DNA of 64,000 nt from a bacterium (GCA_965216315.1 CBDCFN010000016.1:32001-96000); one strand, 5' to 3'; shown: positions 1-64,000, counted from the stretch's first letter. Numbers and translations are program-made. The notes: generated by a model not told the origin, from the sequence alone.

Positions 1-114
1 TGCCGGCATCTATTTATGTCTGAACGCGATGACTGGGTTTTGGAGGCGAAGAAACGGCATATGGACTTCGGAAGCGAAGTGAAGTTGAACTTTGATTTAA
101 GTCCAGTGACTTAG
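1..114 (+). CDS. 3' end of an upstream gene (partial, ...CRHLFMSERDDWVLEAKKRHMDFGSEVKLNFDLSPVT*)
   Basis: Frame 1 is open from base 1 to TAG at 112-114, overlapping the AGGAGG RBS of the next gene. Confidence 0.5.
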   Translation, partial: CRHLFMSERDDWVLEAKKRHMDFGSEVKLNFDLSPVT

Positions 115-123
115 GAGGCTATT

Positions 124-939
124 TTGGGTTCGATTGCAAAAAATATTATTGCTGTTGGCAGCGGTAAGGGCGGCGTTGGTAAATCAACCGTCGCTGCCAA
201 TTTGGCCTTGGCTCTGAAGGCGGAAGGCGCGAGCGTCGCATTCTTGGATGCGGATCTCTATGGCCCTTCGGCGCCGACGATGTTCGGTATTGTCGATGAA
301 AAACCAAAAGTCGGCGCCGAACAGTCGATCGTTCCAATCGAAAAATACGGCATGAAACTGATGTCGATCGGTTTTTTAGTTCCCGATGAAGAGGCTGTGA
401 TCTGGCGCGGGCCGATGTTGGGCAAAATGCTTCAGCAGTTTCTGCTGCAGGTCCAGTGGGGAGAGCCGGATTATCTGGTCATCGATTTGCCGCCGGGAAC
501 GGGAGATATTCAATTATCGCTGGCCCAACTTATTCCGGTGAATGCAGCGATCGTCGTGACGACGCCGCAGGATGTCGCTTTAGCCGACGTGCGTCGCTCT
601 ATCAAGATGTTCGAGAAAACGAATGTTCCCATTCTCGGTGTGATTGAGAATATGAGCTACTTTGAAGCCCCGGATACCAAGGCGCGCTACCACATTTTTG
701 GTGGTGGTGCCGATAAGGAAAAGATTAAGGCCTTGGGAACCCAGATTATCGGTGAGTTGCCTTTGGAAATTGCGACGCGCGAGGCGGCCGATAGTGGAGA
801 GCCGATTCTCGTCCGTGATCCCGATGGTGAGCAGGCGCAACGCTTCCGGGCCATTGCGGCCCGCATTATCAGTGAGCGTGCGAGTGGCGGCTCCGGTGGT
901 GGCCTCGAGCTTCCTGATGTCAGTGACGCCTATAAATAA
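124..939 (+). CDS. mrp: Mrp/ApbC/NBP35 family Fe-S cluster carrier ATPase
   Basis: GSGKGGVGKST, DADLYGPS, VIWRGPM, DLPPGTGD, TTPQDVA, GVIENMS motifs; TTG start after AGGAGG. Confidence 0.93.
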   Translation: MGSIAKNIIAVGSGKGGVGKSTVAANLALALKAEGASVAFLDADLYGPSAPTMFGIVDEKPKVGAEQSIVPIEKYGMKLMSIGFLVPDEEAVIWRGPMLGKMLQQFLLQVQWGEPDYLVIDLPPGTGDIQLSLAQLIPVNAAIVVTTPQDVALADVRRSIKMFEKTNVPILGVIENMSYFEAPDTKARYHIFGGGADKEKIKALGTQIIGELPLEIATREAADSGEPILVRDPDGEQAQRFRAIAARIISERASGGSGGGLELPDVSDAYK

Positions 940-956
940 GGGCGCAGCGCCCCTAC
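940..956. repeat. Degenerate GTAG-family REP-like hairpin between convergent genes
   Basis: GGGCGCAGCGCCCCTAC; ends in the same CGCCCCTAC as the copy inside trmD. Confidence 0.5.
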
Positions 957-2305
957 AATTCTTCTATTGGTAAGGGGTTGGCGGCGAGAAATCTATCGCC
1001 CTCCCAACCACTGATTACGTCGATACTGATATCCAAATATTTATCGCGATACTCTTCTTCAGTGATCAGGCCGGCGTCGAGCTGATAGCGCCGCAACACT
1101 TTGGGAATGAAATTACTGATGAGGGTGGCACTTTTCGGCCAGGGTCCGCTTCTCTTAAGATAAAGCAGGCGGGCGATCGTAAATGCGAGCCCGACCTTTT
1201 GAATGCCTGTGGACCGCGATTGATCCGGTTTGAAATTCCCTTCGCCCCGTAGCGAAACATGTGAGGGAGAGCGCGAAATATTATTAGAGCTACTCGCAAC
1301 GACTTCTCCATCCAAGGTTCGCATAATGAGAATGAGGTTAGCGTCGGGATTATTGGACGTGCGGCTGATGATGTGTCTGACCTCAGCTCCTACCGGGCCG
1401 GCAAGTTCACGCTCGGCCTCTGCCGGTGAAAAACGTTCGATAATCACCGGACAATCGCGCCCCTGTCGTTGCAGCGTCATTTTGAGGGGTGGGAATTCGG
1501 GGTCGCGTCGGGGAGTAAACGATAGTTTTGTTACGATGGGAATGTCAGGAATGGGCTCGGGGCGCGCCCGTTCAGCCAATTCATCGGGAGTTAAGAGCTT
1601 TACATCGGTGAGTTTCGTTGCCGCGGAGGGCAGGGCGCTCGTTCCTTCAACGCGCCCCAGAATATAGGAGGATCCGTCGAGCAGGCCGCCTAAAGCGACT
1701 TCAAGTCCGTTGATAATCATGTAGTCAGCGCTGCGATGACTCTTGGTGAGCGTAATCGGTGCGATTGTTCCATGAATGACCGGTTCATGCTGCCAGCGGG
1801 AGACGTCAACGGCGGGAATATGGTCGACCTCGCTGAGCAAGTCCGCCAGCCGGAAATAGGCGCGGTAATTGCGGCGGCGCTGCGGTTGCTGACTGATCGT
1901 AATCAACGGGGATTGATGGGTAATCTCCGCTACATTTAAAAAAGCCGGGTTTGGAATGATGGCGGGTAAAGCCATCACGATGGTTCCATCGGCCTCCGTC
2001 TGGAGAAAGTCTTCGTAACGGGAATTTTCAATCACGTGTGCGACTAAGGCGGTCTTGGTGTCGCGTGCCCAACGCATACCGGTGAGTCCTCCGTGAGTTC
2101 GATTCATCATGTAGAGCCGATTCAAGTCGTCGATGGCTTCGAACTGGACAGGGAGCTCACCTCGTTCGAAACGATTCATGAATTGTTGTTCTTGTGCGCG
2201 GGCCCGCGGCGGAGCGCTTGCGGTCAAATGCTGAGTAGAACTCGCGGCCAGGAGGCCGGTCGCATAGAGCCCGGACAGCGTCGTTGCGGTGAGAAAAAGA
2301 GACAT
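953..2305 (-). CDS. Hypothetical protein, S/T/A/L-rich N-terminus, possible degenerate GNAT-like C-terminal domain
   Basis: Long ORF; start moved to ATG 2305 (MSLFLTATT), 8 nt after the promoter -10; FKPDQSRSTGIQKVGL resembles GNAT motif A. Confidence 0.7.
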   Translation of the reverse strand: MSLFLTATTLSGLYATGLLAASSTQHLTASAPPRARAQEQQFMNRFERGELPVQFEAIDDLNRLYMMNRTHGGLTGMRWARDTKTALVAHVIENSRYEDFLQTEADGTIVMALPAIIPNPAFLNVAEITHQSPLITISQQPQRRRNYRAYFRLADLLSEVDHIPAVDVSRWQHEPVIHGTIAPITLTKSHRSADYMIINGLEVALGGLLDGSSYILGRVEGTSALPSAATKLTDVKLLTPDELAERARPEPIPDIPIVTKLSFTPRRDPEFPPLKMTLQRQGRDCPVIIERFSPAEAERELAGPVGAEVRHIISRTSNNPDANLILIMRTLDGEVVASSSNNISRSPSHVSLRGEGNFKPDQSRSTGIQKVGLAFTIARLLYLKRSGPWPKSATLISNFIPKVLRRYQLDAGLITEEEYRDKYLDISIDVISGWEGDRFLAANPLPIEEL

Positions 2306-2313
2306 CAATAGCA

Positions 2314-2340
2314 TTGTCGCGATGCAGACAAAAAAGTTGT
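2314..2340 (-). promoter_or_regulatory. Sigma-28-like promoter (ACAAC-N14-CGCGACAA), leaderless
   Basis: Matches the motif shared by seven orphan units; ATG 8 nt downstream. Confidence 0.6.
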
Positions 2341-2399
2341 CGGCCGCCGTGGCGGAAATATCTCTTCAAGTTATTGTTTTTTATGGGAAAATTTGCTTC

Positions 2400-2426
2400 G
2401 AAACTTTTCGCATAAGGACGCGATAA
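2400..2426 (+). promoter_or_regulatory. Sigma-28-like promoter (GAAAC-N14-CGCGATAA), leaderless
   Basis: Same spacing as the other copies; ATG 2436 lies 9 nt downstream with no SD. Confidence 0.62.
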
Positions 2427-2435
2427 AGGCACGCT

Positions 2436-3857
2436 ATGGTCTTGAGTGCGTCTCTCGCAAATGTGCAGGGGCTCGTGCAGCAGGGTTCTTTGGCGCAAGC
2501 GGCGACGACCCTGGGGCACTATTCCCATGTTGTATCAGGTATCGATTGGTTGGCGACAACCGCCACCGTGATTGCAGGTCTCGATCACGAGGAATCCGTA
2601 CGGCAGCATGCCCTGTCCCAGTTGCTGGCGAGCGAACCGGTGACGCGCCTCTTTCATTCTGACGACAGAGCGGTTTTTTCGGCGTCGGTTCGGTCGATGA
2701 CTTTCGACCATTTGCGTTCCCATGAAGCGGCAGTAGCGCATTTAATCGGGAGCTTTCCTGATTGGGATGAGCGGGTCGTCCAGCTCAGTCTGGCGAGTGT
2801 GATTCAGGCCGGTGGCCTGGGGGACTTAGTCCTGCAACTGGAACGCCGTTACGGCGATTTTACTGCTGAACAGTCGGCCCAAGCGCGGGAAGAGTTGCAG
2901 AGAACACGGGTGAATTTTAGCTCGGAATTTAAGGAATTTCGTCATTTTTCCATTGCGGAGAAACAGGCGGCTGTACGGGGAAAATGTACGATTCCCTTGG
3001 AACACAAAGAAATCATCGATGATAAATGTCGCAGTGTTAATTTTGTTCATACCCTGCTCGATCTGGCTTTTATACGCGCCTATCTGGATCGGACCTATCC
3101 GATGCATGAGCTCTATGCGCAGGGCGATCGGCCCCGCCTATTCAGTAATTATTTGCGCAGCATTCAAGACAGCGATGATTACGGGAATGGGAGCTGCATG
3201 CCGGCGACGACTCTGGCGGCCGATTTAGGCCTGCGGGCCGGCTTCGATTTCAAGTTTCTTCACCACGTCGGTCACGTCAATCTCTATCACGCGCCATCCC
3301 ACGTCGTCTTTGAGCCGGCACCCGGCGTCAACGATACGATTAATTTATTGAGTCGCTTCCAGCGCGGTGGGGCCTACGGAAGAACACAAACACCGACCCC
3401 TTTGGCGGCGTTGCTGGTCGGAGTCGCCGGCAATGTTCTCGTCGCGGAACGGCGCGAAGCGGACCTCGACGGCGCGGAGCGACTCTTTGCCGGTTTGGAG
3501 AAATTAGGCGCGCCGTCCAGTGCGTTTTATCTCCAAAAGGTTGAAATCGCCCTGTTGAGGCAAGACCCGGTCGCTGCGGAGCAAGCAATGCGTAAAGGGC
3601 TGGCCGTGAATGCGACCGATTACCGGCTCGTCGCGAGAGGCTTCGATATCATGGCGTTACGTGATTCCGAGCAGGCCTTAAAACGTGGGGAGGCTATCTT
3701 GTGTCAGCTGACCGGGATGCGTCAGCGCATGCGGGCGACTTTCGGCGAAGGTCAGCTCACCCAAATTGATCGGTGGGCGCGTTCCCTGCGGCGCCGCATC
3801 GGGGACACCCGTGAGCGGATCCGCACTCAACAACGGGCCGGCGACCGCGAGGACTAG
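2436..3857 (+). CDS. Transglutaminase-like (Cys-His-Glu) domain protein with C-terminal TPR-like helices
   Basis: GNGSCMPATTLAADLGLRAG...VGHVNLY...VVFEP resembles the SirB1/Transglut_core2 pattern; helical repeats follow. Confidence 0.65.
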   Translation: MVLSASLANVQGLVQQGSLAQAATTLGHYSHVVSGIDWLATTATVIAGLDHEESVRQHALSQLLASEPVTRLFHSDDRAVFSASVRSMTFDHLRSHEAAVAHLIGSFPDWDERVVQLSLASVIQAGGLGDLVLQLERRYGDFTAEQSAQAREELQRTRVNFSSEFKEFRHFSIAEKQAAVRGKCTIPLEHKEIIDDKCRSVNFVHTLLDLAFIRAYLDRTYPMHELYAQGDRPRLFSNYLRSIQDSDDYGNGSCMPATTLAADLGLRAGFDFKFLHHVGHVNLYHAPSHVVFEPAPGVNDTINLLSRFQRGGAYGRTQTPTPLAALLVGVAGNVLVAERREADLDGAERLFAGLEKLGAPSSAFYLQKVEIALLRQDPVAAEQAMRKGLAVNATDYRLVARGFDIMALRDSEQALKRGEAILCQLTGMRQRMRATFGEGQLTQIDRWARSLRRRIGDTRERIRTQQRAGDRED

Positions 3858-3932
3858 CCGTTTACTATTTTATTGAAAATACTATCTCAATTCCCTCTAG
3901 CTTAAATAGGCATTTCAATATAAATTAAATAA

Positions 3933-3945
3933 TATCAAATAGTTA
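3933..3945 (+). promoter_or_regulatory. IHF-like binding site in AT-rich intergenic region
   Basis: TATCAAATAGTTA fits WATCAANNNNTTR. Confidence 0.45.
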
Positions 3946-4004
3946 TATTAATATATTAATTGAAGCAGTGTATACTCTCGTCAACAAATTCTCCGTCAAA
4001 ACAC

Positions 4005-4031
4005 GCACCTAAAGCGGCCCCCCGCCGATAA
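4005..4031 (+). promoter_or_regulatory. Sigma-28-like promoter (GCACC-N14-GCCGATAA)
   Basis: Perfect FliA -10 octamer GCCGATAA at 4024-4031 with the variant -35 at the shared spacing. Confidence 0.7.
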
Positions 4032-4114
4032 TACAATCAAATTCGGCAAGACCGGCTTATCCAGCCATGAGTCATTGCCTGGTGCAAAAAACTTTTTAAG
4101 TGGGAGACGGAAAC

Positions 4115-4798
4115 ATGACAGTATCAAATGTAGATCAAGGTTATATCAATCGTTATGTAAGCGCGGCCGTGAAATTAAATCCGAAGATGACGCGTGAGCA
4201 GATTGATTTTGCCTTGAGTCATACGATCGTCAGAGAGATGGGGGAAAAGGGCAAGGTCGTCAATCGCGAGGCCCTCCTGAAAGATATCCGGGCGAGTAAG
4301 GGTGTCGTTCCGCAACAGGCAACGGGAGCCCAGCTGCAAGGTGATCCTCCCAATGAATTGCCCAAGGTGAAAGACCCAGAACCAGTTGTTGAAAAGAAGG
4401 CACGCATTACGGAAGAAGTTATCTATACGGGTTACTTCCCGCCTTATCTCGGAGAAGGAAGTTCGCTGGGTGTCCACTTGAACAAGCTCTTGGGCGCACA
4501 AAATATTGCCGTGCAGGGAATTACGCTGGTCAGTGAGCCACGTGAATTACCCGCAAATAATAAGAATGTCGTCGGCATGTGGGTAGCAATTTCCGAAGAC
4601 GGAAGCGTTGGTGTGAACTACCGAGTTGTTCATGGCAAAGACTTGATTGAAGAGAATAAACTTGCGGTCGCGATGTTCAACTGGTTGGAGAAGGACAAAT
4701 TTCCGGAAGATGCACGTCCAGAAGGTTGGGTGTACGTTGAAGTTCAGCTGGCGCCGCCCGCTGAGAAGCAGGACGATAAGATAGCGCTAAATTTCTAA
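4115..4798 (+). CDS. Hypothetical protein, paralog of 4901-5506; possible TonB-C-like C-terminal domain
   Basis: ATG 4115 after GGGAG; shares AAVKLNP-M---QI-FALSHTI-REM-E-GKVV and VYV-V-L-PPAEK with the next gene. Confidence 0.75.
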   Translation: MTVSNVDQGYINRYVSAAVKLNPKMTREQIDFALSHTIVREMGEKGKVVNREALLKDIRASKGVVPQQATGAQLQGDPPNELPKVKDPEPVVEKKARITEEVIYTGYFPPYLGEGSSLGVHLNKLLGAQNIAVQGITLVSEPRELPANNKNVVGMWVAISEDGSVGVNYRVVHGKDLIEENKLAVAMFNWLEKDKFPEDARPEGWVYVEVQLAPPAEKQDDKIALNF

Positions 4799-4900
4799 AC
4801 GAATCTATCGGGGGATAGTGTTATGTCAGGTGCGAATTTCCGGCAAATGCCTGTCCCTCAATACTAATCATTTGCAACAACAAAATTGGGAGACATTTAA

Positions 4901-5506
4901 ATGGCAGTAGGAAGTACACAATCAGGAGTCAGCCAAGCGTATTTTGATCAATACGTCGAGGCGGCTGTAAAGTTAAATCCGGGAATGGATCAGGACCAGA
5001 TCAAGTTTGCCTTGAGTCACACGATTGCCCGCGAGATGCGCGAGCAGGGCAAGGTTGTCGATCGTACTAAGCTTATGGCTGACATTGGGAAAACGAAGGG
5101 TCTGCAATTAGCGAAGGCTCCTTCCGCCGTACTCCACGGAAATCCGCCTAAGGTTGAGAAAGCCACTGTCAATACGAGTGCCTTTGTGGGGCATGTGGGC
5201 ACTTTAATTGCAGGAGCAGGTATTGACGAAGCCACTGTCAGCATCGTTCCAAAGCCGACCGATGAGACGCCAGAAAAACCAAATACGGTGATACTTGAAG
5301 TTCAGTTGCTTGACGGCGGAATGGTCCATAACGTTAAAGCTGTAAGAGGCGAAAAGCGTGTCGATCATAATAAATGGGTAGAAGCTATGAATCCGATGAC
5401 AAAGAATTTCCCGGCAGGCTCATTCCCTAAAGTTAACGAGCACGGTATTAGTACCGTCTACGTTCAAGTTGAGTTGCCGCCGCCGGCTGAAAAGCCTGGG
5501 GCCTAA
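4901..5506 (+). CDS. Hypothetical protein, tandem paralog of 4115-4798
   Basis: Conserved ~60-aa N-terminal block and C-terminal motif; GGGAG RBS. Confidence 0.75.
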   Translation: MAVGSTQSGVSQAYFDQYVEAAVKLNPGMDQDQIKFALSHTIAREMREQGKVVDRTKLMADIGKTKGLQLAKAPSAVLHGNPPKVEKATVNTSAFVGHVGTLIAGAGIDEATVSIVPKPTDETPEKPNTVILEVQLLDGGMVHNVKAVRGEKRVDHNKWVEAMNPMTKNFPAGSFPKVNEHGISTVYVQVELPPPAEKPGA

Positions 5507-5904
5507 ATTGCTTCGAGTAACGTCATTACACGTTTTCTAAGCTCATCGCGCACCGCACGAAAGTTCTCCAATGTCTCGCCGATGGGGTCGTGGACCGTCC
5601 AATCCACGTGCTCCTCGGCGGGGACATAGGGGCAACGATCCCCGCACAGACTAATCACATAATCAAAATTTTGCTTCGGCAGATCATCGACGGACTTCGA
5701 CCACTGTGCGGAGATGTCGATACCGGCTTCGAGCATCACGGCCTGGGTTTCGTCGGGAACGCTTCCCATCGGAGCGGAACCGGCACTAAAGACTTCGATG
5801 TCGTCGCGGTCCTGTTCGGCCGCGAAGTGACGGAGAAAGCCTTCCGCCATCTGCGAACGGCAGGCGTTGCCGATACACACGAATAGAACGGTTGTAGTAC
5901 TCAT
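5503..5904 (-). CDS. arsC: Arsenate reductase / low-molecular-weight phosphatase family
   Basis: VLFVCIGNACRSQMAEG, SAGS, CP and DP motifs. Confidence 0.85.
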   Translation of the reverse strand: MSTTTVLFVCIGNACRSQMAEGFLRHFAAEQDRDDIEVFSAGSAPMGSVPDETQAVMLEAGIDISAQWSKSVDDLPKQNFDYVISLCGDRCPYVPAEEHVDWTVHDPIGETLENFRAVRDELRKRVMTLLEAI

Positions 5905-6037
5905 GTTTCAGTAGCTGGTTAAGTAAACCTGTAGCTTTGCTAGCAGGTTTACGTGGGGGTATGGGGGATATCGGCAGTGAGGTCAAGTATAGAAAGACGC
6001 GAGTAGCAACGATAACGAGCTGCCGGGTCCCCCATTC

Positions 6038-7444
6038 TCATGCCGCTTTGCCGTGCGGAAGCAACTCCGGAATCTCTTCTTCGGTTGTGGGGGGGTGCTT
6101 GATGGGCACAAGCAGTGCGACGGGAGCGATCAGCAGTCCGAGCCCACTCATCGCAAAGAGACTGACGGTTCCCACTGCCATTCGCAGGACGCGCCGCCAG
6201 GCGGAGTGGTTGATCTTGTTGCGTGCCTGCGCCCGGTCCCATAGGGCTTGGCTGCGGTGGCTGGTAAAGGCTTTGAAGTGAGTGGCAAATAAACCAGTGA
6301 GCTCAGGTCGTTGTGAGACATGGGCGACGGTTTTGACCATGCGCCGTGCCATAAAGCCGTAAAAGAGGTTGAAGAGGCGATGATAGAGTCGATATTCCTC
6401 AATCCGGTTGGGATGCTGAATCAGGCTTTCCAAGAGGATGCATTCGTAAAAGATGCAATGAGAGCGTTTGTCTTCGATCAGAGAATGGAGGAGATTTTTC
6501 TCTTTGGGTCGGTGTTGGCTCAGCCAATAGGCAAACGTGCTCGAATAAAAACTCAGCCACTCTTCGAAGGCCGTCAGAGTATGGCACAGGATGGCATTTC
6601 GGCTCAGTCCACAAGTCCAGCGGATAACGCGCGTAAAGTAACGGTGCCAGAAACCGAGGCGCTTTTCGTCGCTCGTCGTTTCACCGGACAACTGATGGGC
6701 AATGCGGGTATGCCGGTATCCATTGCGGACGATATTAATCAGTTCGCGGCTTTCCCAAAAACTCTGGCTCCACGACAGTCTGCGGAGCTGAAGTCCGCAA
6801 TTGCCTAATTCGCACACGAGCAGATTGATAAAGCCCGGCAGCGCTAATGAGGCCTGCTTAGTTGCCATGCCGGGGATGACCGGATCAAAGGCGGGGTCTT
6901 CAAGGTGAGGGGGCTCCGATTCCGGGTGGCGCCATATCTCGGTGCCATGCGTGCGCTCGAGGCTGACGCCAATCTGCCGACTCCAATACCTTAAGGCCTC
7001 CATTTCTTGTTCACTAAAGTCGCCATCGATTTTGTTGACGAGTTGGATGATCGCGACGATGGGCTGCTGCTCGTCACCTTCACGGTAAACGGGAACCGTT
7101 AACATGGATTGGGTCTGAAATCCCTTCGGGTCTTTATTAAAGTAGTGACCGAACTCAGAGTTTGGAACGTCGTTTAAAAGCAGCGGTGTTTTCTCTTGAT
7201 AGACGCGTCCCGCGACCCCCACATCCCAGGGCAGTTCGATGTCCCAGGTAAAACTGCTGGCGGCGCGGCTGCGCAGCAATTGCTGCTCAGGGACCGCGAG
7301 GAATAAGTTAGTCCGTTCCACACTAAAGAGATCGCAGAGTAGGGTGACCAGACTATCCCACAAGAGATGGACTGCGGGGGGATCCATCAAGCACTCCCAT
7401 AAACGTCGCGCCTCCGCCGAACTCAGCAGGTAGATATGGTTCAT
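6038..7444 (-). CDS. GAF domain + degenerate ferritin-like helical domain + C-terminal TM helix
   Basis: GVAGRV, GFQTQSMLTVPV, IIQLVNK...GDFS GAF signature; E..NGYRH / E..EDKRSH spacing; hydrophobic C-terminus. Confidence 0.7.
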   Translation of the reverse strand: MNHIYLLSSAEARRLWECLMDPPAVHLLWDSLVTLLCDLFSVERTNLFLAVPEQQLLRSRAASSFTWDIELPWDVGVAGRVYQEKTPLLLNDVPNSEFGHYFNKDPKGFQTQSMLTVPVYREGDEQQPIVAIIQLVNKIDGDFSEQEMEALRYWSRQIGVSLERTHGTEIWRHPESEPPHLEDPAFDPVIPGMATKQASLALPGFINLLVCELGNCGLQLRRLSWSQSFWESRELINIVRNGYRHTRIAHQLSGETTSDEKRLGFWHRYFTRVIRWTCGLSRNAILCHTLTAFEEWLSFYSSTFAYWLSQHRPKEKNLLHSLIEDKRSHCIFYECILLESLIQHPNRIEEYRLYHRLFNLFYGFMARRMVKTVAHVSQRPELTGLFATHFKAFTSHRSQALWDRAQARNKINHSAWRRVLRMAVGTVSLFAMSGLGLLIAPVALLVPIKHPPTTEEEIPELLPHGKAA

Positions 7445-7589
7445 CTAGTGCCATGGTACTAAAAAAATATTGAAATTTGGAGGCTAAAAAAGCTTTTATT
7501 ATGACGCAGTTAGGAAATTTTATGACTTAAAATTATCAATTTGAGAAACATCAGCAAGTCTGGTGCCTTAGCCATTTTAGGGCAAATAC

Positions 7590-7683
7590 GACGGGTGACC
7601 CGAGTGAGAGTTTTGCGAGCGAGACCGAGCTGGGAAAGCGAGGCGAGGGAGTCACAAACTCTCACGGGAGGGCAGGACCCGTC
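7590..7683. repeat. Nested inverted-repeat element downstream of dcd
   Basis: GACGGGT/ACCCGTC outer arms and GTGAGAGTTT/AAACTCTCAC inner arms. Confidence 0.5.
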
Positions 7684-7687
7684 ACAA

Positions 7688-8245
7688 TTATTCTACTTTA
7701 GCAGTCGTGATAGTTTTCTGACCCTGATACTTTCCGCCCTTGTCTTTGTACGAGGTCTCACAGACTTCGTCAGCGCTGACGAAGACGATCTGGGCGATGC
7801 CTTCATGGGCATAGAGGCGAACGGGTTGGGAACTGACGTTGAAGATCTTCATCGTCACGACTCCCTCCCATTCCGGTTCTAAGGGAGTGATATGAGGCAG
7901 CACGCCGCAACGTGCATAGGTGGATTTGCCGAAACACAAGACGAGCACATCGCGAGGGATACGAAAGTATTCTAGCGACCGCCCCAGCACCGAGCCACCT
8001 GCCGGAATGACAACGGAGTCTGCGCGTGCCGACTCATACTTGAGCGATGATTTCTTTTTGGGGTCGAGCACCTGGCCCTCATCAAGTTGGGGGAATTGAA
8101 ATTCATCGGCGAGACGCATGTCGTAGCCGTAAGCAGAGACCCCGTAGGAAATAACCCCTTTGCCGACGGCATTGGGTTCGAACGGCTCGATCATGCCGTG
8201 TTCCGTGGCCATGCGACGGATCCAGTGATCTGGCTTAACGGACAT
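7688..8245 (-). CDS. dcd: dCTP deaminase
   Basis: MSVKPDHWIR, ISYGVSAYGYDMRL, GKSTYARCG, TPLEPEWEG, GKYQGQ. Confidence 0.95.
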   Translation of the reverse strand: MSVKPDHWIRRMATEHGMIEPFEPNAVGKGVISYGVSAYGYDMRLADEFQFPQLDEGQVLDPKKKSSLKYESARADSVVIPAGGSVLGRSLEYFRIPRDVLVLCFGKSTYARCGVLPHITPLEPEWEGVVTMKIFNVSSQPVRLYAHEGIAQIVFVSADEVCETSYKDKGGKYQGQKTITTAKVE

Positions 8246-8384
8246 AAGAATGGGGGGCTGTGCTTCGCCCAATTCCCCCCATACCCCCTTTCTGGTTCGC
8301 TCGAATGAAGTGAATTCATTCGAGCTTACACGCGGTTGAATAACTTAGAACGTTATTTCTCAGGTGGAGACAGGAGTCAAGGAA

Positions 8385-9764
8385 TCAACCGCTGACAAGT
8401 TCGCTTGCATGGGAGCGATCGAAAAGACTGGCGGGATCTTGGCCGACATGGAGATTGGCCTGGAGGTGGGCGGCTGTCTGTTTGAGTGCAAAGGCGAAGC
8501 CCGACGTCGGATCGGCTTCAATGGCCTCACGCACGAGTTGATTGACGTGAGCAGCGCTTTCGGGCGCACCGGCATCGGCAAGCGTACGCGCGAGTTTCGT
8601 CAACAGCATGGCGCGGTCGGAGGCATCACTTATTCTTGAGGCGATGTCTAATGAACTGGTCAGCCAGTTGAGATGCATGAGACGAAGATACCAGTTGAGG
8701 GTGGCCTCCGCGATGAAACTTAAAGTCGTATTGTGACTGGCCTCTGAGGGCTGCTGCGCGATTGCGTTGACCAATTCGTCGATTAGCTGGGGGCCCAGCG
8801 GGCCCAGTCCCGCTGGCGGGAGATTCGCTGCCAGCGTGCGCAGCCGGTGACTGCGGTGGACCGGATCGGTGTCGGCCTGGGCATGGGATAAGATGTGTCG
8901 AAATAATGAGGGGATCAGGGCATGGCGACCTCGTTTGCTGAGAAGGCTCATGGCTTGGCACAACGATGCGGTATCACCTGTCACGTGCAAATCGCTGATG
9001 AGCTGATCGCCCCACTCGTGAAGTCCATGTTGGTAAAATAAGGCAACGTGGCGGAGCAGGCAACGATGACGAGTGCCACTATCTTCAATGCGGCTGAGGG
9101 CGTTACGTGTTTCCGTGAGGAGTGTGAGCGGGCGCGCGATCGCCGGCTGTATCATATACGTTTCACTGATGAGAAATTGGAGTCGCGACTGAAACGAGGC
9201 ATCGGTCAAGCTGAGGCCATCCTGCTTCGCTCGTTCCAGCGCATGTCCTGCGAGCAAAGGCTCCTTATGTTCGGCGGCCTTGCGGGCAAAATAAACGAAA
9301 CTCTGTCCCCGGTATTCAGGCAGACCCATTTGTTCGACTTGCCGCAGTTCCGCTTCCAAGCTTGGATCCAGGTCGATGGACGCTAAACCGGGATGGCCCA
9401 GCTGAAGGGACCCCAAGATTTCGGTGCAATAGCTTTGAATTAAGTCGGGAGCGAGGAAAAAGGGGGTGAAGCCGGGTTGCTGCACGATGCGGGCGAGGCC
9501 TGCCGGGAGGGAGTGATCGGTGCCGAGCTCTCGTTGCAATAAAGTTTGAAAGCGCCAGACGGCCTGACTCAGATCACGGGAGCCGGCTTGAAGGGCCTGG
9601 AGTCCCCGTTCGGGTTGGGCAAAGGCCTGGGCCGCCGTGCGCAGGGCCTGCGGATCCCGCCGCGAAACGGCGCCTTGATCCTGCAGGACCGAGCAGACCA
9701 GGCTGCCAAAGGAGGTGGCCGCGAGAGCCGTGGGTGTTAGCAAGGTTGAGGTAAACATAGACAT
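8385..9764 (-). CDS. Hypothetical alpha-helical repeat (TPR-like) protein with S/T/A/L-rich N-terminus
   Basis: 459-aa ORF; repeated A..I.D...R...L..LA helices. Confidence 0.65.
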   Translation of the reverse strand: MSMFTSTLLTPTALAATSFGSLVCSVLQDQGAVSRRDPQALRTAAQAFAQPERGLQALQAGSRDLSQAVWRFQTLLQRELGTDHSLPAGLARIVQQPGFTPFFLAPDLIQSYCTEILGSLQLGHPGLASIDLDPSLEAELRQVEQMGLPEYRGQSFVYFARKAAEHKEPLLAGHALERAKQDGLSLTDASFQSRLQFLISETYMIQPAIARPLTLLTETRNALSRIEDSGTRHRCLLRHVALFYQHGLHEWGDQLISDLHVTGDTASLCQAMSLLSKRGRHALIPSLFRHILSHAQADTDPVHRSHRLRTLAANLPPAGLGPLGPQLIDELVNAIAQQPSEASHNTTLSFIAEATLNWYLRLMHLNWLTSSLDIASRISDASDRAMLLTKLARTLADAGAPESAAHVNQLVREAIEADPTSGFAFALKQTAAHLQANLHVGQDPASLFDRSHASELVSG

Positions 9765-9812
9765 TGCAAATACTTGTAAATATTAGTTTAAAGGCCCTCC
9801 TGGGGCCGTCCC

Positions 9813-9839
9813 TTATCGACGAAAATTGGGAAATGTTGC
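9813..9839 (-). promoter_or_regulatory. Sigma-28-like promoter (GCAAC-N14-GTCGATAA)
   Basis: Plus strand TTATCGAC 9813-9820 and GTTGC 9835-9839. Confidence 0.7.
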
Positions 9840-9840
9840 T

Positions 9841-10755
9841 ATGTCTTTGATTCAGGCACAAGAGCTCGTGCATCGCTACGGTGACTATGTGGCCGTGGAT
9901 CATATTGATTTTACTATTAAGCAGGGGGAGTGCTTCGGCTTCTTAGGCCCCAATGGGGCCGGTAAGACGACGACGATGCGCATGCTTTACTGTCTGAGCC
10001 CCGTCCACGGCGGGGCGCTCCGCGTCTTAGATATGGACGTCATGGAACAGCCCCGGGAGATCAAGGCCCGCCTTGGGGTGGTCCCGCAAGAGGACAATCT
10101 GGATCCGGACCTGACAGTCTTGCAAAACTTACTCTTGTACGGACGTTTTTTTGGTTTGCCGCGCAGCCAAGCCATGAAGCGTGCTCAAGAATTATTAGGA
10201 TTTATGGGCTTGGCGGAAAAGAAAGACGCGCGGTTGCGTCAGTTGTCAGGTGGAATGCGGCGGCGTTTGTTGATTGCCCGCTCGCTGATTCATGGACCCG
10301 AAATCCTTATTCTAGACGAGCCGACCACCGGTCTCGATCCCCAAGCACGTTATTTGATTTGGCAACAGCTGACTCGTTTGAAAGACGAAGGTGTCACCTT
10401 GGTGTTGACCACGCATTATATGGAGGAGGCCGCCAAGTTATGCGACCGTTTGGTGATCATGGACCATGCGCGTATTTTAGTGGAAGGCGCACCGGCATCA
10501 CTTGTTCAAGAAACGGTGGGCCACGAAGTGATCGAAGTCCGCTCTTCTAATGGAAAGCTGGAGCCGCTCTCGCATCAAGTTCGGGACGGCGGTGGGGACG
10601 TGGAACACGTTGGGGATCATACTTTTTTCTTTTTTAAAGAGATGGGGCAGGCGGAGCCTTTGCTCGCGCAGCTGGCGGGTGAATTCTATGTGCATCGTCC
10701 CGCGACCTTGGAAGATGTTTTTATGAAATTAACGGGAAGGGAATTAAGGGAATGA
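9841..10755 (+). CDS. ABC transporter ATP-binding protein (NodI/DrrA-like)
   Basis: GPNGAGKTT, LSGGM, ILDEPTTGLDP, TTHYMEEA. Confidence 0.92.
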   Translation: MSLIQAQELVHRYGDYVAVDHIDFTIKQGECFGFLGPNGAGKTTTMRMLYCLSPVHGGALRVLDMDVMEQPREIKARLGVVPQEDNLDPDLTVLQNLLLYGRFFGLPRSQAMKRAQELLGFMGLAEKKDARLRQLSGGMRRRLLIARSLIHGPEILILDEPTTGLDPQARYLIWQQLTRLKDEGVTLVLTTHYMEEAAKLCDRLVIMDHARILVEGAPASLVQETVGHEVIEVRSSNGKLEPLSHQVRDGGGDVEHVGDHTFFFFKEMGQAEPLLAQLAGEFYVHRPATLEDVFMKLTGRELRE

Positions 10756-11516
10756 CCGCTTTATCCTACAGAGCGCTCTATGTGTGGTCACGCAATTTTA
10801 CGGTGTGGCAGCGCTATTGGTATACGACCTTTGTCGGTAGCCTGGGAGCACCCGCTCTCTACTTCGTCGCGATTGGGTATGGCTTGGGGAGTTTTATTCG
10901 CGAGGTCGAAGGCATGCCTTATGTCGCCTTCCTGGCGCCGGCCCTCGTCGTCACTTCGATTATGCAGGCCGCTAGTTTTGAGACCACGTATTCTTCTTAT
11001 ACGCGGATGGAAGTTCAACGGACTTACATGGCGATTGCAGTGACCCCCGTCAGTCTTCAAGAAGTCATCGCCGGGGAAATCCTATGGGCGGCAACCAAGG
11101 CAATGGTTCCGGGCGTGATCATGTTTGCGGTAACGATTGCCTTGGGTTTCGCTGAGTCGTGGACGGTCGTATGGGTCTTGCCGTTGATGCCTCTGGTCGG
11201 TTTTCTGTTTGCAACGATCGGCATGCTCATGACGAGTTTTGCCCGGGATTACGATTTTTTTACTTACTTCTTTACCCTGTTCATCGAACCCATGTTTCTT
11301 TTTTCCGGGACCTTCTTTCCGCTCAGTGCGATGCCGGTAGTGATCCAAAAGGCCGCCTGGGTCTTGCCGCTGACGCACCCGGTCTATCTCTGCCGAGCCT
11401 TCTATCGCGGAGTGACTCCGGAGGGCCTGTGGCTCCATGTGGGTTGGTTACTCCTTTTATCGACTGTCCTCTTTGTCTGGACGATTCGGCGGATGGTCAA
11501 TCGTTTGGTCGATTGA
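10752..11516 (+). CDS. ABC-2 type permease (NodJ-like)
   Basis: Six hydrophobic segments, FLFSGTFFP and LPLTH motifs; ATGA overlap with the ATPase gene. Confidence 0.9.
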   Translation: MTALSYRALYVWSRNFTVWQRYWYTTFVGSLGAPALYFVAIGYGLGSFIREVEGMPYVAFLAPALVVTSIMQAASFETTYSSYTRMEVQRTYMAIAVTPVSLQEVIAGEILWAATKAMVPGVIMFAVTIALGFAESWTVVWVLPLMPLVGFLFATIGMLMTSFARDYDFFTYFFTLFIEPMFLFSGTFFPLSAMPVVIQKAAWVLPLTHPVYLCRAFYRGVTPEGLWLHVGWLLLLSTVLFVWTIRRMVNRLVD

Positions 11517-11611
11517 TGCCTAACTGTCTATTATTGCTATCATTTTGATAAAATAAACACTTCTTGTAAAATTAATTAACAATTTCTGCCATAATCCCTA
11601 GTGAAATTGCT

Positions 11612-14600
11612 ATGTCTCCGCGCAGTGATAAGAATATAGACATTGCCAGCTGGCAGCGTCATCGCCGGATTGGCGCCGGGGCCTTCGGGGAAGTTTGGTT
11701 GGTTGAGGATCCACTGCGCAAGCAGCCGGTGGCCCTTAAGTTTCTCAAATTGGAGCACAGTACGCCGGAAGAACTTGAGCTCTTTAAGCGCGAATTTGCA
11801 CTGCTTTCGGAATTGCGGCACACGCATCTCGCCCAAGTCTACAACTTTGGTTACTCCGAAAAAGAAGAACAATATTATTTTACCTCGGAGTTCTGTCCGG
11901 GAAGCCCTTTATTGGAGGCCCTTGAGAATCAATCGGTCAGTTATTTTGAACAGGTGCTTGTTCAAATCCTGACGGCGCTTGATTATGTCCACGGCAACGG
12001 GACGATTCATTTCGATATTAAATCGGACAATATTTTGGTGGACGATCGTGAGGGAACGCCTGCCGTTAAGATTCTCGATTTTGGAGTGGCGGCCAAACTC
12101 AAGACACTTCCTCAGGGAATGACGGGGACGCCGGCTTATATGGCGCCGGAGGTCATTACCCAAAGTGATCAGATTGATCATCGGGTCGATCTCTATTCGT
12201 TGGGCATGTTGTGTTTTCGTGCGTTGACGAAATCGCTGCCGTTTAATGCCGCTGTGATGAATGATGCGATGCAGTGGCATTTGCGAGGCAAATTGACGGA
12301 TGAAGATTGGCGCGGACATGAGGTTCCCGATTATTTACGTGAATTGACCGAAAAACTCTTGGCCAAGAATCCGTCAGAGCGATTTTCGAGTGCGCGTGTT
12401 GTCTTGAATTTTATCAATATTGCGACGGGTCAAAAGTATCAGGATGCCGAGGCCGAGCTGGAATGGAAGTTACCCGCGACCGGTCCGCTCGTCGGCAGAG
12501 AGAGCGTGTTGGAGCAATTGGAACATCTCATGGCGGGTGCTACGGCCGATGGCCAATCCATTGCGGAGTCGGCCGTCTGCTTTCTGTCCGGAGAATCGGG
12601 AATCGGCAAGAGTCGCTTAATCGACGAAATGCGGCGTCGCATCGAGCTGCAGGAGATTCCTTTCTTCAGCATTGTTTGCGACTGGCAAATTCCGGAATGG
12701 CCGCAATTGGCTGATTGGCTTCAATTGGAGTCGTTGGCCGGTGACGAACTCAGTGAAGAGTGGCAGACCAAACGGCGCGTCGATGCGATCATCGACGAAG
12801 CCAAGCAGCGGCCGCTTTGTCTCTTGATCGATGACTTCCATAAGGCGGACCGTGACATGCGTTTGTTCGTTGAAAGCCTGGCGCAACGGAGTCGAAAAGA
12901 GCGTGAAGCGGGCCATGCCGTGCCCATCTTTGCCCTCGTTGCTGGTGATACCGAACGCGATGAGGGGATGCAGATTCAGCGTTTAAGCGAGGCTCACATT
13001 ACTCAGTACACCCAACTGGTGCTCGGAGATAGTGACCGCCTTGATGATGTTGCTAAGGTGTTGCAGCAATATTCAGGCGGGCTCCCCTTGTTGATGGTCG
13101 AGGGGCTCCGTTATATGGCGCCACACATCTACCGACAAGAACCCATCGAAAACCTGATGCCGCCCCCGCAGATAGGAGATCTCTATGCTGAGCGCATCCA
13201 ATCACTGAATGAAGCCGAACGGGAGTTTTTGCTGACGATTGCGCTTGTTTTTCGACCGACCAGCCAAGAGGAACTGACAAAAATATTGGGTAAACCGCTT
13301 GCTGAGGTTGCGCAGTTAGCTGTGGCGTGTCAGCGGCAAGGATTGACTAAAGAGACGACGGCGCTTCATGATGCCAAACATTACCAGGCGTCGAGTCAAG
13401 CGCTTGCGCTGGATCTCATCCGTATCATTGATGCAGAGCAGCGGCAACGCATTCATCTCCAGATTGCTCGAGGCCTTGAACAAATTGGTTCGAGTTCAAA
13501 AGAAGAACTGGGCTTTCATATGGCGAAGGGGGGGGAGACGGAAAAAGGACGCCAGTATTACACGGAGGCGGGAGAGGCCTTGAAGCTGGCCGGTCAGATC
13601 GCATCGGCCGCTCAGTATTTTGATAAGGCGATTGAGTTGGCAACGCCTCATTCAAAGGATTGGCAGCAACTCATTGAAAAGACGACGCGGCTACTCGTCC
13701 TCTCAGGGGCGTTCGCCGACGCTTCGGAGCATCTTGAGCGTCTCAAGGATGTTCCGTCGGCCACACGTGAGGAATTAAAGGGGTGGTTGGCCTTCAAGCA
13801 ACGTCAGTTTGCCCCGGCACGTGAAGCTTATCAGAAGGCGCTGCAACTTCTGGCGGGGACGCGTTCGGTGGATCGTATCATTATTGAGAATTCGCTTGGC
13901 AATGTGGATTTGCAGGATGGCCAATTCATAGCTGCTGAGTCGCGTTTTCAGGAGACGCTCAAAGAAGAGGAAAGCCTGCCGCCAAAAGAGCTGAAGCGGG
14001 TGAGTAATAACAATTTGGGCTTGGTGTTGGCCGTGCAGGGCAAGACCGATGAGGCGGTGGTTTTTTATCAGCAGCGGCTGGCGCGTCTGGCTCCGGATCA
14101 GATGACAGATAGGATTTCGTTATTGAATGGCCTGGGTTATGCGTTGATTCAGGCCTCTCGCTATGATGAAGCGATTGAGTATTTGGATCAGGCGCGCGAA
14201 CTTGCCGAAAAGTCGGGAGCCTTGCATGCGCTCTTTTCGATTATGGGAAATCTGATTACCTCACTGCTCAAGGAAGCACGCTATGCTGAGAGCCTTCCCC
14301 TCTTGAAAAAGATTATTGGTCACCAGGAACGGCTCGGCAACAGTCGCGATGTGGCGTTCAACTTGTTACGACAAGGGAGTACCTACCTGACTTTGGGTAT
14401 GGTTGAGGCGGCCGAGGAATGTTTCGAGAAAGGGCGTCGAGTGGCCCAGTCTACAAGTGCTCCTAGCGTTGCGGCCTGGTTTCTCTTGATGAGGGGTTAT
14501 CGGGAGCGTGAATACGGAACTATCAGTAAGGCGAATGAATTTTATCAGCAGACTCTAGCCGAGGCTGAGGCGATACCGGATCAGGCTTTGGCGGACTGGG

Positions 14601-16708
14601 CCTATTATTCACTGGGAGATGTGAGTTATGAGGCCGGGGATCTGAATCAGTGCGCGGAATACGTCGCTAAGATCCATTCTGATTCTCAGGATCAGGAGTT
14701 TGAAGCGAGGCGGCGCTTATTGGCACTCAAACTGGGGGTGGCGCGTGGCGACGAGATGGACATCGACAAAGAGTTCGAACAGTTGGTCCAGACCTGCGAT
14801 CAAGGAAAGTATCGCGAAGTCCTTTGGGAGGTTTATGATGGTTGGGGCCGCATTTATTTAAAGGCTGGTCAGCAGGAACGCGCGTGCCAATTATTCAAAC
14901 AGGCTATGGAGACGCTGGATAGAATTGTCAGCACGATTCCGGAAGAATACCGCGATCGCTACATGAAGCAAAATGCGCGGGCCCGTTTGCAGCGTGACCT
15001 GAAAAAACTTGAAGCGGCACCGGCCTCGATATCGGTATGGAACGCGCCGGTGAAAAAGACCTGGCCCCAAGTCTCTTCAACCTCCGATACGATTGCCCAG
15101 GGACAATCACATTCGCAGCTCAGTGCCTCCGAACTTGAACAGTCGCTCAATTACCTACTTGAGATCAACAAACGCATGGTTTCCGAACGAGACCCGCAAC
15201 GGCTGCTTGAAGAGATTATGGATACGGCTATTGAGATGGCAGGAACCGAAGAAGGTTTGTTGCTCATTCCCAATGCCGCTGATGAACTGGAGACGCGCAT
15301 TGCGCGCAACATTAACAAATCAGATATCGATCGTGTGCATTTTTCCGAGTCGGTTGCCCGTGAGGTTTTTGCAAGTGGTGAAGCAATTTTTTCGATTAAT
15401 GCGATGTCAGATACCAAGCTCAGTAGTTTTGAGAGCGTTGTGAGTCGTGGACTCATGACGGTTATTTGCCTTCCCCTCAAGATTCAAAACAAAGTGATCG
15501 GTGTTATTTACATGGGGACGAAGAAACATCTCATCGTACCAGATCAATTGCTACGTATCTTGCAGGCATTCGCCGACCTTTCGTCACTTGCCTTGCGCAA
15601 TGCGGAGATATTCCAGAATCAGGCCAGGGACAACGAGCGGCTCCAAGCGGATCTTTCGTTGACCCAGCAGGAATTAGAGGAAAAGGCCGAACAGCTTCAG
15701 GAGCTTGAGTCGCTTGCATCCGTTGCCCCGCGCAAGACAGTCTTTCCTTATGAAGAGATTATTGGAAAGTCCTCTCAGATGGAACAGGTTCTCCAGACCT
15801 TGGACAAGATCACGAATGCCAAGGTGCCGGTATTCTTGTTCGGCGAGACGGGGACGGGTAAAGAACTGCTGGCGCGAGCCCTGCACCAGAATAGTATTCG
15901 CGCCCGCCATGCCTTTGTTGCGATCAATTGTTCGGCTTTTACCGAGACCATTTTGGAAAGCGAGCTCTTTGGCTCAGTCAAGGGGGCCTTTACCGGAGCG
16001 GATCGGGACCGCAAGGGGCTGTTTGAACAGGCCCATCAAGGGACGCTCTTTTTAGATGAAGTGGCGGATATGAGCCTGAGCATGCAGGCGAAATTATTAC
16101 GGGTGATCCAAGAGCAGGAATTGATGCGTGTCGGTGGGCGAGAGCCGATCAAGGTCGATGTGCGCATCGTTGCAGCGGCCAATCGCGACCTGAAGAAAAT
16201 GGTCCATGACGGCGAATTTCGCGAGGATCTCTATTTTCGCCTCGCGGGAGTGACGATCAAGTTGCCTCCCTTGCGCGATCGGCGTGATGACATTCCATTG
16301 CTCGCCAAGCATCTCATCGATAAAATTCGCAACACTAATAACATCAAATCAGAATTAAGGCTTTCTAAAGAGGCTTTACGCATTCTTTTGCAGCATGGAT
16401 GGCCCGGTAATATTCGCGAGCTGGAGCAATGTCTCACCAATGCCTGCCTCTTTGCAGAGAGCGAGGTGATTGAGCCGGAACAGATCATTTTGGCAGGGAC
16501 GATGGTGACAGAGGCCAAACCGAGTCTATCGACCCCGGCCTCCCTCATCGAATTCAACCCCGAGCGCAGTCTCGAAGACTATGAGTGTGAGATTATCCGC
16601 CGGACCGTCGAGTTCTACGATGGCAACAAGAGCGAGGCCTCCCGTCGCCTGGGGCTCTCGCGACTGACCCTATATAAAAAATTGAAAGCTCCTTCATCAG
16701 TTCATTAA
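11612..16708 (+). CDS. Hybrid Ser/Thr kinase - P-loop ATPase - TPR - GAF - sigma-54 activator - Fis HTH
   Basis: IGAGAFGEV, VALK, HFDIKSDN, DFG, APE; GESGIGKS; TPRs; GAF; GETGTGKE, GAFTGA, WPGNIREL; C-terminal HTH. Confidence 0.9.
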   Translation: MSPRSDKNIDIASWQRHRRIGAGAFGEVWLVEDPLRKQPVALKFLKLEHSTPEELELFKREFALLSELRHTHLAQVYNFGYSEKEEQYYFTSEFCPGSPLLEALENQSVSYFEQVLVQILTALDYVHGNGTIHFDIKSDNILVDDREGTPAVKILDFGVAAKLKTLPQGMTGTPAYMAPEVITQSDQIDHRVDLYSLGMLCFRALTKSLPFNAAVMNDAMQWHLRGKLTDEDWRGHEVPDYLRELTEKLLAKNPSERFSSARVVLNFINIATGQKYQDAEAELEWKLPATGPLVGRESVLEQLEHLMAGATADGQSIAESAVCFLSGESGIGKSRLIDEMRRRIELQEIPFFSIVCDWQIPEWPQLADWLQLESLAGDELSEEWQTKRRVDAIIDEAKQRPLCLLIDDFHKADRDMRLFVESLAQRSRKEREAGHAVPIFALVAGDTERDEGMQIQRLSEAHITQYTQLVLGDSDRLDDVAKVLQQYSGGLPLLMVEGLRYMAPHIYRQEPIENLMPPPQIGDLYAERIQSLNEAEREFLLTIALVFRPTSQEELTKILGKPLAEVAQLAVACQRQGLTKETTALHDAKHYQASSQALALDLIRIIDAEQRQRIHLQIARGLEQIGSSSKEELGFHMAKGGETEKGRQYYTEAGEALKLAGQIASAAQYFDKAIELATPHSKDWQQLIEKTTRLLVLSGAFADASEHLERLKDVPSATREELKGWLAFKQRQFAPAREAYQKALQLLAGTRSVDRIIIENSLGNVDLQDGQFIAAESRFQETLKEEESLPPKELKRVSNNNLGLVLAVQGKTDEAVVFYQQRLARLAPDQMTDRISLLNGLGYALIQASRYDEAIEYLDQARELAEKSGALHALFSIMGNLITSLLKEARYAESLPLLKKIIGHQERLGNSRDVAFNLLRQGSTYLTLGMVEAAEECFEKGRRVAQSTSAPSVAAWFLLMRGYREREYGTISKANEFYQQTLAEAEAIPDQALADWAYYSLGDVSYEAGDLNQCAEYVAKIHSDSQDQEFEARRRLLALKLGVARGDEMDIDKEFEQLVQTCDQGKYREVLWEVYDGWGRIYLKAGQQERACQLFKQAMETLDRIVSTIPEEYRDRYMKQNARARLQRDLKKLEAAPASISVWNAPVKKTWPQVSSTSDTIAQGQSHSQLSASELEQSLNYLLEINKRMVSERDPQRLLEEIMDTAIEMAGTEEGLLLIPNAADELETRIARNINKSDIDRVHFSESVAREVFASGEAIFSINAMSDTKLSSFESVVSRGLMTVICLPLKIQNKVIGVIYMGTKKHLIVPDQLLRILQAFADLSSLALRNAEIFQNQARDNERLQADLSLTQQELEEKAEQLQELESLASVAPRKTVFPYEEIIGKSSQMEQVLQTLDKITNAKVPVFLFGETGTGKELLARALHQNSIRARHAFVAINCSAFTETILESELFGSVKGAFTGADRDRKGLFEQAHQGTLFLDEVADMSLSMQAKLLRVIQEQELMRVGGREPIKVDVRIVAAANRDLKKMVHDGEFREDLYFRLAGVTIKLPPLRDRRDDIPLLAKHLIDKIRNTNNIKSELRLSKEALRILLQHGWPGNIRELEQCLTNACLFAESEVIEPEQIILAGTMVTEAKPSLSTPASLIEFNPERSLEDYECEIIRRTVEFYDGNKSEASRRLGLSRLTLYKKLKAPSSVH

Positions 16709-16841
16709 TTATCCAATACCTGCTTAATTGCTGAACAACCTGTTAAACAAGCTGTCCAGAATCTAAACAGTGTCAACTGGGACCTGCGCTCCCCACACAT
16801 GAGAACTTCCTGTAATTATTGAAGAATTTATTTCACCTGTC

Positions 16842-16857
16842 TGGCACGCAACGTGCA
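16842..16857 (+). promoter_or_regulatory. Sigma-54 -24/-12 promoter
   Basis: TGGCACGcaacGTGCA (GG-N10-GC); IHF-like TAATTATTGAA upstream. Confidence 0.75.
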
Positions 16858-16893
16858 TTAACATTGGGTGGTTACTCGATAAGGAGATTAGAG

Positions 16894-16992
16894 ATGAGGG
16901 GTTCAATAATCACAAAATTGCTTGTCGGAACGGTAATGGTTGCCAGTCTGATGATCGGCTTCGGCCAATGGAATCTGAAGATTGGTAAGTAA
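16894..16992 (+). CDS. 32-aa hydrophobic microprotein MRGSIITKLLVGTVMVASLMIGFGQWNLKIGK
   Basis: Hand-translated; TAAGGAG RBS; first ORF after the sigma-54 promoter. Confidence 0.6.
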   Translation: MRGSIITKLLVGTVMVASLMIGFGQWNLKIGK

Positions 16993-17021
16993 GGACGAGC
17001 GGGGAATCAAGGAGAGCTATC

Positions 17022-17225
17022 ATGCACGTTACTCATCAATCACATCATCAAGGAGCGATTTGGTCGTTGATTTACTGGGTCGAAGATCATCTTCATTTTA
17101 AAAAGCATGCATCACGGCATGCGGCATCGCACCATATTCGCAAGGCTCATAACGAGTTTTTGGATGATGTCAGCTTTTTTAAAGATGACGAAGAGTTTGA
17201 TGCATACATGCAGGACTTGGGCTGA
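17022..17225 (+). CDS. 67-aa His-rich small protein with acidic tail
   Basis: AAGGAG RBS; His-rich N-terminal part, acidic/aromatic C-terminus. Confidence 0.65.
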   Translation: MHVTHQSHHQGAIWSLIYWVEDHLHFKKHASRHAASHHIRKAHNEFLDDVSFFKDDEEFDAYMQDLG

Positions 17226-17298
17226 CGCTACCCTTGATTGGGCCTAGGGGGCCCAAGTCCTCCTCCCCAGTCATAAAATGACAATGGAAAGGGTGATA

Positions 17299-17397
17299 AT
17301 GTTCCAGTGGTTTAAAGACGTCGCAATTGTCACCGTGATTATAACCGGCTCATTGATATTAAAATTATTGGTCCCCGCATCGAAAGAGGAAGAGTGA
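17299..17397 (+). CDS. 32-aa single-TM microprotein MFQWFKDVAIVTVIITGSLILKLLVPASKEEE
   Basis: Hand-translated; AAGGGTG RBS-like; in-frame ATGs also at 17278 and 17284. Confidence 0.5.
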   Translation: MFQWFKDVAIVTVIITGSLILKLLVPASKEEE

Positions 17398-17414
17398 TTT
17401 AAAGGAGTGTATCA

Positions 17415-18698
17415 CTAAGGGTTCATGCGGTGGAAGTTCACGCGGCGATTGCGTGCCCGGCCTTCTCGAGTGTCGTTGGAGGCCGCCGGTTCATCTTCGC
17501 CGACCCCGGTCGGCGTCAACGTGACGTTTGCCGGGATGCCGCGTTGATTGAGATAATCCGCGACTTTGCGGGCGCGCTTTTCAGAGAGGCGCTGGTTGTA
17601 GTCAGCCCGACCGCGACTGTCCGTATGCCCCCGGACCTCCAAGGGTCCGACGTGGGGCTTTTTATTTATTTTAGTGGAGAGGTCATCAAGTGTTTCTCTC
17701 GAGTCTTGGTCGAGACGCGAGCGATTGGAATTAAAGTAAACATTGGTTCCTACAATATCGCCGTAGTGTTCACGCGCGCGTTCACGTCTTTTTTGGAATT
17801 GATGCCGAAACGCGAGCCGCAGAAAACCACGGAACTTAGGGGCCTTGACTCCGCAGACGCCACAACTGCCGCCACCCGCGGCGAGACTAAAACCGGACTC
17901 GCCAATGTCCCACCGGACTCCGCCAAGAAACTCTACCGGGCTCTCTTCTTTTTCACTGAAAAAGGCTCGATAGGCTGTGTTGGCTTGTACTTCTGCGGAT
18001 AAAGTGACGTTGTTGACGGGGCGTAGTGAAAGGCCGAGGTTACTTAAAAAGCGGTGGTTCATGTTGACGTTGTTGATAATTACACGTTCTCGAAACTCCG
18101 AACCGACATTCAAGGCCAAGCGGACGTACTCATTGAATTTTACGTCACCAATCACCCGCATCCCACCCAAGATGCGTGATTCACCGAGATAGACTTCGTC
18201 CCCGTTGAAAGGAATGATAATGAAGGGTTCGAGGGCAAGCCCAAAGGTATGGACATCGGCGTTGACGAGGCGGATTTTCGTAGTGAACCGCAAATCCCCC
18301 ACTCGTCGACGGGTACTGAGGGGTGCCGCCGGGGCTACGGTCGGGTCGGAGACACGGGCATAGCTGAAGATGGGAATTGAGACGCCGATCTGCCAGTTAT
18401 CGAAAAAACCAAAGCCGAGTGAAAGTGTATGGGCCAGGTACTTGGCGACAACATCGGGGACAGCGGCACCGGTCGTTGTCGTTCCTTTAATAGGCCGGTG
18501 GGCGTAGGTGTTGTCGAGTTCGATAAAGAACTCGCGTTGTTTCAGTCCTTCGCTCGAAGACATGCTGAAGTAGTTGCGATCTCCGACGGAAGGCCACAAA
18601 TCGTAAGCGGAGAATCGCGTCGATGTCGCATGGCTCAATTGTGGAATGATACAGCTGAAAAGCAGCGCGATGCTGCCCGCTAAGAATCGCTTCGACAC
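17415..18698 (-). CDS. Outer-membrane beta-barrel + OmpA C-terminal domain (TraB-like architecture)
   Basis: Signal peptide; GDLRF..K and P.FR barrel motifs; GHTDSRG...NQRLSEKRA...GRARNRRV OmpA motif. Confidence 0.85.
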   Translation of the reverse strand: MSKRFLAGSIALLFSCIIPQLSHATSTRFSAYDLWPSVGDRNYFSMSSSEGLKQREFFIELDNTYAHRPIKGTTTTGAAVPDVVAKYLAHTLSLGFGFFDNWQIGVSIPIFSYARVSDPTVAPAAPLSTRRRVGDLRFTTKIRLVNADVHTFGLALEPFIIIPFNGDEVYLGESRILGGMRVIGDVKFNEYVRLALNVGSEFRERVIINNVNMNHRFLSNLGLSLRPVNNVTLSAEVQANTAYRAFFSEKEESPVEFLGGVRWDIGESGFSLAAGGGSCGVCGVKAPKFRGFLRLAFRHQFQKRRERAREHYGDIVGTNVYFNSNRSRLDQDSRETLDDLSTKINKKPHVGPLEVRGHTDSRGRADYNQRLSEKRARKVADYLNQRGIPANVTLTPTGVGEDEPAASNDTREGRARNRRVNFHRMNP

Positions 18699-18753
18699 CC
18701 CCGTCCCCCAATCTTGGGGCGCATCTTAGGGAAAAAGGGGGAGGGCGTCAACA

Positions 18754-19875
18754 TTAGAAGGTCGGGTCGGTGGGAAAATCAAAGAAGGTAACGTCATCCG
18801 CCGTCACGAAATCGAGAAACTCGACCCCTTCCGTATCAATGCCGAGATCGATGCAGTTGTTGCGGTTTGGAAGAACACTGCCAGTCGAGATTGCGGCGCA
18901 AATGTTATTGAAAGTTGGCAAGCTGTTTGAAAAATTACGGGTATCCAGGACGGAACCGCTCCAAAAGTTGCTGTCTTCGCGCCATTGCCCGATGTACTTC
19001 AGATCGCCGTTGCCCGGGCTGTTGTTCAGTTCGGGAAAACGTCCTTCCACCGCGACTTTGACGGCCTTGAAGGCCGTGGCCTCCGGTCCGACTTGTTCGA
19101 TAGAGGTGTGAATGTTGTCAAAAAGGGTGCCCTGAGACCCGCTTTCAACGTTGTTGGCAAGCAGGAAGAGTTCACTGCGTTTGGCTTCGAGGTCTTTATG
19201 GTCGTAATGAATGGCGATGGAGGTGTCGCTCGCCTCGTCGACGGCGGCTTTAATGCGGCCGGCGCCGGGAATGCTTTCCGTCGGAAACTGATCGACGATC
19301 ACTCCGGCCTGGAGGCGTATCGTTATCATACCTTGCTGCTGACTATTCCCTGTCGCCCAGATGCGATAACAGATCGGCAAGGCACCCGTGTGACCGGAAC
19401 AACCCTCCTTGGTGCCGTCACCATCAAAGTCAAAGTCAGCGAAATCAAGTTGGAGTTGCGTCGCTTGTTTACCAAAAAAGAGCGTTTCATCGACCTCGCC
19501 GGCAAAGGTGGTTGTCGTATTGCTGACCGGGATTTGCAGTGCGTTTAATCTCGCATTGGTGTCGCCGATGCTGAGATCAATCACGGTTCCCATCGCAGCG
19601 GCCAGGTCCGCGCCACCGCTGATCGCTTCGGAGATATCGTCTCCCGCAACGACTTGGGCGGACAGGCTGCCGCTCGCTGGGGAGCTACTGATCTTATCGA
19701 CGTTGATCGCCAATGATTCGGGGAAGACGAGGAACGACGGAACCTCGGTTGGGGGAGCCGGGGCCGCCGGGACCGATCCGTCACCATCGCCGCCGGGGCC
19801 AGTAGCGCCACAGCTAGCGATGAGGAGGCTGGCAAACAAGGCCAGCGCGCATTTTAACGGACTCCATCGACCCAC
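18754..19875 (-). CDS. Lipoprotein, PTF-terminal family paralog 1
   Basis: Lipobox LIASC; shared motifs DFADFDF.G.G...GC, PIC.R.W, FWSGS, C-terminal FP..PTF. Confidence 0.8.
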   Translation of the reverse strand: MGRWSPLKCALALFASLLIASCGATGPGGDGDGSVPAAPAPPTEVPSFLVFPESLAINVDKISSSPASGSLSAQVVAGDDISEAISGGADLAAAMGTVIDLSIGDTNARLNALQIPVSNTTTTFAGEVDETLFFGKQATQLQLDFADFDFDGDGTKEGCSGHTGALPICYRIWATGNSQQQGMITIRLQAGVIVDQFPTESIPGAGRIKAAVDEASDTSIAIHYDHKDLEAKRSELFLLANNVESGSQGTLFDNIHTSIEQVGPEATAFKAVKVAVEGRFPELNNSPGNGDLKYIGQWREDSNFWSGSVLDTRNFSNSLPTFNNICAAISTGSVLPNRNNCIDLGIDTEGVEFLDFVTADDVTFFDFPTDPTF

Positions 19876-19947
19876 ATTGATGAATTATACGCTTGGGGCG
19901 TGGGTAAAGGCAGCAATATTTAGAATCTATTGAAATCACTGATTTAA

Positions 19948-21219
19948 TTAAAAGGTTGGCTCTTCGGGAAAGGCGTTCGGATTTGGAAGTTGCACGTCCG
20001 AAGCCTGCGGCAGTGCCAGAAAACCTTCGTTGCCGACATTGATGCCGAGGTCGAGACAATTATTGCGGTCAGTCCCGTTGCCCGTATTGAGGAGGGCGCA
20101 GACGTCGCGATAAGAAAAGTCTGCGCCGATCGGTCCGAACTCACTTCCTTCAATTTCGGCCGAACCACTCCAAAAGATCGCATTTTCGCGCCACCGGCTC
20201 AGGTATTGGCCGAAGGCGGGTGGGTCGGCCGGATCGTTACTGAGAACTTCAAAACTAAATTGGAGTGTCTTTTCAACTTCATCCAGTGTTGTTGCAGTGG
20301 GCAGGCCGACCTGATCAACTTTTATGTGGGTGCTGTTGGAAATCGCCGTTTCCAGGGTTGTTGGATCGAATATCTCGAGGACCTGCGTATAATCCAAGCT
20401 TTCATTCAGCGGGGTGAGCGGTGATTGATGATCAAAGAGTAGCTTAAACGCGAGACGATGAGGTCCGGCGACAAGGTTCACAATGGGTTCGACGATAAGC
20501 TCGGCAGCGCCCGGATTTGTTTCGTCTGCAATCGTATTCGGATTATCTTCGATAGGCAAACGCGTGAAGTAGCCTGCCAGGGTGCGGACAAAATTACCGG
20601 TTCCGTCCTCGTCAACCCAGAGACGGAGACAGACCGGCTTGAGTTCATCGAGCAGTGCCTCCGTCGGACAGGTGCCGGTAGTTGTTTCGACCGGACAAGT
20701 ATTCCCGGTGCATCCCAGCGTTGAGCCGGTTCCCGCAAAATCAAAATCAGCGAAGTCGATTTTGACGTCGTTTCCTTTAAAGAAGCGGCCGTCTTCCGTG
20801 GCGGTGCCGGCAAAGGTTGTCACTGTCGGACTTACGGGGATCTCGAGACCGTTGAGTTCGGTCAACATCTCATCGAGTAGATCGTTAACGCCGAGAAACT
20901 TCTCGCCTAAGGTGATGGCGTCCGAAAATTCACCGTTTGGTGGCACTTGAGCCAACAAGGTTTGCGCTGGGCTGACGGTGCTGACATCGATACTGACATC
21001 CTTGGGAAAGCGGAAGAAGGAGGGGATTTCAGCAGGCGGTGCCGGGGCGGCCGGGATGGTTCCATCGCCACCCTCAACCCCATCGCCGGGTGCGTTCGGA
21101 GCCGGTCCGGTCCCTCCGGAACAGTGAGCCAGCAGCAGGAGGGCCACGAGGCCATAGCGGGACCAACTCCAAATCCGGGTGAGATATGAGGTATTAGAGG
21201 AGGACAATTTTAACACCAA
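19948..21219 (-). CDS. Lipoprotein, PTF-terminal family paralog 2
   Basis: Lipobox-like LLAHC; same motif series; start codon uncertain. Confidence 0.78.
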   Translation of the reverse strand: MVLKLSSSNTSYLTRIWSWSRYGLVALLLLAHCSGGTGPAPNAPGDGVEGGDGTIPAAPAPPAEIPSFFRFPKDVSIDVSTVSPAQTLLAQVPPNGEFSDAITLGEKFLGVNDLLDEMLTELNGLEIPVSPTVTTFAGTATEDGRFFKGNDVKIDFADFDFAGTGSTLGCTGNTCPVETTTGTCPTEALLDELKPVCLRLWVDEDGTGNFVRTLAGYFTRLPIEDNPNTIADETNPGAAELIVEPIVNLVAGPHRLAFKLLFDHQSPLTPLNESLDYTQVLEIFDPTTLETAISNSTHIKVDQVGLPTATTLDEVEKTLQFSFEVLSNDPADPPAFGQYLSRWRENAIFWSGSAEIEGSEFGPIGADFSYRDVCALLNTGNGTDRNNCLDLGINVGNEGFLALPQASDVQLPNPNAFPEEPTF

Positions 21220-21405
21220 TTAGGGGTTATTTTACTCTTTTTAATGGGGGGTGTAAAACGTCGAAATTATTATCAAAATGATATATTTTAGATGTTTACA
21301 ATGAAGTGCTTTTCTAACTTATTAATTTAATGTAAATTTAGGCCTGAACTCTTGAGGGATAAATTGTGATCCACTCGTGGGAGTGAGTCTAACTGGGGGG
21401 AGCCC

Positions 21406-24400
21406 TTGTTCAGGAAGTCGGTTTTTTTGACGCTGTGTTGTCTGCTGGCGTGCCTCGCGTTCACCGCGTGCTCCACGGGAGTGAATTTTCAGTCCATTGA
21501 TTCCACCGAAAGCGAGGGCGACGATCCGCTTGATGAAGCGCTGGGTCTCAGTGAGGATTACAGCCAGTTAGTTGCGACGACCACCGGGACCGCCGCGCTG
21601 ACCGCCTTAGGTTTTGCTACGGGGGGACTCGAGAACCCGGGGTTGAATGCCCTCAAGGGAATCCAGCCGTTTAAAGCGCAAACGCCTCCCGATCAATGTA
21701 CTGACAATATTTTTTCCGCACAAAATTGTCCGGGCGGTGGCGTCGTAACCCTTACAGGTTCCTGCGAGTTGACCGAGTCTGCCGATTGTCTTTTGGCGCT
21801 GCAACTTCAGGTCAATTTTGACGCCTGTGTCATGGGGGATAACCCGCCGATGACGGGGTCCATCAATGCGATGTTGGAGGTCAACATTGCCGGCTGTGAT
21901 TATGCGAATGGAACCGTGACGGTCAACGTCAAGACCGAGGGCGTGGTGACCGTTGGCGAGGGCGATAGAGCCGTTAACGTCGAGGGCCTGAAAGCAATCG
22001 TGACCTTCATCTTTGATGCCGGCAAAGGACTCATTTCGGTTGAAGCGAGTCAAATTTCGGCCAAAGTTCATACCGGGGAGATCAGTTGTCTGGCTGAGGC
22101 CCCCGCCGGTTTCGAATGTTTCTTCGATGCGGATAGTGATTTTGTTCCCGATGGGGCGGACAATTGCCCGCTCTTTCCCAACCCCAGTCAGACGGATCTC
22201 GATGAGGATGGGGTCGGTGACATCTGTGACAATTGTCTTGCCGTGCCCAATCCGGATCAGTCGAATGCGGACGGGGATCTCTTCGGAGATGCCTGCGATC
22301 CCTGTCCGGACGATGCGACGGATTCGTGTCCCATCCTTCCCGATGGTGTCCTGGCGTTTTGTGATGATTTAGGTGGTCCTGGTGGACCGGATCCGATCCC
22401 GGTGACGCCGTGCGAGACGGACGATGATTGTCCGCCTGCGGTGGACGGGACGCAGGCGTTCTGCGGTAACACCAAGGTCTGTGTCATCGTCCGTGAGCCC
22501 ACGAGCTGCGACCTGAGTTTAACATGTCAGGGAGCCGGTGATTGTCCGCCGCCGTCATCGCCCAGCGAGATTGTTAACTGCATCGGAGGTCGTTGTTGTA
22601 TGACTCCGGAAGAAGAACCGGCCAATCCCTGTGAGGGTCCACCGCCGACCTGCGATTTTGGTGACCCGGGATCGGACACCATGTGCAATAGCATCGGCGA
22701 AAGCTGCGGCTTTGGCCCCGGCGGCGTCTGTTGCGAAGGCAACTTCTGCGGACATCCTGATACGGGAGGCTGTGACCCGCAACCCGAGCCGGTTCCGGTT
22801 ACTAAGCTGCAGGCCCAGGTTGTCGAGCCGATATGTATCACGTGCACGGACTTGGGACCGGTCACGGAGACCGGAGAAATCAATCCTGACTGCGACAAGC
22901 AATGGGGGCTGGATCGTTGGGTTTGTGTCGAGGAAGTGAATGGCGAGCGGGGTCAGCTGTGTTGCCAGCCCTTGGTAGAGCCGCCACCGACACGCGTCTG
23001 CGGGCCGACGGATGCTTGTGACGAGGATGCGGATTGTCCCAGCAATGGACACTGTGATCGAGAGCTTTGTCAGTGTGTGAAGGACGGCCCCAGTTTTACT
23101 CCCTGTGACGAGGATGCGGATTGCATCCCGGACGAGCAGGCCTGCATACTCGAGCGCTGCACGCCGGTAGGATCGTGTGAGAGCGATGCCGATTGTCCCG
23201 GAGGGCTCTGCAACATTTCGGAAGAAAGCCCAACCGGCAAGTGCGCACCGCGCTGTGATACGGGGGCGATGTGTCAAGGTGACGGCGATTGTGGGGGAGA
23301 CCCACTACTCGGTCACTGTGATACGAACAACAATGTATGTGTCTGTCGCGTTTTGGGTCCGTTGCCTCCCTGTGAGCCCAATCTGCAATGCTTTGAGGAT
23401 GCCGACTGCGGACCCGGTGGGATCTGTGATCCCAATACCAAGCCGACGGTGCCGGGCGGCAACGGCGGCTGTCTCTGTCCGGCTGGTTCCTTCTGTGGAG
23501 ATGGGCTCTTACAAGAGGGCGAGGGCTGCGAACTCAATACGAATAACCCCGAATGCCTCTGCCCCGATCCGCTGACCTGCAATCCGACGACCTGCCAGTG
23601 CGAGGAATTCATCGTCAATCCGGAGAAGTGTGAATCGAAGTTTAGTTGCAACAATTCGGCATCAAATGTCCCCGACGGACAGAGTTGTGCCGATGTTGTT
23701 GGCGACGGTTCGACGTGTGATGAAGGTTTCTGTTGCACGATTCCGCCGCAAAACTTCTGTCCGGAGGATTGTGAGACGATCGGTGGGACCTGTACCGATA
23801 CTATTCCAGGCAGTGGTGGCGAGCAGATTTTAAATGGAGATCTGCTCTGTCTGACGACCGACGAGGCCGTGTGTGCGAACTTGAATCTCGGACTGCCGGC
23901 GCCCTTTGCGATTTATGTCGGGGAGGGGGACCCCGCCGGCGGCTGTGCGACGCTGGAAGCGGAAGCGCAGTTCGGTTTTGCCGTCGATGAGAACGGCTGT
24001 TGCGATGTCAGTGGGGCCCAGGATTTCTGTACCGGTGCCTGTCCTCCCGAGAGTTGCTTTAACGCCGGTTCCATCGCTTTCTGTCTGGATGAGTGCCCAC
24101 CGCTCGGTGGGGAGATTCCGGTAGGCTGTGCCGTATACGGTCAAGACGTCTGTAACGCGATCGAGGATATTGGAGCGCCGCCGAGTACCTGTATAGATGG
24201 GTGTTGTGTTGATAGTGGAGCCAGCCTCGGTGCGTGTTGTGATGACTCGGCCAATTGTTTTGGACCGATGAGCGAAGCGGACTGCGGAACGGCCCCTTTT
24301 CCAACGTCGTGGGTCGAGGGCGGGACCTGTGAGCCGAATTCCTGCGGGGCTCCACCCCCACCGCCTCCACCGGCGGGGGCGTGTTGTGATGACTCGGCCA

Positions 24401-24759
24401 ATTGTTTTGGACCGATGAGCGAAGCGGACTGCGGAACGGCCCCTTTTCCAACGTCGTGGGTCGAGGGTGGGACCTGTGAGCCGAATTCCTGCGGGGCTCC
24501 ACCCCCACCGCCTCCACCGACGGGGGCGTGTTGTGATGACTCGGCCAATTGCTTTGGACCGATGAGCGAAGCGGACTGCGGAACGGCCCCTTTTCCAACG
24601 TCGTGGGTCGAGGGCGGGACCTGTGAGCCGAATTCCTGCGGGGCTCCACCCCCACCGCCGGCCGTTGAGGATTGTACGAATCGCATCGATGATGACGGTG
24701 ATGGTGCCGTGGATTGCGCCGATCGAGATTGCGCGCTCGATGCCGCTTGCGCACGTTAG
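21406..24759 (+). CDS. 1117-aa Cys-rich lipoprotein with TSP type-3 Ca-binding repeats, C..D.DC repeats, a myxococcal Cys-rich repeat and a C-terminal DDDGDG..DC motif
   Basis: Lipobox FTAC; DNCP..NP.Q.D.D.DG.GD.CD; CGDGLLQEGEGCE; CTNRIDDDGDGAVDCAD. Confidence 0.85.
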   Translation: MFRKSVFLTLCCLLACLAFTACSTGVNFQSIDSTESEGDDPLDEALGLSEDYSQLVATTTGTAALTALGFATGGLENPGLNALKGIQPFKAQTPPDQCTDNIFSAQNCPGGGVVTLTGSCELTESADCLLALQLQVNFDACVMGDNPPMTGSINAMLEVNIAGCDYANGTVTVNVKTEGVVTVGEGDRAVNVEGLKAIVTFIFDAGKGLISVEASQISAKVHTGEISCLAEAPAGFECFFDADSDFVPDGADNCPLFPNPSQTDLDEDGVGDICDNCLAVPNPDQSNADGDLFGDACDPCPDDATDSCPILPDGVLAFCDDLGGPGGPDPIPVTPCETDDDCPPAVDGTQAFCGNTKVCVIVREPTSCDLSLTCQGAGDCPPPSSPSEIVNCIGGRCCMTPEEEPANPCEGPPPTCDFGDPGSDTMCNSIGESCGFGPGGVCCEGNFCGHPDTGGCDPQPEPVPVTKLQAQVVEPICITCTDLGPVTETGEINPDCDKQWGLDRWVCVEEVNGERGQLCCQPLVEPPPTRVCGPTDACDEDADCPSNGHCDRELCQCVKDGPSFTPCDEDADCIPDEQACILERCTPVGSCESDADCPGGLCNISEESPTGKCAPRCDTGAMCQGDGDCGGDPLLGHCDTNNNVCVCRVLGPLPPCEPNLQCFEDADCGPGGICDPNTKPTVPGGNGGCLCPAGSFCGDGLLQEGEGCELNTNNPECLCPDPLTCNPTTCQCEEFIVNPEKCESKFSCNNSASNVPDGQSCADVVGDGSTCDEGFCCTIPPQNFCPEDCETIGGTCTDTIPGSGGEQILNGDLLCLTTDEAVCANLNLGLPAPFAIYVGEGDPAGGCATLEAEAQFGFAVDENGCCDVSGAQDFCTGACPPESCFNAGSIAFCLDECPPLGGEIPVGCAVYGQDVCNAIEDIGAPPSTCIDGCCVDSGASLGACCDDSANCFGPMSEADCGTAPFPTSWVEGGTCEPNSCGAPPPPPPPAGACCDDSANCFGPMSEADCGTAPFPTSWVEGGTCEPNSCGAPPPPPPPTGACCDDSANCFGPMSEADCGTAPFPTSWVEGGTCEPNSCGAPPPPPAVEDCTNRIDDDGDGAVDCADRDCALDAACAR
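24229..24660 (+). repeat. Three near-identical 147-bp (49-aa) intragenic tandem repeats
   Basis: Units start at 24229, 24376 and 24523: GACCDDSANCFGPMSEADCGTAPFPTSWVEGGTCEPNSCGAPPPPP. Confidence 0.95.
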
Positions 24760-24784
24760 CTTTCCACGCCAATGCACCGGATGA

Positions 24785-25909
24785 CTAAAAAGTCGGTGCC
24801 TCCGGAAAATCAAAAAAGGTGAAATCGCTCTCCTTGGCGAAGTCGATAAACTCGATGCCCTCGACGTCGATGTTGAGGTCCTGGCAGATCCCGCGGTTGA
24901 CCTCGTTACCCGTCGACAGTTGGGCACAGACATTACTGAAGTTGCTTTCGATGTCGGGGAAGAGATCGAGGAACTGATCGTTGCCCGCGAGAGACCCGCT
25001 CCAGAAGTCGCGGTCTTGGAGGTAGCTGCCGATATACTTGACGGTATCGGGCAGACCCGAGGGCCGTTGGAAGTCGAAAGATTCGCTGAGATTGATCGTC
25101 TTCTGTGCGAACCCTTCCGGGCCTTGTTGGGAGATAATCGCGCGGGTCAAGGTGAGCGCGAAGGCCTCCGGCGGGCTGAAGCGTGCGGCCTCCGTACGGA
25201 TGTCTTCGGGATCGGCATGGTTGTACACGGCGATGAAGCGCTCGTCGACCGGTGACAGCAAGGTCGTTGGCGTGCGGACCTTGAGCTGACCGATGCCGGG
25301 GTTGTCATCCGTAGGAATCTGCTCAAACACCGCCCCGAGAAGTGCTTCGCCATCGGCCCACATCCGGACGCAGATCGGCCGGATTTGATCGGCCGTCGTC
25401 TCGCTCGGACACGTCGCCGGATTGCCGGCGACCGGACAGGTCGTTCCACTGCAACCGTCGAGATTCCCATCGCCGTTAAAATCGAAGTCGGTGAAATCGA
25501 GTTTGAGCTCGGCGGTGACTCCCGGCCCGACCGGGAAATCCGCCATGGCCGTGAATTGGGTCAGCGTGCTATCGACCGGGATATTGATGGTCCGGATCGG
25601 ATCTAACACCGCGCCGAGGATGTCGTTGTAACCGGAGATGCGATTTTCCGCGATGTTAATTTCGGCGGAGAATTCGCCGCCGCTGCCGACAAAGGCGGAC
25701 AATGAAGGGCTCGGCTCGAGTGCAAGTTCATCGACGTTGATACGTGGATCGGGAAAGAGAAACGTGCTGGGTAGCTCAACCGGAGGAGCCGGCGGTGCGG
25801 CCGGAATCGTGCCGCCATCACCGGGGATGGAATTGCCGCCGGCGCAGGCAGCGATTGTTACCAACAGGAACGGGAGCGCGCATAGACGTACCCACCACCT
25901 AAAACCCAT
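24785..25909 (-). CDS. Lipoprotein, PTF-terminal family paralog 3
   Basis: Start MGFRWWVR 6 nt after TACAAT; lipobox IAAC; same motif series. Confidence 0.8.
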   Translation of the reverse strand: MGFRWWVRLCALPFLLVTIAACAGGNSIPGDGGTIPAAPPAPPVELPSTFLFPDPRINVDELALEPSPSLSAFVGSGGEFSAEINIAENRISGYNDILGAVLDPIRTINIPVDSTLTQFTAMADFPVGPGVTAELKLDFTDFDFNGDGNLDGCSGTTCPVAGNPATCPSETTADQIRPICVRMWADGEALLGAVFEQIPTDDNPGIGQLKVRTPTTLLSPVDERFIAVYNHADPEDIRTEAARFSPPEAFALTLTRAIISQQGPEGFAQKTINLSESFDFQRPSGLPDTVKYIGSYLQDRDFWSGSLAGNDQFLDLFPDIESNFSNVCAQLSTGNEVNRGICQDLNIDVEGIEFIDFAKESDFTFFDFPEAPTF

Positions 25910-25973
25910 TTTTGTATTGTAGCGCCTTGGCGGGGAAGAACCAAGCAGAAGCATTCGTACTAACTCATTGATA

Positions 25974-27470
25974 TTAAATGAGTTTTTGCTCGATTGCGCG
26001 CAGCTGTTGGAAGAAGGTTTCCTTGGCTTTTTCGATGACGAGGGGGACGATTTCCGGGTCGAGAAAAGCGGTATTCGCTAAGGGCCCTAAGGTGACCTGG
26101 GCGACCTCAACATTGTCTTTTTTGCGCAGATTGCGGATGTGCTCGTCGATGCGGGAGCGACGCACCAGGTCCGCGAGGCGCGTGATGACGTTGAGGTATT
26201 CGACCAGTGGCAATTTCTGTAACAATCCGGAAGAGAGAACCTTCCAGCCGGAGAGTTGCGGGAAGAGGTTGACGGTGAGGATGAACAATTTTTTCTTGTC
26301 TGTGCGCTTGGCCCGCCGATCATGCTTCCACTTTTCATAGACCGAAGGTAGTGGCAGCTCCTCGGAAATGCCACCGTCGATATATGTGACCTGGGTTTTG
26401 CCGCGCCGGATGATACGGGGAACGAAGAGGATGGGGATGGCGGTCGAGGCAAGGACAGCATCCATTGGAGAACAGCGTTTAATCAGCCCGTCATAATTTT
26501 TGCTGACAATTTTTTCCGAGGTCAGGACTTCATTCCGGTTGGAGCTGACATTGTAGGCAATCGCGAAAAAAGGAATTTCGGGGCGTTTGTAATGAGCGAT
26601 CTTCTTGAGTGATTCTTCCAGGGCGTGCTGAATGTCGACGAAGCCTTTCAGGCCGACACCCTGACCGGAGAAGGCCTTGGTAAAACTGTTAAACAGGGAA
26701 CGACTCAACGAAAAAGAGCGTTTGGGTTGGAAATTGAGGCCAAATTTTTCGTGGTAGATGCGATAGCCTTCCTGTTCGATGATCTCATGATCGGCTCCCA
26801 GTGCATAGGCCAAGCCGGCAATGGCGCCGCCACTACAGCCCCAGACTTCTTCGATGGCGTCTTTGGCCCCGAGTTCCTCGATCAATTTGAAAATGGAGGG
26901 ATGCGCAAAGAGACGCAGTCCACCGCCGCCTAATGAAATGACGAAACGGGTTTCAGGGTCAGTCATGCGTTGCAGGAGCTTCGGAAACAACTCTTTGAGC
27001 TGACGGGGCGGCCGCTTGCGTTTGCGTCGATCCCAGTGCCAGCGGTAATGGCGTTTGCCGCCCGGACGATCGAGGACAAAGGTGCCTGGGATCTCTTTAA
27101 GAGTGCGACCGTAATAGACGGGCGTCGGTACTTTGCCGTCTTTCTTGTGTGCGAGGGCATAGGCCATCACTTCAGTCTGAACGTCTTCCGGCGGAAGGCG
27201 ATGGAGCAGGCGATCGAGCGGATAGATAATGCGCATGCCCATCTCATGAGGGACAAGTTCTTTGATTATCTTGAGGTCGTATTGTTTGACGCGCAGATAT
27301 TTGAGACTGATTGCTGAGACGTAATAACTACGACTGGGTCCCTTATGGAGGCGACACTTGTCCTGCTGTTCGATGCGCCTCACGTCCTGCGCCCGGAGGC
27401 GAATCTGATAAACACGGCTTTTGACCGAAACTTCTTCTGAAAATTGAGTTGTTCGTACCATCAAACCCAC
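25974..27470 (-). CDS. Patatin-like phospholipase with basic N-terminal extension
   Basis: GGGGLR, GCSGG, ASTAIP, DGG motifs. Confidence 0.85.
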   Translation of the reverse strand: MGLMVRTTQFSEEVSVKSRVYQIRLRAQDVRRIEQQDKCRLHKGPSRSYYVSAISLKYLRVKQYDLKIIKELVPHEMGMRIIYPLDRLLHRLPPEDVQTEVMAYALAHKKDGKVPTPVYYGRTLKEIPGTFVLDRPGGKRHYRWHWDRRKRKRPPRQLKELFPKLLQRMTDPETRFVISLGGGGLRLFAHPSIFKLIEELGAKDAIEEVWGCSGGAIAGLAYALGADHEIIEQEGYRIYHEKFGLNFQPKRSFSLSRSLFNSFTKAFSGQGVGLKGFVDIQHALEESLKKIAHYKRPEIPFFAIAYNVSSNRNEVLTSEKIVSKNYDGLIKRCSPMDAVLASTAIPILFVPRIIRRGKTQVTYIDGGISEELPLPSVYEKWKHDRRAKRTDKKKLFILTVNLFPQLSGWKVLSSGLLQKLPLVEYLNVITRLADLVRRSRIDEHIRNLRKKDNVEVAQVTLGPLANTAFLDPEIVPLVIEKAKETFFQQLRAIEQKLI

Positions 27471-27534
27471 TTCTCGCCGCTACAATCCACTAAGCTACAC
27501 AACTAACTCAGAATCAGCTTACCACATTATCGTG

Positions 27535-28437
27535 CTAGAACCACTCTTTCGCTTTTTCCTCAATATCGTGTTGTTTACGGGAGTGGAGCACTTTGCCGCG
27601 GCGGAGGACCAATTGGTCATTGCAAAATAGTTGAACAGCGCGACAAAGGACCTTGGATTCCAGTTTTTGGCCCTTGCTAATAATATCGGGAATTTTGTCC
27701 TTGAGTTTATCGACGCTAAAGCTGCCTTGAGTGATGATCGGTCCTTGATCGAGATCCGTTGTGGCAAAGTGAGCCGTCACCCCCGCAATTTCGACGCCCT
27801 TGTTAAAGGCCTGGGCATAAGGCATGGCACCCGGAAAGGCGGGGAGTAAACTTGGATGAATGTTGATGATGCGGTCCTCGTAACGGAAGCAAAATTCGGG
27901 GGAAAGGATTTGCATGTAGCGCGCCAAGATAATGACGTCAGCCTGAATCTCTTGGATGTGGCGGATGAATTCGGCCTCATGTTTCTTCTTGTTGTCAGCA
28001 GGATAAAAATAAAAGGGGATGTCGAGTCGACGTGCGACCGGCGCTAAATCTTCTCGATTACTAAGGATGGCCTTGGGCCGGGCCTTGATCTTCCCGCTCC
28101 TCATCTCTTTTACGAGGGCGCGCAGGCAGTGCGGTTCTTTAGTGACGAGCAACGCGGCGTTTTTGATGCGGCGGGCCTTTTCGGCGACAAGTTCCGTTTC
28201 CATGCCGATTTTCTTGCCGGTCCGAGCGAGCGAAGCACGAAAACTATCGAGGCTTTGCTTGAGGCCGCTAACATCGACGACCATATTCATGACCAAGTAG
28301 CCTTCAAGGATGCGTTGGTCGATGTCTTCGATGTTGAGCTGATGCTTGAAGAGAAAAGTTGTGATGCGGGCGATGATCCCCTTTTGGTCGGGGCCCGAAA
28401 TACGGATGCGGGCAAGTTTCTTTCGACGGGCTGGCAT
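27535..28437 (-). CDS. purU: Formyltetrahydrofolate deformylase
   Basis: ACT domain GPDQKGIIA; LARYMQILS, INIHPSLLPAFPGA.PY.QA, LDQGPII. Confidence 0.92.
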   Translation of the reverse strand: MPARRKKLARIRISGPDQKGIIARITTFLFKHQLNIEDIDQRILEGYLVMNMVVDVSGLKQSLDSFRASLARTGKKIGMETELVAEKARRIKNAALLVTKEPHCLRALVKEMRSGKIKARPKAILSNREDLAPVARRLDIPFYFYPADNKKKHEAEFIRHIQEIQADVIILARYMQILSPEFCFRYEDRIINIHPSLLPAFPGAMPYAQAFNKGVEIAGVTAHFATTDLDQGPIITQGSFSVDKLKDKIPDIISKGQKLESKVLCRAVQLFCNDQLVLRRGKVLHSRKQHDIEEKAKEWF

Positions 28438-28721
28438 AGCAGTCTCGCCATTGTCTAAGCCCCTGCTATGATTGTCAAATCAGCATTTCACTCCCCAATG
28501 TGTTAAAAAAATATACAATTGAGCACTAAATAAAGATACATATTGTTTATTTTAAAATAAACAAATAATATCAGCAATTTATCAGGTAAATCTCTTAATT
28601 TTAATTATAGAATTATATTATAATAAATTAATGTAAAATATATATACATGTCACTTGCTTTTAGGTGTAAAATATAAATAACATCAATAAATTCAAATAG
28701 TTAAATTGATGGCGGCCGCTA

Positions 28722-28738
28722 TTGGCACGCTCTTTGCT
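28722..28738 (+). promoter_or_regulatory. Sigma-54 promoter
   Basis: TTGGCACGctctTTGCT, consensus match; IHF-like ATTCAAATAGTTA at 28691-28703. Confidence 0.85.
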
Positions 28739-28786
28739 CTTAATCTGGGTATGGGGATCACAACTAACACCAGAGAGGGCAATAAA

Positions 28787-29140
28787 ATGAAGCTAAAGGC
28801 ATTAATTATTTTGGGACTTACCGTTATCGGTATCAGTCTGTCGGCCAAGGCGAATGCCATGGGCATGATCTACTTTGAGCAGAATATTTCGAATCGGGGC
28901 TTGGTAACCTTTCAGACCGGGACGCCAACGAGCCCCATCATGAAGGAATCCGGCACCCAACGGTCCACTGAATTGCAAGACGCGATTGCGGAAGCCGGTG
29001 CGGATCTGAACGCGGAGACGAGAAATCAACTGACTCAGGTCTTAGCGACAGCAGTGGCAGGCGACAAACAGACGACCTTGGACGTGCTCAAGGCCGCGGT
29101 TGACGTTCTCAGTGCGGCGGAAGAAGAAGCCGGCTACTAA
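28787..29140 (+). CDS. 117-aa secreted hypothetical protein
   Basis: GAGGG RBS; Sec signal MKLKALIILGLTVIGISLSAKANA. Confidence 0.75.
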   Translation: MKLKALIILGLTVIGISLSAKANAMGMIYFEQNISNRGLVTFQTGTPTSPIMKESGTQRSTELQDAIAEAGADLNAETRNQLTQVLATAVAGDKQTTLDVLKAAVDVLSAAEEEAGY

Positions 29141-29198
29141 CCACGATATCTTCGTCTTGCCAGTAATCCCCAAAAATTGAATCATCCCGTTAAGTTAG

Positions 29199-29238
29199 CG
29201 ACAGGACCCGCCCTGAGATCTCAGGGCGGGTCCTGTCG
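29199..29238 (+). terminator. Perfect 40-bp palindrome, probable intrinsic terminator
   Basis: CGACAGGACCCGCCCTGAGA/TCTCAGGGCGGGTCCTGTCG followed by TTT. Confidence 0.7.
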
Positions 29239-29316
29239 TTTGAGGCTTGACAATATGTGGCCAATCACTAATGTCAGCGGGTTGGTTTTGGGTTTACACG
29301 ATTTAAGGAGTAGCAG

Positions 29317-29559
29317 TTGGCAACACGTATACGTTTAGCGCGCTACGGTTCGAAAAAGAATCCCTACTACCGCGTTGTGGTGGCGGATCAGCGCGTGGCC
29401 CGAGGTGGGCGTTTCATAGAAATCGTTGGTCATTATGATCCCAAACAGGGGATAGAAAAAGCGGATCTCAAAGAAGACCGTGTTCGGCATTGGCTTGCCT
29501 GTGGGGCTCAGCCGAGTGATACGGCGAAACAAATCATCCGCAAAAGACTCCCTAATTGA
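29317..29559 (+). CDS. rpsP: 30S ribosomal protein S16
   Basis: [20 protein letters not shown]...GRFIE.VG.YDP, GAQPSDT. Confidence 0.97.
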
Positions 29560-29590
29560 GTCTCGACCGCTGAATTTGCAGGAGGTTGCT

Positions 29591-29821
29591 ATGAAGGAGC
29601 TGATCGATACTATCGCGAGGGCACTCGTCGATGATTCGGATGCCGTAGAGGTCAGTGAAGTGGTAGGAGAACAGACCACTGTTATCGAGCTGAAGGTTTC
29701 CAAGGAAGATATCGGCAAGGTGATTGGCAAGCAGGGGCGGACAGCTCGAGCGATGCGGACCATTCTTGGGGCGGCATCGACTAAAGTCGGTAAACGGACC
29801 GTCCTAGAAATCCTCGAGTAG
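29591..29821 (+). CDS. khpA: KH-domain RNA-binding protein
   Basis: [25 protein letters not shown]; position after rpsP. Confidence 0.93.
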
Positions 29822-29845
29822 GGGCCGAGCAAGCGCCGTCCCTAC
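29818..29845. repeat. 28-bp GTAG-family REP-like element supplying the khpA stop codon
   Basis: GTAGGGGC-CGAGCAAGCGCC-GTCCCTAC. Confidence 0.65.
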
Positions 29846-29859
29846 GACGATTATCATTC

Positions 29860-30567
29860 ATGTTGCAATTTGATGTCCTCACGATTTTTCCGGAGATAAT
29901 TTCGCGGACAGTACAGACGAGTCTTCTCGGCAAGGCCTGTGATCAAGGTTTGGTGGCGGTGAATGCCCATGACATCCGCGATTATACCGATGACAAACAT
30001 CGGCGCGTCGATGATGTTCCCTACGGGGGCGGTCCCGGTATGGTGATGCAGGTTGAGCCATTGGTCCGCGGTCTTGAGGCCGTGGCGCAGTCGGCAGGGC
30101 GTGTGCGGCGCATCTTGCTGTCGCCCCGCGGACGAACCTTTTCTCAGTCAAAGGCAGCGTCGCTCCAGACGCAGGATCAAATTGTCCTGATTTGTGGCCG
30201 TTATGAAGGCGTGGATGAACGCGTGTTGGACTACGTTGATGAAGAGCTCTCTATTGGTGATTATATCCTCTCGGGAGGGGAATTTGCCGCTTTGGTCGTC
30301 ATTGATGCCGTTTCACGGCTGATTCCCGGCGTTGTGGGGGACCCGGCTTCACTCAATGAAGAAAGTTTTGTAGGGGCGATTCATGAATCGCCCCTACTGG
30401 AATATCCCCAATATACGCGACCCCGCGAATTCAGAGGGAAAATCGTGCCGGATGTCCTGCTGAGTGGGGACCATGCCAAAATCGAGATCTGGAGGAAAGA
30501 GCAGGCCAAGAGTCTGACCGAGGCTCGAAGGCCTGATTTACTGCTAGACAAGCCCAAACGTCTCTGA
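29860..30567 (+). CDS. trmD: tRNA (guanine37-N1)-methyltransferase
   Basis: VDDVPYGGGPGMV, CGRYEGVDER, SIGDYILSGGE, LLEYPQYTRP. Confidence 0.97.
   Translation: MLQFDVLTIFPEIISRTVQTSLLGKACDQGLVAVNAHDIRDYTDDKHRRVDDVPYGGGPGMVMQVEPLVRGLEAVAQSAGRVRRILLSPRGRTFSQSKAASLQTQDQIVLICGRYEGVDERVLDYVDEELSIGDYILSGGEFAALVVIDAVSRLIPGVVGDPASLNEESFVGAIHESPLLEYPQYTRPREFRGKIVPDVLLSGDHAKIEIWRKEQAKSLTEARRPDLLLDKPKRL
30370..30397. repeat. Perfect 28-bp REP-like palindrome in frame within trmD
   Basis: GTAGGGGCGATTCATGAATCGCCCCTAC, read as VGAIHESPL. Confidence 0.85.
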
Positions 30568-30599
30568 TACCAAAACCCCCTTAATTTAAGGGTATTATC

Positions 30600-31013
30600 A
30601 TGCATCGTCTCCAACACATAGAACGGGAATACGAGAAGAAGAAAATCCTGCCTTTCAAGGCCGGTGATAAGGTCCGCGTCCACACCCGCATCAAGGAAGG
30701 CAATCGGGAGCGGATCCAGGTCTATGAGGGGGTGGTGATACGTCTTCATGGTGCCGGGACGCGTCGGACGATGACCGTTCGTAAGGTTTCCTACGGTGTT
30801 GGGGTGGAGAGAATCTTTCCCGTCCATTCTCCCTCCATCGCTCAAGTCGAGTTTGTGTCACGTGGTAAGGTTCGTCGCAGTCGTATCTATTACATGCGTG
30901 AGCGCTTCGGTAAAAAGGCGCGGATGGAACGTGATATGCGCATTGCGATGGCGGATATGAGTTCAACGACCGAAGACGATGACAAGCCGGCAGAAGAACC
31001 AAAGAGCGAATAG
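30600..31013 (+). CDS. rplS: 50S ribosomal protein L19
   Basis: GDKVRVH..IKEG.RERIQ.YEGVVI, GVGVERIFP.HSP, RGKVRR. Confidence 0.97.
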   Translation: MHRLQHIEREYEKKKILPFKAGDKVRVHTRIKEGNRERIQVYEGVVIRLHGAGTRRTMTVRKVSYGVGVERIFPVHSPSIAQVEFVSRGKVRRSRIYYMRERFGKKARMERDMRIAMADMSSTTEDDDKPAEEPKSE

Positions 31014-31617
31014 CCTTTCTTCGCTCGAATCCTCGCTGATTGATTCAGGAATAAATAAACTCGCAGGCGTTGATGAAGTGGGACGTGGCTGTTTGGCCGG
31101 ACCGGTTGTCGCCGCTTGCGTCGTTTTACCCGATACGGGTGACCAGCCGGTCGCTGCTCCATGGGATCAAATTACCGATTCCAAATTACTCACCCCCAAA
31201 CGACGTGAAGAATTGTATGACGAGATCTGTAGTGGCTCTCTGTGGTCGGTCGCCGCTATCGAGCCTGCGGAGATCGACCAAATTAATATTCACTACGCTA
31301 GTCTTAAGGCGATGCGGCAGGCCGTTGAGCAGATTTCTCCTCAGCCCGACTATCTCTTAGTCGATGGACGTTTTCCTATCGAGATAGATCTTCCGCAACG
31401 AGCCGTCATTAAGGGAGATCGTGAATGTCGGGTGATTGGGGCCGCGAGTATCATCGCTAAAGTATGGCGGGATCGATTGATGGTGCGCTTCCAAGCGGAT
31501 TATCCGCACTTTGGGTTCGAGCAACATAAAGGTTACGGGACGGCACAGCACCGGAATGAGCTGAAACGCCATGGCCCGACAGAAATTCACCGCAAATCAT
31601 TTAAAGGGGTTACTTAA
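30979..31617 (+). CDS. rnhB: Ribonuclease HII
   Basis: AGVDEVGRGCLAGPV, DSK, KGD, AASIIAKV.RD, HKGYGT; start uncertain. Confidence 0.95.
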   Translation: MTSRQKNQRANSLSSLESSLIDSGINKLAGVDEVGRGCLAGPVVAACVVLPDTGDQPVAAPWDQITDSKLLTPKRREELYDEICSGSLWSVAAIEPAEIDQINIHYASLKAMRQAVEQISPQPDYLLVDGRFPIEIDLPQRAVIKGDRECRVIGAASIIAKVWRDRLMVRFQADYPHFGFEQHKGYGTAQHRNELKRHGPTEIHRKSFKGVT

Positions 31618-33058
31618 AGTTTCGCGTCTTGGACTCGCGCGCCCAGATAAAGTCAACCGCCTTCATCGCTCCTTGAAGTCGGCCCCCGAGGCCCAGCCAA
31701 CTCAATTGATCAGGGCCCAGTGTTAAGAGATTTTCATAAGGCGTCTTGAGTCCCGGAAAGCTAAACGAAGGTGGAAAACGCGGGGCGCGTTCCGCTTCTT
31801 CTAGGAAACGGGAGTAGTCCTGGCGTGGATCATCAAAGAGGTCCCCTTGATTGGTCGACGTGATCGGAAAGATCCGGCGAAGCCGGCCTTGAGCAAAAGG
31901 CATCAACGCGCGTAATTTCGTTTCGATCTCGTCGTGGCGGGTCTCAAATCCGTCGACAATGGCCGCTGTGTCATCGATGGTTTCATCCGCCGGTAAGAAA
32001 TAGGTGACGTGTAACAGGGTATCTTCCTGAGCATCCGGTGGATCCGGCAAGGGAATGACCTGGACCCTGAAATAATTGGTTCCGATGAGCGGGGCCTTTT
32101 CATCTTGAATCACAAGGGCGTCTTGGCACATGGGCTCCGGGATGATCTCGGAGCTGGTCAGGAATTGAACGCTGAATTCTCGAGAGGACGGGTTACGGTT
32201 CATCATGCGACAATAACGCTTCGTACGAAAAGTGCGTGGCAAGTGGGCCAGCAGATCCATGATAGAATCATTTGAAATGAGATAGCGGCAACGGGTGGTA
32301 AAATGATAGCCGTCGAAGGCAATGCCCTTGATGCGCGACGAATCCGTTTCAAACTCATAATCATTAGGGTGATCCGGTAAGACCGTACCACCGTAGTATT
32401 CCACTTTTTCTAGGAACATTCGCTTGAGTTCATTCCACCCCCCTTTAACCATGACAGTGCTGCGGGCCTCTTCAGTTAACAAGGAGAAGGGCTGGAATGA
32501 ATCGGCAAAGCTCGTCGGATTTCCCGCCAAAAAGAGGATCCAGGCCTTGAATAAGGCCTGCATCGGGACAGGCAGTTTTTGCAGCTCTTCGGTCCAGCGG
32601 GGCCAGCCGTAGTCGCTTTTTTGTTTGAGAAAGCGACGTCGTTCACGCCAGGTCGCCCAGGGAATCAGGCCCAGCAATGGACCCGCCTCGTAGTTGTAGG
32701 TTTCTTCGATCTCTTCGAATAACTTGCGGGCCCAATCAAGGTGGTAGGGAAACTCTCTCCGGATTTCCTGTAATAAGTGTTCGGTATTGGCGCTGACGTC
32801 AATTCGGTGTCCGGGCAATATCACCTGAAAACCGATTTTGTTCTTACGCAGGGCACGCATGCGTCCTTCTGCGATTCCCATTTTACCGACAATGGATTTG
32901 AAAAGGCGTGATTCAAGACCCGCCAAACTGATGGGGCGTTCGGGCGCGGGACGATCGACGACTAAGACGTTGAGTCCGCGTTTGGCGAGCAGGCTGCCCG
33001 CGGTTATGCCGGAGAGATCGTCCCCTAAGACCACTAAATCCGCAAAGTTTACAGACAT
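31610..33058 (-). CDS. FAD-dependent oxidoreductase-like protein (phytoene desaturase-like, degenerate Rossmann motif)
   Basis: DLVVLGDDLSGITAG.LLAKRG..VLVVD; C-terminal KTPYENLL..G. Confidence 0.6.
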   Translation of the reverse strand: MSVNFADLVVLGDDLSGITAGSLLAKRGLNVLVVDRPAPERPISLAGLESRLFKSIVGKMGIAEGRMRALRKNKIGFQVILPGHRIDVSANTEHLLQEIRREFPYHLDWARKLFEEIEETYNYEAGPLLGLIPWATWRERRRFLKQKSDYGWPRWTEELQKLPVPMQALFKAWILFLAGNPTSFADSFQPFSLLTEEARSTVMVKGGWNELKRMFLEKVEYYGGTVLPDHPNDYEFETDSSRIKGIAFDGYHFTTRCRYLISNDSIMDLLAHLPRTFRTKRYCRMMNRNPSSREFSVQFLTSSEIIPEPMCQDALVIQDEKAPLIGTNYFRVQVIPLPDPPDAQEDTLLHVTYFLPADETIDDTAAIVDGFETRHDEIETKLRALMPFAQGRLRRIFPITSTNQGDLFDDPRQDYSRFLEEAERAPRFPPSFSFPGLKTPYENLLTLGPDQLSWLGLGGRLQGAMKAVDFIWARESKTRNFK

Positions 33059-33095
33059 AATAGGGGCTCGCTGCGTAGATCCTTCCTATATGTAT

Positions 33096-33674
33096 CTAAA
33101 AATGAAATGCCACATTGGCCATTAAGCTATACGGAAATATTGCTGAGCTGGCACTCGGGGTCCCGAAATCCGAGATGATCCCGATGGTGCGAAAGACCCC
33201 CTCGAACCCGGCGGAGATGGTTTCGCTGAAAAAGTAGTCAAAGCCGACGCCGAGATTGGTTCCGACGCCGATGCCCCCCGTATTGTCGCTGACGGAACCT
33301 TCCGTTAGAAAGTAGACCCCCGTACCGAGTTTCACAAAGGGGTCAAAGCGGGGATCCCCTGACAAGAAAAAGAACTTTAGGTCTAACGTGGGCATGCCGA
33401 GTAAGAGCATGCCGCTGTCACCGGACGAAACATTCGTGCCACTTTGTCGGGTAATGAAAAAGCCCGCCTGGAAGGCGAATTGTTCGGCAAAGCGGTATTG
33501 GAAGTACGTGAAGCCACCGATGCCCGGATTCATGACCGGAATGGTATCGATTAAGTAAATGTTGCCCATCGGTCCGATACCGACGGAAAAACCGCGCCGC
33601 GCTTCGGCAGGCGGTGCCATGACGAAACTTGAAAAAAGCACGGACGTGAGTAGACAGAGTAAAAATTTTTTCAT
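33096..33674 (-). CDS. Small outer-membrane beta-barrel protein
   Basis: Signal MKKFLL...AEA; alternating strands; C-terminal F. Confidence 0.75.
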   Translation of the reverse strand: MKKFLLCLLTSVLFSSFVMAPPAEARRGFSVGIGPMGNIYLIDTIPVMNPGIGGFTYFQYRFAEQFAFQAGFFITRQSGTNVSSGDSGMLLLGMPTLDLKFFFLSGDPRFDPFVKLGTGVYFLTEGSVSDNTGGIGVGTNLGVGFDYFFSETISAGFEGVFRTIGIISDFGTPSASSAIFPYSLMANVAFHF

Positions 33675-33684
33675 CGGGCCCCCT

Positions 33685-34296
33685 CTATAGGATACGGACC
33701 TTGCGTCCGTCAATTTTCAATCGATCTGCGCAAAAAAGTCGAATGGCTTCAGGAAGTAAGCGATGTTCTACCGCGTGGACGCGTTCGAGTAAAGATTCTT
33801 CTGTATCGTCTCCGTGGATCTCAACGGTCTCCTGAAGGATGATTGGGCCGGTATCGACGCCTTCATCAATAAAATGGACGGTGACGCCGGTGACCCGCGC
33901 TCCATAATCGATCGCCTGTTTGACGGCATGCAGCCCTGGAAAGGAGGGTAGCAACGCAGGATGAACATTGATGATGCGATGCCGGTATTCGCGGATAAAT
34001 TGAGAGGATAGGATGCGATCGAAGCCGGCGAGGACAATTCCCTTGGGGCTGATCTCGGCAAGTTTGGCGAGCAGAGCGGCTTCGAAGGATTGGCGGTCTT
34101 GATAATCTTGGTGAGACAAACAGAGGTTCGGGATATCCGCTGCATCGGCTCGTGTTAAGGCCTTCACGCCGGGTCGATTGGAGATAACAAGTGCAAGGCG
34201 CGCGCCTAATGATCCGTCACGTGTGGCATCAATGATGGCTTGGAGGTTGGTTCCGCTGCCGGATACCAGGACGGCGAGCTTTGGCGGCTCATTCAT
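33685..34296 (-). CDS. purN: Phosphoribosylglycinamide formyltransferase
   Basis: SGSGTNLQAII, NVHPALLPSFPG, GVTVHF.D.GVDTGPII. Confidence 0.96.
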   Translation of the reverse strand: MNEPPKLAVLVSGSGTNLQAIIDATRDGSLGARLALVISNRPGVKALTRADAADIPNLCLSHQDYQDRQSFEAALLAKLAEISPKGIVLAGFDRILSSQFIREYRHRIINVHPALLPSFPGLHAVKQAIDYGARVTGVTVHFIDEGVDTGPIILQETVEIHGDDTEESLLERVHAVEHRLLPEAIRLFCADRLKIDGRKVRIL

Positions 34297-35327
34297 ATGA
34301 GTTCTACGGCCTCCTGTCCGGCTTCACGGGCTTCGATAGTTCCGAGGTCCCACACGCTTTCTCCGCAGCTGGTGAGTTGATTGCTGACGGTGTCTCCTTG
34401 TTCGGCACCGGTTATCACGACGAGGCCAATGCCGTCGTTGAAGACGCGCACCATGTCTTGAGCGGAGAGAGAGCCCAATTCTTGGAAAAAATCAAAATGC
34501 TGTGGACGCTCCCAACGTGATCGGTCGAGTTGCAGTCGGCATTCGTCGGGGAGAATGCGCGGGATGTTGCCGATAAGACCTCCACCGGTGATGTGTGCCA
34601 GGCCATGGCACAGATCGGCGTCGAGCAGCGGGGCAATGATCGGGCCGTAGAGTCGGGTGGGCCGTGTCAATAGATCGGACAAGGTCGCATCCTCGCCCGG
34701 CGCCTTTGTTTCAAGATCGAGTTGTTGCTGGGCAATGATATGGCGAATGAGGGAGTAGCCATTGGAATGGAATCCACTTGAGGCCAAACCCAGTACGCGA
34801 TCTCCCGGCTGGATGCGAGAGCCATCCAGGACGCGGTCGGCCGCAACGACGCCGACTATAAAGCCGGCCATGTCAAAGTCACCGGGTTTGTAGACGCCGG
34901 GCATTTCGGCTGTTTCGCCGCCGACCAGGGCACAACCAATGGTTTGGCAGGCCGCGGCGATTCCTTTGATGATCCGGGCGGTACTGTCGACTTCAAGTTC
35001 GCCCGTGGCGTAATAATCGAGAAAAAAAAGCGGTCGGGCGCCTAGGCAGAGAATGTCATTGGCACACATGGCCACCAAGTCCTGGCCGATGCGATCCCAG
35101 TAGCCGGTTTCTTTGGTCAGCTCTAATTTGGTGCCGACCCCATCGGTGCCGGTCACGAGGAGGTTGCGTTGGCTGTCGATCGCGTCGATGGCGAACAGCG
35201 CCCCGTAGCCACCGTAGTTGCCGCGAACTTCTTTGCCGTGGGTCGCCTCGACAAAAGGCTTAATTTTGGCGACGAGTGCCTCGCCCGCATCGATATCAAC
35301 CCCGGCTTGTTTGTAGGACTCTGACAT
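34293..35327 (-). CDS. purM: Phosphoribosylformylglycinamidine cyclo-ligase
   Basis: YKQAGVDI, TDGVGTK, GGETAEMPG, SSGFHSNGYSL, HITGGG. Confidence 0.96.
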   Translation of the reverse strand: MSESYKQAGVDIDAGEALVAKIKPFVEATHGKEVRGNYGGYGALFAIDAIDSQRNLLVTGTDGVGTKLELTKETGYWDRIGQDLVAMCANDILCLGARPLFFLDYYATGELEVDSTARIIKGIAAACQTIGCALVGGETAEMPGVYKPGDFDMAGFIVGVVAADRVLDGSRIQPGDRVLGLASSGFHSNGYSLIRHIIAQQQLDLETKAPGEDATLSDLLTRPTRLYGPIIAPLLDADLCHGLAHITGGGLIGNIPRILPDECRLQLDRSRWERPQHFDFFQELGSLSAQDMVRVFNDGIGLVVITGAEQGDTVSNQLTSCGESVWDLGTIEAREAGQEAVELI

Positions 35328-35577
35328 GGTGAGGGCCACTCATAGGGTTTTGCGGGCTAAAATGCAATGGGAGGCCTCTTAAGGCGCCTCCCCAGGGTGA
35401 GAGGACGGCGTGCCTAAACAAGTAAGAAGTGTTAGAATATTGACCATATGGGTCCCCCTTGGGTTGAAGGCGAAAAGTCGGATGATTTCAGATATTTTGC
35501 CCTAGTTCGTCTTGCAACGGAATATTGACTGTGGTAGTTTTCACCCACCGTTCTCTCACGAGCGGATTGAGTCGACT

Positions 35578-36765
35578 ATGACGGCGAGCAAGCCTGCAAA
35601 AAAAGAAGAAAACCTCGAGCATCTCCTCGATAAGCTCGGCCATCTCGAACAACTCGCCGAGACACTTTCACGCGGCAAATATATGTGGGAGTCGACCTTT
35701 GATGCCATCGGGGATCCCGTGATGATTATCGACGAGGACTTCCAAATCCTTCGTGCCAACCTGGCGGCGGCAAATCAGTCGAATCAAGATATTCGGGCGA
35801 TGATTCATCGCAAATGTTACGAAGTCTTTGCGGGTCGCGATGATGTCTGTCCCTTGTGTCCTCTGGCCACGACCCTTAAGCGGAACGAACCCGGGACGAT
35901 TTGGGTCGATCAATTAATGAAGTCACGAGATTTTCAGGTGAGTTCCTATCCATATGAAGACCCCATCTCAGGGAAAAAAGCCGTCGTGCATCATTACCGC
36001 GAGGTAACAGATGAAAAACGTCTGCAACGCAAACTTGTACAGAGTGAAAAAATGGCGGCGCTTGGAATGCTGGCCGGTGGTGTGGCGCATGAGATTAACA
36101 ATCCTCTCGGTGGCATTTTGGCATTTGCCCAACTGATTATGCGGGATCTCGAAACGGATAATCCCTTGCGCGATGATGTTCAAGAGATTGAAAGCGCAGC
36201 ATTGCGTTGCAAAGAGATCGTTGAGAACTTATTGGAATTTTCACGCCAATCAGGTGATACCGAGAGCAAAGAAGTCGATATTAATAATACAGTAGAAAAA
36301 CTGTTGCCGCTGATTCGACTGCGACTGCGTTCGCAAAAAATCGAACTTAAAACCATATATGATGAGAAACAGCCGCGGGTCATGGGCTCTGGGACGCGTC
36401 TGCAGCAGGTCATTTTGAATCTCTTGACGAATGCCGCCCAAGCGATTGGGAGGGAAGGTTCGATTAAACTTGTCACGGAGGTCGATGACGATTCAGGGTT
36501 GGTCATGATTACGGTTGAAGACACCGGTCCGGGGATTTCCTCTGCCGACTTAGGGCGCATATTTGATCCGTTCTTTACGACTAAAGAGGCGGGGGATGGT
36601 ACGGGATTAGGTCTGTCGATATGCTATTCAATAATTTCTGAGCATCATGGACAGATAGATGTTCAAAGTGAAGTCGGCAAGGGAACGGTTTTTAAAATCT
36701 CGTTACCTTTGTTGAGTGAGGAAATGCCGGCATCTAAAAGTGATACAGTGGGGGGCGCCGGTTAA
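35578..36765 (+). CDS. Cytoplasmic PAS sensor histidine kinase
   Basis: PAS with CY...C..CP; AHEINNPL H-box; N, DTGPG, FFTTK, GTGLGL boxes. Confidence 0.92.
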   Translation: MTASKPAKKEENLEHLLDKLGHLEQLAETLSRGKYMWESTFDAIGDPVMIIDEDFQILRANLAAANQSNQDIRAMIHRKCYEVFAGRDDVCPLCPLATTLKRNEPGTIWVDQLMKSRDFQVSSYPYEDPISGKKAVVHHYREVTDEKRLQRKLVQSEKMAALGMLAGGVAHEINNPLGGILAFAQLIMRDLETDNPLRDDVQEIESAALRCKEIVENLLEFSRQSGDTESKEVDINNTVEKLLPLIRLRLRSQKIELKTIYDEKQPRVMGSGTRLQQVILNLLTNAAQAIGREGSIKLVTEVDDDSGLVMITVEDTGPGISSADLGRIFDPFFTTKEAGDGTGLGLSICYSIISEHHGQIDVQSEVGKGTVFKISLPLLSEEMPASKSDTVGGAG

Positions 36766-38171
36766 TGGTTAAAGCAGAAGGCAAAAAAGATAGGGGGCGG
36801 ATACTCGTCATCGATGATGAAGAAGTCATCCGGAAGGCATTGTCGCGTTATTTAGAGGCGGAAGGCTATGAAGTATTATTAGCGCGTGATGGCAAAGAAG
36901 GTCTCGCGCGCTTTAGTGAGGGAGGGGTTGATCTCGCATTAGTGGACTTAATGATGCCTGAGGTTTCGGGGCATGATGTCGTCAAGGCGATGCGCAAACA
37001 GGCCCCTGACGCTTTAGCGATTATTATGACAGCATACGGGACTATTCCGAGCGCTGTTGATGCGATCCGCTCCGGTGCTTATCACTATGTAACCAAACCA
37101 TTTGAACTGGATGAAATCGGGACTTTAATCAAGAAGGCCCTCGATTATCGTCGAGTCATGGAAGAGAATGTTGAGCTCAAACGTAAACTGGAGCAGCGCG
37201 ATCACTTTGACAAATTTGTGGGTCAGAGTTCACAAATTCGCCAGGTTTTCGACATCGTATCAAAAGTTGCCGAGACCGACAGTACGGTCTTGATCCTCGG
37301 TGAATCCGGGACGGGCAAAGAACTGGTCGCGCGTTCTATCCATGAGCAATCAGCGCGTCGAAAAAAACCGTTGATCGCAATCAATTGTGCGGCCATGCCC
37401 GAGGGTTTGTTGGAGAGCGAGTTCTTTGGTCACGTCAAGGGAGCTTTTACGGGGGCGGCAAGCAACCGGGAAGGGAAATTTTCTCAAGCCGACGGTGGCA
37501 CCATCTTTTTAGATGAAATTGCCGATATGAGTCCCAAACTCCAAGTAAAGCTACTGCGTGTGTTGCAAGAAAGACACTTTGAGCCGGTTGGTTCTAACGA
37601 AGTTAAAGAAGTCGATGTCCGTGTGATAGCGGCGACTAACAAAAACCTCGAAAAAATGGTGCAGGATGGGTCTTTCCGAGAGGATTTGTATTATCGTCTC
37701 AATGTAATTCCTATTGAAATTCCACCACTCAGGGAAAGGAAATCAGACATTCCTCTGCTGATGCAGTATTTCCTGGAACGCTTTAGCAGTCAGAATGGTG
37801 TCGAAAAAATCGCAACAGATTCGGAAGTAAAAAAATGTTTATTGGATTATTCGTGGCCCGGTAATGTGCGTGAGCTTGAGAATATGATGGAGCGTCTTGT
37901 CGTGTTGAATCACTCAGGTAATATTACCATGGAAGATCTGCCTCCGACTCTATGGAGCGGGATGGTTATGAATACGGTGCCTCAGATGGATATTCCCGAT
38001 GATGGCGTTTCTTTTAAAGACCTCGTCAATAATTACGAAAGAGATCTAATCGTGAGCGCTCTTAATAAGACGGAGTGGAATAAAAATCAGGCGGCTAATT
38101 TGTTGGGGCTGAACCGCACAACGCTTATTGAAAAAATAAAAAAACAAGGAATTGTTCGTAGTGAGAACTGA
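36765..38171 (+). CDS. Sigma-54-dependent response regulator (NtrC family)
   Basis: REC (DDE, D, KPF), GESGTGKE, GAFTGA, HTH. Confidence 0.94.
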   Translation: MVKAEGKKDRGRILVIDDEEVIRKALSRYLEAEGYEVLLARDGKEGLARFSEGGVDLALVDLMMPEVSGHDVVKAMRKQAPDALAIIMTAYGTIPSAVDAIRSGAYHYVTKPFELDEIGTLIKKALDYRRVMEENVELKRKLEQRDHFDKFVGQSSQIRQVFDIVSKVAETDSTVLILGESGTGKELVARSIHEQSARRKKPLIAINCAAMPEGLLESEFFGHVKGAFTGAASNREGKFSQADGGTIFLDEIADMSPKLQVKLLRVLQERHFEPVGSNEVKEVDVRVIAATNKNLEKMVQDGSFREDLYYRLNVIPIEIPPLRERKSDIPLLMQYFLERFSSQNGVEKIATDSEVKKCLLDYSWPGNVRELENMMERLVVLNHSGNITMEDLPPTLWSGMVMNTVPQMDIPDDGVSFKDLVNNYERDLIVSALNKTEWNKNQAANLLGLNRTTLIEKIKKQGIVRSEN

Positions 38172-38173
38172 TA

Positions 38174-39616
38174 ATGAGTGGGAATACGGCGACAATAAAT
38201 GATCCCTTACCGCGTTTTCTGATTGTTGACGATGACCCAACAATCGCGGCCGTGTTTCGGCAGATTGCGGAACGTAATGGGTGCGATTATGTGGTGGCGG
38301 CGGATGGTCGTGAGGCTCTTGATCGGATGGAAGCGGATGTTTTCGATATAGCTATTGTTGATGTTAATCTTCCTGATGTCAGCGGGCTGAAATTGCTTGA
38401 GAAAATCTGCGAGAAGCAAAGCGATACCGAGGTTATTATGATAACCGGGCAGGGCAGTGTTCAGAGCGCTGTGCGCTCGCTTAAACTTGGGGCTTATGAT
38501 TATCTCACTAAGCCTTTCGATGATATTTCACATATAGAACGCATTATTGAGAAAGCGCTCGAAAAAGTGCATTTGATGCGGCGCTTGCATTCTTGTGAGG
38601 ACCAGATTCTTGATGTTGAAGAATACAGTGGCATTGTTGGCAAGAGCCGTGAAATGCGGCAGATATATGGTCTTATTCAAAATATTTCCCATTCTACCAG
38701 TAACGTGTTGATTCAAGGTGAGTCGGGGACGGGTAAGGAACTTGTCGCGCGTGCAATTTATGCAAATAGTCCGCGTTCGGATAAACCGTTTGTCGTGATT
38801 AATTGTTCCGCGCTCGCTGAGACACTGCTTGAGAGTGAACTGTTTGGGCATGTTAAGGGTTCTTTTACAGGGGCGACACACAATAAAAAGGGTCTGTTTA
38901 CGGAAGCGGATGGGGGGACTATTTTTCTCGATGAAATTGGTGAGGTTCCGTTATCGATGCAGGTTAAGTTATTGAGGGCCCTTCAAGATGGAGAAGTCAG
39001 GCCCCTTGGATCGGATCGAGTCCATCATGTCGATGTTCGCGTTATTGCGGCGACCAATCGAGACCTTCAAGAGGCGATGAAACAAGGGATCTTTCGTGAA
39101 GACTTATACTATCGGCTAAATGTTATTGGAGTACGCTTGCCTTCGCTGCGCGACCGGCCCGAGGATATTCCCCTGCTTGCTTATCATTTCCTTAAGAAGA
39201 ATGCAGCGCGAGCGAAGAAGCCAGTCAAACAAATATCTGCAGATACCATGCAGACCCTTCGGGATTATAAATGGGCTGGCAATGTGCGAGAGCTTGAAAA
39301 TGTCATTGAAAGAGCCGTTGTCCTCTCAAGCGCGGAAACGCTGACTGCACGCGATCTTCCGCCCAAGCTGTTACGCCATGTTTTTTATGAAAAAGATGAA
39401 GATGATGGCCTTGCTGAATGGATGCATATGTCCTATAAGCAGGCCAAAGATAAGGCATTGACAGATTTCAATGTGAAGTACATTGGTGGATTGCTTCAGA
39501 TGACGCAGGGAAATATTTCGTTGGCATCACAGCGTGCTGGGATGGATCGTAACAACTTTAAGAAAATAATTAAGCGATACGACATTAATGCCAAGGCGTT
39601 CAAAAAAACTAGCTAG
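38174..39616 (+). CDS. Sigma-54-dependent response regulator (NtrC family)
   Basis: REC (DDD, D, KPF), GESGTGKE, GSFTGA. Confidence 0.93.
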   Translation: MSGNTATINDPLPRFLIVDDDPTIAAVFRQIAERNGCDYVVAADGREALDRMEADVFDIAIVDVNLPDVSGLKLLEKICEKQSDTEVIMITGQGSVQSAVRSLKLGAYDYLTKPFDDISHIERIIEKALEKVHLMRRLHSCEDQILDVEEYSGIVGKSREMRQIYGLIQNISHSTSNVLIQGESGTGKELVARAIYANSPRSDKPFVVINCSALAETLLESELFGHVKGSFTGATHNKKGLFTEADGGTIFLDEIGEVPLSMQVKLLRALQDGEVRPLGSDRVHHVDVRVIAATNRDLQEAMKQGIFREDLYYRLNVIGVRLPSLRDRPEDIPLLAYHFLKKNAARAKKPVKQISADTMQTLRDYKWAGNVRELENVIERAVVLSSAETLTARDLPPKLLRHVFYEKDEDDGLAEWMHMSYKQAKDKALTDFNVKYIGGLLQMTQGNISLASQRAGMDRNNFKKIIKRYDINAKAFKKTS

Positions 39617-41006
39617 TCAGCAGGCCCAATTGGATAGCCCGGAAGTTGCGGTTGTCTATATAAAGGAAGCTGTTCCGGACGAGTGGATTACCGCGCTTCG
39701 TGGTGAAGGGTATGAAGTCAGTGCCTATGCTATCAATGAATTTAGTACTCTAAGTCGCGTGGATCATTTGGATACAGTTGTACTCTCATTTGCGGATGGG
39801 GAACTGGATCAGGCTGTTCGTGCCGTTGCGGCGTGCCGTCACCTTAATGAGTACCTTCCGGTTATTTGCGTCGGACCGGTATCGCGAGTGGATGAAGTCG
39901 TCACGTTGATGAAGGCGGATTCTTACGATTGTCTCGAGACCCCCGTCGTCCTGCCACGTTTTCTGTTGGCTGTGTCGCATGCGATTGAAAATTACAAGCT
40001 GACTAAGCGGGTCAACTTGTTGGAGAGCCAGGTCCAGTGGGAAGGCCAGTTTGATAACCTCGTCGGGTTGAGTAACCAGATGCAAGAAGTGTTTCATATG
40101 GTCAAGACGGTGGCCAAGTCCAATGCCACTATCTTGATACTCGGCGAATCCGGGACAGGTAAAGAGCTGGTGGCTAAGGCGATCCATCGGCATTCCGGTC
40201 GCGATCCAAAGAAATTTATCGATATTAACTGCGGGGCGATTCCTAAGGAGCTACTGGAAAATGAACTGTTTGGGCACGAGCGTGGCGCTTATACGGGAGC
40301 TGACAGGCAGTATTTAGGCTCGGTAGAAAGGGCTGACAAGGGGACTTTATTCTTAGATGAAATTGGCGAGATGGAGTTGAATCTCCAAGTCAAGCTGTTA
40401 CGACTATTACAGGAAAGATCATTCCAGCGCATCGGCGGTAACGTCAAACATGAAGTTGATATTCGGGTGATTGCCTCAACTAATCGAAACTTGCGTGAAG
40501 AAGTTGATCAAGGAACGTTTCGTGAAGATTTATATTACCGGTTGAATGTCGTTCCTATCATTTTGCCTCCACTGCGTGAACGCAAAGAGGATATCCCTGT
40601 CTTAGCCAAACATTTTCTGGATAAATTTGCTGCCGAAAATCATCGCAAATTTAAAGATTTCACTCCAGAAGCCCTTCAGGCATTGGCTAATTTTGATTGG
40701 CCGGGAAATGTCCGCGAATTAGAAAATACAATAGAGCGCGTTGTCGTGCTGCATGATGAGGTGCGCGTGAAGCCCGTTCACTTGCCGCGTTTTGTGCAGC
40801 GCGCCGAAGGACGGCTCCCCGCACCCCCTTCGGGTAATCTTACGGATCCTTATCAGAAAGTCATTCCTTTGGCACAGGTAGAGCAATATGCCATTGAGTC
40901 GACGCTGGCTAAGTGCAATGGCGACGTCGTATTGGCGGCAAAAAAACTTCAAATCGGTCAAGCGACCCTTTATCGCAAGTTGAAAAGATACGGTATTAAG
41001 GTGTAG
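39588..41006 (+). CDS. Sigma-54 activator with degenerate receiver domain
   Basis: GESGTGKE, GAYTGA, HTH; REC lacks the acidic pocket, the phospho-Asp and the conserved Lys. Confidence 0.88.
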   Translation: MPRRSKKLASQQAQLDSPEVAVVYIKEAVPDEWITALRGEGYEVSAYAINEFSTLSRVDHLDTVVLSFADGELDQAVRAVAACRHLNEYLPVICVGPVSRVDEVVTLMKADSYDCLETPVVLPRFLLAVSHAIENYKLTKRVNLLESQVQWEGQFDNLVGLSNQMQEVFHMVKTVAKSNATILILGESGTGKELVAKAIHRHSGRDPKKFIDINCGAIPKELLENELFGHERGAYTGADRQYLGSVERADKGTLFLDEIGEMELNLQVKLLRLLQERSFQRIGGNVKHEVDIRVIASTNRNLREEVDQGTFREDLYYRLNVVPIILPPLRERKEDIPVLAKHFLDKFAAENHRKFKDFTPEALQALANFDWPGNVRELENTIERVVVLHDEVRVKPVHLPRFVQRAEGRLPAPPSGNLTDPYQKVIPLAQVEQYAIESTLAKCNGDVVLAAKKLQIGQATLYRKLKRYGIKV

Positions 41007-41054
41007 CCCCACCCCTACTTGACTTGTGTCGTGCAAGGGCAGATAGTTCGGTTT

Positions 41055-42317
41055 GTGTCTGATCTTATCATGAACGATTTGCTCGATCGTGAATATTTCG
41101 GAATGAAGTTGGGATTGAGAAAGATACGACGTATCTTGTCCCGCCTTGATCATCCGGAAGAAAAATTCAGTTCCATTCATATCGCAGGGACCAATGGTAA
41201 AGGCTCAACGGCGACAATGGTAGCCCGCATCCTTGAAGCCGGGCACTATCGTGTAGGTCTTTTTACTTCGCCACATCTGCAACAGTTGAATGAGAGATTT
41301 CAAATCAATGGGGAAAAAATCGCAAGCGAAGAACTAGATCGTCTCGCCGAAGAGGTGCAAGCTGTTGATGAAGACTCCGATCCTTTGTCTTTTTTCGAGT
41401 TCATAACCGTGATGGCTTTTTTGTATTTTGCGCATAAAAAAGTCGATGTTGCGGTTATCGAAGTAGGCCTCGGCGGTCGGTTGGATGCCACAAATGTTAT
41501 TCAACCGGACGTGTCAGTCATTACCGGAATATCGTTGGATCATCAACGTCATCTCGGTTCGACCTTGGAAAAAATAGCGACTGAAAAGGCGGGCATTATC
41601 AAAACAGGGATTCCTGTTTTCAGCAGTGAACGACGCCCTCATATTCGCCGTGTCTTATCGAAGGTTGCGCGTCAGAAAAAAACAAAAATTTGTTTTATTG
41701 ATGAACCGGAATGTCACAACGATGGAACGTTTAGTTGGGAGCATTTCCGAAAACTTTGGGTTCCCATGCTTGGAAATGGTCAGGCGCTTAATGCGGCCCT
41801 GGCGGTCGCTGTTGCTGAAGCTTTTCTGCAGCAACATGCTGAATGGCCGCTTTTGTCGCATACTTCTGTTTACCGCGGGCTCGCTTCGGCCATGATTCCG
41901 GGGAGGATGGAGATCGTGCATCGATCCCCTTTTGTTTTCTTGGATGGGGCTCACAATGAGGCGGCGGTGGACCATCTCGTGGCGACGTGTCGCAAGACTT
42001 TTAAAAAAGGGAAAATTCATTGTCTATTTGGAGCCATGGGAGATAAAGACTTTCCTCTGATGTTGAAAAGATTGCATCGGTTGGGTGGGGAACTGCACGT
42101 GACGGCTCCCAAAATGAAACGTGCGGTGCCGGCACAAAAACTTGTTGCGGCCGCAGCCTCTCAAGGATGGCCCGCGCAACAATATAAAGATTGTCGTACT
42201 GCGGTGCGCACATTGCTTGGTAAACTAAAGGCGAATGATACACTCGTCGTTACCGGATCGCTTTTCCTGGTCGGCGAGGCGCGCGCATGTTTCACAACTC
42301 CAGCCCTTGCCTCTTGA
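41055..42317 (+). CDS. folC: Folylpolyglutamate synthase/dihydrofolate synthase
   Basis: HIAGTNGKGST, TSPHL, EVGLGGRLDATN, DGAHN, VTGSLFLVG; start 41055 or 41070. Confidence 0.95.
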   Translation: MSDLIMNDLLDREYFGMKLGLRKIRRILSRLDHPEEKFSSIHIAGTNGKGSTATMVARILEAGHYRVGLFTSPHLQQLNERFQINGEKIASEELDRLAEEVQAVDEDSDPLSFFEFITVMAFLYFAHKKVDVAVIEVGLGGRLDATNVIQPDVSVITGISLDHQRHLGSTLEKIATEKAGIIKTGIPVFSSERRPHIRRVLSKVARQKKTKICFIDEPECHNDGTFSWEHFRKLWVPMLGNGQALNAALAVAVAEAFLQQHAEWPLLSHTSVYRGLASAMIPGRMEIVHRSPFVFLDGAHNEAAVDHLVATCRKTFKKGKIHCLFGAMGDKDFPLMLKRLHRLGGELHVTAPKMKRAVPAQKLVAAAASQGWPAQQYKDCRTAVRTLLGKLKANDTLVVTGSLFLVGEARACFTTPALAS

Positions 42318-42342
42318 GTGGGAGAGAGATATAAATAGAGCT

Positions 42343-42675
42343 ATGAATGAGGCGGAGCTAAAGGAAGCTATTTCTGAGGCTATTAGTTGCCATATTCCCT
42401 TTCAAATTCCGGATAATCTAGATTTCCTTACCGTGGCTCATGCGGTTGCTGATGTGGCTGCAGAGAGTGGTTATGTGAAGGAGTTCCCCAAAAAATTTAA
42501 GCATAAGACGTGGGCCTTTCATATGAGCCTGGAGCATGGGCTTCGTTGGGGCTATGTCAGAAATGATCATAAAGTTGGTTGGATGGAAGCACGCGAAACA
42601 ACGCCTCTCCCCGAGCGTGATTATGTCATCCGGAATTCGGACCCTGTGTTTGGACACAGGGCCGACCTTCTGTAA
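42343..42675 (+). CDS. Hypothetical protein (110 aa)
   Basis: ORF filling the folC-TVP38 gap; ATG 7 nt after TATAAA. Confidence 0.55.
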   Translation: MNEAELKEAISEAISCHIPFQIPDNLDFLTVAHAVADVAAESGYVKEFPKKFKHKTWAFHMSLEHGLRWGYVRNDHKVGWMEARETTPLPERDYVIRNSDPVFGHRADLL

Positions 42676-42707
42676 CTTGGCACCTCACGAGTAGGTTCAT
42701 ATATAGT

Positions 42708-43445
42708 ATGAAGAGATTATTTTCTAAACGTGGGCTTGGAATAATGTCGGCAATTGCGCTGATTGTTTTCGCCTCTGTGGCTTTGCGTCGCGAAGATGGG
42801 TTGGAGCAGGCCCTGATGTGGATTGAGAGTAAAGAGGCCGGTGTTAGCCTATTGTTATTTTCTCTTTATCTGCCAGCGGCGATTGTATTTATTCCTCCAT
42901 TTCTTATCTCTCTGGTCGTAGGTTATATGTTAGGATTTTTTCCAGGCGTAATAATAATTTCGATAGGGAACACGATTGGTGCAGTGGTTGCCTTTTATTT
43001 CGGACGGTTTGTGGCACGGAAATTTGTTGAAGATAAATTGAGAGGGCATCGAAAATTTCAGGCTCTCGATCACGCAGTTGGGCGCCAAGGATTTCGGGTT
43101 GTCTTTCTTACCCGGGTAGCGCCTTTTTTGTCATACAATGTGTTGAATTATATGTATGGTCTCACTCAGGTTTCAGCACGTGACTATATACTGGGGACAT
43201 GGCTTGGTATGATCCCGGCCTCAATTGTCCTGGCTTTTTTGGGGGCTTCGGCCAAGGGTGTGCCTGAAATCCTGGCGAATCCCACCTTGGGAGTGATGCG
43301 GCATCCCTATTGGCTCGGCGCGGGCCTCATCGCCACAATTGCAATTGTTGTCGTGCTGTTTCGTCGGATAAATCAGGCCTTTAGGCGTTTTGAGCTCAAT
43401 CTTCCTGATGCTGATGAGAGCGGGGTTGACATTATCTTGGACTAG
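42708..43445 (+). CDS. TVP38/TMEM64 (DedA/SNARE-associated) membrane protein
   Basis: [31 protein letters not shown]. Confidence 0.88.
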
Positions 43446-43461
43446 AGAAAAACTCTCGTTT

Positions 43462-44433
43462 ATGTCGATTATTCAACGTCCCCGCCGCTTGAGACGCAAT
43501 GCCGCCATCCGTCGGCTGGTTCGCGAAACCCGTCTCGATCAGGCTGATCTCATTCAGCCGCTTTTTATTGACCAAAATCTCGATGAACCCCAGCCGGTCG
43601 AATCCATGCCGGGAGTCCTGCGCTATTCGTTGAATACGATAGCGGCGGAAGCGGCATCGATAGGGGAGCAAGGAGTTTCAGCCGTCATCCTGTTCGGCAT
43701 TCCGAGTGCTAAGGATGAACGGGCGAGTCAGGCCTACGCGGCTGACGGTGTGATCCAGCAGTCTATTGCTGCGATTAAGGATCGGGTACCGGAACTTTCC
43801 GTGCTCACGGATGTCTGCCTCTGTGAGTATATGTCCCATGGTCATTGTGGGATTATCGATGGGGAGAAGATTCTTAATGATCCAACCCTGGAGTTATTAG
43901 CCAAGACGGCGCTCAGTCATGCTGAAGCGGGAGCGGATATGGTGGCGCCCTCGGACATGATGGACGGGCGCGTCGGGGTAATCAGGCATAGTTTGGATGA
44001 GAATGGGTTTCAGGACATTCCTCTCATGAGTTATGCGGTGAAGTATGCCTCGGCCTTCTATGGGCCCTTTCGCGATGCGGCGGCTTCGGCGCCGCGTTTT
44101 GGGGATCGCGCGAGTTATCAGATGGACCCGGCGAATATTCGCGAAGCCCTGCGGGAAGCCGAGCTCGATGTCCAAGAAGGGGCCGATATTCTGATGGTAA
44201 AACCGGCGTTGCCTTATCTCGATGTCTTAGCCAATTTAAGGCAGATTCATGACGTTCCCTTGGCCGCCTATCACGTCAGCGGCGAATATGCCCAATTAAA
44301 GGCCGCGGCGGAACGGGGTTGGCTCGATGAAAAGAGGTCGGTGTTAGAAGCGCTGACCTCGATTAAACGCGCCGGGGCCGATTTGATCCTGACTTACTAC
44401 GCGAAACAGGCTGCCGAATGGTTGAATGATTAA
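43462..44433 (+). CDS. hemB: Porphobilinogen synthase
   Basis: [46 protein letters not shown]. Confidence 0.97.
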
Positions 44434-47084
44434 TGTCTGAAACCCTCTATTTAGTCGATGGCAGCGGGTACATCTTTCGGGCTTATTATGCCGTTCGGCC
44501 CTTGAATAACTCCAAGGGCCTGCCGACCAACGCCCTCTATGGCTTTACGACGATGTTGATGAAGTTGATCCGGGAAAAAAAGCCGGATCATTTGGCGGTG
44601 ATTTTTGATGCCGGCCGCAAGACCTTTCGCAATCGCGAGTATCCCGAATATAAGGCCAACCGCCTGGAGCCGCCGGAAGATCTCATTCCCCAGTTTCCGT
44701 ATTTCCCCAAGATCGTTGAGGCCCTGAATATTCCTTGTCTGAAGCTGGAAGATTATGAAGCGGATGACATCATTGCGACGATTGCACGAGGCCTCAGTTC
44801 GAAGAAACTTAAGACGGTGATCGTGACGGGCGACAAGGATCTCATGCAGCTGGTGTCGGACGGTATCACCTTACTAGACACGATGAAAGATAAGGTGATT
44901 AGCTTTGATGAGGTTAAGGAGCGCTTTGGGGTCGGGCCCGAACGCGTGACCGACATACTCGGGATGGCCGGAGATACTTCGGATAATATCCCCGGGATTC
45001 CCGGTGTCGGCGAAAAGACGGCGGCGAAGTTATTACACCAATACGACAGCCTGGAAGGGGTGATTGAACACGCCGATGAACTCAAGGGCAAGATGGGTGA
45101 AAAGGTCCGGGCCAATATCGAAGAGGCGCGCTTGTTTAAGCGCTTGGCGACGGTCAAAGATGACGTGCCGATCGATTATAACTTTGATGATTTCAAATTG
45201 AGTGATCCGGATCCGGAGGCGGTGCGCTCGATTTTTTCCGAGTTGGAATTTCATACTTTGACGGGTGATGTCGCCCCGGAAAAGACGCTTTCACCCGAAA
45301 AATATAAGTTGGTTAAGACGAAGCCCGAACTGAAAGCCATGATTAAGGCGTTGGAAAAGAGCCAAGGCTATGCCCTCGATACGGAGACCACGTCGCTTGA
45401 TGCAATGCAGGCCGAGCTGGTCGGGATGTCGTTTTCAGCGGCGCCGGGGGAGGCCTACTATGTGCCGGTCGGTCATGTGAACGTCGATCAACAGGTCGAC
45501 CGAGCGGAAGCGCTTGAAGCATTGAGGCCCTTGTTGGAGGACGGCAAGGTGCCTCAGTATGGTCAGAATATCAAATATGACTACACGGTGTTACAGCGCC
45601 ACGGGATCGAACTTGGATCGATCGAGTTTGATACGATGATTGCCGCCTATTGTGTGAATCCCTCCGGTAGCCATGGCATGGATGCGCTCTCGCTCGAGTA
45701 TCTCAGCCACAAATGCATGAGTTATAAAGATGTCGTCGGGACGGGTAAAAAACAGATTTCATTTGCCGAAGTACCGCTCAGTCAAGCCTGTCTGTATGCG
45801 GCTGAAGATGCGGATGTGACGTATCGTCTCGCGCTGATCTTAAAGCAGCGGCTCAAAGAGGAAAAACAAGAGGAGTTGTTTCAAACCTTGGAAATGCCGT
45901 TGATGCATGTCTTGATACGGATGGAAGTGGCGGGGGTCAAGCTAGATCAAAAACAGCTCACGGTTCTCTCTAAAGAATATGAAAAGAAAATCGAAAAGCT
46001 GACCGAGCAGATCTATAAAGATGCGGGCGAAGAATTTAATATTAAATCAACCAAGCAATTGGGTCAGATACTCTTTGATAAAATGGAAATTCCCGTCGTC
46101 CGTAAGACCAAGACCGGTTATTCGACGGATACGGAAGTTCTGACGACACTCGCCGATGACTATCCGATTGCCGAGCGACTGCTCGAGTACAGGGCTTTGA
46201 CCAAGTTGAAATCGACTTATGTCGATGCGCTTCCTGAATTGATCAATGCTCAAACCGGCCGCATTCATACATCTTTCAATCAAACCGTGGCGGCAACGGG
46301 ACGCTTGTCATCGAGTGATCCGAATTTGCAAAATATTCCGATTCGCTCGGAAGAAGGTAAGCGGATTCGGGAGGCCTTTGTGGCGGAGAAAGGCCATGTC
46401 TTTCTCGACGCGGACTATTCGCAGATTGAACTGAGGATACTCGCACACATGTCGCAAGATCCTCAGTTGTTGGATGCCTTCGAGAACGACGTCGACATCC
46501 ATAGCCGCACGGCGGCTGGATTGTTTGGGGTCAAGGAAGCCGATGTTGATGAAGAGCAGCGGGCCGTGGCCAAGACGGTCAACTTCGGCGTGCTCTATGG
46601 TCAGAGTGCCTATGGGCTATCGGGACAATTAGGGATTGAGATGGGTGAGGCCAAGGCCTACATTGATAATTTTTATGCGACTTATGCCAAGGTGGGCCCC
46701 TATAAAGAAAAGATTCTCCATGATGCGGCCCAGAAAGGTTATGTCGAGACTTTGCTGGGACGTCGCCGCTTCTTTCCTGACTTGAAGACTGCGAATAAAA
46801 TGGCTCGTGCTAATATGGAACGCATGGCTTTTAACACGGTTTTCCAGGGCAGTGCCGCCGATATCATCAAAAAAGCGATGATCGATTTGGATCAAGCGCT
46901 TGCTTCAATGAAAGCGCGGATGATCTTGCAAGTGCATGACGAATTGATCGTGGAGACGCCCGATGCGGAGATCGAGAAAGTTAAAAAGTTGATGGAAGAT
47001 ACTATGTCAGGTGCGGCCGACCTCAAAGTGCCCCTTAAAATCTCACTCGGTTCCGGCCCCAATTGGGCGGCAGCGAAAAGTTAA
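44433..47084 (+). CDS. polA: DNA polymerase I
   Basis: 5'-3' exonuclease (LVDGS, EADD, GD.SDNIPG), DTETT proofreading motif, DYSQIELR, QVHDEL. Confidence 0.98.
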   Translation: MSETLYLVDGSGYIFRAYYAVRPLNNSKGLPTNALYGFTTMLMKLIREKKPDHLAVIFDAGRKTFRNREYPEYKANRLEPPEDLIPQFPYFPKIVEALNIPCLKLEDYEADDIIATIARGLSSKKLKTVIVTGDKDLMQLVSDGITLLDTMKDKVISFDEVKERFGVGPERVTDILGMAGDTSDNIPGIPGVGEKTAAKLLHQYDSLEGVIEHADELKGKMGEKVRANIEEARLFKRLATVKDDVPIDYNFDDFKLSDPDPEAVRSIFSELEFHTLTGDVAPEKTLSPEKYKLVKTKPELKAMIKALEKSQGYALDTETTSLDAMQAELVGMSFSAAPGEAYYVPVGHVNVDQQVDRAEALEALRPLLEDGKVPQYGQNIKYDYTVLQRHGIELGSIEFDTMIAAYCVNPSGSHGMDALSLEYLSHKCMSYKDVVGTGKKQISFAEVPLSQACLYAAEDADVTYRLALILKQRLKEEKQEELFQTLEMPLMHVLIRMEVAGVKLDQKQLTVLSKEYEKKIEKLTEQIYKDAGEEFNIKSTKQLGQILFDKMEIPVVRKTKTGYSTDTEVLTTLADDYPIAERLLEYRALTKLKSTYVDALPELINAQTGRIHTSFNQTVAATGRLSSSDPNLQNIPIRSEEGKRIREAFVAEKGHVFLDADYSQIELRILAHMSQDPQLLDAFENDVDIHSRTAAGLFGVKEADVDEEQRAVAKTVNFGVLYGQSAYGLSGQLGIEMGEAKAYIDNFYATYAKVGPYKEKILHDAAQKGYVETLLGRRRFFPDLKTANKMARANMERMAFNTVFQGSAADIIKKAMIDLDQALASMKARMILQVHDELIVETPDAEIEKVKKLMEDTMSGAADLKVPLKISLGSGPNWAAAKS

Positions 47085-47086
47085 AC

Positions 47087-48088
47087 TTATATGCCCAAGA
47101 GCATGTCCCAGAAGGTCGCCCAGACTCGCTCGGGCGGTTCACGGAAGTTGTCATAGATAACGTGGTGGTTGGGCAATTCAGGATAAATATATATCCCCCA
47201 CAGAGGACGCACTTTGTTCGGCAGATAAGAGTAACGCAGATCACCGAGCACGAACGAATGTTCGGGATGCCAAGCGAGATACTGATCCGAGAAATGGGCG
47301 AAGCGTAGAATATCGCGGTACTGTCGTGAGTCGGTGGGGACAAATTTCTTTAACATTTCAGTGGTCACTTGTTTGATCGATTCCCCTGGATAGACACGCG
47401 GCGGGCCGACAAGACCGACGCGAATGCCATCCATATAGTAGTTTCCGTTGGCGACGTAGATGCCGCGCCAGAGAAAGAGATTGCCCAGAGTGGGTTTCAC
47501 GGTGACGCGCGCGATCGTTTCATGGCCGCGTTTGGCTGCGATGTCATGGAGGACGGCTTCGGCCCGTTCGCGTTGCAGGAGACCGAGGCTCATATAAGTG
47601 AAGATAAAAATTACGCCCCAGCGCGCGAAGCGCGGATTCTTAAACAGGTACGCGAGCAGGATAAGGGCCGACAAGGTGATGGTGAAAACGGGGTCTATAA
47701 TCGAGATGATATCCCAGGCGAAGCGCTTATTAGAGAAAGGCCACAGCAGATGCGTGCCGTAACTCGTGCACGCGTCCAGCAGGCCATGAGTGGCATAGCC
47801 GAGCGTCGCGAAGAGGTAGGCCTTTTTGAAGGACAGTTTTTTTCGAAACAGGGGCCAGGCCAGCAGGGTGCCGGCGAGCCCTCCGACGGGAATAAAGACC
47901 AAAGAATGAGTGAAGTGGCGGTGATACTCGAGCCACAGAAGAGGGTCACTATCCGAGCGGATGAAGATGTCGAGATCCGCCAGCATGCCGGCCAGGGCCC
48001 CAATCAGCGTAATCAGGCGCAGCTCTTTCTTGGCAGAGACACTCTGAGGGACGACGGCGCCGAGGGCGGCCTGGCTCAAGGGGTCCAT
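47087..48088 (-). CDS. Inner-membrane metal-dependent hydrolase (YdjM-like)
   Basis: MDPLSQ..LGA, DLD, HRHFTHS, H.LLD.CTSYGT.LLWPF. Confidence 0.85.
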   Translation of the reverse strand: MDPLSQAALGAVVPQSVSAKKELRLITLIGALAGMLADLDIFIRSDSDPLLWLEYHRHFTHSLVFIPVGGLAGTLLAWPLFRKKLSFKKAYLFATLGYATHGLLDACTSYGTHLLWPFSNKRFAWDIISIIDPVFTITLSALILLAYLFKNPRFARWGVIFIFTYMSLGLLQRERAEAVLHDIAAKRGHETIARVTVKPTLGNLFLWRGIYVANGNYYMDGIRVGLVGPPRVYPGESIKQVTTEMLKKFVPTDSRQYRDILRFAHFSDQYLAWHPEHSFVLGDLRYSYLPNKVRPLWGIYIYPELPNHHVIYDNFREPPERVWATFWDMLLGI

Positions 48089-48153
48089 ATAGGTAAGGTA
48101 TACCGCCTATCAAAAAGTTTGTCACTCGGCTGCGGCCGGAGGAACCATTTGGA

Positions 48154-48480
48154 TCACTTTTTCCATGGCTCCTTGTATCGGCAAGTTTGATAAATCTCTA
48201 TCACTTTATCACGAGCATCATCGATATCTGATATTTCATTTGCATACTTCACTGTTCTAGCTGCTGACCTTCGATCATTTGCCGAGTAGTTCTTCAGAAA
48301 TTCTTCATCAATAGCGGTGCGCTTCGTTTCTAATCTGTGCAATAATGTGGGTGCATACGCAGTAAATGCTTGGCAGCTCTTATCCTCCAGTCGTGCTGGA
48401 TCAGTGACGGTTTCAGCTAAGTGAGTTGCAGTCTCTCCTATCTGTCTTGTGAATTGCGAAATTTTATCCATAAGGCCCAT
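48154..48480 (-). CDS. Hypothetical protein (108 aa) under a sigma-54 promoter
   Basis: AGGAGG RBS; upstream -24/-12 element. Confidence 0.7.
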   Translation of the reverse strand: MGLMDKISQFTRQIGETATHLAETVTDPARLEDKSCQAFTAYAPTLLHRLETKRTAIDEEFLKNYSANDRRSAARTVKYANEISDIDDARDKVIEIYQTCRYKEPWKK

Positions 48481-48518
48481 AACTTTTCCTCCTGTGGTTG
48501 CTTGCGAAGCACTTGTAT

Positions 48519-48535
48519 AGCAAGGGGGATGCCAA
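48519..48535 (-). promoter_or_regulatory. Sigma-54 promoter
   Basis: Minus strand TTGGCATcccccTTGCT (GG-N10-GC). Confidence 0.75.
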
Positions 48536-48646
48536 CCAGGCCTCCTAATAACATACTGTAATTATTAAGTTTATCTTAGGAGCTGGATTTTGCGGACGGG
48601 GAAATTGTATCGAGTTGAGCCATATTGGCGTATCAGAACGTCATAT

Positions 48647-50953
48647 TCATTTATTTGCAGACGGCGAGACCATTTGGACGTTCAAGGGCTTGAGGGTGTC
48701 GAGGTGGACATCGCGCTGCGGGAAGGCGATCGTGATGCCCGCCTCGCGGAATAACTCATCGATGCGATAGCGGATTTCACTCTCGACGATCTTGCGATCC
48801 ATCAAGATGCGCATGCGGATCCAAAAATGGACTTCAAAGATTAGGGCGTTGTCGCCGAATTCGGAGAACAGGATGATCGGTTCGGGAAACTTGAGCACGC
48901 GCTCGTTCTCGGTGACGGCCTGTTTGATCATTTCGGTCGTTTTCTGGGTATCACTTCCGTAGCTGACCCCGACGCTGATCATGGTCCGATAGCGATCATC
49001 GGTATGAGTCCAGTTGATGACGTTCTTTTCCAGGAAAGAGCTGTTGGGGACCAGGATATCGATGTTATTAAACGTTCGGATATGGGTGCAACGGGCGCCG
49101 ATCCGAATCACGCGGCCGTGCATGCCCTCCAATTCGATCATATCCGAGACGTTGATCGGGCGCTCCATGAGCAGGATGAGGCCACTGATGAAATTATTAA
49201 TGAGGTTTTGACTCCCGAAACCGATTCCGATGGCAATCGCACCACCGAGCAGGGTGAAGAGAGTCAGAGGGACGTTCGCAACCTTGAGCGCAAAGATGGT
49301 AATCAGCAGCAGCAGGATATACTGAGTTATCGATTGCAAGGCGGCATGAGCACCGACATTGTGGCCAAAGCGCGCGTACAGTCGTTTGCCGAGGATGCGA
49401 CTGATGTGTTTCGAAAAGAGAATGCCGAGCAGGAAGAGCGTAAAGGCAATGACGATTTTTTGTACGGTCAAGGGCCTATCATCAATAACACCGACTTCGT
49501 AGTGCCAGAACTGTTCGTAAAGGCGTTGGCCTTCTTCCGTGATTGAACTGATCGTGATCGGGTCGAGTATCCGGTCGATTTGAGCCAGAATTTTTTCGTA
49601 AAAAAGGATCGCTTCGTCAATAGGCAGAAGCTGCTCGTTAGCGGAATCGATGAAATCTTTAAGGACCTCCATCTCATAACGCAGCCAACGTTTTTGCGGG
49701 GCCTCTATCGTATCCGATGTTTCTAATACCTCCTCGATTGAAAGGAGTTTTTTACGATGTTCGGAAATATATTTGAGCACGGAAAGTTGGTCGGCGGCGC
49801 TTGTTTTGAGTGCTTTGGAAACATCAGTGCGCCAATCCCGTAAATTTGTTCGGGAGGCCTCGTCATTGAAGATGCGCTGCCGCCATTCCCACATCGTGAT
49901 TTGATTATTCAAATCAGAAAGGACACGGCTGAATATCTGATTTTTCAGTTGTAAAGTGTCTTTTTCTTGCTGGCGTGCCTCCAATTCTTGTGCCAGCTTT
50001 TCCTGTAGTCCCGGATTCGTTATCAGCTTGTTTTGGAGCGAAACAAGCTCGCTTTCGGTTTTTTGAAGCTTGTCGCGCGTAGCCTCCAATAATTTGCGTA
50101 ACTTCATTTCATCCGTGCGCAGTGATTGAGTTAGATTTTTCAGCTCGGAGTCGGAAAACTCCGTATGGGGGCGCGCTTGTTCTATCTTAAGTGTCAGGAG
50201 TTCCAGCTTGCGATCCGTAATCCAGAATTCATCGCTTTTGATTTGCAGTTTTATTTTCAGTAACTTTATTGTCGCTGCAACTAACTCGCTGGCTAATTCG
50301 GCTTCGGCCAAGTCCGCTTTGACCTGAGCTTGTTGGCCTGCCTCCTTGTTGGAGGTCAGCTTCTCGAGAATCTGTCTGCGCCCCCGCTCTTTGCGCTGAA
50401 AATCCTCTTCCATGTCCTCAATCGAGGTATTAAGGTTTGCGACTTCTTCTTTAAGGCGCAGTTTTCTGTCTTGTGCCGTTGCAAAGTCCTGCTCAAGTTG
50501 GTCGAGAAAGGAGAAGGAATAAGGGGGAGCTTTTTCAAGACCTTTCTCCTTGAACTGATCAAGTTCTGACTGGCTCCGATCCCGTGAGGTCAGATTTTTT
50601 TTGAGGCCGGAGAGCAGATCGACCTGTTGACCCAGGATGAGGTCGATATTTTTTAATAAGTTAATCTGTAGATCCAGCTGAGCCGCCTTTTTTTCATCAG
50701 ACGTCTTAATAGCATTGCGTTGAGTCTCGAGGGTGTCACGTTTCTTAGTAAGCTCATTTCTTTTTTCAATGACGGCTTCTGATTGCTCCTGCCACGTCGG
50801 CGGTAATTCATCCGCATCATCTTTTTGTTTTTGATTGAGGGGCTGCATGAGCGGCAGCTGAACAAGAGCGGCGCTGGCGTTCGAAGAGTTGAATAGAGGC
50901 GTGAAAAACCCGAGCCCGACAATCAGGCAAGAGACTAGGGGACCGTAGCGCAT
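48647..50953 (-). CDS. Mechanosensitive channel (MscS/MscK-like) with long periplasmic coiled coil
   Basis: GIGFGSQNLINNFISG.ILL.ERPI, VPNS, IAFPQRDVH; signal peptide. Confidence 0.9.
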   Translation of the reverse strand: MRYGPLVSCLIVGLGFFTPLFNSSNASAALVQLPLMQPLNQKQKDDADELPPTWQEQSEAVIEKRNELTKKRDTLETQRNAIKTSDEKKAAQLDLQINLLKNIDLILGQQVDLLSGLKKNLTSRDRSQSELDQFKEKGLEKAPPYSFSFLDQLEQDFATAQDRKLRLKEEVANLNTSIEDMEEDFQRKERGRRQILEKLTSNKEAGQQAQVKADLAEAELASELVAATIKLLKIKLQIKSDEFWITDRKLELLTLKIEQARPHTEFSDSELKNLTQSLRTDEMKLRKLLEATRDKLQKTESELVSLQNKLITNPGLQEKLAQELEARQQEKDTLQLKNQIFSRVLSDLNNQITMWEWRQRIFNDEASRTNLRDWRTDVSKALKTSAADQLSVLKYISEHRKKLLSIEEVLETSDTIEAPQKRWLRYEMEVLKDFIDSANEQLLPIDEAILFYEKILAQIDRILDPITISSITEEGQRLYEQFWHYEVGVIDDRPLTVQKIVIAFTLFLLGILFSKHISRILGKRLYARFGHNVGAHAALQSITQYILLLLITIFALKVANVPLTLFTLLGGAIAIGIGFGSQNLINNFISGLILLMERPINVSDMIELEGMHGRVIRIGARCTHIRTFNNIDILVPNSSFLEKNVINWTHTDDRYRTMISVGVSYGSDTQKTTEMIKQAVTENERVLKFPEPIILFSEFGDNALIFEVHFWIRMRILMDRKIVESEIRYRIDELFREAGITIAFPQRDVHLDTLKPLNVQMVSPSANK

Positions 50954-51007
50954 CGCCAAGGGATAGCCTATAAGTTCACTGCTGACAATCTTAACTTTTT
51001 TGAGATT

Positions 51008-52102
51008 CTAGCTCGTGAAAACGAGCTCGAAAGATCCTACTTGCAGTTTATCCCCCGAACGTAAGACCTGTTCCGTAACGGTATGTCCGTTGACGTACGT
51101 GCCATTGGAGGAGTTGTTATCGATGACCATGTATTGGTTGCCACTCTGCCGAATAACCGCATGGCGCCGGGAAACGCGGGGCTCTTTGAGGACGACTTCG
51201 TTGTTAGGTGAACGGCCTATAGTGAGCTCTTGGCTGATCTTGAATTGGCCCACAGCCTGTCCATTTTCATATAAGAGGAGAGTGGCGGGCTGATCCGCTG
51301 TTATTTCACTGGAGGCAATAGGGGCTTTTTCCCCTTGTTTGTCAACGGCACGTGGTGCAACCGCACCGACATTGGGTGGTGGCATGGCGGCCGGTGCGGC
51401 TTCGGCTGTGTGTGTCGGTTCGGGTTCCGCTTTGGGTTCCGGCTGAGTCGGCAAACTTGCTAGCTCTTGGGGGACACCCGCATCGATATCGATGCCTTTG
51501 AAAATATCATCATATTGATTGATGGCTGCCTGCAAATTGTCCTGTTCATCACGAGCTTCCTGGAGGACGCCCTTTTCTTTTGCAGAAATGTCCTGGAATT
51601 CTTCATCCGTATATTCGCCCAGCTCATGGCGAAATCCAGCTTCTTCCAGCGTGTCTTCATGTTCCATCACTCTGCGGGTGGCTTCGGCCTCTTTGTGGCG
51701 AAGCCCCTTGAGTTCGTTATCGATGTCCGTCTTAATTCCCAATAGATCCGTACGGCACTGGTCGAGCCGACTTGAGTAATCGCCGGCGACTTTTTCATAG
51801 ACGCTGTCTTTGATTTTGCCTTTGCTATCGATGATTTTGTCGAGACGCTCCCGGAGTATATTCCATTGCTGGCGGATCTCACGGGCCTTGGAGATCACCT
51901 CATTGTTGAGGTGTTTGAGGACTTCCGGGCCCGCTTGTTTGGTAAGGTCTATCGCGATGACCGGTTCCGAGGGTGCTTCCGGCATGGGGGCCGTAAAGGT
52001 GTCCGTATCGGCTTCGGCCGCCATCGACTCGGTGGGTTCCTCATCGTCGCCGCTATTTATCGGATTGTCCTTGAGCTCGTCTGTATTCTCTTCAATTGCC
52101 AT
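51008..52102 (-). CDS. Coiled-coil protein with C-terminal FHA domain
   Basis: IGR...N.VVL....VSRRHA, D..SSNGTYVNG. Confidence 0.88.
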   Translation of the reverse strand: MAIEENTDELKDNPINSGDDEEPTESMAAEADTDTFTAPMPEAPSEPVIAIDLTKQAGPEVLKHLNNEVISKAREIRQQWNILRERLDKIIDSKGKIKDSVYEKVAGDYSSRLDQCRTDLLGIKTDIDNELKGLRHKEAEATRRVMEHEDTLEEAGFRHELGEYTDEEFQDISAKEKGVLQEARDEQDNLQAAINQYDDIFKGIDIDAGVPQELASLPTQPEPKAEPEPTHTAEAAPAAMPPPNVGAVAPRAVDKQGEKAPIASSEITADQPATLLLYENGQAVGQFKISQELTIGRSPNNEVVLKEPRVSRRHAVIRQSGNQYMVIDNNSSNGTYVNGHTVTEQVLRSGDKLQVGSFELVFTS

Positions 52103-52149
52103 CCTAGTGTAACCTATCGAAGTTATTGCAATTCTGGCCCTAGTGTACG

Positions 52150-53013
52150 TTATGGGCGGGATGGAGTCAACGAGTTGGCTAAAAAGGCGGCAGCGTCCTT
52201 GCGGCCCATCGCGATGGTCTCCAGGATGAGGGAATGCTTCCGCGTCAGGCGTGACACGGGGAGTTCGGCGCTCGGCCGGATCACGCGGGCGCGCCCCTGG
52301 CGCTCGAGCTCGTCAATGAAGTCCAATTGGCGGTTGTAGCGGATGTGGCGCTCCAAGATCGCTTCGGCAAGGGCCGGATAACGGCGGAAGATCCAACGTG
52401 GCCAGGGCCAGCGTGAAACCGCCTCCTTTCGATAGCCTGCGGGCTGCGTCAGGACCAGCCAGATTTCATCACAGTTTTCATCGAGAGCCTTTTGGATGGG
52501 AATAGAGTCCGCAATCCCCCCATCGGCATAGGGCTCCCCTCTGTTCCAAACAGGGAGAGGATAGGCAATCGGCATGGCGGCACTGGCACGCAGAGCTTCC
52601 AGTACATCAATGCGATCTTTATTGTGAAAATAGTGGGCTTTGCCGGTATGGCAATTGGTTGCGGTGATGTAAAAATCGACCGGGCTATCAATGATCGCTT
52701 GCGTGTCTAACGGCTCGCGATGAACAAAGACGTCATGAATGAGGTAGTCCAGGTTCATGATAGGCCGCGGGGTCAGTAGATGACGATAACGAATAAAGCG
52801 GCCCCCGTGGAGGTAATTGCTCCAAAGCTTTTCGAGTATATGATGTTGTTGCGAAACCCAGTACGCAATGCTGCAGGCGCCGGCGGAACTTCCACAGATG
52901 ACATCAAAGGAGGGGACATCCTTATTTTCATGTAGTTCCGCTAAGGCCCCCGCGGAATGGGATCCGCGGATGCCGCCGCCTTCAATAACCAGGCCTCGTT
53001 TGATCGTTGCCAT
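52150..53013 (-). CDS. Patatin family phospholipase (YjjU-like)
   Basis: EGGGIRG, GSSAG, ASAAMP, DGG.ADSIP. Confidence 0.9.
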   Translation of the reverse strand: MATIKRGLVIEGGGIRGSHSAGALAELHENKDVPSFDVICGSSAGACSIAYWVSQQHHILEKLWSNYLHGGRFIRYRHLLTPRPIMNLDYLIHDVFVHREPLDTQAIIDSPVDFYITATNCHTGKAHYFHNKDRIDVLEALRASAAMPIAYPLPVWNRGEPYADGGIADSIPIQKALDENCDEIWLVLTQPAGYRKEAVSRWPWPRWIFRRYPALAEAILERHIRYNRQLDFIDELERQGRARVIRPSAELPVSRLTRKHSLILETIAMGRKDAAAFLANSLTPSRP

Positions 53014-53105
53014 GCTAGGGATATAGCGAGACCGCGGTGGGATTTCAAGAAGGTGCCTTAACGTGATTTATTGACTTTAATTTCGGCTGGTGTGACTCTT
53101 AAAGG

Positions 53106-54053
53106 ATGGGAAACCCGCTGAAATCATTTGTTATTGGTTCACGGGGGAGCCGCTTGGCCTTGGTGCAAGCGGAATCCGTAAAAGCGGAGCTTGAGGCGCG
53201 GCACGCCGATTTGCAAGTGAGCCTTGAGATCATCAAGACTTCTGGAGATATCCGCAAGGACCATCCGCTCGACAGCTCGGGCCGCAAGGGGCTCTACACG
53301 CGTGAGATCGAACAAGAACTCGCGAGTCAGCGGATTGACTGCGCTGTTCACTCGATGAAAGATCTGCCGAGTCAATTGGAGGCTGGGTTTGAGATTGCGG
53401 CGATTACCAAGCGCGAAGATCCGCGTGATGTTTTTGTGTCGAAAAAATATTCCGAACTACTCGCATTGCCGAAGAACGGTCGAGTGGGTACTTCAAGTTT
53501 GCGGCGCATGACCCAACTCAAAAACCTCCGGCCTGATCTGGAAGTGCTGCCGCTGCGTGGCAATGTTGAAACGCGTTTGAAGAAATTGGAAACCGAGGAT
53601 TTTGATGGCATTATCTTGGCAGCGGCCGGTTTAAGGCGCTTGGGCCTGGAAAGTGAAATTACGGAAGCGCTCGCCCCGACGATTATGGTGCCGTCGGCGG
53701 GTCAAGGGGCATTGGCGATCGAAATACGGGCTGACGATAATGAAGCCCGCAACATCGTGGGGTTTTTGAATGACCCGGATACCTCAATCGCCGTGCGCGC
53801 CGAACGGGCCTGTGTGCGGCGCTTACAAGGCGGCTGTGAGGTGCCGATTACGGCCTACGCGGCGGTCGAATGGAACCGAATTGAAATTGTGTGTTTAGTG
53901 GCAACTCCGGATGGCCGTGAGGTCTTGAGGGATCGCTGTGAAGGGGATTTGCAGCATCCCGAGGCAACCGGAGAAAAACTGGCGGAGACCCTCTTAAAGC
54001 AAGGGGCCGGCCGCATCATTGATCAGATAATGGCCCATGTCCAAAAAAGGTAA
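53106..54053 (+). CDS. hemC: Hydroxymethylbilane synthase
   Basis: GSRGSRLAL.Q, VHSMKD, GTSSLRR, RGNV.TRL, GGCEVPI. Confidence 0.97.
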   Translation: MGNPLKSFVIGSRGSRLALVQAESVKAELEARHADLQVSLEIIKTSGDIRKDHPLDSSGRKGLYTREIEQELASQRIDCAVHSMKDLPSQLEAGFEIAAITKREDPRDVFVSKKYSELLALPKNGRVGTSSLRRMTQLKNLRPDLEVLPLRGNVETRLKKLETEDFDGIILAAAGLRRLGLESEITEALAPTIMVPSAGQGALAIEIRADDNEARNIVGFLNDPDTSIAVRAERACVRRLQGGCEVPITAYAAVEWNRIEIVCLVATPDGREVLRDRCEGDLQHPEATGEKLAETLLKQGAGRIIDQIMAHVQKR

Positions 54054-55572
54054 AGTCTATCTTGTCGGCGCCGGCCCCGGTGATCCGGGGTTGATCACAG
54101 TGCGGGGTTTGCAGCTCTTGCGCGAGGCAGAACTCGTTGTTTGCGATGCCCTTGTTCCCGATGAGATACTCAACGAAATTCCCGCCGGATGTCGTGTCAT
54201 CGATGCCGGCAAGCGGGCGGGGCATCATCGGCTCAAGCAACAGGAAATCACCAAAATTCTTATACGTGAGGCCCGCAAAGGGAAGGCCGTTGTCCGTTTA
54301 AAAGGCGGAGACCCTTTTTTGCTCGGCCGTGGCGGTGAAGAGGCACTCGATTTAAAAAAAGCGCGTATTCCGTTCGAAATTGTGCCGGGCGTCAGTTCGG
54401 CCAATGCAGTGCCGGCTTATGCAGGCATTCCTCTGACGCATCGAGATATTAATTCGTGTGTGACGATCCTGACAGGTCACGGCGAGTCACAAAGTCGCCG
54501 CTTGGGTCCCGCCCCACTCGACTGGCCGTCACTGGCGGAACAGGATGTCTTGGTCCTCTTAATGGGGTTGAAGAGTATCCGGCAAAACATGAAGGCCCTG
54601 ATCCAGGCCGGTAAAGATCCGAAGACGCCCGTCGCTGTCATTGAAAAAGGAACATTGCCGGAGCAACGGACGATTACCGGGACCATCAAGGATATTGCCG
54701 GCAAGGTGGGTCGGGCCCGTATCGAGGCGCCGGTTGTCATTGTCGTTGGCACGATTACGCGCTTGCGGTCAAAGCTTGGGTGGTTTGAGTCGAAGCCCCT
54801 TTTTGCCAAACATATACTCGTCACACGGGCGCGCCATCAGGCGGCCGAATTGACCCAACGGCTGCTTGCAGAGGGAGCGCGGGTAACGGAGATACCGACA
54901 ATCGGAATCGAGCCGCCGCGGTCGTGGCGTGTACTGGATCAGGCCTTGAAGCAGTTAATGGATTTTTCGTGGCTGATTTTTACCAGTGTGAATGGAGTCC
55001 GAGCTTTTTTTAATCGTTTGTACAGTCGCGATTATGATGTGCGCGCCTTGGGCCATCTCAAAGTGGCCGTGATCGGGCCCGCGACGGCCTCGTGTCTGGC
55101 AGGCTATGGCATTTCGGCGGATGTGATCGCCGAATCGTATCGTGCGGAGGGCTTGCTGGAAAAACTTTCCGATAGTTTTCTTTCCAATGAGGAAGTCTTG
55201 ATAGCACGGGCGACGGAGGCCCGTTCTGTCCTGCCGGATGAACTCAAGCGGTGGGGTGCCCGGGTTGTGGTCGCGCCGTGTTACCGGGCGGTCATTCCTT
55301 CCGATTCAAGGACGGAACTCAAACGATTGATCAGAGACGATCCGCCGGATTTATTGAGCTTCGCCAGCTCGAGCATGGCGGCCAATTTTGCGGCCATTCT
55401 CAGCAAAGATCGCAAGCTCTGGAATCGCGCCCGCAAGATTCCGGCGGCGTGCATCGGTCCGATCACCGCCCGGACCGTCAGGGATGTCGGTTTAAAAATG
55501 GCGGTTCAGCCCAAGCAATTCACGATTCCTGACCTGGTTGAGGCGATTCGACGTTATGGGAAGAAACTTTAA
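54037..55572 (+). CDS. cobA: Uroporphyrinogen-III C-methyltransferase / uroporphyrinogen-III synthase fusion
   Basis: VGAGPGDPGLIT, RLKGGDP..GRGGEE, GIPLTHR; HemD part VTRA, FTSVNGV, IGP.TA. Confidence 0.93.
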   Translation: MSKKGKVYLVGAGPGDPGLITVRGLQLLREAELVVCDALVPDEILNEIPAGCRVIDAGKRAGHHRLKQQEITKILIREARKGKAVVRLKGGDPFLLGRGGEEALDLKKARIPFEIVPGVSSANAVPAYAGIPLTHRDINSCVTILTGHGESQSRRLGPAPLDWPSLAEQDVLVLLMGLKSIRQNMKALIQAGKDPKTPVAVIEKGTLPEQRTITGTIKDIAGKVGRARIEAPVVIVVGTITRLRSKLGWFESKPLFAKHILVTRARHQAAELTQRLLAEGARVTEIPTIGIEPPRSWRVLDQALKQLMDFSWLIFTSVNGVRAFFNRLYSRDYDVRALGHLKVAVIGPATASCLAGYGISADVIAESYRAEGLLEKLSDSFLSNEEVLIARATEARSVLPDELKRWGARVVVAPCYRAVIPSDSRTELKRLIRDDPPDLLSFASSSMAANFAAILSKDRKLWNRARKIPAACIGPITARTVRDVGLKMAVQPKQFTIPDLVEAIRRYGKKL

Positions 55573-56609
55573 GGAACGAGGGCCGTTCCCGCGATGCCGA
55601 GGCTCTCGTCCAGGCCGTGCATGAGATTCATGTTTTGCACCGCCTGACCGGATGCGCCCTTGGTGAGGTTGTCGAGGGCTGAGATGACGGTGATGAGTTC
55701 GGTCCGCTCATCGTAATAGACGCCGATATCACAATAGTTAGTTCCTCGAACCTGTTTGGTGCCGGGGAATTCTCCTAACGGAAGGATCCGGACAAAAGGT
55801 TCATTCCGGTAGAATTTTTGAAAGACCTCAATCACATCATTACTGGTCAATTTTTTTAGCGGCTTGGCATAAATGGTTGCGAGCAGGCCCCGGTCCATCG
55901 GTATCAAATGTGGGGTGAAACGAAGCTGGAGTTCTTCGCCCGCGAGTTTGCTGAGTTCCTGTTCGATTTCAGAGGTATGCCGGTGTTTCTCGACGCCGTA
56001 TGCCCGCAAACTTTCGTTAACTTCACCAAAAATGGTATTTTGTTGAGGTGTCCGTCCAGCACCAGAGGTGCCCGACTTGGCGTCGGCAATGATGCCTTGA
56101 TGCGCTATCAAGTTGGCTTTGAGTAGCGGAGCGATCCCTAAAATAATCGTGGTCGGGTAGCAGCCGGGATTTGCCACCAAAAAAGCGGATTTAATTTGAT
56201 CCCGGTAGAGTTCCGGTAGTCCATAGACTTTTTCTTTGAGGAGCTCTGGCTTACTATGCTCGCCATAAGTTTCTTTGAAGAGGCTCAAGGAATCCAGCCT
56301 GAAGTCCGCCGACAGGTCGATGACCTTGCTGCCATAGTCTAGGAGTGCGGGTACATGGGGCATAGACTGTTGATGCGGCAAGCAGCTGAACACCAGGGTT
56401 GTTTGCTTGGCGATCTCTTTAGGATGTAGCTTGACGAGCTCCTGATCACAGCAATTCCTGAACGCAGGAAACACGTCGGAGTACTTTTGTCCTGCAGAGC
56501 GTTCGGAAGTAAGAACAGTTAGTTCTATTTCTGGATGTTGCAGGAGCAAGCGAACGAGTTCAATGCCGGTATAACCGGTGGCTCCCAAGATGCCGACACG
56601 AATCGACAT
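55569..56609 (-). CDS. argC: N-acetyl-gamma-glutamyl-phosphate reductase
   Basis: GATGYTG.EL, DLSADFR, ANPGCYPT, SG.SGAGR, DNL.KGASGQA. Confidence 0.96.
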   Translation of the reverse strand: MSIRVGILGATGYTGIELVRLLLQHPEIELTVLTSERSAGQKYSDVFPAFRNCCDQELVKLHPKEIAKQTTLVFSCLPHQQSMPHVPALLDYGSKVIDLSADFRLDSLSLFKETYGEHSKPELLKEKVYGLPELYRDQIKSAFLVANPGCYPTTIILGIAPLLKANLIAHQGIIADAKSGTSGAGRTPQQNTIFGEVNESLRAYGVEKHRHTSEIEQELSKLAGEELQLRFTPHLIPMDRGLLATIYAKPLKKLTSNDVIEVFQKFYRNEPFVRILPLGEFPGTKQVRGTNYCDIGVYYDERTELITVISALDNLTKGASGQAVQNMNLMHGLDESLGIAGTALVP

Positions 56610-56613
56610 AATA

Positions 56614-57015
56614 TTACCTCTTGGAGAATTGGGGTGAGCGGCGTGCACCGCGTCTGCCGTAGTGTTTACGCTCGACGATACGGGCATCACGCGTCAGAAA
56701 GCCCGCGTTTTTAAGCGGCTTGCGGTAGTCCTGATTGACCTTGAGCAGGGCCTTGGCCACGCCGTATTTCAAGGCATCGGCCTGGGCCGAGAGGCCGCCG
56801 CCGGCGATATTGGCCTTGATGTTAAATTGATCTTTGGTGCCTGTTACTTCAAAGGGAAGCCGGACTAAAAAGCGTAAGGCTTCGCGCCCAAAATAATCTG
56901 CTTCTTCGCGATTGTTGACCGTGATCGTGCCGTCGCCCGGTTCCATGTAAACCCGTGCGATCGAACGTTTGCGTTTGCCGGTGCCATAAAAATAAGTTTT
57001 TTTCGGTTGTGCCAT
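56614..57015 (-). CDS. rpsI: 30S ribosomal protein S9
   Basis: GTGKRK.SIARV, GGG.SAQA, LTRD.R.VERK, QFSKR. Confidence 0.97.
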   Translation of the reverse strand: MAQPKKTYFYGTGKRKRSIARVYMEPGDGTITVNNREEADYFGREALRFLVRLPFEVTGTKDQFNIKANIAGGGLSAQADALKYGVAKALLKVNQDYRKPLKNAGFLTRDARIVERKHYGRRGARRSPQFSKR

Positions 57016-57017
57016 GA

Positions 57018-57596
57018 TTATTCTTTAGTCTCTTTCTTCTCTTCGGTCTTCTCTTCCGCTTCAGCAGGGGCCGCTTTGCTTTCTGTCTTGGCGGATTCCT
57101 TTTTCTTGGCCGGTGCTTTCTTTTCAGCCTTGGGTTTTGCCGCCGCGACTATTTCCTTATCATTTACGCCGATCACATCCGGTTGTTGCGAGATGTGCGG
57201 ATGCTCCGCTCCTGCATAAATTTTAAGCTTCTTTAAATAATGTTTACGGCTCGCATTTTTCGGAAGCATGCCGCTGACAGCGAGACGCAACAGCTCTTCC
57301 GGCTTTTTCTCGAGCAATTCTCCTGCCGTATTTTCTTTGAGGCCACCTTTATAGCCGGAGTGACGGTAATAAATCTTGTCGCTCAGCTTCTTGCCGGTCA
57401 AGCGGACCTTCTCCGCATTGATAGCGACGACGAAATCTCCCATATCCATGTGAGGCGTAAAGGTCGGCCGGTGTTTGCCGCGTAAGACATTCGCAATCCG
57501 GGTCGCCGCCCGGCCCAGGACGACTCCGTCGAGGTCAATGAGGACCCATTTCCGGTCGGCATCGCCCTTTTTGGGCATGTAGGTCGATTTCTGCAT
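57018..57596 (-). CDS. rplM: 50S ribosomal protein L13 with Lys/Ala/Glu-rich C-terminal extension
   Basis: LGR.A..IA..LRGKHRP.FTPH.D.GD, HSGY.GG, GMLPKN, HPH..Q.P. Confidence 0.96.
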
Positions 57597-57606
57597 AAGG
57601 CGTGGG

Positions 57607-57635
57607 AAAGTAGGGGAAAAGGGCATTAGTGTCAA
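57607..57635 (-). promoter_or_regulatory. Sigma-70 promoter of rplM-rpsI-argC, near-leaderless
   Basis: TTGACA-N17-TACTTT, ATG 10 nt downstream, no SD. Confidence 0.7.
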
Positions 57636-57686
57636 GTGCGGCAAAACTTGATCTTAGGGAGGTCTTTCTCGTAGTCTGCCCGCCTG

Positions 57687-58736
57687 ATGGCAGCGAAAAT
57701 CCGTACTCAAGTCCGCAAGTTGGCCGGCTACCACCTGGACCAGCCTGATTGCCGGATCAAACTCAATCAAAATGAGTCGCCCTACGACCTCCCCATGGGC
57801 CTTAAGACCCGCATTTTGGGCCGGCTTGCCCAACTGCCTTGGAATCGTTATCCCAGTCCCTATGCCGCCGCGCTCCGGGAAAAGATCGCGGTCCAAGTAG
57901 GGTGGAAAACGGAAGGAGTACTCCTCGCCAACGGTTCGAATGTCCTGACCCAGGCCGTGGTCGCGGCGATTGCCGTCGGGGGCAAGGTGATGGCGCCGGT
58001 GCCGAGCTTTTCCCTCTATGAACTTTATGGGCGGCTCTATAATAATAAGGTTGTTAAGGTCCCGTTGGATGCTGAATTCAGTCTCGATGGCGAGCGCTTC
58101 ATCAAAGCGATGAAAAAGCAGCGACCGAACCTGACCTTTATTCCTAATCCTAATGCCCCGACCGGAAATCTTTTTAGTACCAAAGTGCTGAAAGAACTGA
58201 TCCAAGCGGCGCCCGGTTACATCGTCATTGATGAGGCCTACTATCCTTTTTCCGGGGCGACCTTGGTGCCGATGCTGCGTCGCCATCCCCAGTTGCTCAT
58301 CTTAAGGACCTTTTCCAAGGCGTTTTCTTTGGGGGGGGTCCGTATCGGGTATCTCTTGGGCAATCCGCAGACGATCCGTGAAGTGCGCAAGGTGGTGCCG
58401 CCATTTTGTCTCAATGCCTTGGCCGAGACGATTGCAGGCGCCGTGCTCGACTCACCGAAATACGTCGACAAGCTCGTCGATGAAATTAACCGGGAACGTC
58501 ACAAGGTTTTCGTGGCTCTGCGCAAGTTGCCCGGCATCACGCCGTTTCCGAGTCATGCCAACTTCATCCTCTTTCGCGCGCGCAAGCCGAAGGCGATTTT
58601 CAGAGGTCTTTTGAAAAAAGGGATCTTGATCCGTGATGTCTCGGATAGCGGACCGCTCAAGAATTGCCTGCGGGTTAGCATCGGGACGCCGAAAGAGAAT
58701 CAGGCCTTTCTGCGGGTGATGAACCAACTGAACTGA
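57687..58736 (+). CDS. hisC: Histidinol-phosphate aminotransferase
   Basis: KLNQNESP, NRYP, NPNAPTG, DEAY, RTFSKAFSL.G.RIGY. Confidence 0.9.
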   Translation: MAAKIRTQVRKLAGYHLDQPDCRIKLNQNESPYDLPMGLKTRILGRLAQLPWNRYPSPYAAALREKIAVQVGWKTEGVLLANGSNVLTQAVVAAIAVGGKVMAPVPSFSLYELYGRLYNNKVVKVPLDAEFSLDGERFIKAMKKQRPNLTFIPNPNAPTGNLFSTKVLKELIQAAPGYIVIDEAYYPFSGATLVPMLRRHPQLLILRTFSKAFSLGGVRIGYLLGNPQTIREVRKVVPPFCLNALAETIAGAVLDSPKYVDKLVDEINRERHKVFVALRKLPGITPFPSHANFILFRARKPKAIFRGLLKKGILIRDVSDSGPLKNCLRVSIGTPKENQAFLRVMNQLN

Positions 58737-59422
58737 TGGTAAGGTCTTGGGCCCTCTTAGTTGCTCTTCTTTGTGGGAACGCTGTTGCACTGAATGCGTC
58801 GGCTGCCTCCCAAGCGAATCTTTTAACCAACCCATCGTTTGAAAAGGGACGCCAAGGTTGGGAATGGCGCCAGAAGAATCCTCATTGGAATAACTTTGAA
58901 CTAAGTCCGGATCAAGGCCTTCAGAGTGGCAAGGCAGCTCTGATGCCCATGCGTTATCAAGCGGATAAGCCATCGCCGGCGGTTTGGGGGTTGGTACAGA
59001 AAAAGTCTATTCGCGAACTGCCGCGCGAATTGAGTTTTTCGTATCGAGTCGAAAACTGGCAACGGGCCGTGCCACGACAGTACATCCAAGTCGTCGTGAT
59101 GATCCATGACGATAAGTTAGTCTCGCGTCTGCAGCACAACACGATGCAGTTGCGCTACATCGTGGCGGGAACGGCGGCGCCGCCGTATGAGAATATCGTG
59201 AACGCGCGCTACGTCATGGCCGGCACACGGGAGCCGTTTCAAGGGCGATGGATCCAGTTTAAGGCCGATCTGCCGCGTGATTTCAAACGGGTCTGGGGCT
59301 GGGCGCCGAAAGATTTCTCTGCACTCGAGATCTTTTTTGAAGTCCGTTATGACGATGCGGTTGAGGGCTCTGTTCGTCCCCGAGCGGATGTGTATTGGGA
59401 TGAGATTAAATTAATGTATTGA
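58736..59422 (+). CDS. Secreted protein, galactose-binding/CBM-like fold likely
   Basis: Signal peptide; NLL.NPSFE start and VYWDEI end typical of CBM4/9-like sandwiches. Confidence 0.6.
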   Translation: MVRSWALLVALLCGNAVALNASAASQANLLTNPSFEKGRQGWEWRQKNPHWNNFELSPDQGLQSGKAALMPMRYQADKPSPAVWGLVQKKSIRELPRELSFSYRVENWQRAVPRQYIQVVVMIHDDKLVSRLQHNTMQLRYIVAGTAAPPYENIVNARYVMAGTREPFQGRWIQFKADLPRDFKRVWGWAPKDFSALEIFFEVRYDDAVEGSVRPRADVYWDEIKLMY

Positions 59423-59473
59423 TGTATTGTGTGGAAGTATTCACAATCGTTCATATTGACGTAAGTGGACGCG

Positions 59474-62470
59474 TTATTCGCTCGAGTGTGCAGACATATA
59501 TGCGGTAAGTTTGTTTAGATCGATCCGGTCGGTCTCAATGAATCGCGGCATAGACAACCAGAAATAATCAAAAAAGGCTTCAGGTCCCAGGGCCTCTTGC
59601 CACAGTGACTCAAGGGCCACGGTATGTCGCTGGGGATCGCGCTTAATCAGGCGACGCGAGCGGTGGATCAGGTCGACGAGGCTCTGTGCCGTTTGGTTCC
59701 ATTCGCCGCTGATGGCGTAGGACTTGCGCAGTCCGATGAAAACGCGTTCCAACATCCGGTCCGTGCCCCGGCTAACTAGTGCCAGCATCTGTTCAGCGCT
59801 TGCGATATGCCTTTTAAGGGGTTCCGGATTAATATCCAATACGAACTTAGTCCCGTTCAAATAATCAATAGGGTTTTGCGGCGCTAAGGCCTCGGTCCAG
59901 GCCTGAATCAGCTGGTCGCGGTCTTGTATCCCATGATAATAAGCCAGTAGTTTCGCGAAGTCATGGCGCGCCGTTTCGCTCCCATGCTCTTTAAAGAAGA
60001 GGCGACGCTCTCTTTGCTCGCGAGCTAACATGTGAACCAACTTGACAAAAGCATTCGATCGGGAAAGGGGTCGGAGACCTTCGAAACTGGTTCTGCGCCA
60101 AAAAGGTTTCTCTATATACCCTGTAAATTGTTTTGAACGCGATGGATGACGCAGCTTACGCAGGGCTTTGGCCTCAATTTGGCGGATTCTTTCTCTTGAT
60201 ACTTCAAATTTATCTGCCACTTCATCAAATATGTAGTCGCGCCGCTTATCAATGCCAAAGCGCAATCGAATGACTTTTTCTTCGCGTGGCGTTAATGTCT
60301 TCAGGGCGCGAGGCACAAGGTCGGTTAGCTCTATCAAGTCATAAGCTTGATCCGGACTCTTTGTGGCGACAGGTTGGTAGCCAGTTACTGCGGCGGCATT
60401 TATCACGTCCTGAGCTGTACCCGTAGCAATTTCCTCGCACCAACCTGCTTTAAGTTCATGTTCGGCGAGGGCCTCTTCTAATGAGACGATTGCCTCTGCA
60501 GATGAAAACGGTGTCGTAACTGTAAAGACCGGCGAAAACAGCATGTCAGTAATGCGCTGGGTAACAGGAGAGTTTTTTTTAAGGTTAAACTTGCCGTTAA
60601 AAATATGGCTCCAGTTCACATAGGAAGCATGCCCTGTAAAGCCCAGTCTTCGCACGGCCTCGCGAATGGGCCCTATGCCCACCAGGTGAAGCGTCGAGCG
60701 TCGTATCAAGCGGATGAACTCGCGGACCTTGGGACCACCATCCTCTGACAGCGGATGTATATACTCAATTGCTTCCAGCGCATCTTGTTCCCAGACACGC
60801 AAGAGATCGTTAGGTTCAAGCCCCAAGCGTTTGGCTATCATGCGAACCTCATGAGTGGTTCTAGGTAAAGCCCCGTATAGATAACTATTAACCGTATCCA
60901 GATCGGCATCCAAGGCATTTGAGAGGGCCGTCATGTCACCCGCAAATCGCCCGGCCAACACATCCTCTAAGACTTTTTGTAACTGGCCTTCTTCATATTG
61001 AAAGCGGGTGGATTCCGTTGTAAAACGAAACTCCAAGCCGCGACGTGTTCCATGACGGGGTGTGAAAATTCGCCGCTTGACGATACTGTTGGATCGACCG
61101 TGATTTGGTCGAGGGATATTGAGCGGGTCATATTCGATTCCATCGGCGACACGATTCATAATATTAAAAAAGCGTGCGAGGTGCGCCATGTAATCGCGTG
61201 CACTCCCCGCGCTCTTCATTTCGATATTGAGGATCGTGCGTTGTTCTTCATCATCATGCACGCCCAAAGCGCGCCCCACTCGCTGCCCGTAGCGCCGTAA
61301 AGAGCTGCACTCGTAGTCATGGATGATGCCCTCGGTGCCACGGGCCCGATAACCGAAGGCGAGCATGCCGATGCTGATCAGCACCTTAACTCCGGAGCCG
61401 TCGCTATAGCCGGCAACGGCTTCGTCTAGTTCATCGTCCGGCATGCCCGAATAAATCGCTTTGGCGTAACCTTTGCCAAAACGGTCATTAAAGACCTGTT
61501 CATGGATTTGGGCGTGAAGAATCGACGAGGTAAAGAGTAAGGTTTTTTTGTCGTCGAGATGTTGTTGGTAGACATCCGCGACAGCCTGGCTCTGGATAAC
61601 AGAGGCATCGGGAATTTCGAGCCATTCATCCGATTTTTGGTGCAGGTGCGAGCGGATGATGACATCGTATTTTACGGAGAGTCCCTTGATCTTATGGAGG
61701 TAACCGCGTTCCATAAACCAACGTAGTCCCAGCGAAGAAATCTGTCGGCCGGTCCCAAATACTTTGTTCAATCGATATGGATCTGCGGTCAGTCCCAGTA
61801 AAAATTTTCCCGGATTTGCACTGATTTGTTGTTCTGAATCAAGAAAACCGAGATGCTCTAAGATTCGTTGCCAAGTCCCAGCCAGACTGAATGTCGCCTC
61901 GTCGATGACTACCAAAGCGAAACGGTCAGGATCCCATTGCTTGAGATTTTGTGCGCGTCCTAGAGTAAAGGCGCTGGCCAGGACAATATCATGCTTTCCA
62001 GTATAATCCTTGTGCTTGGCATCGATAATGCCGATACGCATTTGCGGTACGAATGATTGCAGGTCATCAAGGATCTGCTTGGTAATGATGCGATAGGGTG
62101 AGATCACCAGGGTCGTTTTGCCTGGAAAAATTTGTGCAGCGGCCTCCGCGAGGGGTCCGATGATCATTGTCTTGCCGGTCTGCGTGGGAGCGCGCATCAG
62201 AATGCGATCATGACCGGCTTGCATGGTCTCGACGACAGAATTTAATTGAGCTCGTTGATAGTCACGGAATTGGAGAATTGATTCGTCAGTAGCAGTGGCC
62301 TCTTCGAGAGGGGCCCAAAAACGAGGGATGCTCCATTCATGCGAAGCTGTGAGAAAAGAGGGTGCATTCCATCCCGATAGAAGGTGTAAGCTCTGTGGTA
62401 CCTGCCCAAGTATCGGAATAGCAATGGCCGGAGTTGCAAAAGGAATACTGATGGGTGCAATAAAACTCAT
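59474..62470 (-). CDS. Degenerate SF2 helicase + XRE-like HTH + RpoD-like sigma region 4 fusion
   Basis: RDYQ, PTQTGKT, IDEAT, GLTADP, QRVGRALG; LTPREEKVIRLRFG...VSRERIRQIEAKALRKLRHPSRS; start moved to ATG 62470. Confidence 0.8.
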   Translation of the reverse strand: MSFIAPISIPFATPAIAIPILGQVPQSLHLLSGWNAPSFLTASHEWSIPRFWAPLEEATATDESILQFRDYQRAQLNSVVETMQAGHDRILMRAPTQTGKTMIIGPLAEAAAQIFPGKTTLVISPYRIITKQILDDLQSFVPQMRIGIIDAKHKDYTGKHDIVLASAFTLGRAQNLKQWDPDRFALVVIDEATFSLAGTWQRILEHLGFLDSEQQISANPGKFLLGLTADPYRLNKVFGTGRQISSLGLRWFMERGYLHKIKGLSVKYDVIIRSHLHQKSDEWLEIPDASVIQSQAVADVYQQHLDDKKTLLFTSSILHAQIHEQVFNDRFGKGYAKAIYSGMPDDELDEAVAGYSDGSGVKVLISIGMLAFGYRARGTEGIIHDYECSSLRRYGQRVGRALGVHDDEEQRTILNIEMKSAGSARDYMAHLARFFNIMNRVADGIEYDPLNIPRPNHGRSNSIVKRRIFTPRHGTRRGLEFRFTTESTRFQYEEGQLQKVLEDVLAGRFAGDMTALSNALDADLDTVNSYLYGALPRTTHEVRMIAKRLGLEPNDLLRVWEQDALEAIEYIHPLSEDGGPKVREFIRLIRRSTLHLVGIGPIREAVRRLGFTGHASYVNWSHIFNGKFNLKKNSPVTQRITDMLFSPVFTVTTPFSSAEAIVSLEEALAEHELKAGWCEEIATGTAQDVINAAAVTGYQPVATKSPDQAYDLIELTDLVPRALKTLTPREEKVIRLRFGIDKRRDYIFDEVADKFEVSRERIRQIEAKALRKLRHPSRSKQFTGYIEKPFWRRTSFEGLRPLSRSNAFVKLVHMLAREQRERRLFFKEHGSETARHDFAKLLAYYHGIQDRDQLIQAWTEALAPQNPIDYLNGTKFVLDINPEPLKRHIASAEQMLALVSRGTDRMLERVFIGLRKSYAISGEWNQTAQSLVDLIHRSRRLIKRDPQRHTVALESLWQEALGPEAFFDYFWLSMPRFIETDRIDLNKLTAYMSAHSSE

Positions 62471-62478
62471 TGCGAGGC

Positions 62479-62505
62479 TTATCGGCGCCGATAGGATCTT
62501 GTTGC
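62479..62505 (-). promoter_or_regulatory. Sigma-28-like promoter (GCAAC-N14-GCCGATAA), leaderless
   Basis: Plus strand TTATCGGC 62479-62486 and GTTGC 62501-62505; ATG 8 nt downstream. Confidence 0.8.
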
Positions 62506-62599
62506 AGACTAAGTCTTTGAGCGAATTATTTTTGTTCACGAGAGTGAACGAGCTGTTTGCTAGCGACGCAGAGAATCAAAGACGACCGGTTTTAAAGGG

Positions 62600-63415
62600 T
62601 TAGAGCCCCATAATCACATCCACTTCATAACCAACCAGAACATTAAGCTGTGCATCTGTCACACCATCTGCTCGGATCCGATCAATTCGTGACGCTGAAA
62701 AACTAATGACATAATAAATGGACTCTAGAATCTCCGCACCGTCCGACGAATCTTTAAGAGCACACTCAATAGTCGACCGTGTCCAAGGTCGCAGCAAATA
62801 ACACCTGAGTAAGTCGGGTAGGGCTTGACTCGCATTGCGATCGCACAAAGTGAAAATCGCGGGAACGACCATTAAGTCGTCCGGATCCCCGAGCAACGTG
62901 CGATTAAGATCTGTTACCGTTTTATCATCGCATTCGAGAAGTCTTTCATGAGCCATGTGGCGAAGCAGCTGCTCTTGCCGGTAATCTAATGCAATATCCA
63001 GTAGCTGTTGCTTAGAACAAGCGTCGAGTTGGTGTGTCAGAATAATCTGCGGATCTGCGTCATTAAGTATCACTCCAGTCATAATTCTTTCAATTAACTT
63101 TTGGTCATCTGGATGTAGCACTACTGGTGACTCGAAATCGATGAACTCATCGACTGATGATGCCATAGCGCTTTCAATTTGATCAGTTAGCAAGGCTAAA
63201 CTCTGCCGTTCCGTCCGAAACGGTGTGGCGGTCAAAGCATAGTTTGAGGGTAAGCAGAGCCGCTGAAATTCGTCATGACTCGCGCTCAGTTGTTCAATAT
63301 TCGACACTGCTGGTTGTGCGTTAATCGTCGCGCTGGTAGCACTACCGGTATTAATTAAGGCCGCGCCGCTCGCGACGGAACAGAGCTGCGCGGATGTTAG
63401 TAAAACGTTATACAT
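62600..63415 (-). CDS. Hypothetical protein, S/T/A-rich N-terminus, HEAT-like helices
   Basis: GAGGAGG RBS; LLGDPDDLMVVPAIFTL....A.QALP.L resembles a HEAT repeat. Confidence 0.65.
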   Translation of the reverse strand: MYNVLLTSAQLCSVASGAALINTGSATSATINAQPAVSNIEQLSASHDEFQRLCLPSNYALTATPFRTERQSLALLTDQIESAMASSVDEFIDFESPVVLHPDDQKLIERIMTGVILNDADPQIILTHQLDACSKQQLLDIALDYRQEQLLRHMAHERLLECDDKTVTDLNRTLLGDPDDLMVVPAIFTLCDRNASQALPDLLRCYLLRPWTRSTIECALKDSSDGAEILESIYYVISFSASRIDRIRADGVTDAQLNVLVGYEVDVIMGL

Positions 63416-63452
63416 GGTCGTTCCTCCTCAAATGCCCCACACACGTTAGCGC

Positions 63453-63479
63453 TTATCGGATGAGCCAATTGAATGTTGA
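63453..63479 (-). promoter_or_regulatory. Sigma-28-like promoter (TCAAC-N14-TCCGATAA)
   Basis: Plus strand TTATCGGA 63453-63460 and GTTGA 63475-63479. Confidence 0.72.
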
Positions 63480-63572
63480 GCGGAATGGCCTTGCAGTCAT
63501 TATTTCCGTTCACGGGAGTGGACGTGTGATCCACTCGAGTGTGCGAATAAATAATTGTATAGCAAAAGTTGC

Positions 63573-63599
63573 ACAACAATAGCTACGGAACGCCGACCG
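63573..63599 (+). promoter_or_regulatory. Sigma-28-like promoter (ACAAC-N14-GCCGACCG)
   Basis: Same -35 and spacing; weaker -10. Confidence 0.5.
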
Positions 63600-63625
63600 C
63601 TTAAAGCGATAGGAGGATCTTATTT

Positions 63626-64000
63626 ATGTACGTTGCCTCAGCAATAGCACTTGATTCATCAGGCCTGATAGCCGCGTCGACTTTTTCAACGGCTCAGATT
63701 AGTTCTGCTCATGTAACAGGAGACGCATCCATGATTGAGCCACCTGCAACGTCCTTGCCCGTTGCCGGGTGGCGCTCTTTTGGTCTACGTTCGGCTTCGA
63801 TTGTCCCCAAGTTATTATTGCCTTTGTCTTTGTTGGCGACGGGTTGTGAGCCGAGGAGTGCGCATACAACTCCTAAAACACCCTCTGTTGTGACAATTTC
63901 CTCCGAGGAAGAAATTCAGGCGGGGCCTCTCAATGATGACCTCCGTCTTGATGAGAGCGATCCGGAGAATCCGCTGCTGATCATTGAGGATTGGCATCTG
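63626..64000 (+). CDS. 5' part of a hypothetical protein (runs off the window), S/T/A-rich leader then internal lipobox
   Basis: Hand-translated MYVASAIALDSSGLIAASTF...PKLLLPLSLLATGCEP..., open to the window end; AGGAGG RBS. Confidence 0.7.
   Translation, partial: MYVASAIALDSSGLIAASTFSTAQISSAHVTGDASMIEPPATSLPVAGWRSFGLRSASIVPKLLLPLSLLATGCEPRSAHTTPKTPSVVTISSEEEIQAGPLNDDLRLDESDPENPLLIIEDWHL

Follow-up and report, generated by a model that had tools for sequence, protein, structure and literature searches.

A divergent sigma-28-type regulon and a shared N-terminal leader: candidate late type III cargo in a bacterium probably belonging to UBA10199

Introduction

Flagellar genes follow a class 2/class 3 hierarchy with a FliA-FlgM checkpoint. 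In Bdellovibrio bacteriovorus, 92 of 140 attack-phase promoters are FliA promoters (Karunker et al. 2013, PMC3627812); the part of that report considered here describes a large programme with a CCGATA -10 box, a TTAAG -35 box and non-flagellar, surface and uncharacterised genes besides the flagellum. Myxococcus xanthus needs its T3SS* (mxan_2434-2464) to lyse bacterial prey (Herrou et al. 2025, PMC12075869; Abby and Rocha 2012, PMC3459982). In the sections of these papers drawn on here, the T3SS* is presented as a secretin-less, non-flagellar system without needle and translocon that works together with a Tad-like Kil pilus, and type III effectors for bacterial targets are still called ‘potential’ (PMC12075869).

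The genome analysed here (G000), that of an uncultured bacterium, probably belongs to the phylum UBA10199. Its regulon resembles the Bdellovibrio programme in the CCGATA-type -10 box and in the size and make-up of the gene set, but the -35 box is RCAAC, no flagellum was found, and the products include proteins with a shared N-terminal leader, which the considered part of the Bdellovibrio report does not describe (PMC3627812). Its secretion system is, like the T3SS*, secretin-less, non-flagellar and of deltaproteobacterial-type lineage (PMC12075869, PMC3459982); in contrast to the T3SS*, its cluster includes genes resembling those for needle, rod, ruler and chaperones, and a regulon of 250 genes with tagged cargo is attached. 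In a mainly open-access literature, no paper on type III secretion in UBA10199 was found, and none of the UBA10199 papers listed deals, by title or abstract, with secretion or promoters. No paper was found on MXAN_2437, nor one joining FliA/FlgM, the injectisome and Myxococcota.

Promoter-like sites in the window

The window, the whole 64,000-nt stretch of DNA analysed, contains seven bipartite motifs (bits from the PWM described below):

2314..2340, minus strand: promoter-like site ACAAC-N14-CGCGACAA, 13.0 bits
2400..2426, plus strand: promoter-like site GAAAC-N14-CGCGATAA, 18.1 bits, ATG 9 nt downstream, divergent from the 2340 site
4005..4031, plus strand: promoter-like site GCACC-N14-GCCGATAA, 19.9 bits
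9813..9839, minus strand: promoter-like site GCAAC-N14-GTCGATAA, 22.0 bits
62479..62505, minus strand: promoter-like site GCAAC-N14-GCCGATAA, 19.5 bits, within the longest ORF, ATG at 62470 8 nt further on
63453..63479, minus strand: promoter-like site TCAAC-N14-TCCGATAA, 17.6 bits
63573..63599, plus strand: weak site ACAAC-N14-GCCGACCG, 9.7 bits, good -35 and poor -10 box

Coordinates, strands and N14 spacing are all as the sequence-only reading had given them, with one site in seven weak: the -10 box at 63573-63599 scores about zero, so this site by itself does not rise above background. N14 holds at all seven sites, but not as the sole spacer, the genome-wide range being 14-16. Since the 62505 site lies within the longest ORF and the 2340 site overlaps the first ATG, the respective genes most likely start at 62470 and 2305. 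The PWM scan finds six more matches of at least 14 bits in the window, all in coding DNA; one of them, at 39552-39580, ends 7 nt upstream of a sigma-54 activator gene at 39588. A search of the window against Rfam gave no match.

Genes behind the sites

Gene calls and start codons come from a heuristic. The sites precede the following genes:

953..2305, minus strand: leader-bearing protein, leader score 26.8 from the ATG at 2305 and 28.4 from 2314
2436..3857, plus strand: 473-aa leader protein, leader score 12.9, no Pfam or NCBIfam match
4115..5506, plus strand: paralogue pair (4115-4798 and 4901-5506), 35% identical, polar start, no shared leader, no Pfam match
8385..9764, minus strand: 459-aa leader protein, leader score 21.2, no Pfam or NCBIfam match
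59474..62470, minus strand: 998-aa fusion of SF2 helicase and sigma-70 region 4, uncharged N-terminus without terminal box
62600..63415, minus strand: 271-aa leader protein, leader score 13.7, no Pfam or NCBIfam match
63626..64000, plus strand: 5' part of a 446-aa protein (G000:C16:95626-96966), leader score 9.7, no Pfam match

Six of these products had been described as starting without a basic n-region; five carry the shared leader (scores 9.7-28), and the 59474-62470 protein (score -2.8) does not have its terminal box. The polar start of the 4115/4901 pair, with none of the shared leader, was read correctly. The term ‘orphan’ is not wholly apt, given two of the products. The helicase of 59474-62470 has nine homologues with unrelated N-terminal extensions, and its sigma-70 region 4 is 57% identical over 75 aa to the cell’s own RpoD. 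The C-terminal ~200 aa of the 953 protein adopt a GNAT-like acyltransferase fold in the structure model (pLDDT 55.6, pTM 0.61); GNAT proteins dominate the top 50 of a structure search (best Z 8.8, rmsd 3.5 over 121), and Foldseek returned no match at E<=0.001. The 953 protein has two paralogues in the genome, both with the leader, and an orthologue with a different leader and an identical terminal box. A single-sequence search retrieved nothing but the protein itself among 8000 scored candidates; the best value in an atlas search, 0.87, is a lead only, as is a weak TonB_C-like feature match of the 4115 protein (0.92; 104 of 256 features in common). In the 63626 protein a lipoprotein-signal-like stretch follows the leader near residues 62-74; as a rule for leader proteins such internal signals, conceived as meant for processing by the host, were rejected (3/120 vs 24/1710, p 0.42). 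No look-alike windows were found in other genomes.

The regulon in the genome and the phylum

Genome-wide, ~250 promoters have the form RCAAC-N14..16-NNCGATAA, and the regulon comprises about one gene in nine. CAAC-N14-NNCGATAA occurs 90 times, with 65 occurrences in the 8.6% of the DNA that is non-coding; non-coding matches number 19 each at spacers 15 and 16, four at 17, two at 20, and 0-1 at spacers 8-13, 18 and 19. A PWM, trained on such non-coding sites themselves, has the consensus G-C-CGATAA with GCAA-N15, in agreement with the proposed sigma-28 geometry with an altered -35 box. The genome-wide scan suggested earlier gives the enrichment over shuffled sequence that had been anticipated (253 non-coding sites of at least 14 bits vs 6.7 in shuffles), and 234 of 255 PWM sites are oriented into a gene. 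The strict pattern has 10-105 matches in each of 93 phylum genomes (reversed, 0-7; with a shorter spacer, 0-8).

That sites and leaders merely reflect chance or a DNA-level repeat might be argued from the one weak site in the window and from 204 coding matches of at least 14 bits. This explanation is already refuted by the spacer, phylum-wide and shuffling comparisons, and its probability is virtually nil: the enrichment is specific for spacer and strand and extends through the phylum, the spacer sequences are unrelated, and the leader is conserved at the protein level only.

The regulon (n=281) is broader than the leader-bearing orphans to which it had been confined. Sec proteins, lipoproteins, regulators and genes for secretion belong to it as well; about half of it has no leader, and the first 20 residues are uncharged in 111 of the 281 genes vs 62 of 1956 others.

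A FliA-like sigma factor

Of five sigma-70 genes in the genome, one is FliA-like and encoded inside a non-flagellar type III cluster. Both the FliA-family sigma factor and the export apparatus whose presence had been predicted thus lie in the genome, outside the window. The best family of the sigma factor is TIGR02479 (133 bits, below the curated cut-off of 189.6), its top PDB matches are WhiG and FliA (E 3e-24 to 4e-21), and an orthologue exists in 91/93 phylum genomes; by sequence, it appears to be a divergent FliA/WhiG paralogue.

The FliA-type -10 box GCCGATAA is found 15 nt after a 4-base -35 box; a FliA-type -35 box (TAAA/TTAAG) is not, its place being taken by RCAAC(T). The helix of sigma region 4.2 has the sequence SKSWTSRLH, in which SKSW and SRLH do not vary among 15 sequences; the matching FliA/WhiG helix is (S/T)ESRVSQ(L/I)H. 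The -35-reading helix is thus changed while the -10-reading half stays FliA-like, which fits the replacement of TAAA by GCAAC. The cluster-encoded sigma factor very probably reads the motif, and a sigma-28 with a rewired -35 box would offer a clean case of promoter evolution. Flagellin genes occur in 12 of 93 phylum genomes and were not found in G000; in flagellated relatives, no site within ~600 nt of 13 flagellin loci reaches 14 bits (best 13.7).

Immediately upstream of the sigma gene, most of the loci examined contain a small gene, an FlgM-like candidate whose profile has FlgM as a weak second PDB match (E 0.24). FlgM-like control of the sigma factor is tentatively suggested.

The type III secretion cluster

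G000:C16:339083-372364: non-flagellar T3SS cluster including the sigma gene

The apparatus had been expected to be flagellar, but this cluster is not. The core export gate, ATPase and ring components are present: SctV and SctN score over their cut-offs (806 vs 692 and 620 vs 605), SctR, SctS, SctT, SctJ, SctL and SctQ match below cut-off, SctU was found, and the SctD-like component is an FHA domain protein. A SctV-type gene exists in 91/93 phylum genomes, and throughout the phylum the sigma gene lies within the secretion cluster. Flagellar rod/hook (PF00460) and filament (PF00669) domains were not found in the 98% complete G000. The cluster contains no secretin SctC; of the two PF00263 matches, both elsewhere, one is the GspD of a type II secretion operon and the other a partial match of 253 aa, and the secretin search yielded no further full-length protein that could serve a Tad or type IV pilus. 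The sctU gene, unlinked to the cluster, is preceded by a promoter site; a second T3SS cluster at this place was ruled out, sctU standing there alone.

Around a needle-like gene, an order of E-like, F-like and G-like genes is conserved. A 43-aa chain from an EscG-type needle-chaperone entry came up twice as the top PDB match of the needle-like profile (weak E, 0.046 and 0.085), a TPR gene of the cluster has a CdsG-type match, and the predicted complex of needle-like and chaperone-like proteins (0.50 vs 0.29 for the best control) adds weak support. Its runs agree in at least 74% of contacts, with partner pLDDT of at least 59. The score mark used was reached by 116/157 solved and 2/215 mismatched pairs, and like complexes have been solved; marked pairs scoring <=0.60 comprise just 18/157 of the solved pairs, but both mismatches. 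Pfam T3SS_needle_F (PF09392) gave no match over cut-off in 93 genomes, and the model of the needle-like C-terminus, one long helix, is uninformative. The SctP ruler has a FliK domain over cut-off; a SctI-like rod matches PF17001 in 2/11 members, below cut-off, with MxiI as third match (E 0.017). Two SycD-type chaperones flank unnamed proteins, and Pfam shows no translocators among the cluster proteins. Because of the needle- and rod-like genes, weak as their matches are, the label ‘needle-less’ is doubtful for this cluster.

Promoter sites are distributed unevenly over the system. A site lies before the needle-like gene in 16/16 loci and within the preceding gap in 27/27, and upstream of the operon of a 151-aa protein and the FlgM-like candidate in 33/34 loci; none lies upstream of sigma (0/41), sctJ (0/33), sctR (0/31) or sctP (0/32). 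This resembles the flagellar hierarchy, in that the promoter is missing from basal-body genes and present at a filament-like gene and at the gene for a small anti-sigma candidate with a disordered N-terminus; it differs in that flagellin, rod and hook genes were not found, the FlgM match is weak and the apparent late substrates exceed 100. A needle-bearing, secretin-less, sigma-28-controlled system would bear on the origin of injectisomes from flagella.

A shared N-terminal leader

About 120 proteins (123 leader matches minus three false positives: Lnt, TauE and an Ig-domain lipoprotein) share an uncharged leader that ends in [LVI][LC]A[SA][SAGT]. It measures ~20-30 residues (median first charged residue at position 29) instead of the 30-60 initially estimated, and its use of all synonymous codons indicates conservation at the protein level. 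Leader genes are motif-linked in 117/120 cases (543/2225 for other genes), including 23 of the 26 that have no strong site of their own; the terminal box is found in 56/281 regulon genes vs 23/1956 others (53 observed vs 3.0 after shuffling). So far, the leader appears from sequence comparison to be restricted to the family of G000: scores of at least 9 occur in 5/24 in G025, 1/15 in G024, and 0/14, 0/26 and 0/28 in three other families. A larger shared N-terminal domain in other families (P0006 vs giant synthases) was dismissed, blastp and tblastn giving no match. Like its restriction to one family and its absence from about half of the regulon, it weighs against a type III export role that the leader is missing from the cluster’s own conserved needle-, rod- and translocator-like proteins.

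Type III signals, by rules derived from Pseudomonas syringae, occupy the extreme N-terminus, are Ser-rich and have no early acidic residue. Among the leader proteins, 79% have at least 10% Ser in the first 50 aa and 99% no acidic residue in the first 12; three such rules are satisfied together by 45% vs 5.8% of other proteins, a difference partly built in by selection. Classical type III signals, to our knowledge, follow no consensus and are not rich in leucine. Unlike injectisome effector signals, the leader is leucine-rich, free of K/R as well and ends in a consensus box, and its cargo includes intact metabolic enzymes. If true, a type III leader with a consensus would permit direct tests of how substrates are recognised, a question long open.

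Could the leader instead be an uncharged, weakly hydrophobic Sec signal, perhaps derived from lipoproteins, that is cut after xLA and leads to the periplasm and on to type II secretion or vesicles? The box (L, V, A or I, then L, then A) formally obeys the (-3,-1) rule of signal peptidase I and looks like a lipobox that lacks its cysteine. The genome has a type II operon, the cargo includes typical exported folds (six LamG paralogues and one FGE-sulfatase protein), and weak signals that end in a lipobox occur among the regulon genes of G024 and G055. Simple scores of charge and hydrophobicity nevertheless set the leaders apart from ordinary Sec signals, as had been claimed: K/R precede the box in 2/56 regulon genes vs 10/23 others, and median hydrophobicity is 1.52 (10-90%: 1.17-1.88) vs 2.77 (2.30-3.05) in 53 lipoprotein signals. 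Moreover, GspD and OmpA family envelope proteins have normal charged signals, and 19 of the 34 Pfam-matched cargoes need ATP, GTP, NAD(P), CoA, PLP or nucleotide sugars and would be without substrates outside a cytoplasm. A Sec route is thus distinctly unlikely.

Cargo and proposed destination

Most of the cargo that can be recognised is cytoplasmic, including type I fatty acid synthase, single-chain acetyl-CoA carboxylase, GDH and kinases. In GDH and histidine ammonia-lyase (HutH), the leader is an addition at the natural start of a full-length enzyme; in relatives, 26/29 HutH start without leader, and none has a promoter site.

The leader might serve within the producer’s own cytoplasm, as an address or turnover tag (stage-specific degron, chaperone, compartment) in a sigma-driven life-cycle stage comparable to the FliA-driven attack phase of Bdellovibrio. 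The tagged type I fatty acid synthase is the sole synthase detected (no FabB/F and no FabA/Z were found), and PFK and HutH have no leaderless copy in the genome; some tagged enzymes may therefore serve the producer. The need for cytoplasmic cofactors and the absence of a linked secretin point the same way, as does the size of some cargo (2,000-3,854 aa), unusually large for type III export. FliA of Bdellovibrio, too, governs many non-exported genes in the part of the study considered (PMC3627812). Against this, at least six tagged enzyme types have leaderless second copies (GDH, malic enzyme, SufS, RtcB, biotin carboxylase and acyl-CoA ligase), HutH is without its downstream urocanase, which G000 lacks and 33/41 other hutH genomes have, 86 of the 120 tagged proteins have no Pfam match, family members have unrelated N-terminal extensions, and the sigma gene sits in a secretion cluster phylum-wide. 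An internal tag is accordingly considered unlikely. That the phylum cannot make fatty acids is not claimed: 38/51 near-complete genomes have no ketosynthase match, yet the same search missed the diverged domain of G000’s own synthase.

Export into a eukaryotic host such as a protist, as by classical injectisomes, is very improbable. SctV over the injectisome cut-off and the SycD-type chaperones would agree with it; Ser/Thr kinases, a macro domain and the single-chain carboxylase could work there, and Hat1 ranks first among the structures matching the 953 domain, as part of a broad GNAT signal. But G000 has neither ankyrin repeats nor an ATP/ADP translocase, the cluster has no secretin, and sigma region 4, hybrid histidine kinases with receivers and a RelA/SpoT domain make sense in bacteria; M23 and SLT enzymes are further bacterial-type functions in regulon or cargo. 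Overall, a bacterial target cell is a serious possibility, if somewhat short of probable.

Motif, sigma factor, cluster, leader, leader-motif link and cargo types are all shown by computation. They are best read as late type III cargo for bacterial prey or a host, an interpretation we favour by a modest degree; export of the tagged proteins through the T3SS appears, on balance, probable to a similar extent. In this scheme, (i) the sigma-28 paralogue from the T3SS cluster would read the RCAAC-type promoters; (ii) flagellar logic would be kept, with most basal-body genes and the sigma gene itself lacking the promoter that the needle-like gene, the FlgM-like operon and ~250 scattered genes carry, and given this late-type distribution, the regulon should switch on after the apparatus is built; (iii) the leader would direct proteins to the T3SS, which would deliver them into the cytoplasm of bacterial prey or host; and (iv) the delivered enzymes and regulators may redirect the victim’s metabolism and signalling. 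This reading would provide a lifestyle hypothesis, with ~120 candidate substrates, for a phylum without described biology in the literature found.

A more far-reaching version of the late-cargo reading, speculative and rather unlikely as a whole, would have the uncultured phylum live by T3SS injection into bacteria, through a secretin-less, needle-bearing, sigma-28/FlgM-controlled apparatus that, in the family of G000, sends more than 100 leader-bearing proteins. The apparatus might then represent the state that Abby and Rocha, in the portion of their paper considered, proposed for the injectisome ancestor (PMC3459982). A self-sufficient lipid line might likewise be sent into the victim, made up of type I fatty acid synthase, single-chain acetyl-CoA carboxylase with its own biotin ligase, acyl-CoA ligase, acyltransferase, malic enzyme and phosphofructokinase; with such a line delivered, the cell would farm the host’s metabolism rather than only lyse it.

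The promoter motif and its probable sigma factor

The feature is real in the genome under study (2.96 Mb, 98% complete), in which the window spans C16:32001-96000. The seven bipartite motifs that the sequence-only reading had placed before orphan genes are all found in the window as written; five score 17.6-22.0 bits, one 13.0 and one 9.7. Their proposed single spacing holds in part: the strict pattern with a 14-nt spacer has 90 matches in the genome, 65 of them non-coding, but spacers of 15 and 16 are also enriched (19 non-coding matches each), and spacers other than 14-16 yield 0-4 matches in the non-coding 8.6% of the genome. The weight matrix built up from the sites corresponds to (A/C)(G/A)CAAC(T)-N13..15-(G)(C)CGATAA. 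It finds 253 non-coding sites of at least 14 bits compared to 6.7 in shuffles; 234 of 255 sites are directed into a gene, and a strong site precedes ~288 of the 2,480 genes in our own gene calls. Because such sites served to train the matrix, the independent tests are the spacer comparison within the genome and the strict-pattern counts across the phylum: each of 93 genomes (93/93) contains 10-105 matches, versus 0-7 for the reversed pattern and 0-8 with a shorter spacer, although these genomes include kin and are not independent.

Five sigma-70 genes are encoded: RpoD, an RpoH-like and two ECF-sized factors, these four named by eye, and one FliA/WhiG-like factor. The latter, of the type postulated from the motifs, is encoded by C16:350583-351410, within a type III cluster. 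It aligns with FliA and WhiG across the -10-reading region; its -35-reading helix is SKSWTSRLH, where FliA and WhiG have (S/T)ESRVSQ(L/I)H, and SKSW and SRLH are invariant among 15 sequences. The altered helix may account for GCAAC. The sigma factor very probably reads the motif. It is present in 91 of the 93 phylum genomes, as is an SctV-type gene (over the cut-off in 79), and flagellin in 12; at the flagellin genes of flagellated relatives (13 loci) the motif is absent.

The type III cluster

The export route had been anticipated as flagellar or type III-like. A type III cluster is indeed present, but no flagellin or rod genes were detected in the genome. SctV and SctN exceed injectisome cut-offs, and the cluster also encodes SctJ, L, O, Q, R, S and T, a FliO-like protein, an SctD-like FHA protein, a FliK/SctP ruler and two SycD-type chaperones; the SctU gene is isolated from the cluster. 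No secretin is encoded in the cluster. Three other proteins were noted, the first two in locus L008:

L008:18527-19591, 355-aa exported orphan conserved in the cluster, candidate outer-membrane passage
L008:17284-18522, PilW/Tgl-like TPR lipoprotein conserved in the cluster, candidate pilotin of that passage
C16:16617-17378, 253-aa protein with signal peptide and partial secretin match, no secretion cluster being linked to it

A site precedes the needle-like gene in 16/16 loci and the 151-aa gene in 33/34; the gap before the needle-like gene contains a site in 27/27. No site precedes sigma (0/41), sctJ (0/33), sctR (0/31) or sctP (0/32), and few precede sctN (5/40) or the sctI-like gene (3/21). 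The split between basal-body and late genes follows a flagellar style of hierarchy but is not clean, because sctV and sctU, the latter with a site of its own, do carry sites in the genome under study. At least three DUF4423 regulators also carry the promoter, and the regulon therefore includes a second layer of control.

That the cluster is needle-less appears doubtful. The 183-aa needle-like gene is flanked across the loci by a small helical gene and a CdsG-type TPR gene. The Pfam needle model does not match its product; with C-terminal profiles, the top PDB match was twice a 43-aa chain of a needle-chaperone entry (E 0.046 and 0.085). Complex prediction with the TPR protein weakly supports a pair (0.50 versus 0.29 for the best control; contact agreement 74%, partner pLDDT at least 59). 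The score mark was attained by 116/157 solved and 2/215 mismatched pairs, like complexes having already been solved, and scores at the mark up to 0.60 comprise only 18/157 solved pairs, yet both mismatches. The C-terminal helix defines a family of 1,965 representatives at E<=0.001 and, among the best 150 of them, lies nearly always at the extreme C-terminus. The rod-like gene has weak SctI matches. Between the 151-aa gene and sigma, immediately 5' of the latter, lies a fast-evolving gene of ~100-140 aa, whose product is polar in its first half and helical at its end; FlgM is the second PDB match of its profile (E 0.24), a lead towards, rather than an assignment of, a putative FlgM-like function.

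The N-terminal leader

The leader consists of Met, 8-18 residues rich in S, A, L and T, and a box, [LVI][LC]A[SA][SAGT]. Positions 2-21 are free of charge in 111 of 281 regulon proteins versus 62 of 1,956 others, the starts having been picked blind to the promoter; with charge disregarded, the box occurs in 56/281 regulon genes versus 23/1,956 others, and it was seen 53 times versus 3.0 in shuffles. All codons are used in the leader, so the constraint acts on the protein. A leader model selects 123 proteins, of which three are false positives; among the genes of the remaining 120, a strong site precedes 94 and a weaker one 7, and another 16 lie behind a site within a gene run, against a background of 543 motif-linked genes among the 2,225 others. 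As regulon genes served to train the model, the fairer test is provided by the leader genes that lack a strong site themselves, 23/26 of which are still motif-linked.

Lysine or arginine precedes the box in 2/56 regulon genes versus 10/23 others, in agreement with the original description of leaders lacking a basic n-region, and the leader is far less hydrophobic than the lipoprotein signals of the same genome (1.52 versus 2.77). That it nevertheless represents an unusual Sec signal appears distinctly unlikely; we consider it somewhat probable that it is a type III export signal. The leader is present in relative G025 and weakly in G024, both of the same family, and absent from samples of three other families (14-28 genes each, 15-30 loci per genome). 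An orthologue of the 953 protein (window 953-2305, minus strand) combines the same box with a different leader.

Of the 94 strong-site leader genes genome-wide, 44 have their ATG 6-11 nt past the -10 box and are predicted to be transcribed as leaderless or almost leaderless mRNAs; 91 of the 94 use spacer 14. Spacers 15-16 are used by conserved type III promoters; none of the 30 spacer-16 genes has an uncharged start, and 19 resemble Sec or lipoprotein substrates. Spacer length sorts gene classes, possibly as a strength or timing code.

Leader-tagged proteins, the putative cargo

Without a Pfam match at 1e-5 are 86/120 leader proteins versus 7/39 non-regulon window genes. Among the 34 leader proteins with a match, 19 depend on cytoplasmic substrates. 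Such tagged proteins comprise (i) metabolic enzymes: phosphofructokinase (PFK), GDH, malic enzyme, acyl-CoA ligase, acyltransferase and DAG kinase; (ii) two giants, a carboxylase and a type I synthase; and (iii) a SufS-like protein, RtcB, a glycosyltransferase, two hybrid histidine kinases, two cyclases, three protein kinases and a helicase. The largest of these, and further proteins of note, are:

L099:1-11562 (C15:370007-381571), diverged 3,854-aa type I fatty acid synthase bearing both leader and promoter, in which Pfam missed the ketosynthase-like motifs; giant versions of 3,797-6,454 aa in relatives
L103:6083-13846 (C16:1632121-1639887), single-chain 2,588-aa acetyl-CoA carboxylase with fused biotin ligase and leader, adjoining two further tagged proteins, an acyl-CoA ligase and a 1,991-aa orphan
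L090 (C16:444170-456124), tandem LamG-domain paralogues, six with leader, three of these with a second, lipoprotein-type signal behind it
window 59474-62470, helicase carrying a near-copy of RpoD region 4; among its nine homologues the extensions are unrelated and mostly poor in charge
window 953-2305 (minus), 953 protein, C-terminal GNAT-like fold in a low-confidence model

GDH and histidine ammonia-lyase (HutH) align over their full length to solved enzymes, the leader preceding the natural start. In relatives, 26/29 HutH proteins start without such an extension and 0/29 genes have a site; of the remaining three, one lacks a callable start and two have doubtful upstream starts. Urocanase is missing from the genome, and likewise from 8/41 other hutH genomes. 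A leaderless second copy exists for six tagged enzyme types; none was found in the genome for PFK, HutH or the synthase, nor were FabB/F and FabA/Z. The single-chain tagged enzymes would suit delivery into a foreign cell, yet the tagged synthase may serve the cell itself, as would suit an internal tag, a reading that we consider unlikely. Regulon genes under the leader threshold, scanned for 67 of ~170, include RelA/SpoT-domain, SLT, M23, S8 and patatin enzymes.

A probable mode of action

The mechanism judged most likely is the following: The basal body would be assembled first; its completion may let the FlgM-like inhibitor out by export, a weakly founded step. The sigma factor would then transcribe the needle-like gene, surface proteins, hydrolases, regulators and the tagged set, which the leader would direct into a bacterial cell via the type III gate; a eukaryotic host as target is highly improbable. 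That injected enzymes take over the metabolism of a bacterial host is a tentative suggestion.

The system lies outside the canonical FliA class by its -35 box, the family cut-off and the flagellin control, and outside the canonical injectisome by the missing secretin. Abby and Rocha put forward a secretin-less, SctF-bearing ancestor (PMC3459982), a description that the system matches. In its working it resembles the FliA attack-phase switch of Bdellovibrio (PMC3627812) coupled with a secretin-less T3SS like that of Myxococcus (PMC12075869). A literature search whose coverage excluded most subscription journals and supplements found no paper on this system.

Further genes of the window and genome

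Other noteworthy genes and sites are:

window 11612-16708, 1,698-aa kinase-NTPase-TPR-GAF-sigma-54 activator fusion
window 36765-41006, three tandem sigma-54 activator genes
window 39552-39580 (plus), 15.5-bit spacer-16 site ending 7 nt 5' of the third of these
window 21406-24759 and 17415-21219, 1,117-aa lipoprotein rich in Cys and Pro that diverges from an OmpA-family gene and two neighbours lacking a Pfam match
L146, L147 and L140 (C16:2159181-2201381, minus), run of ~20 proteins rich in Cys, Pro and Thr that lack Sec signals

Most genes of the Cys/Pro/Thr-rich run have their own near-identical strong promoter, and a like array occurs in G025 contig C425; the products are candidate surface or filament parts.
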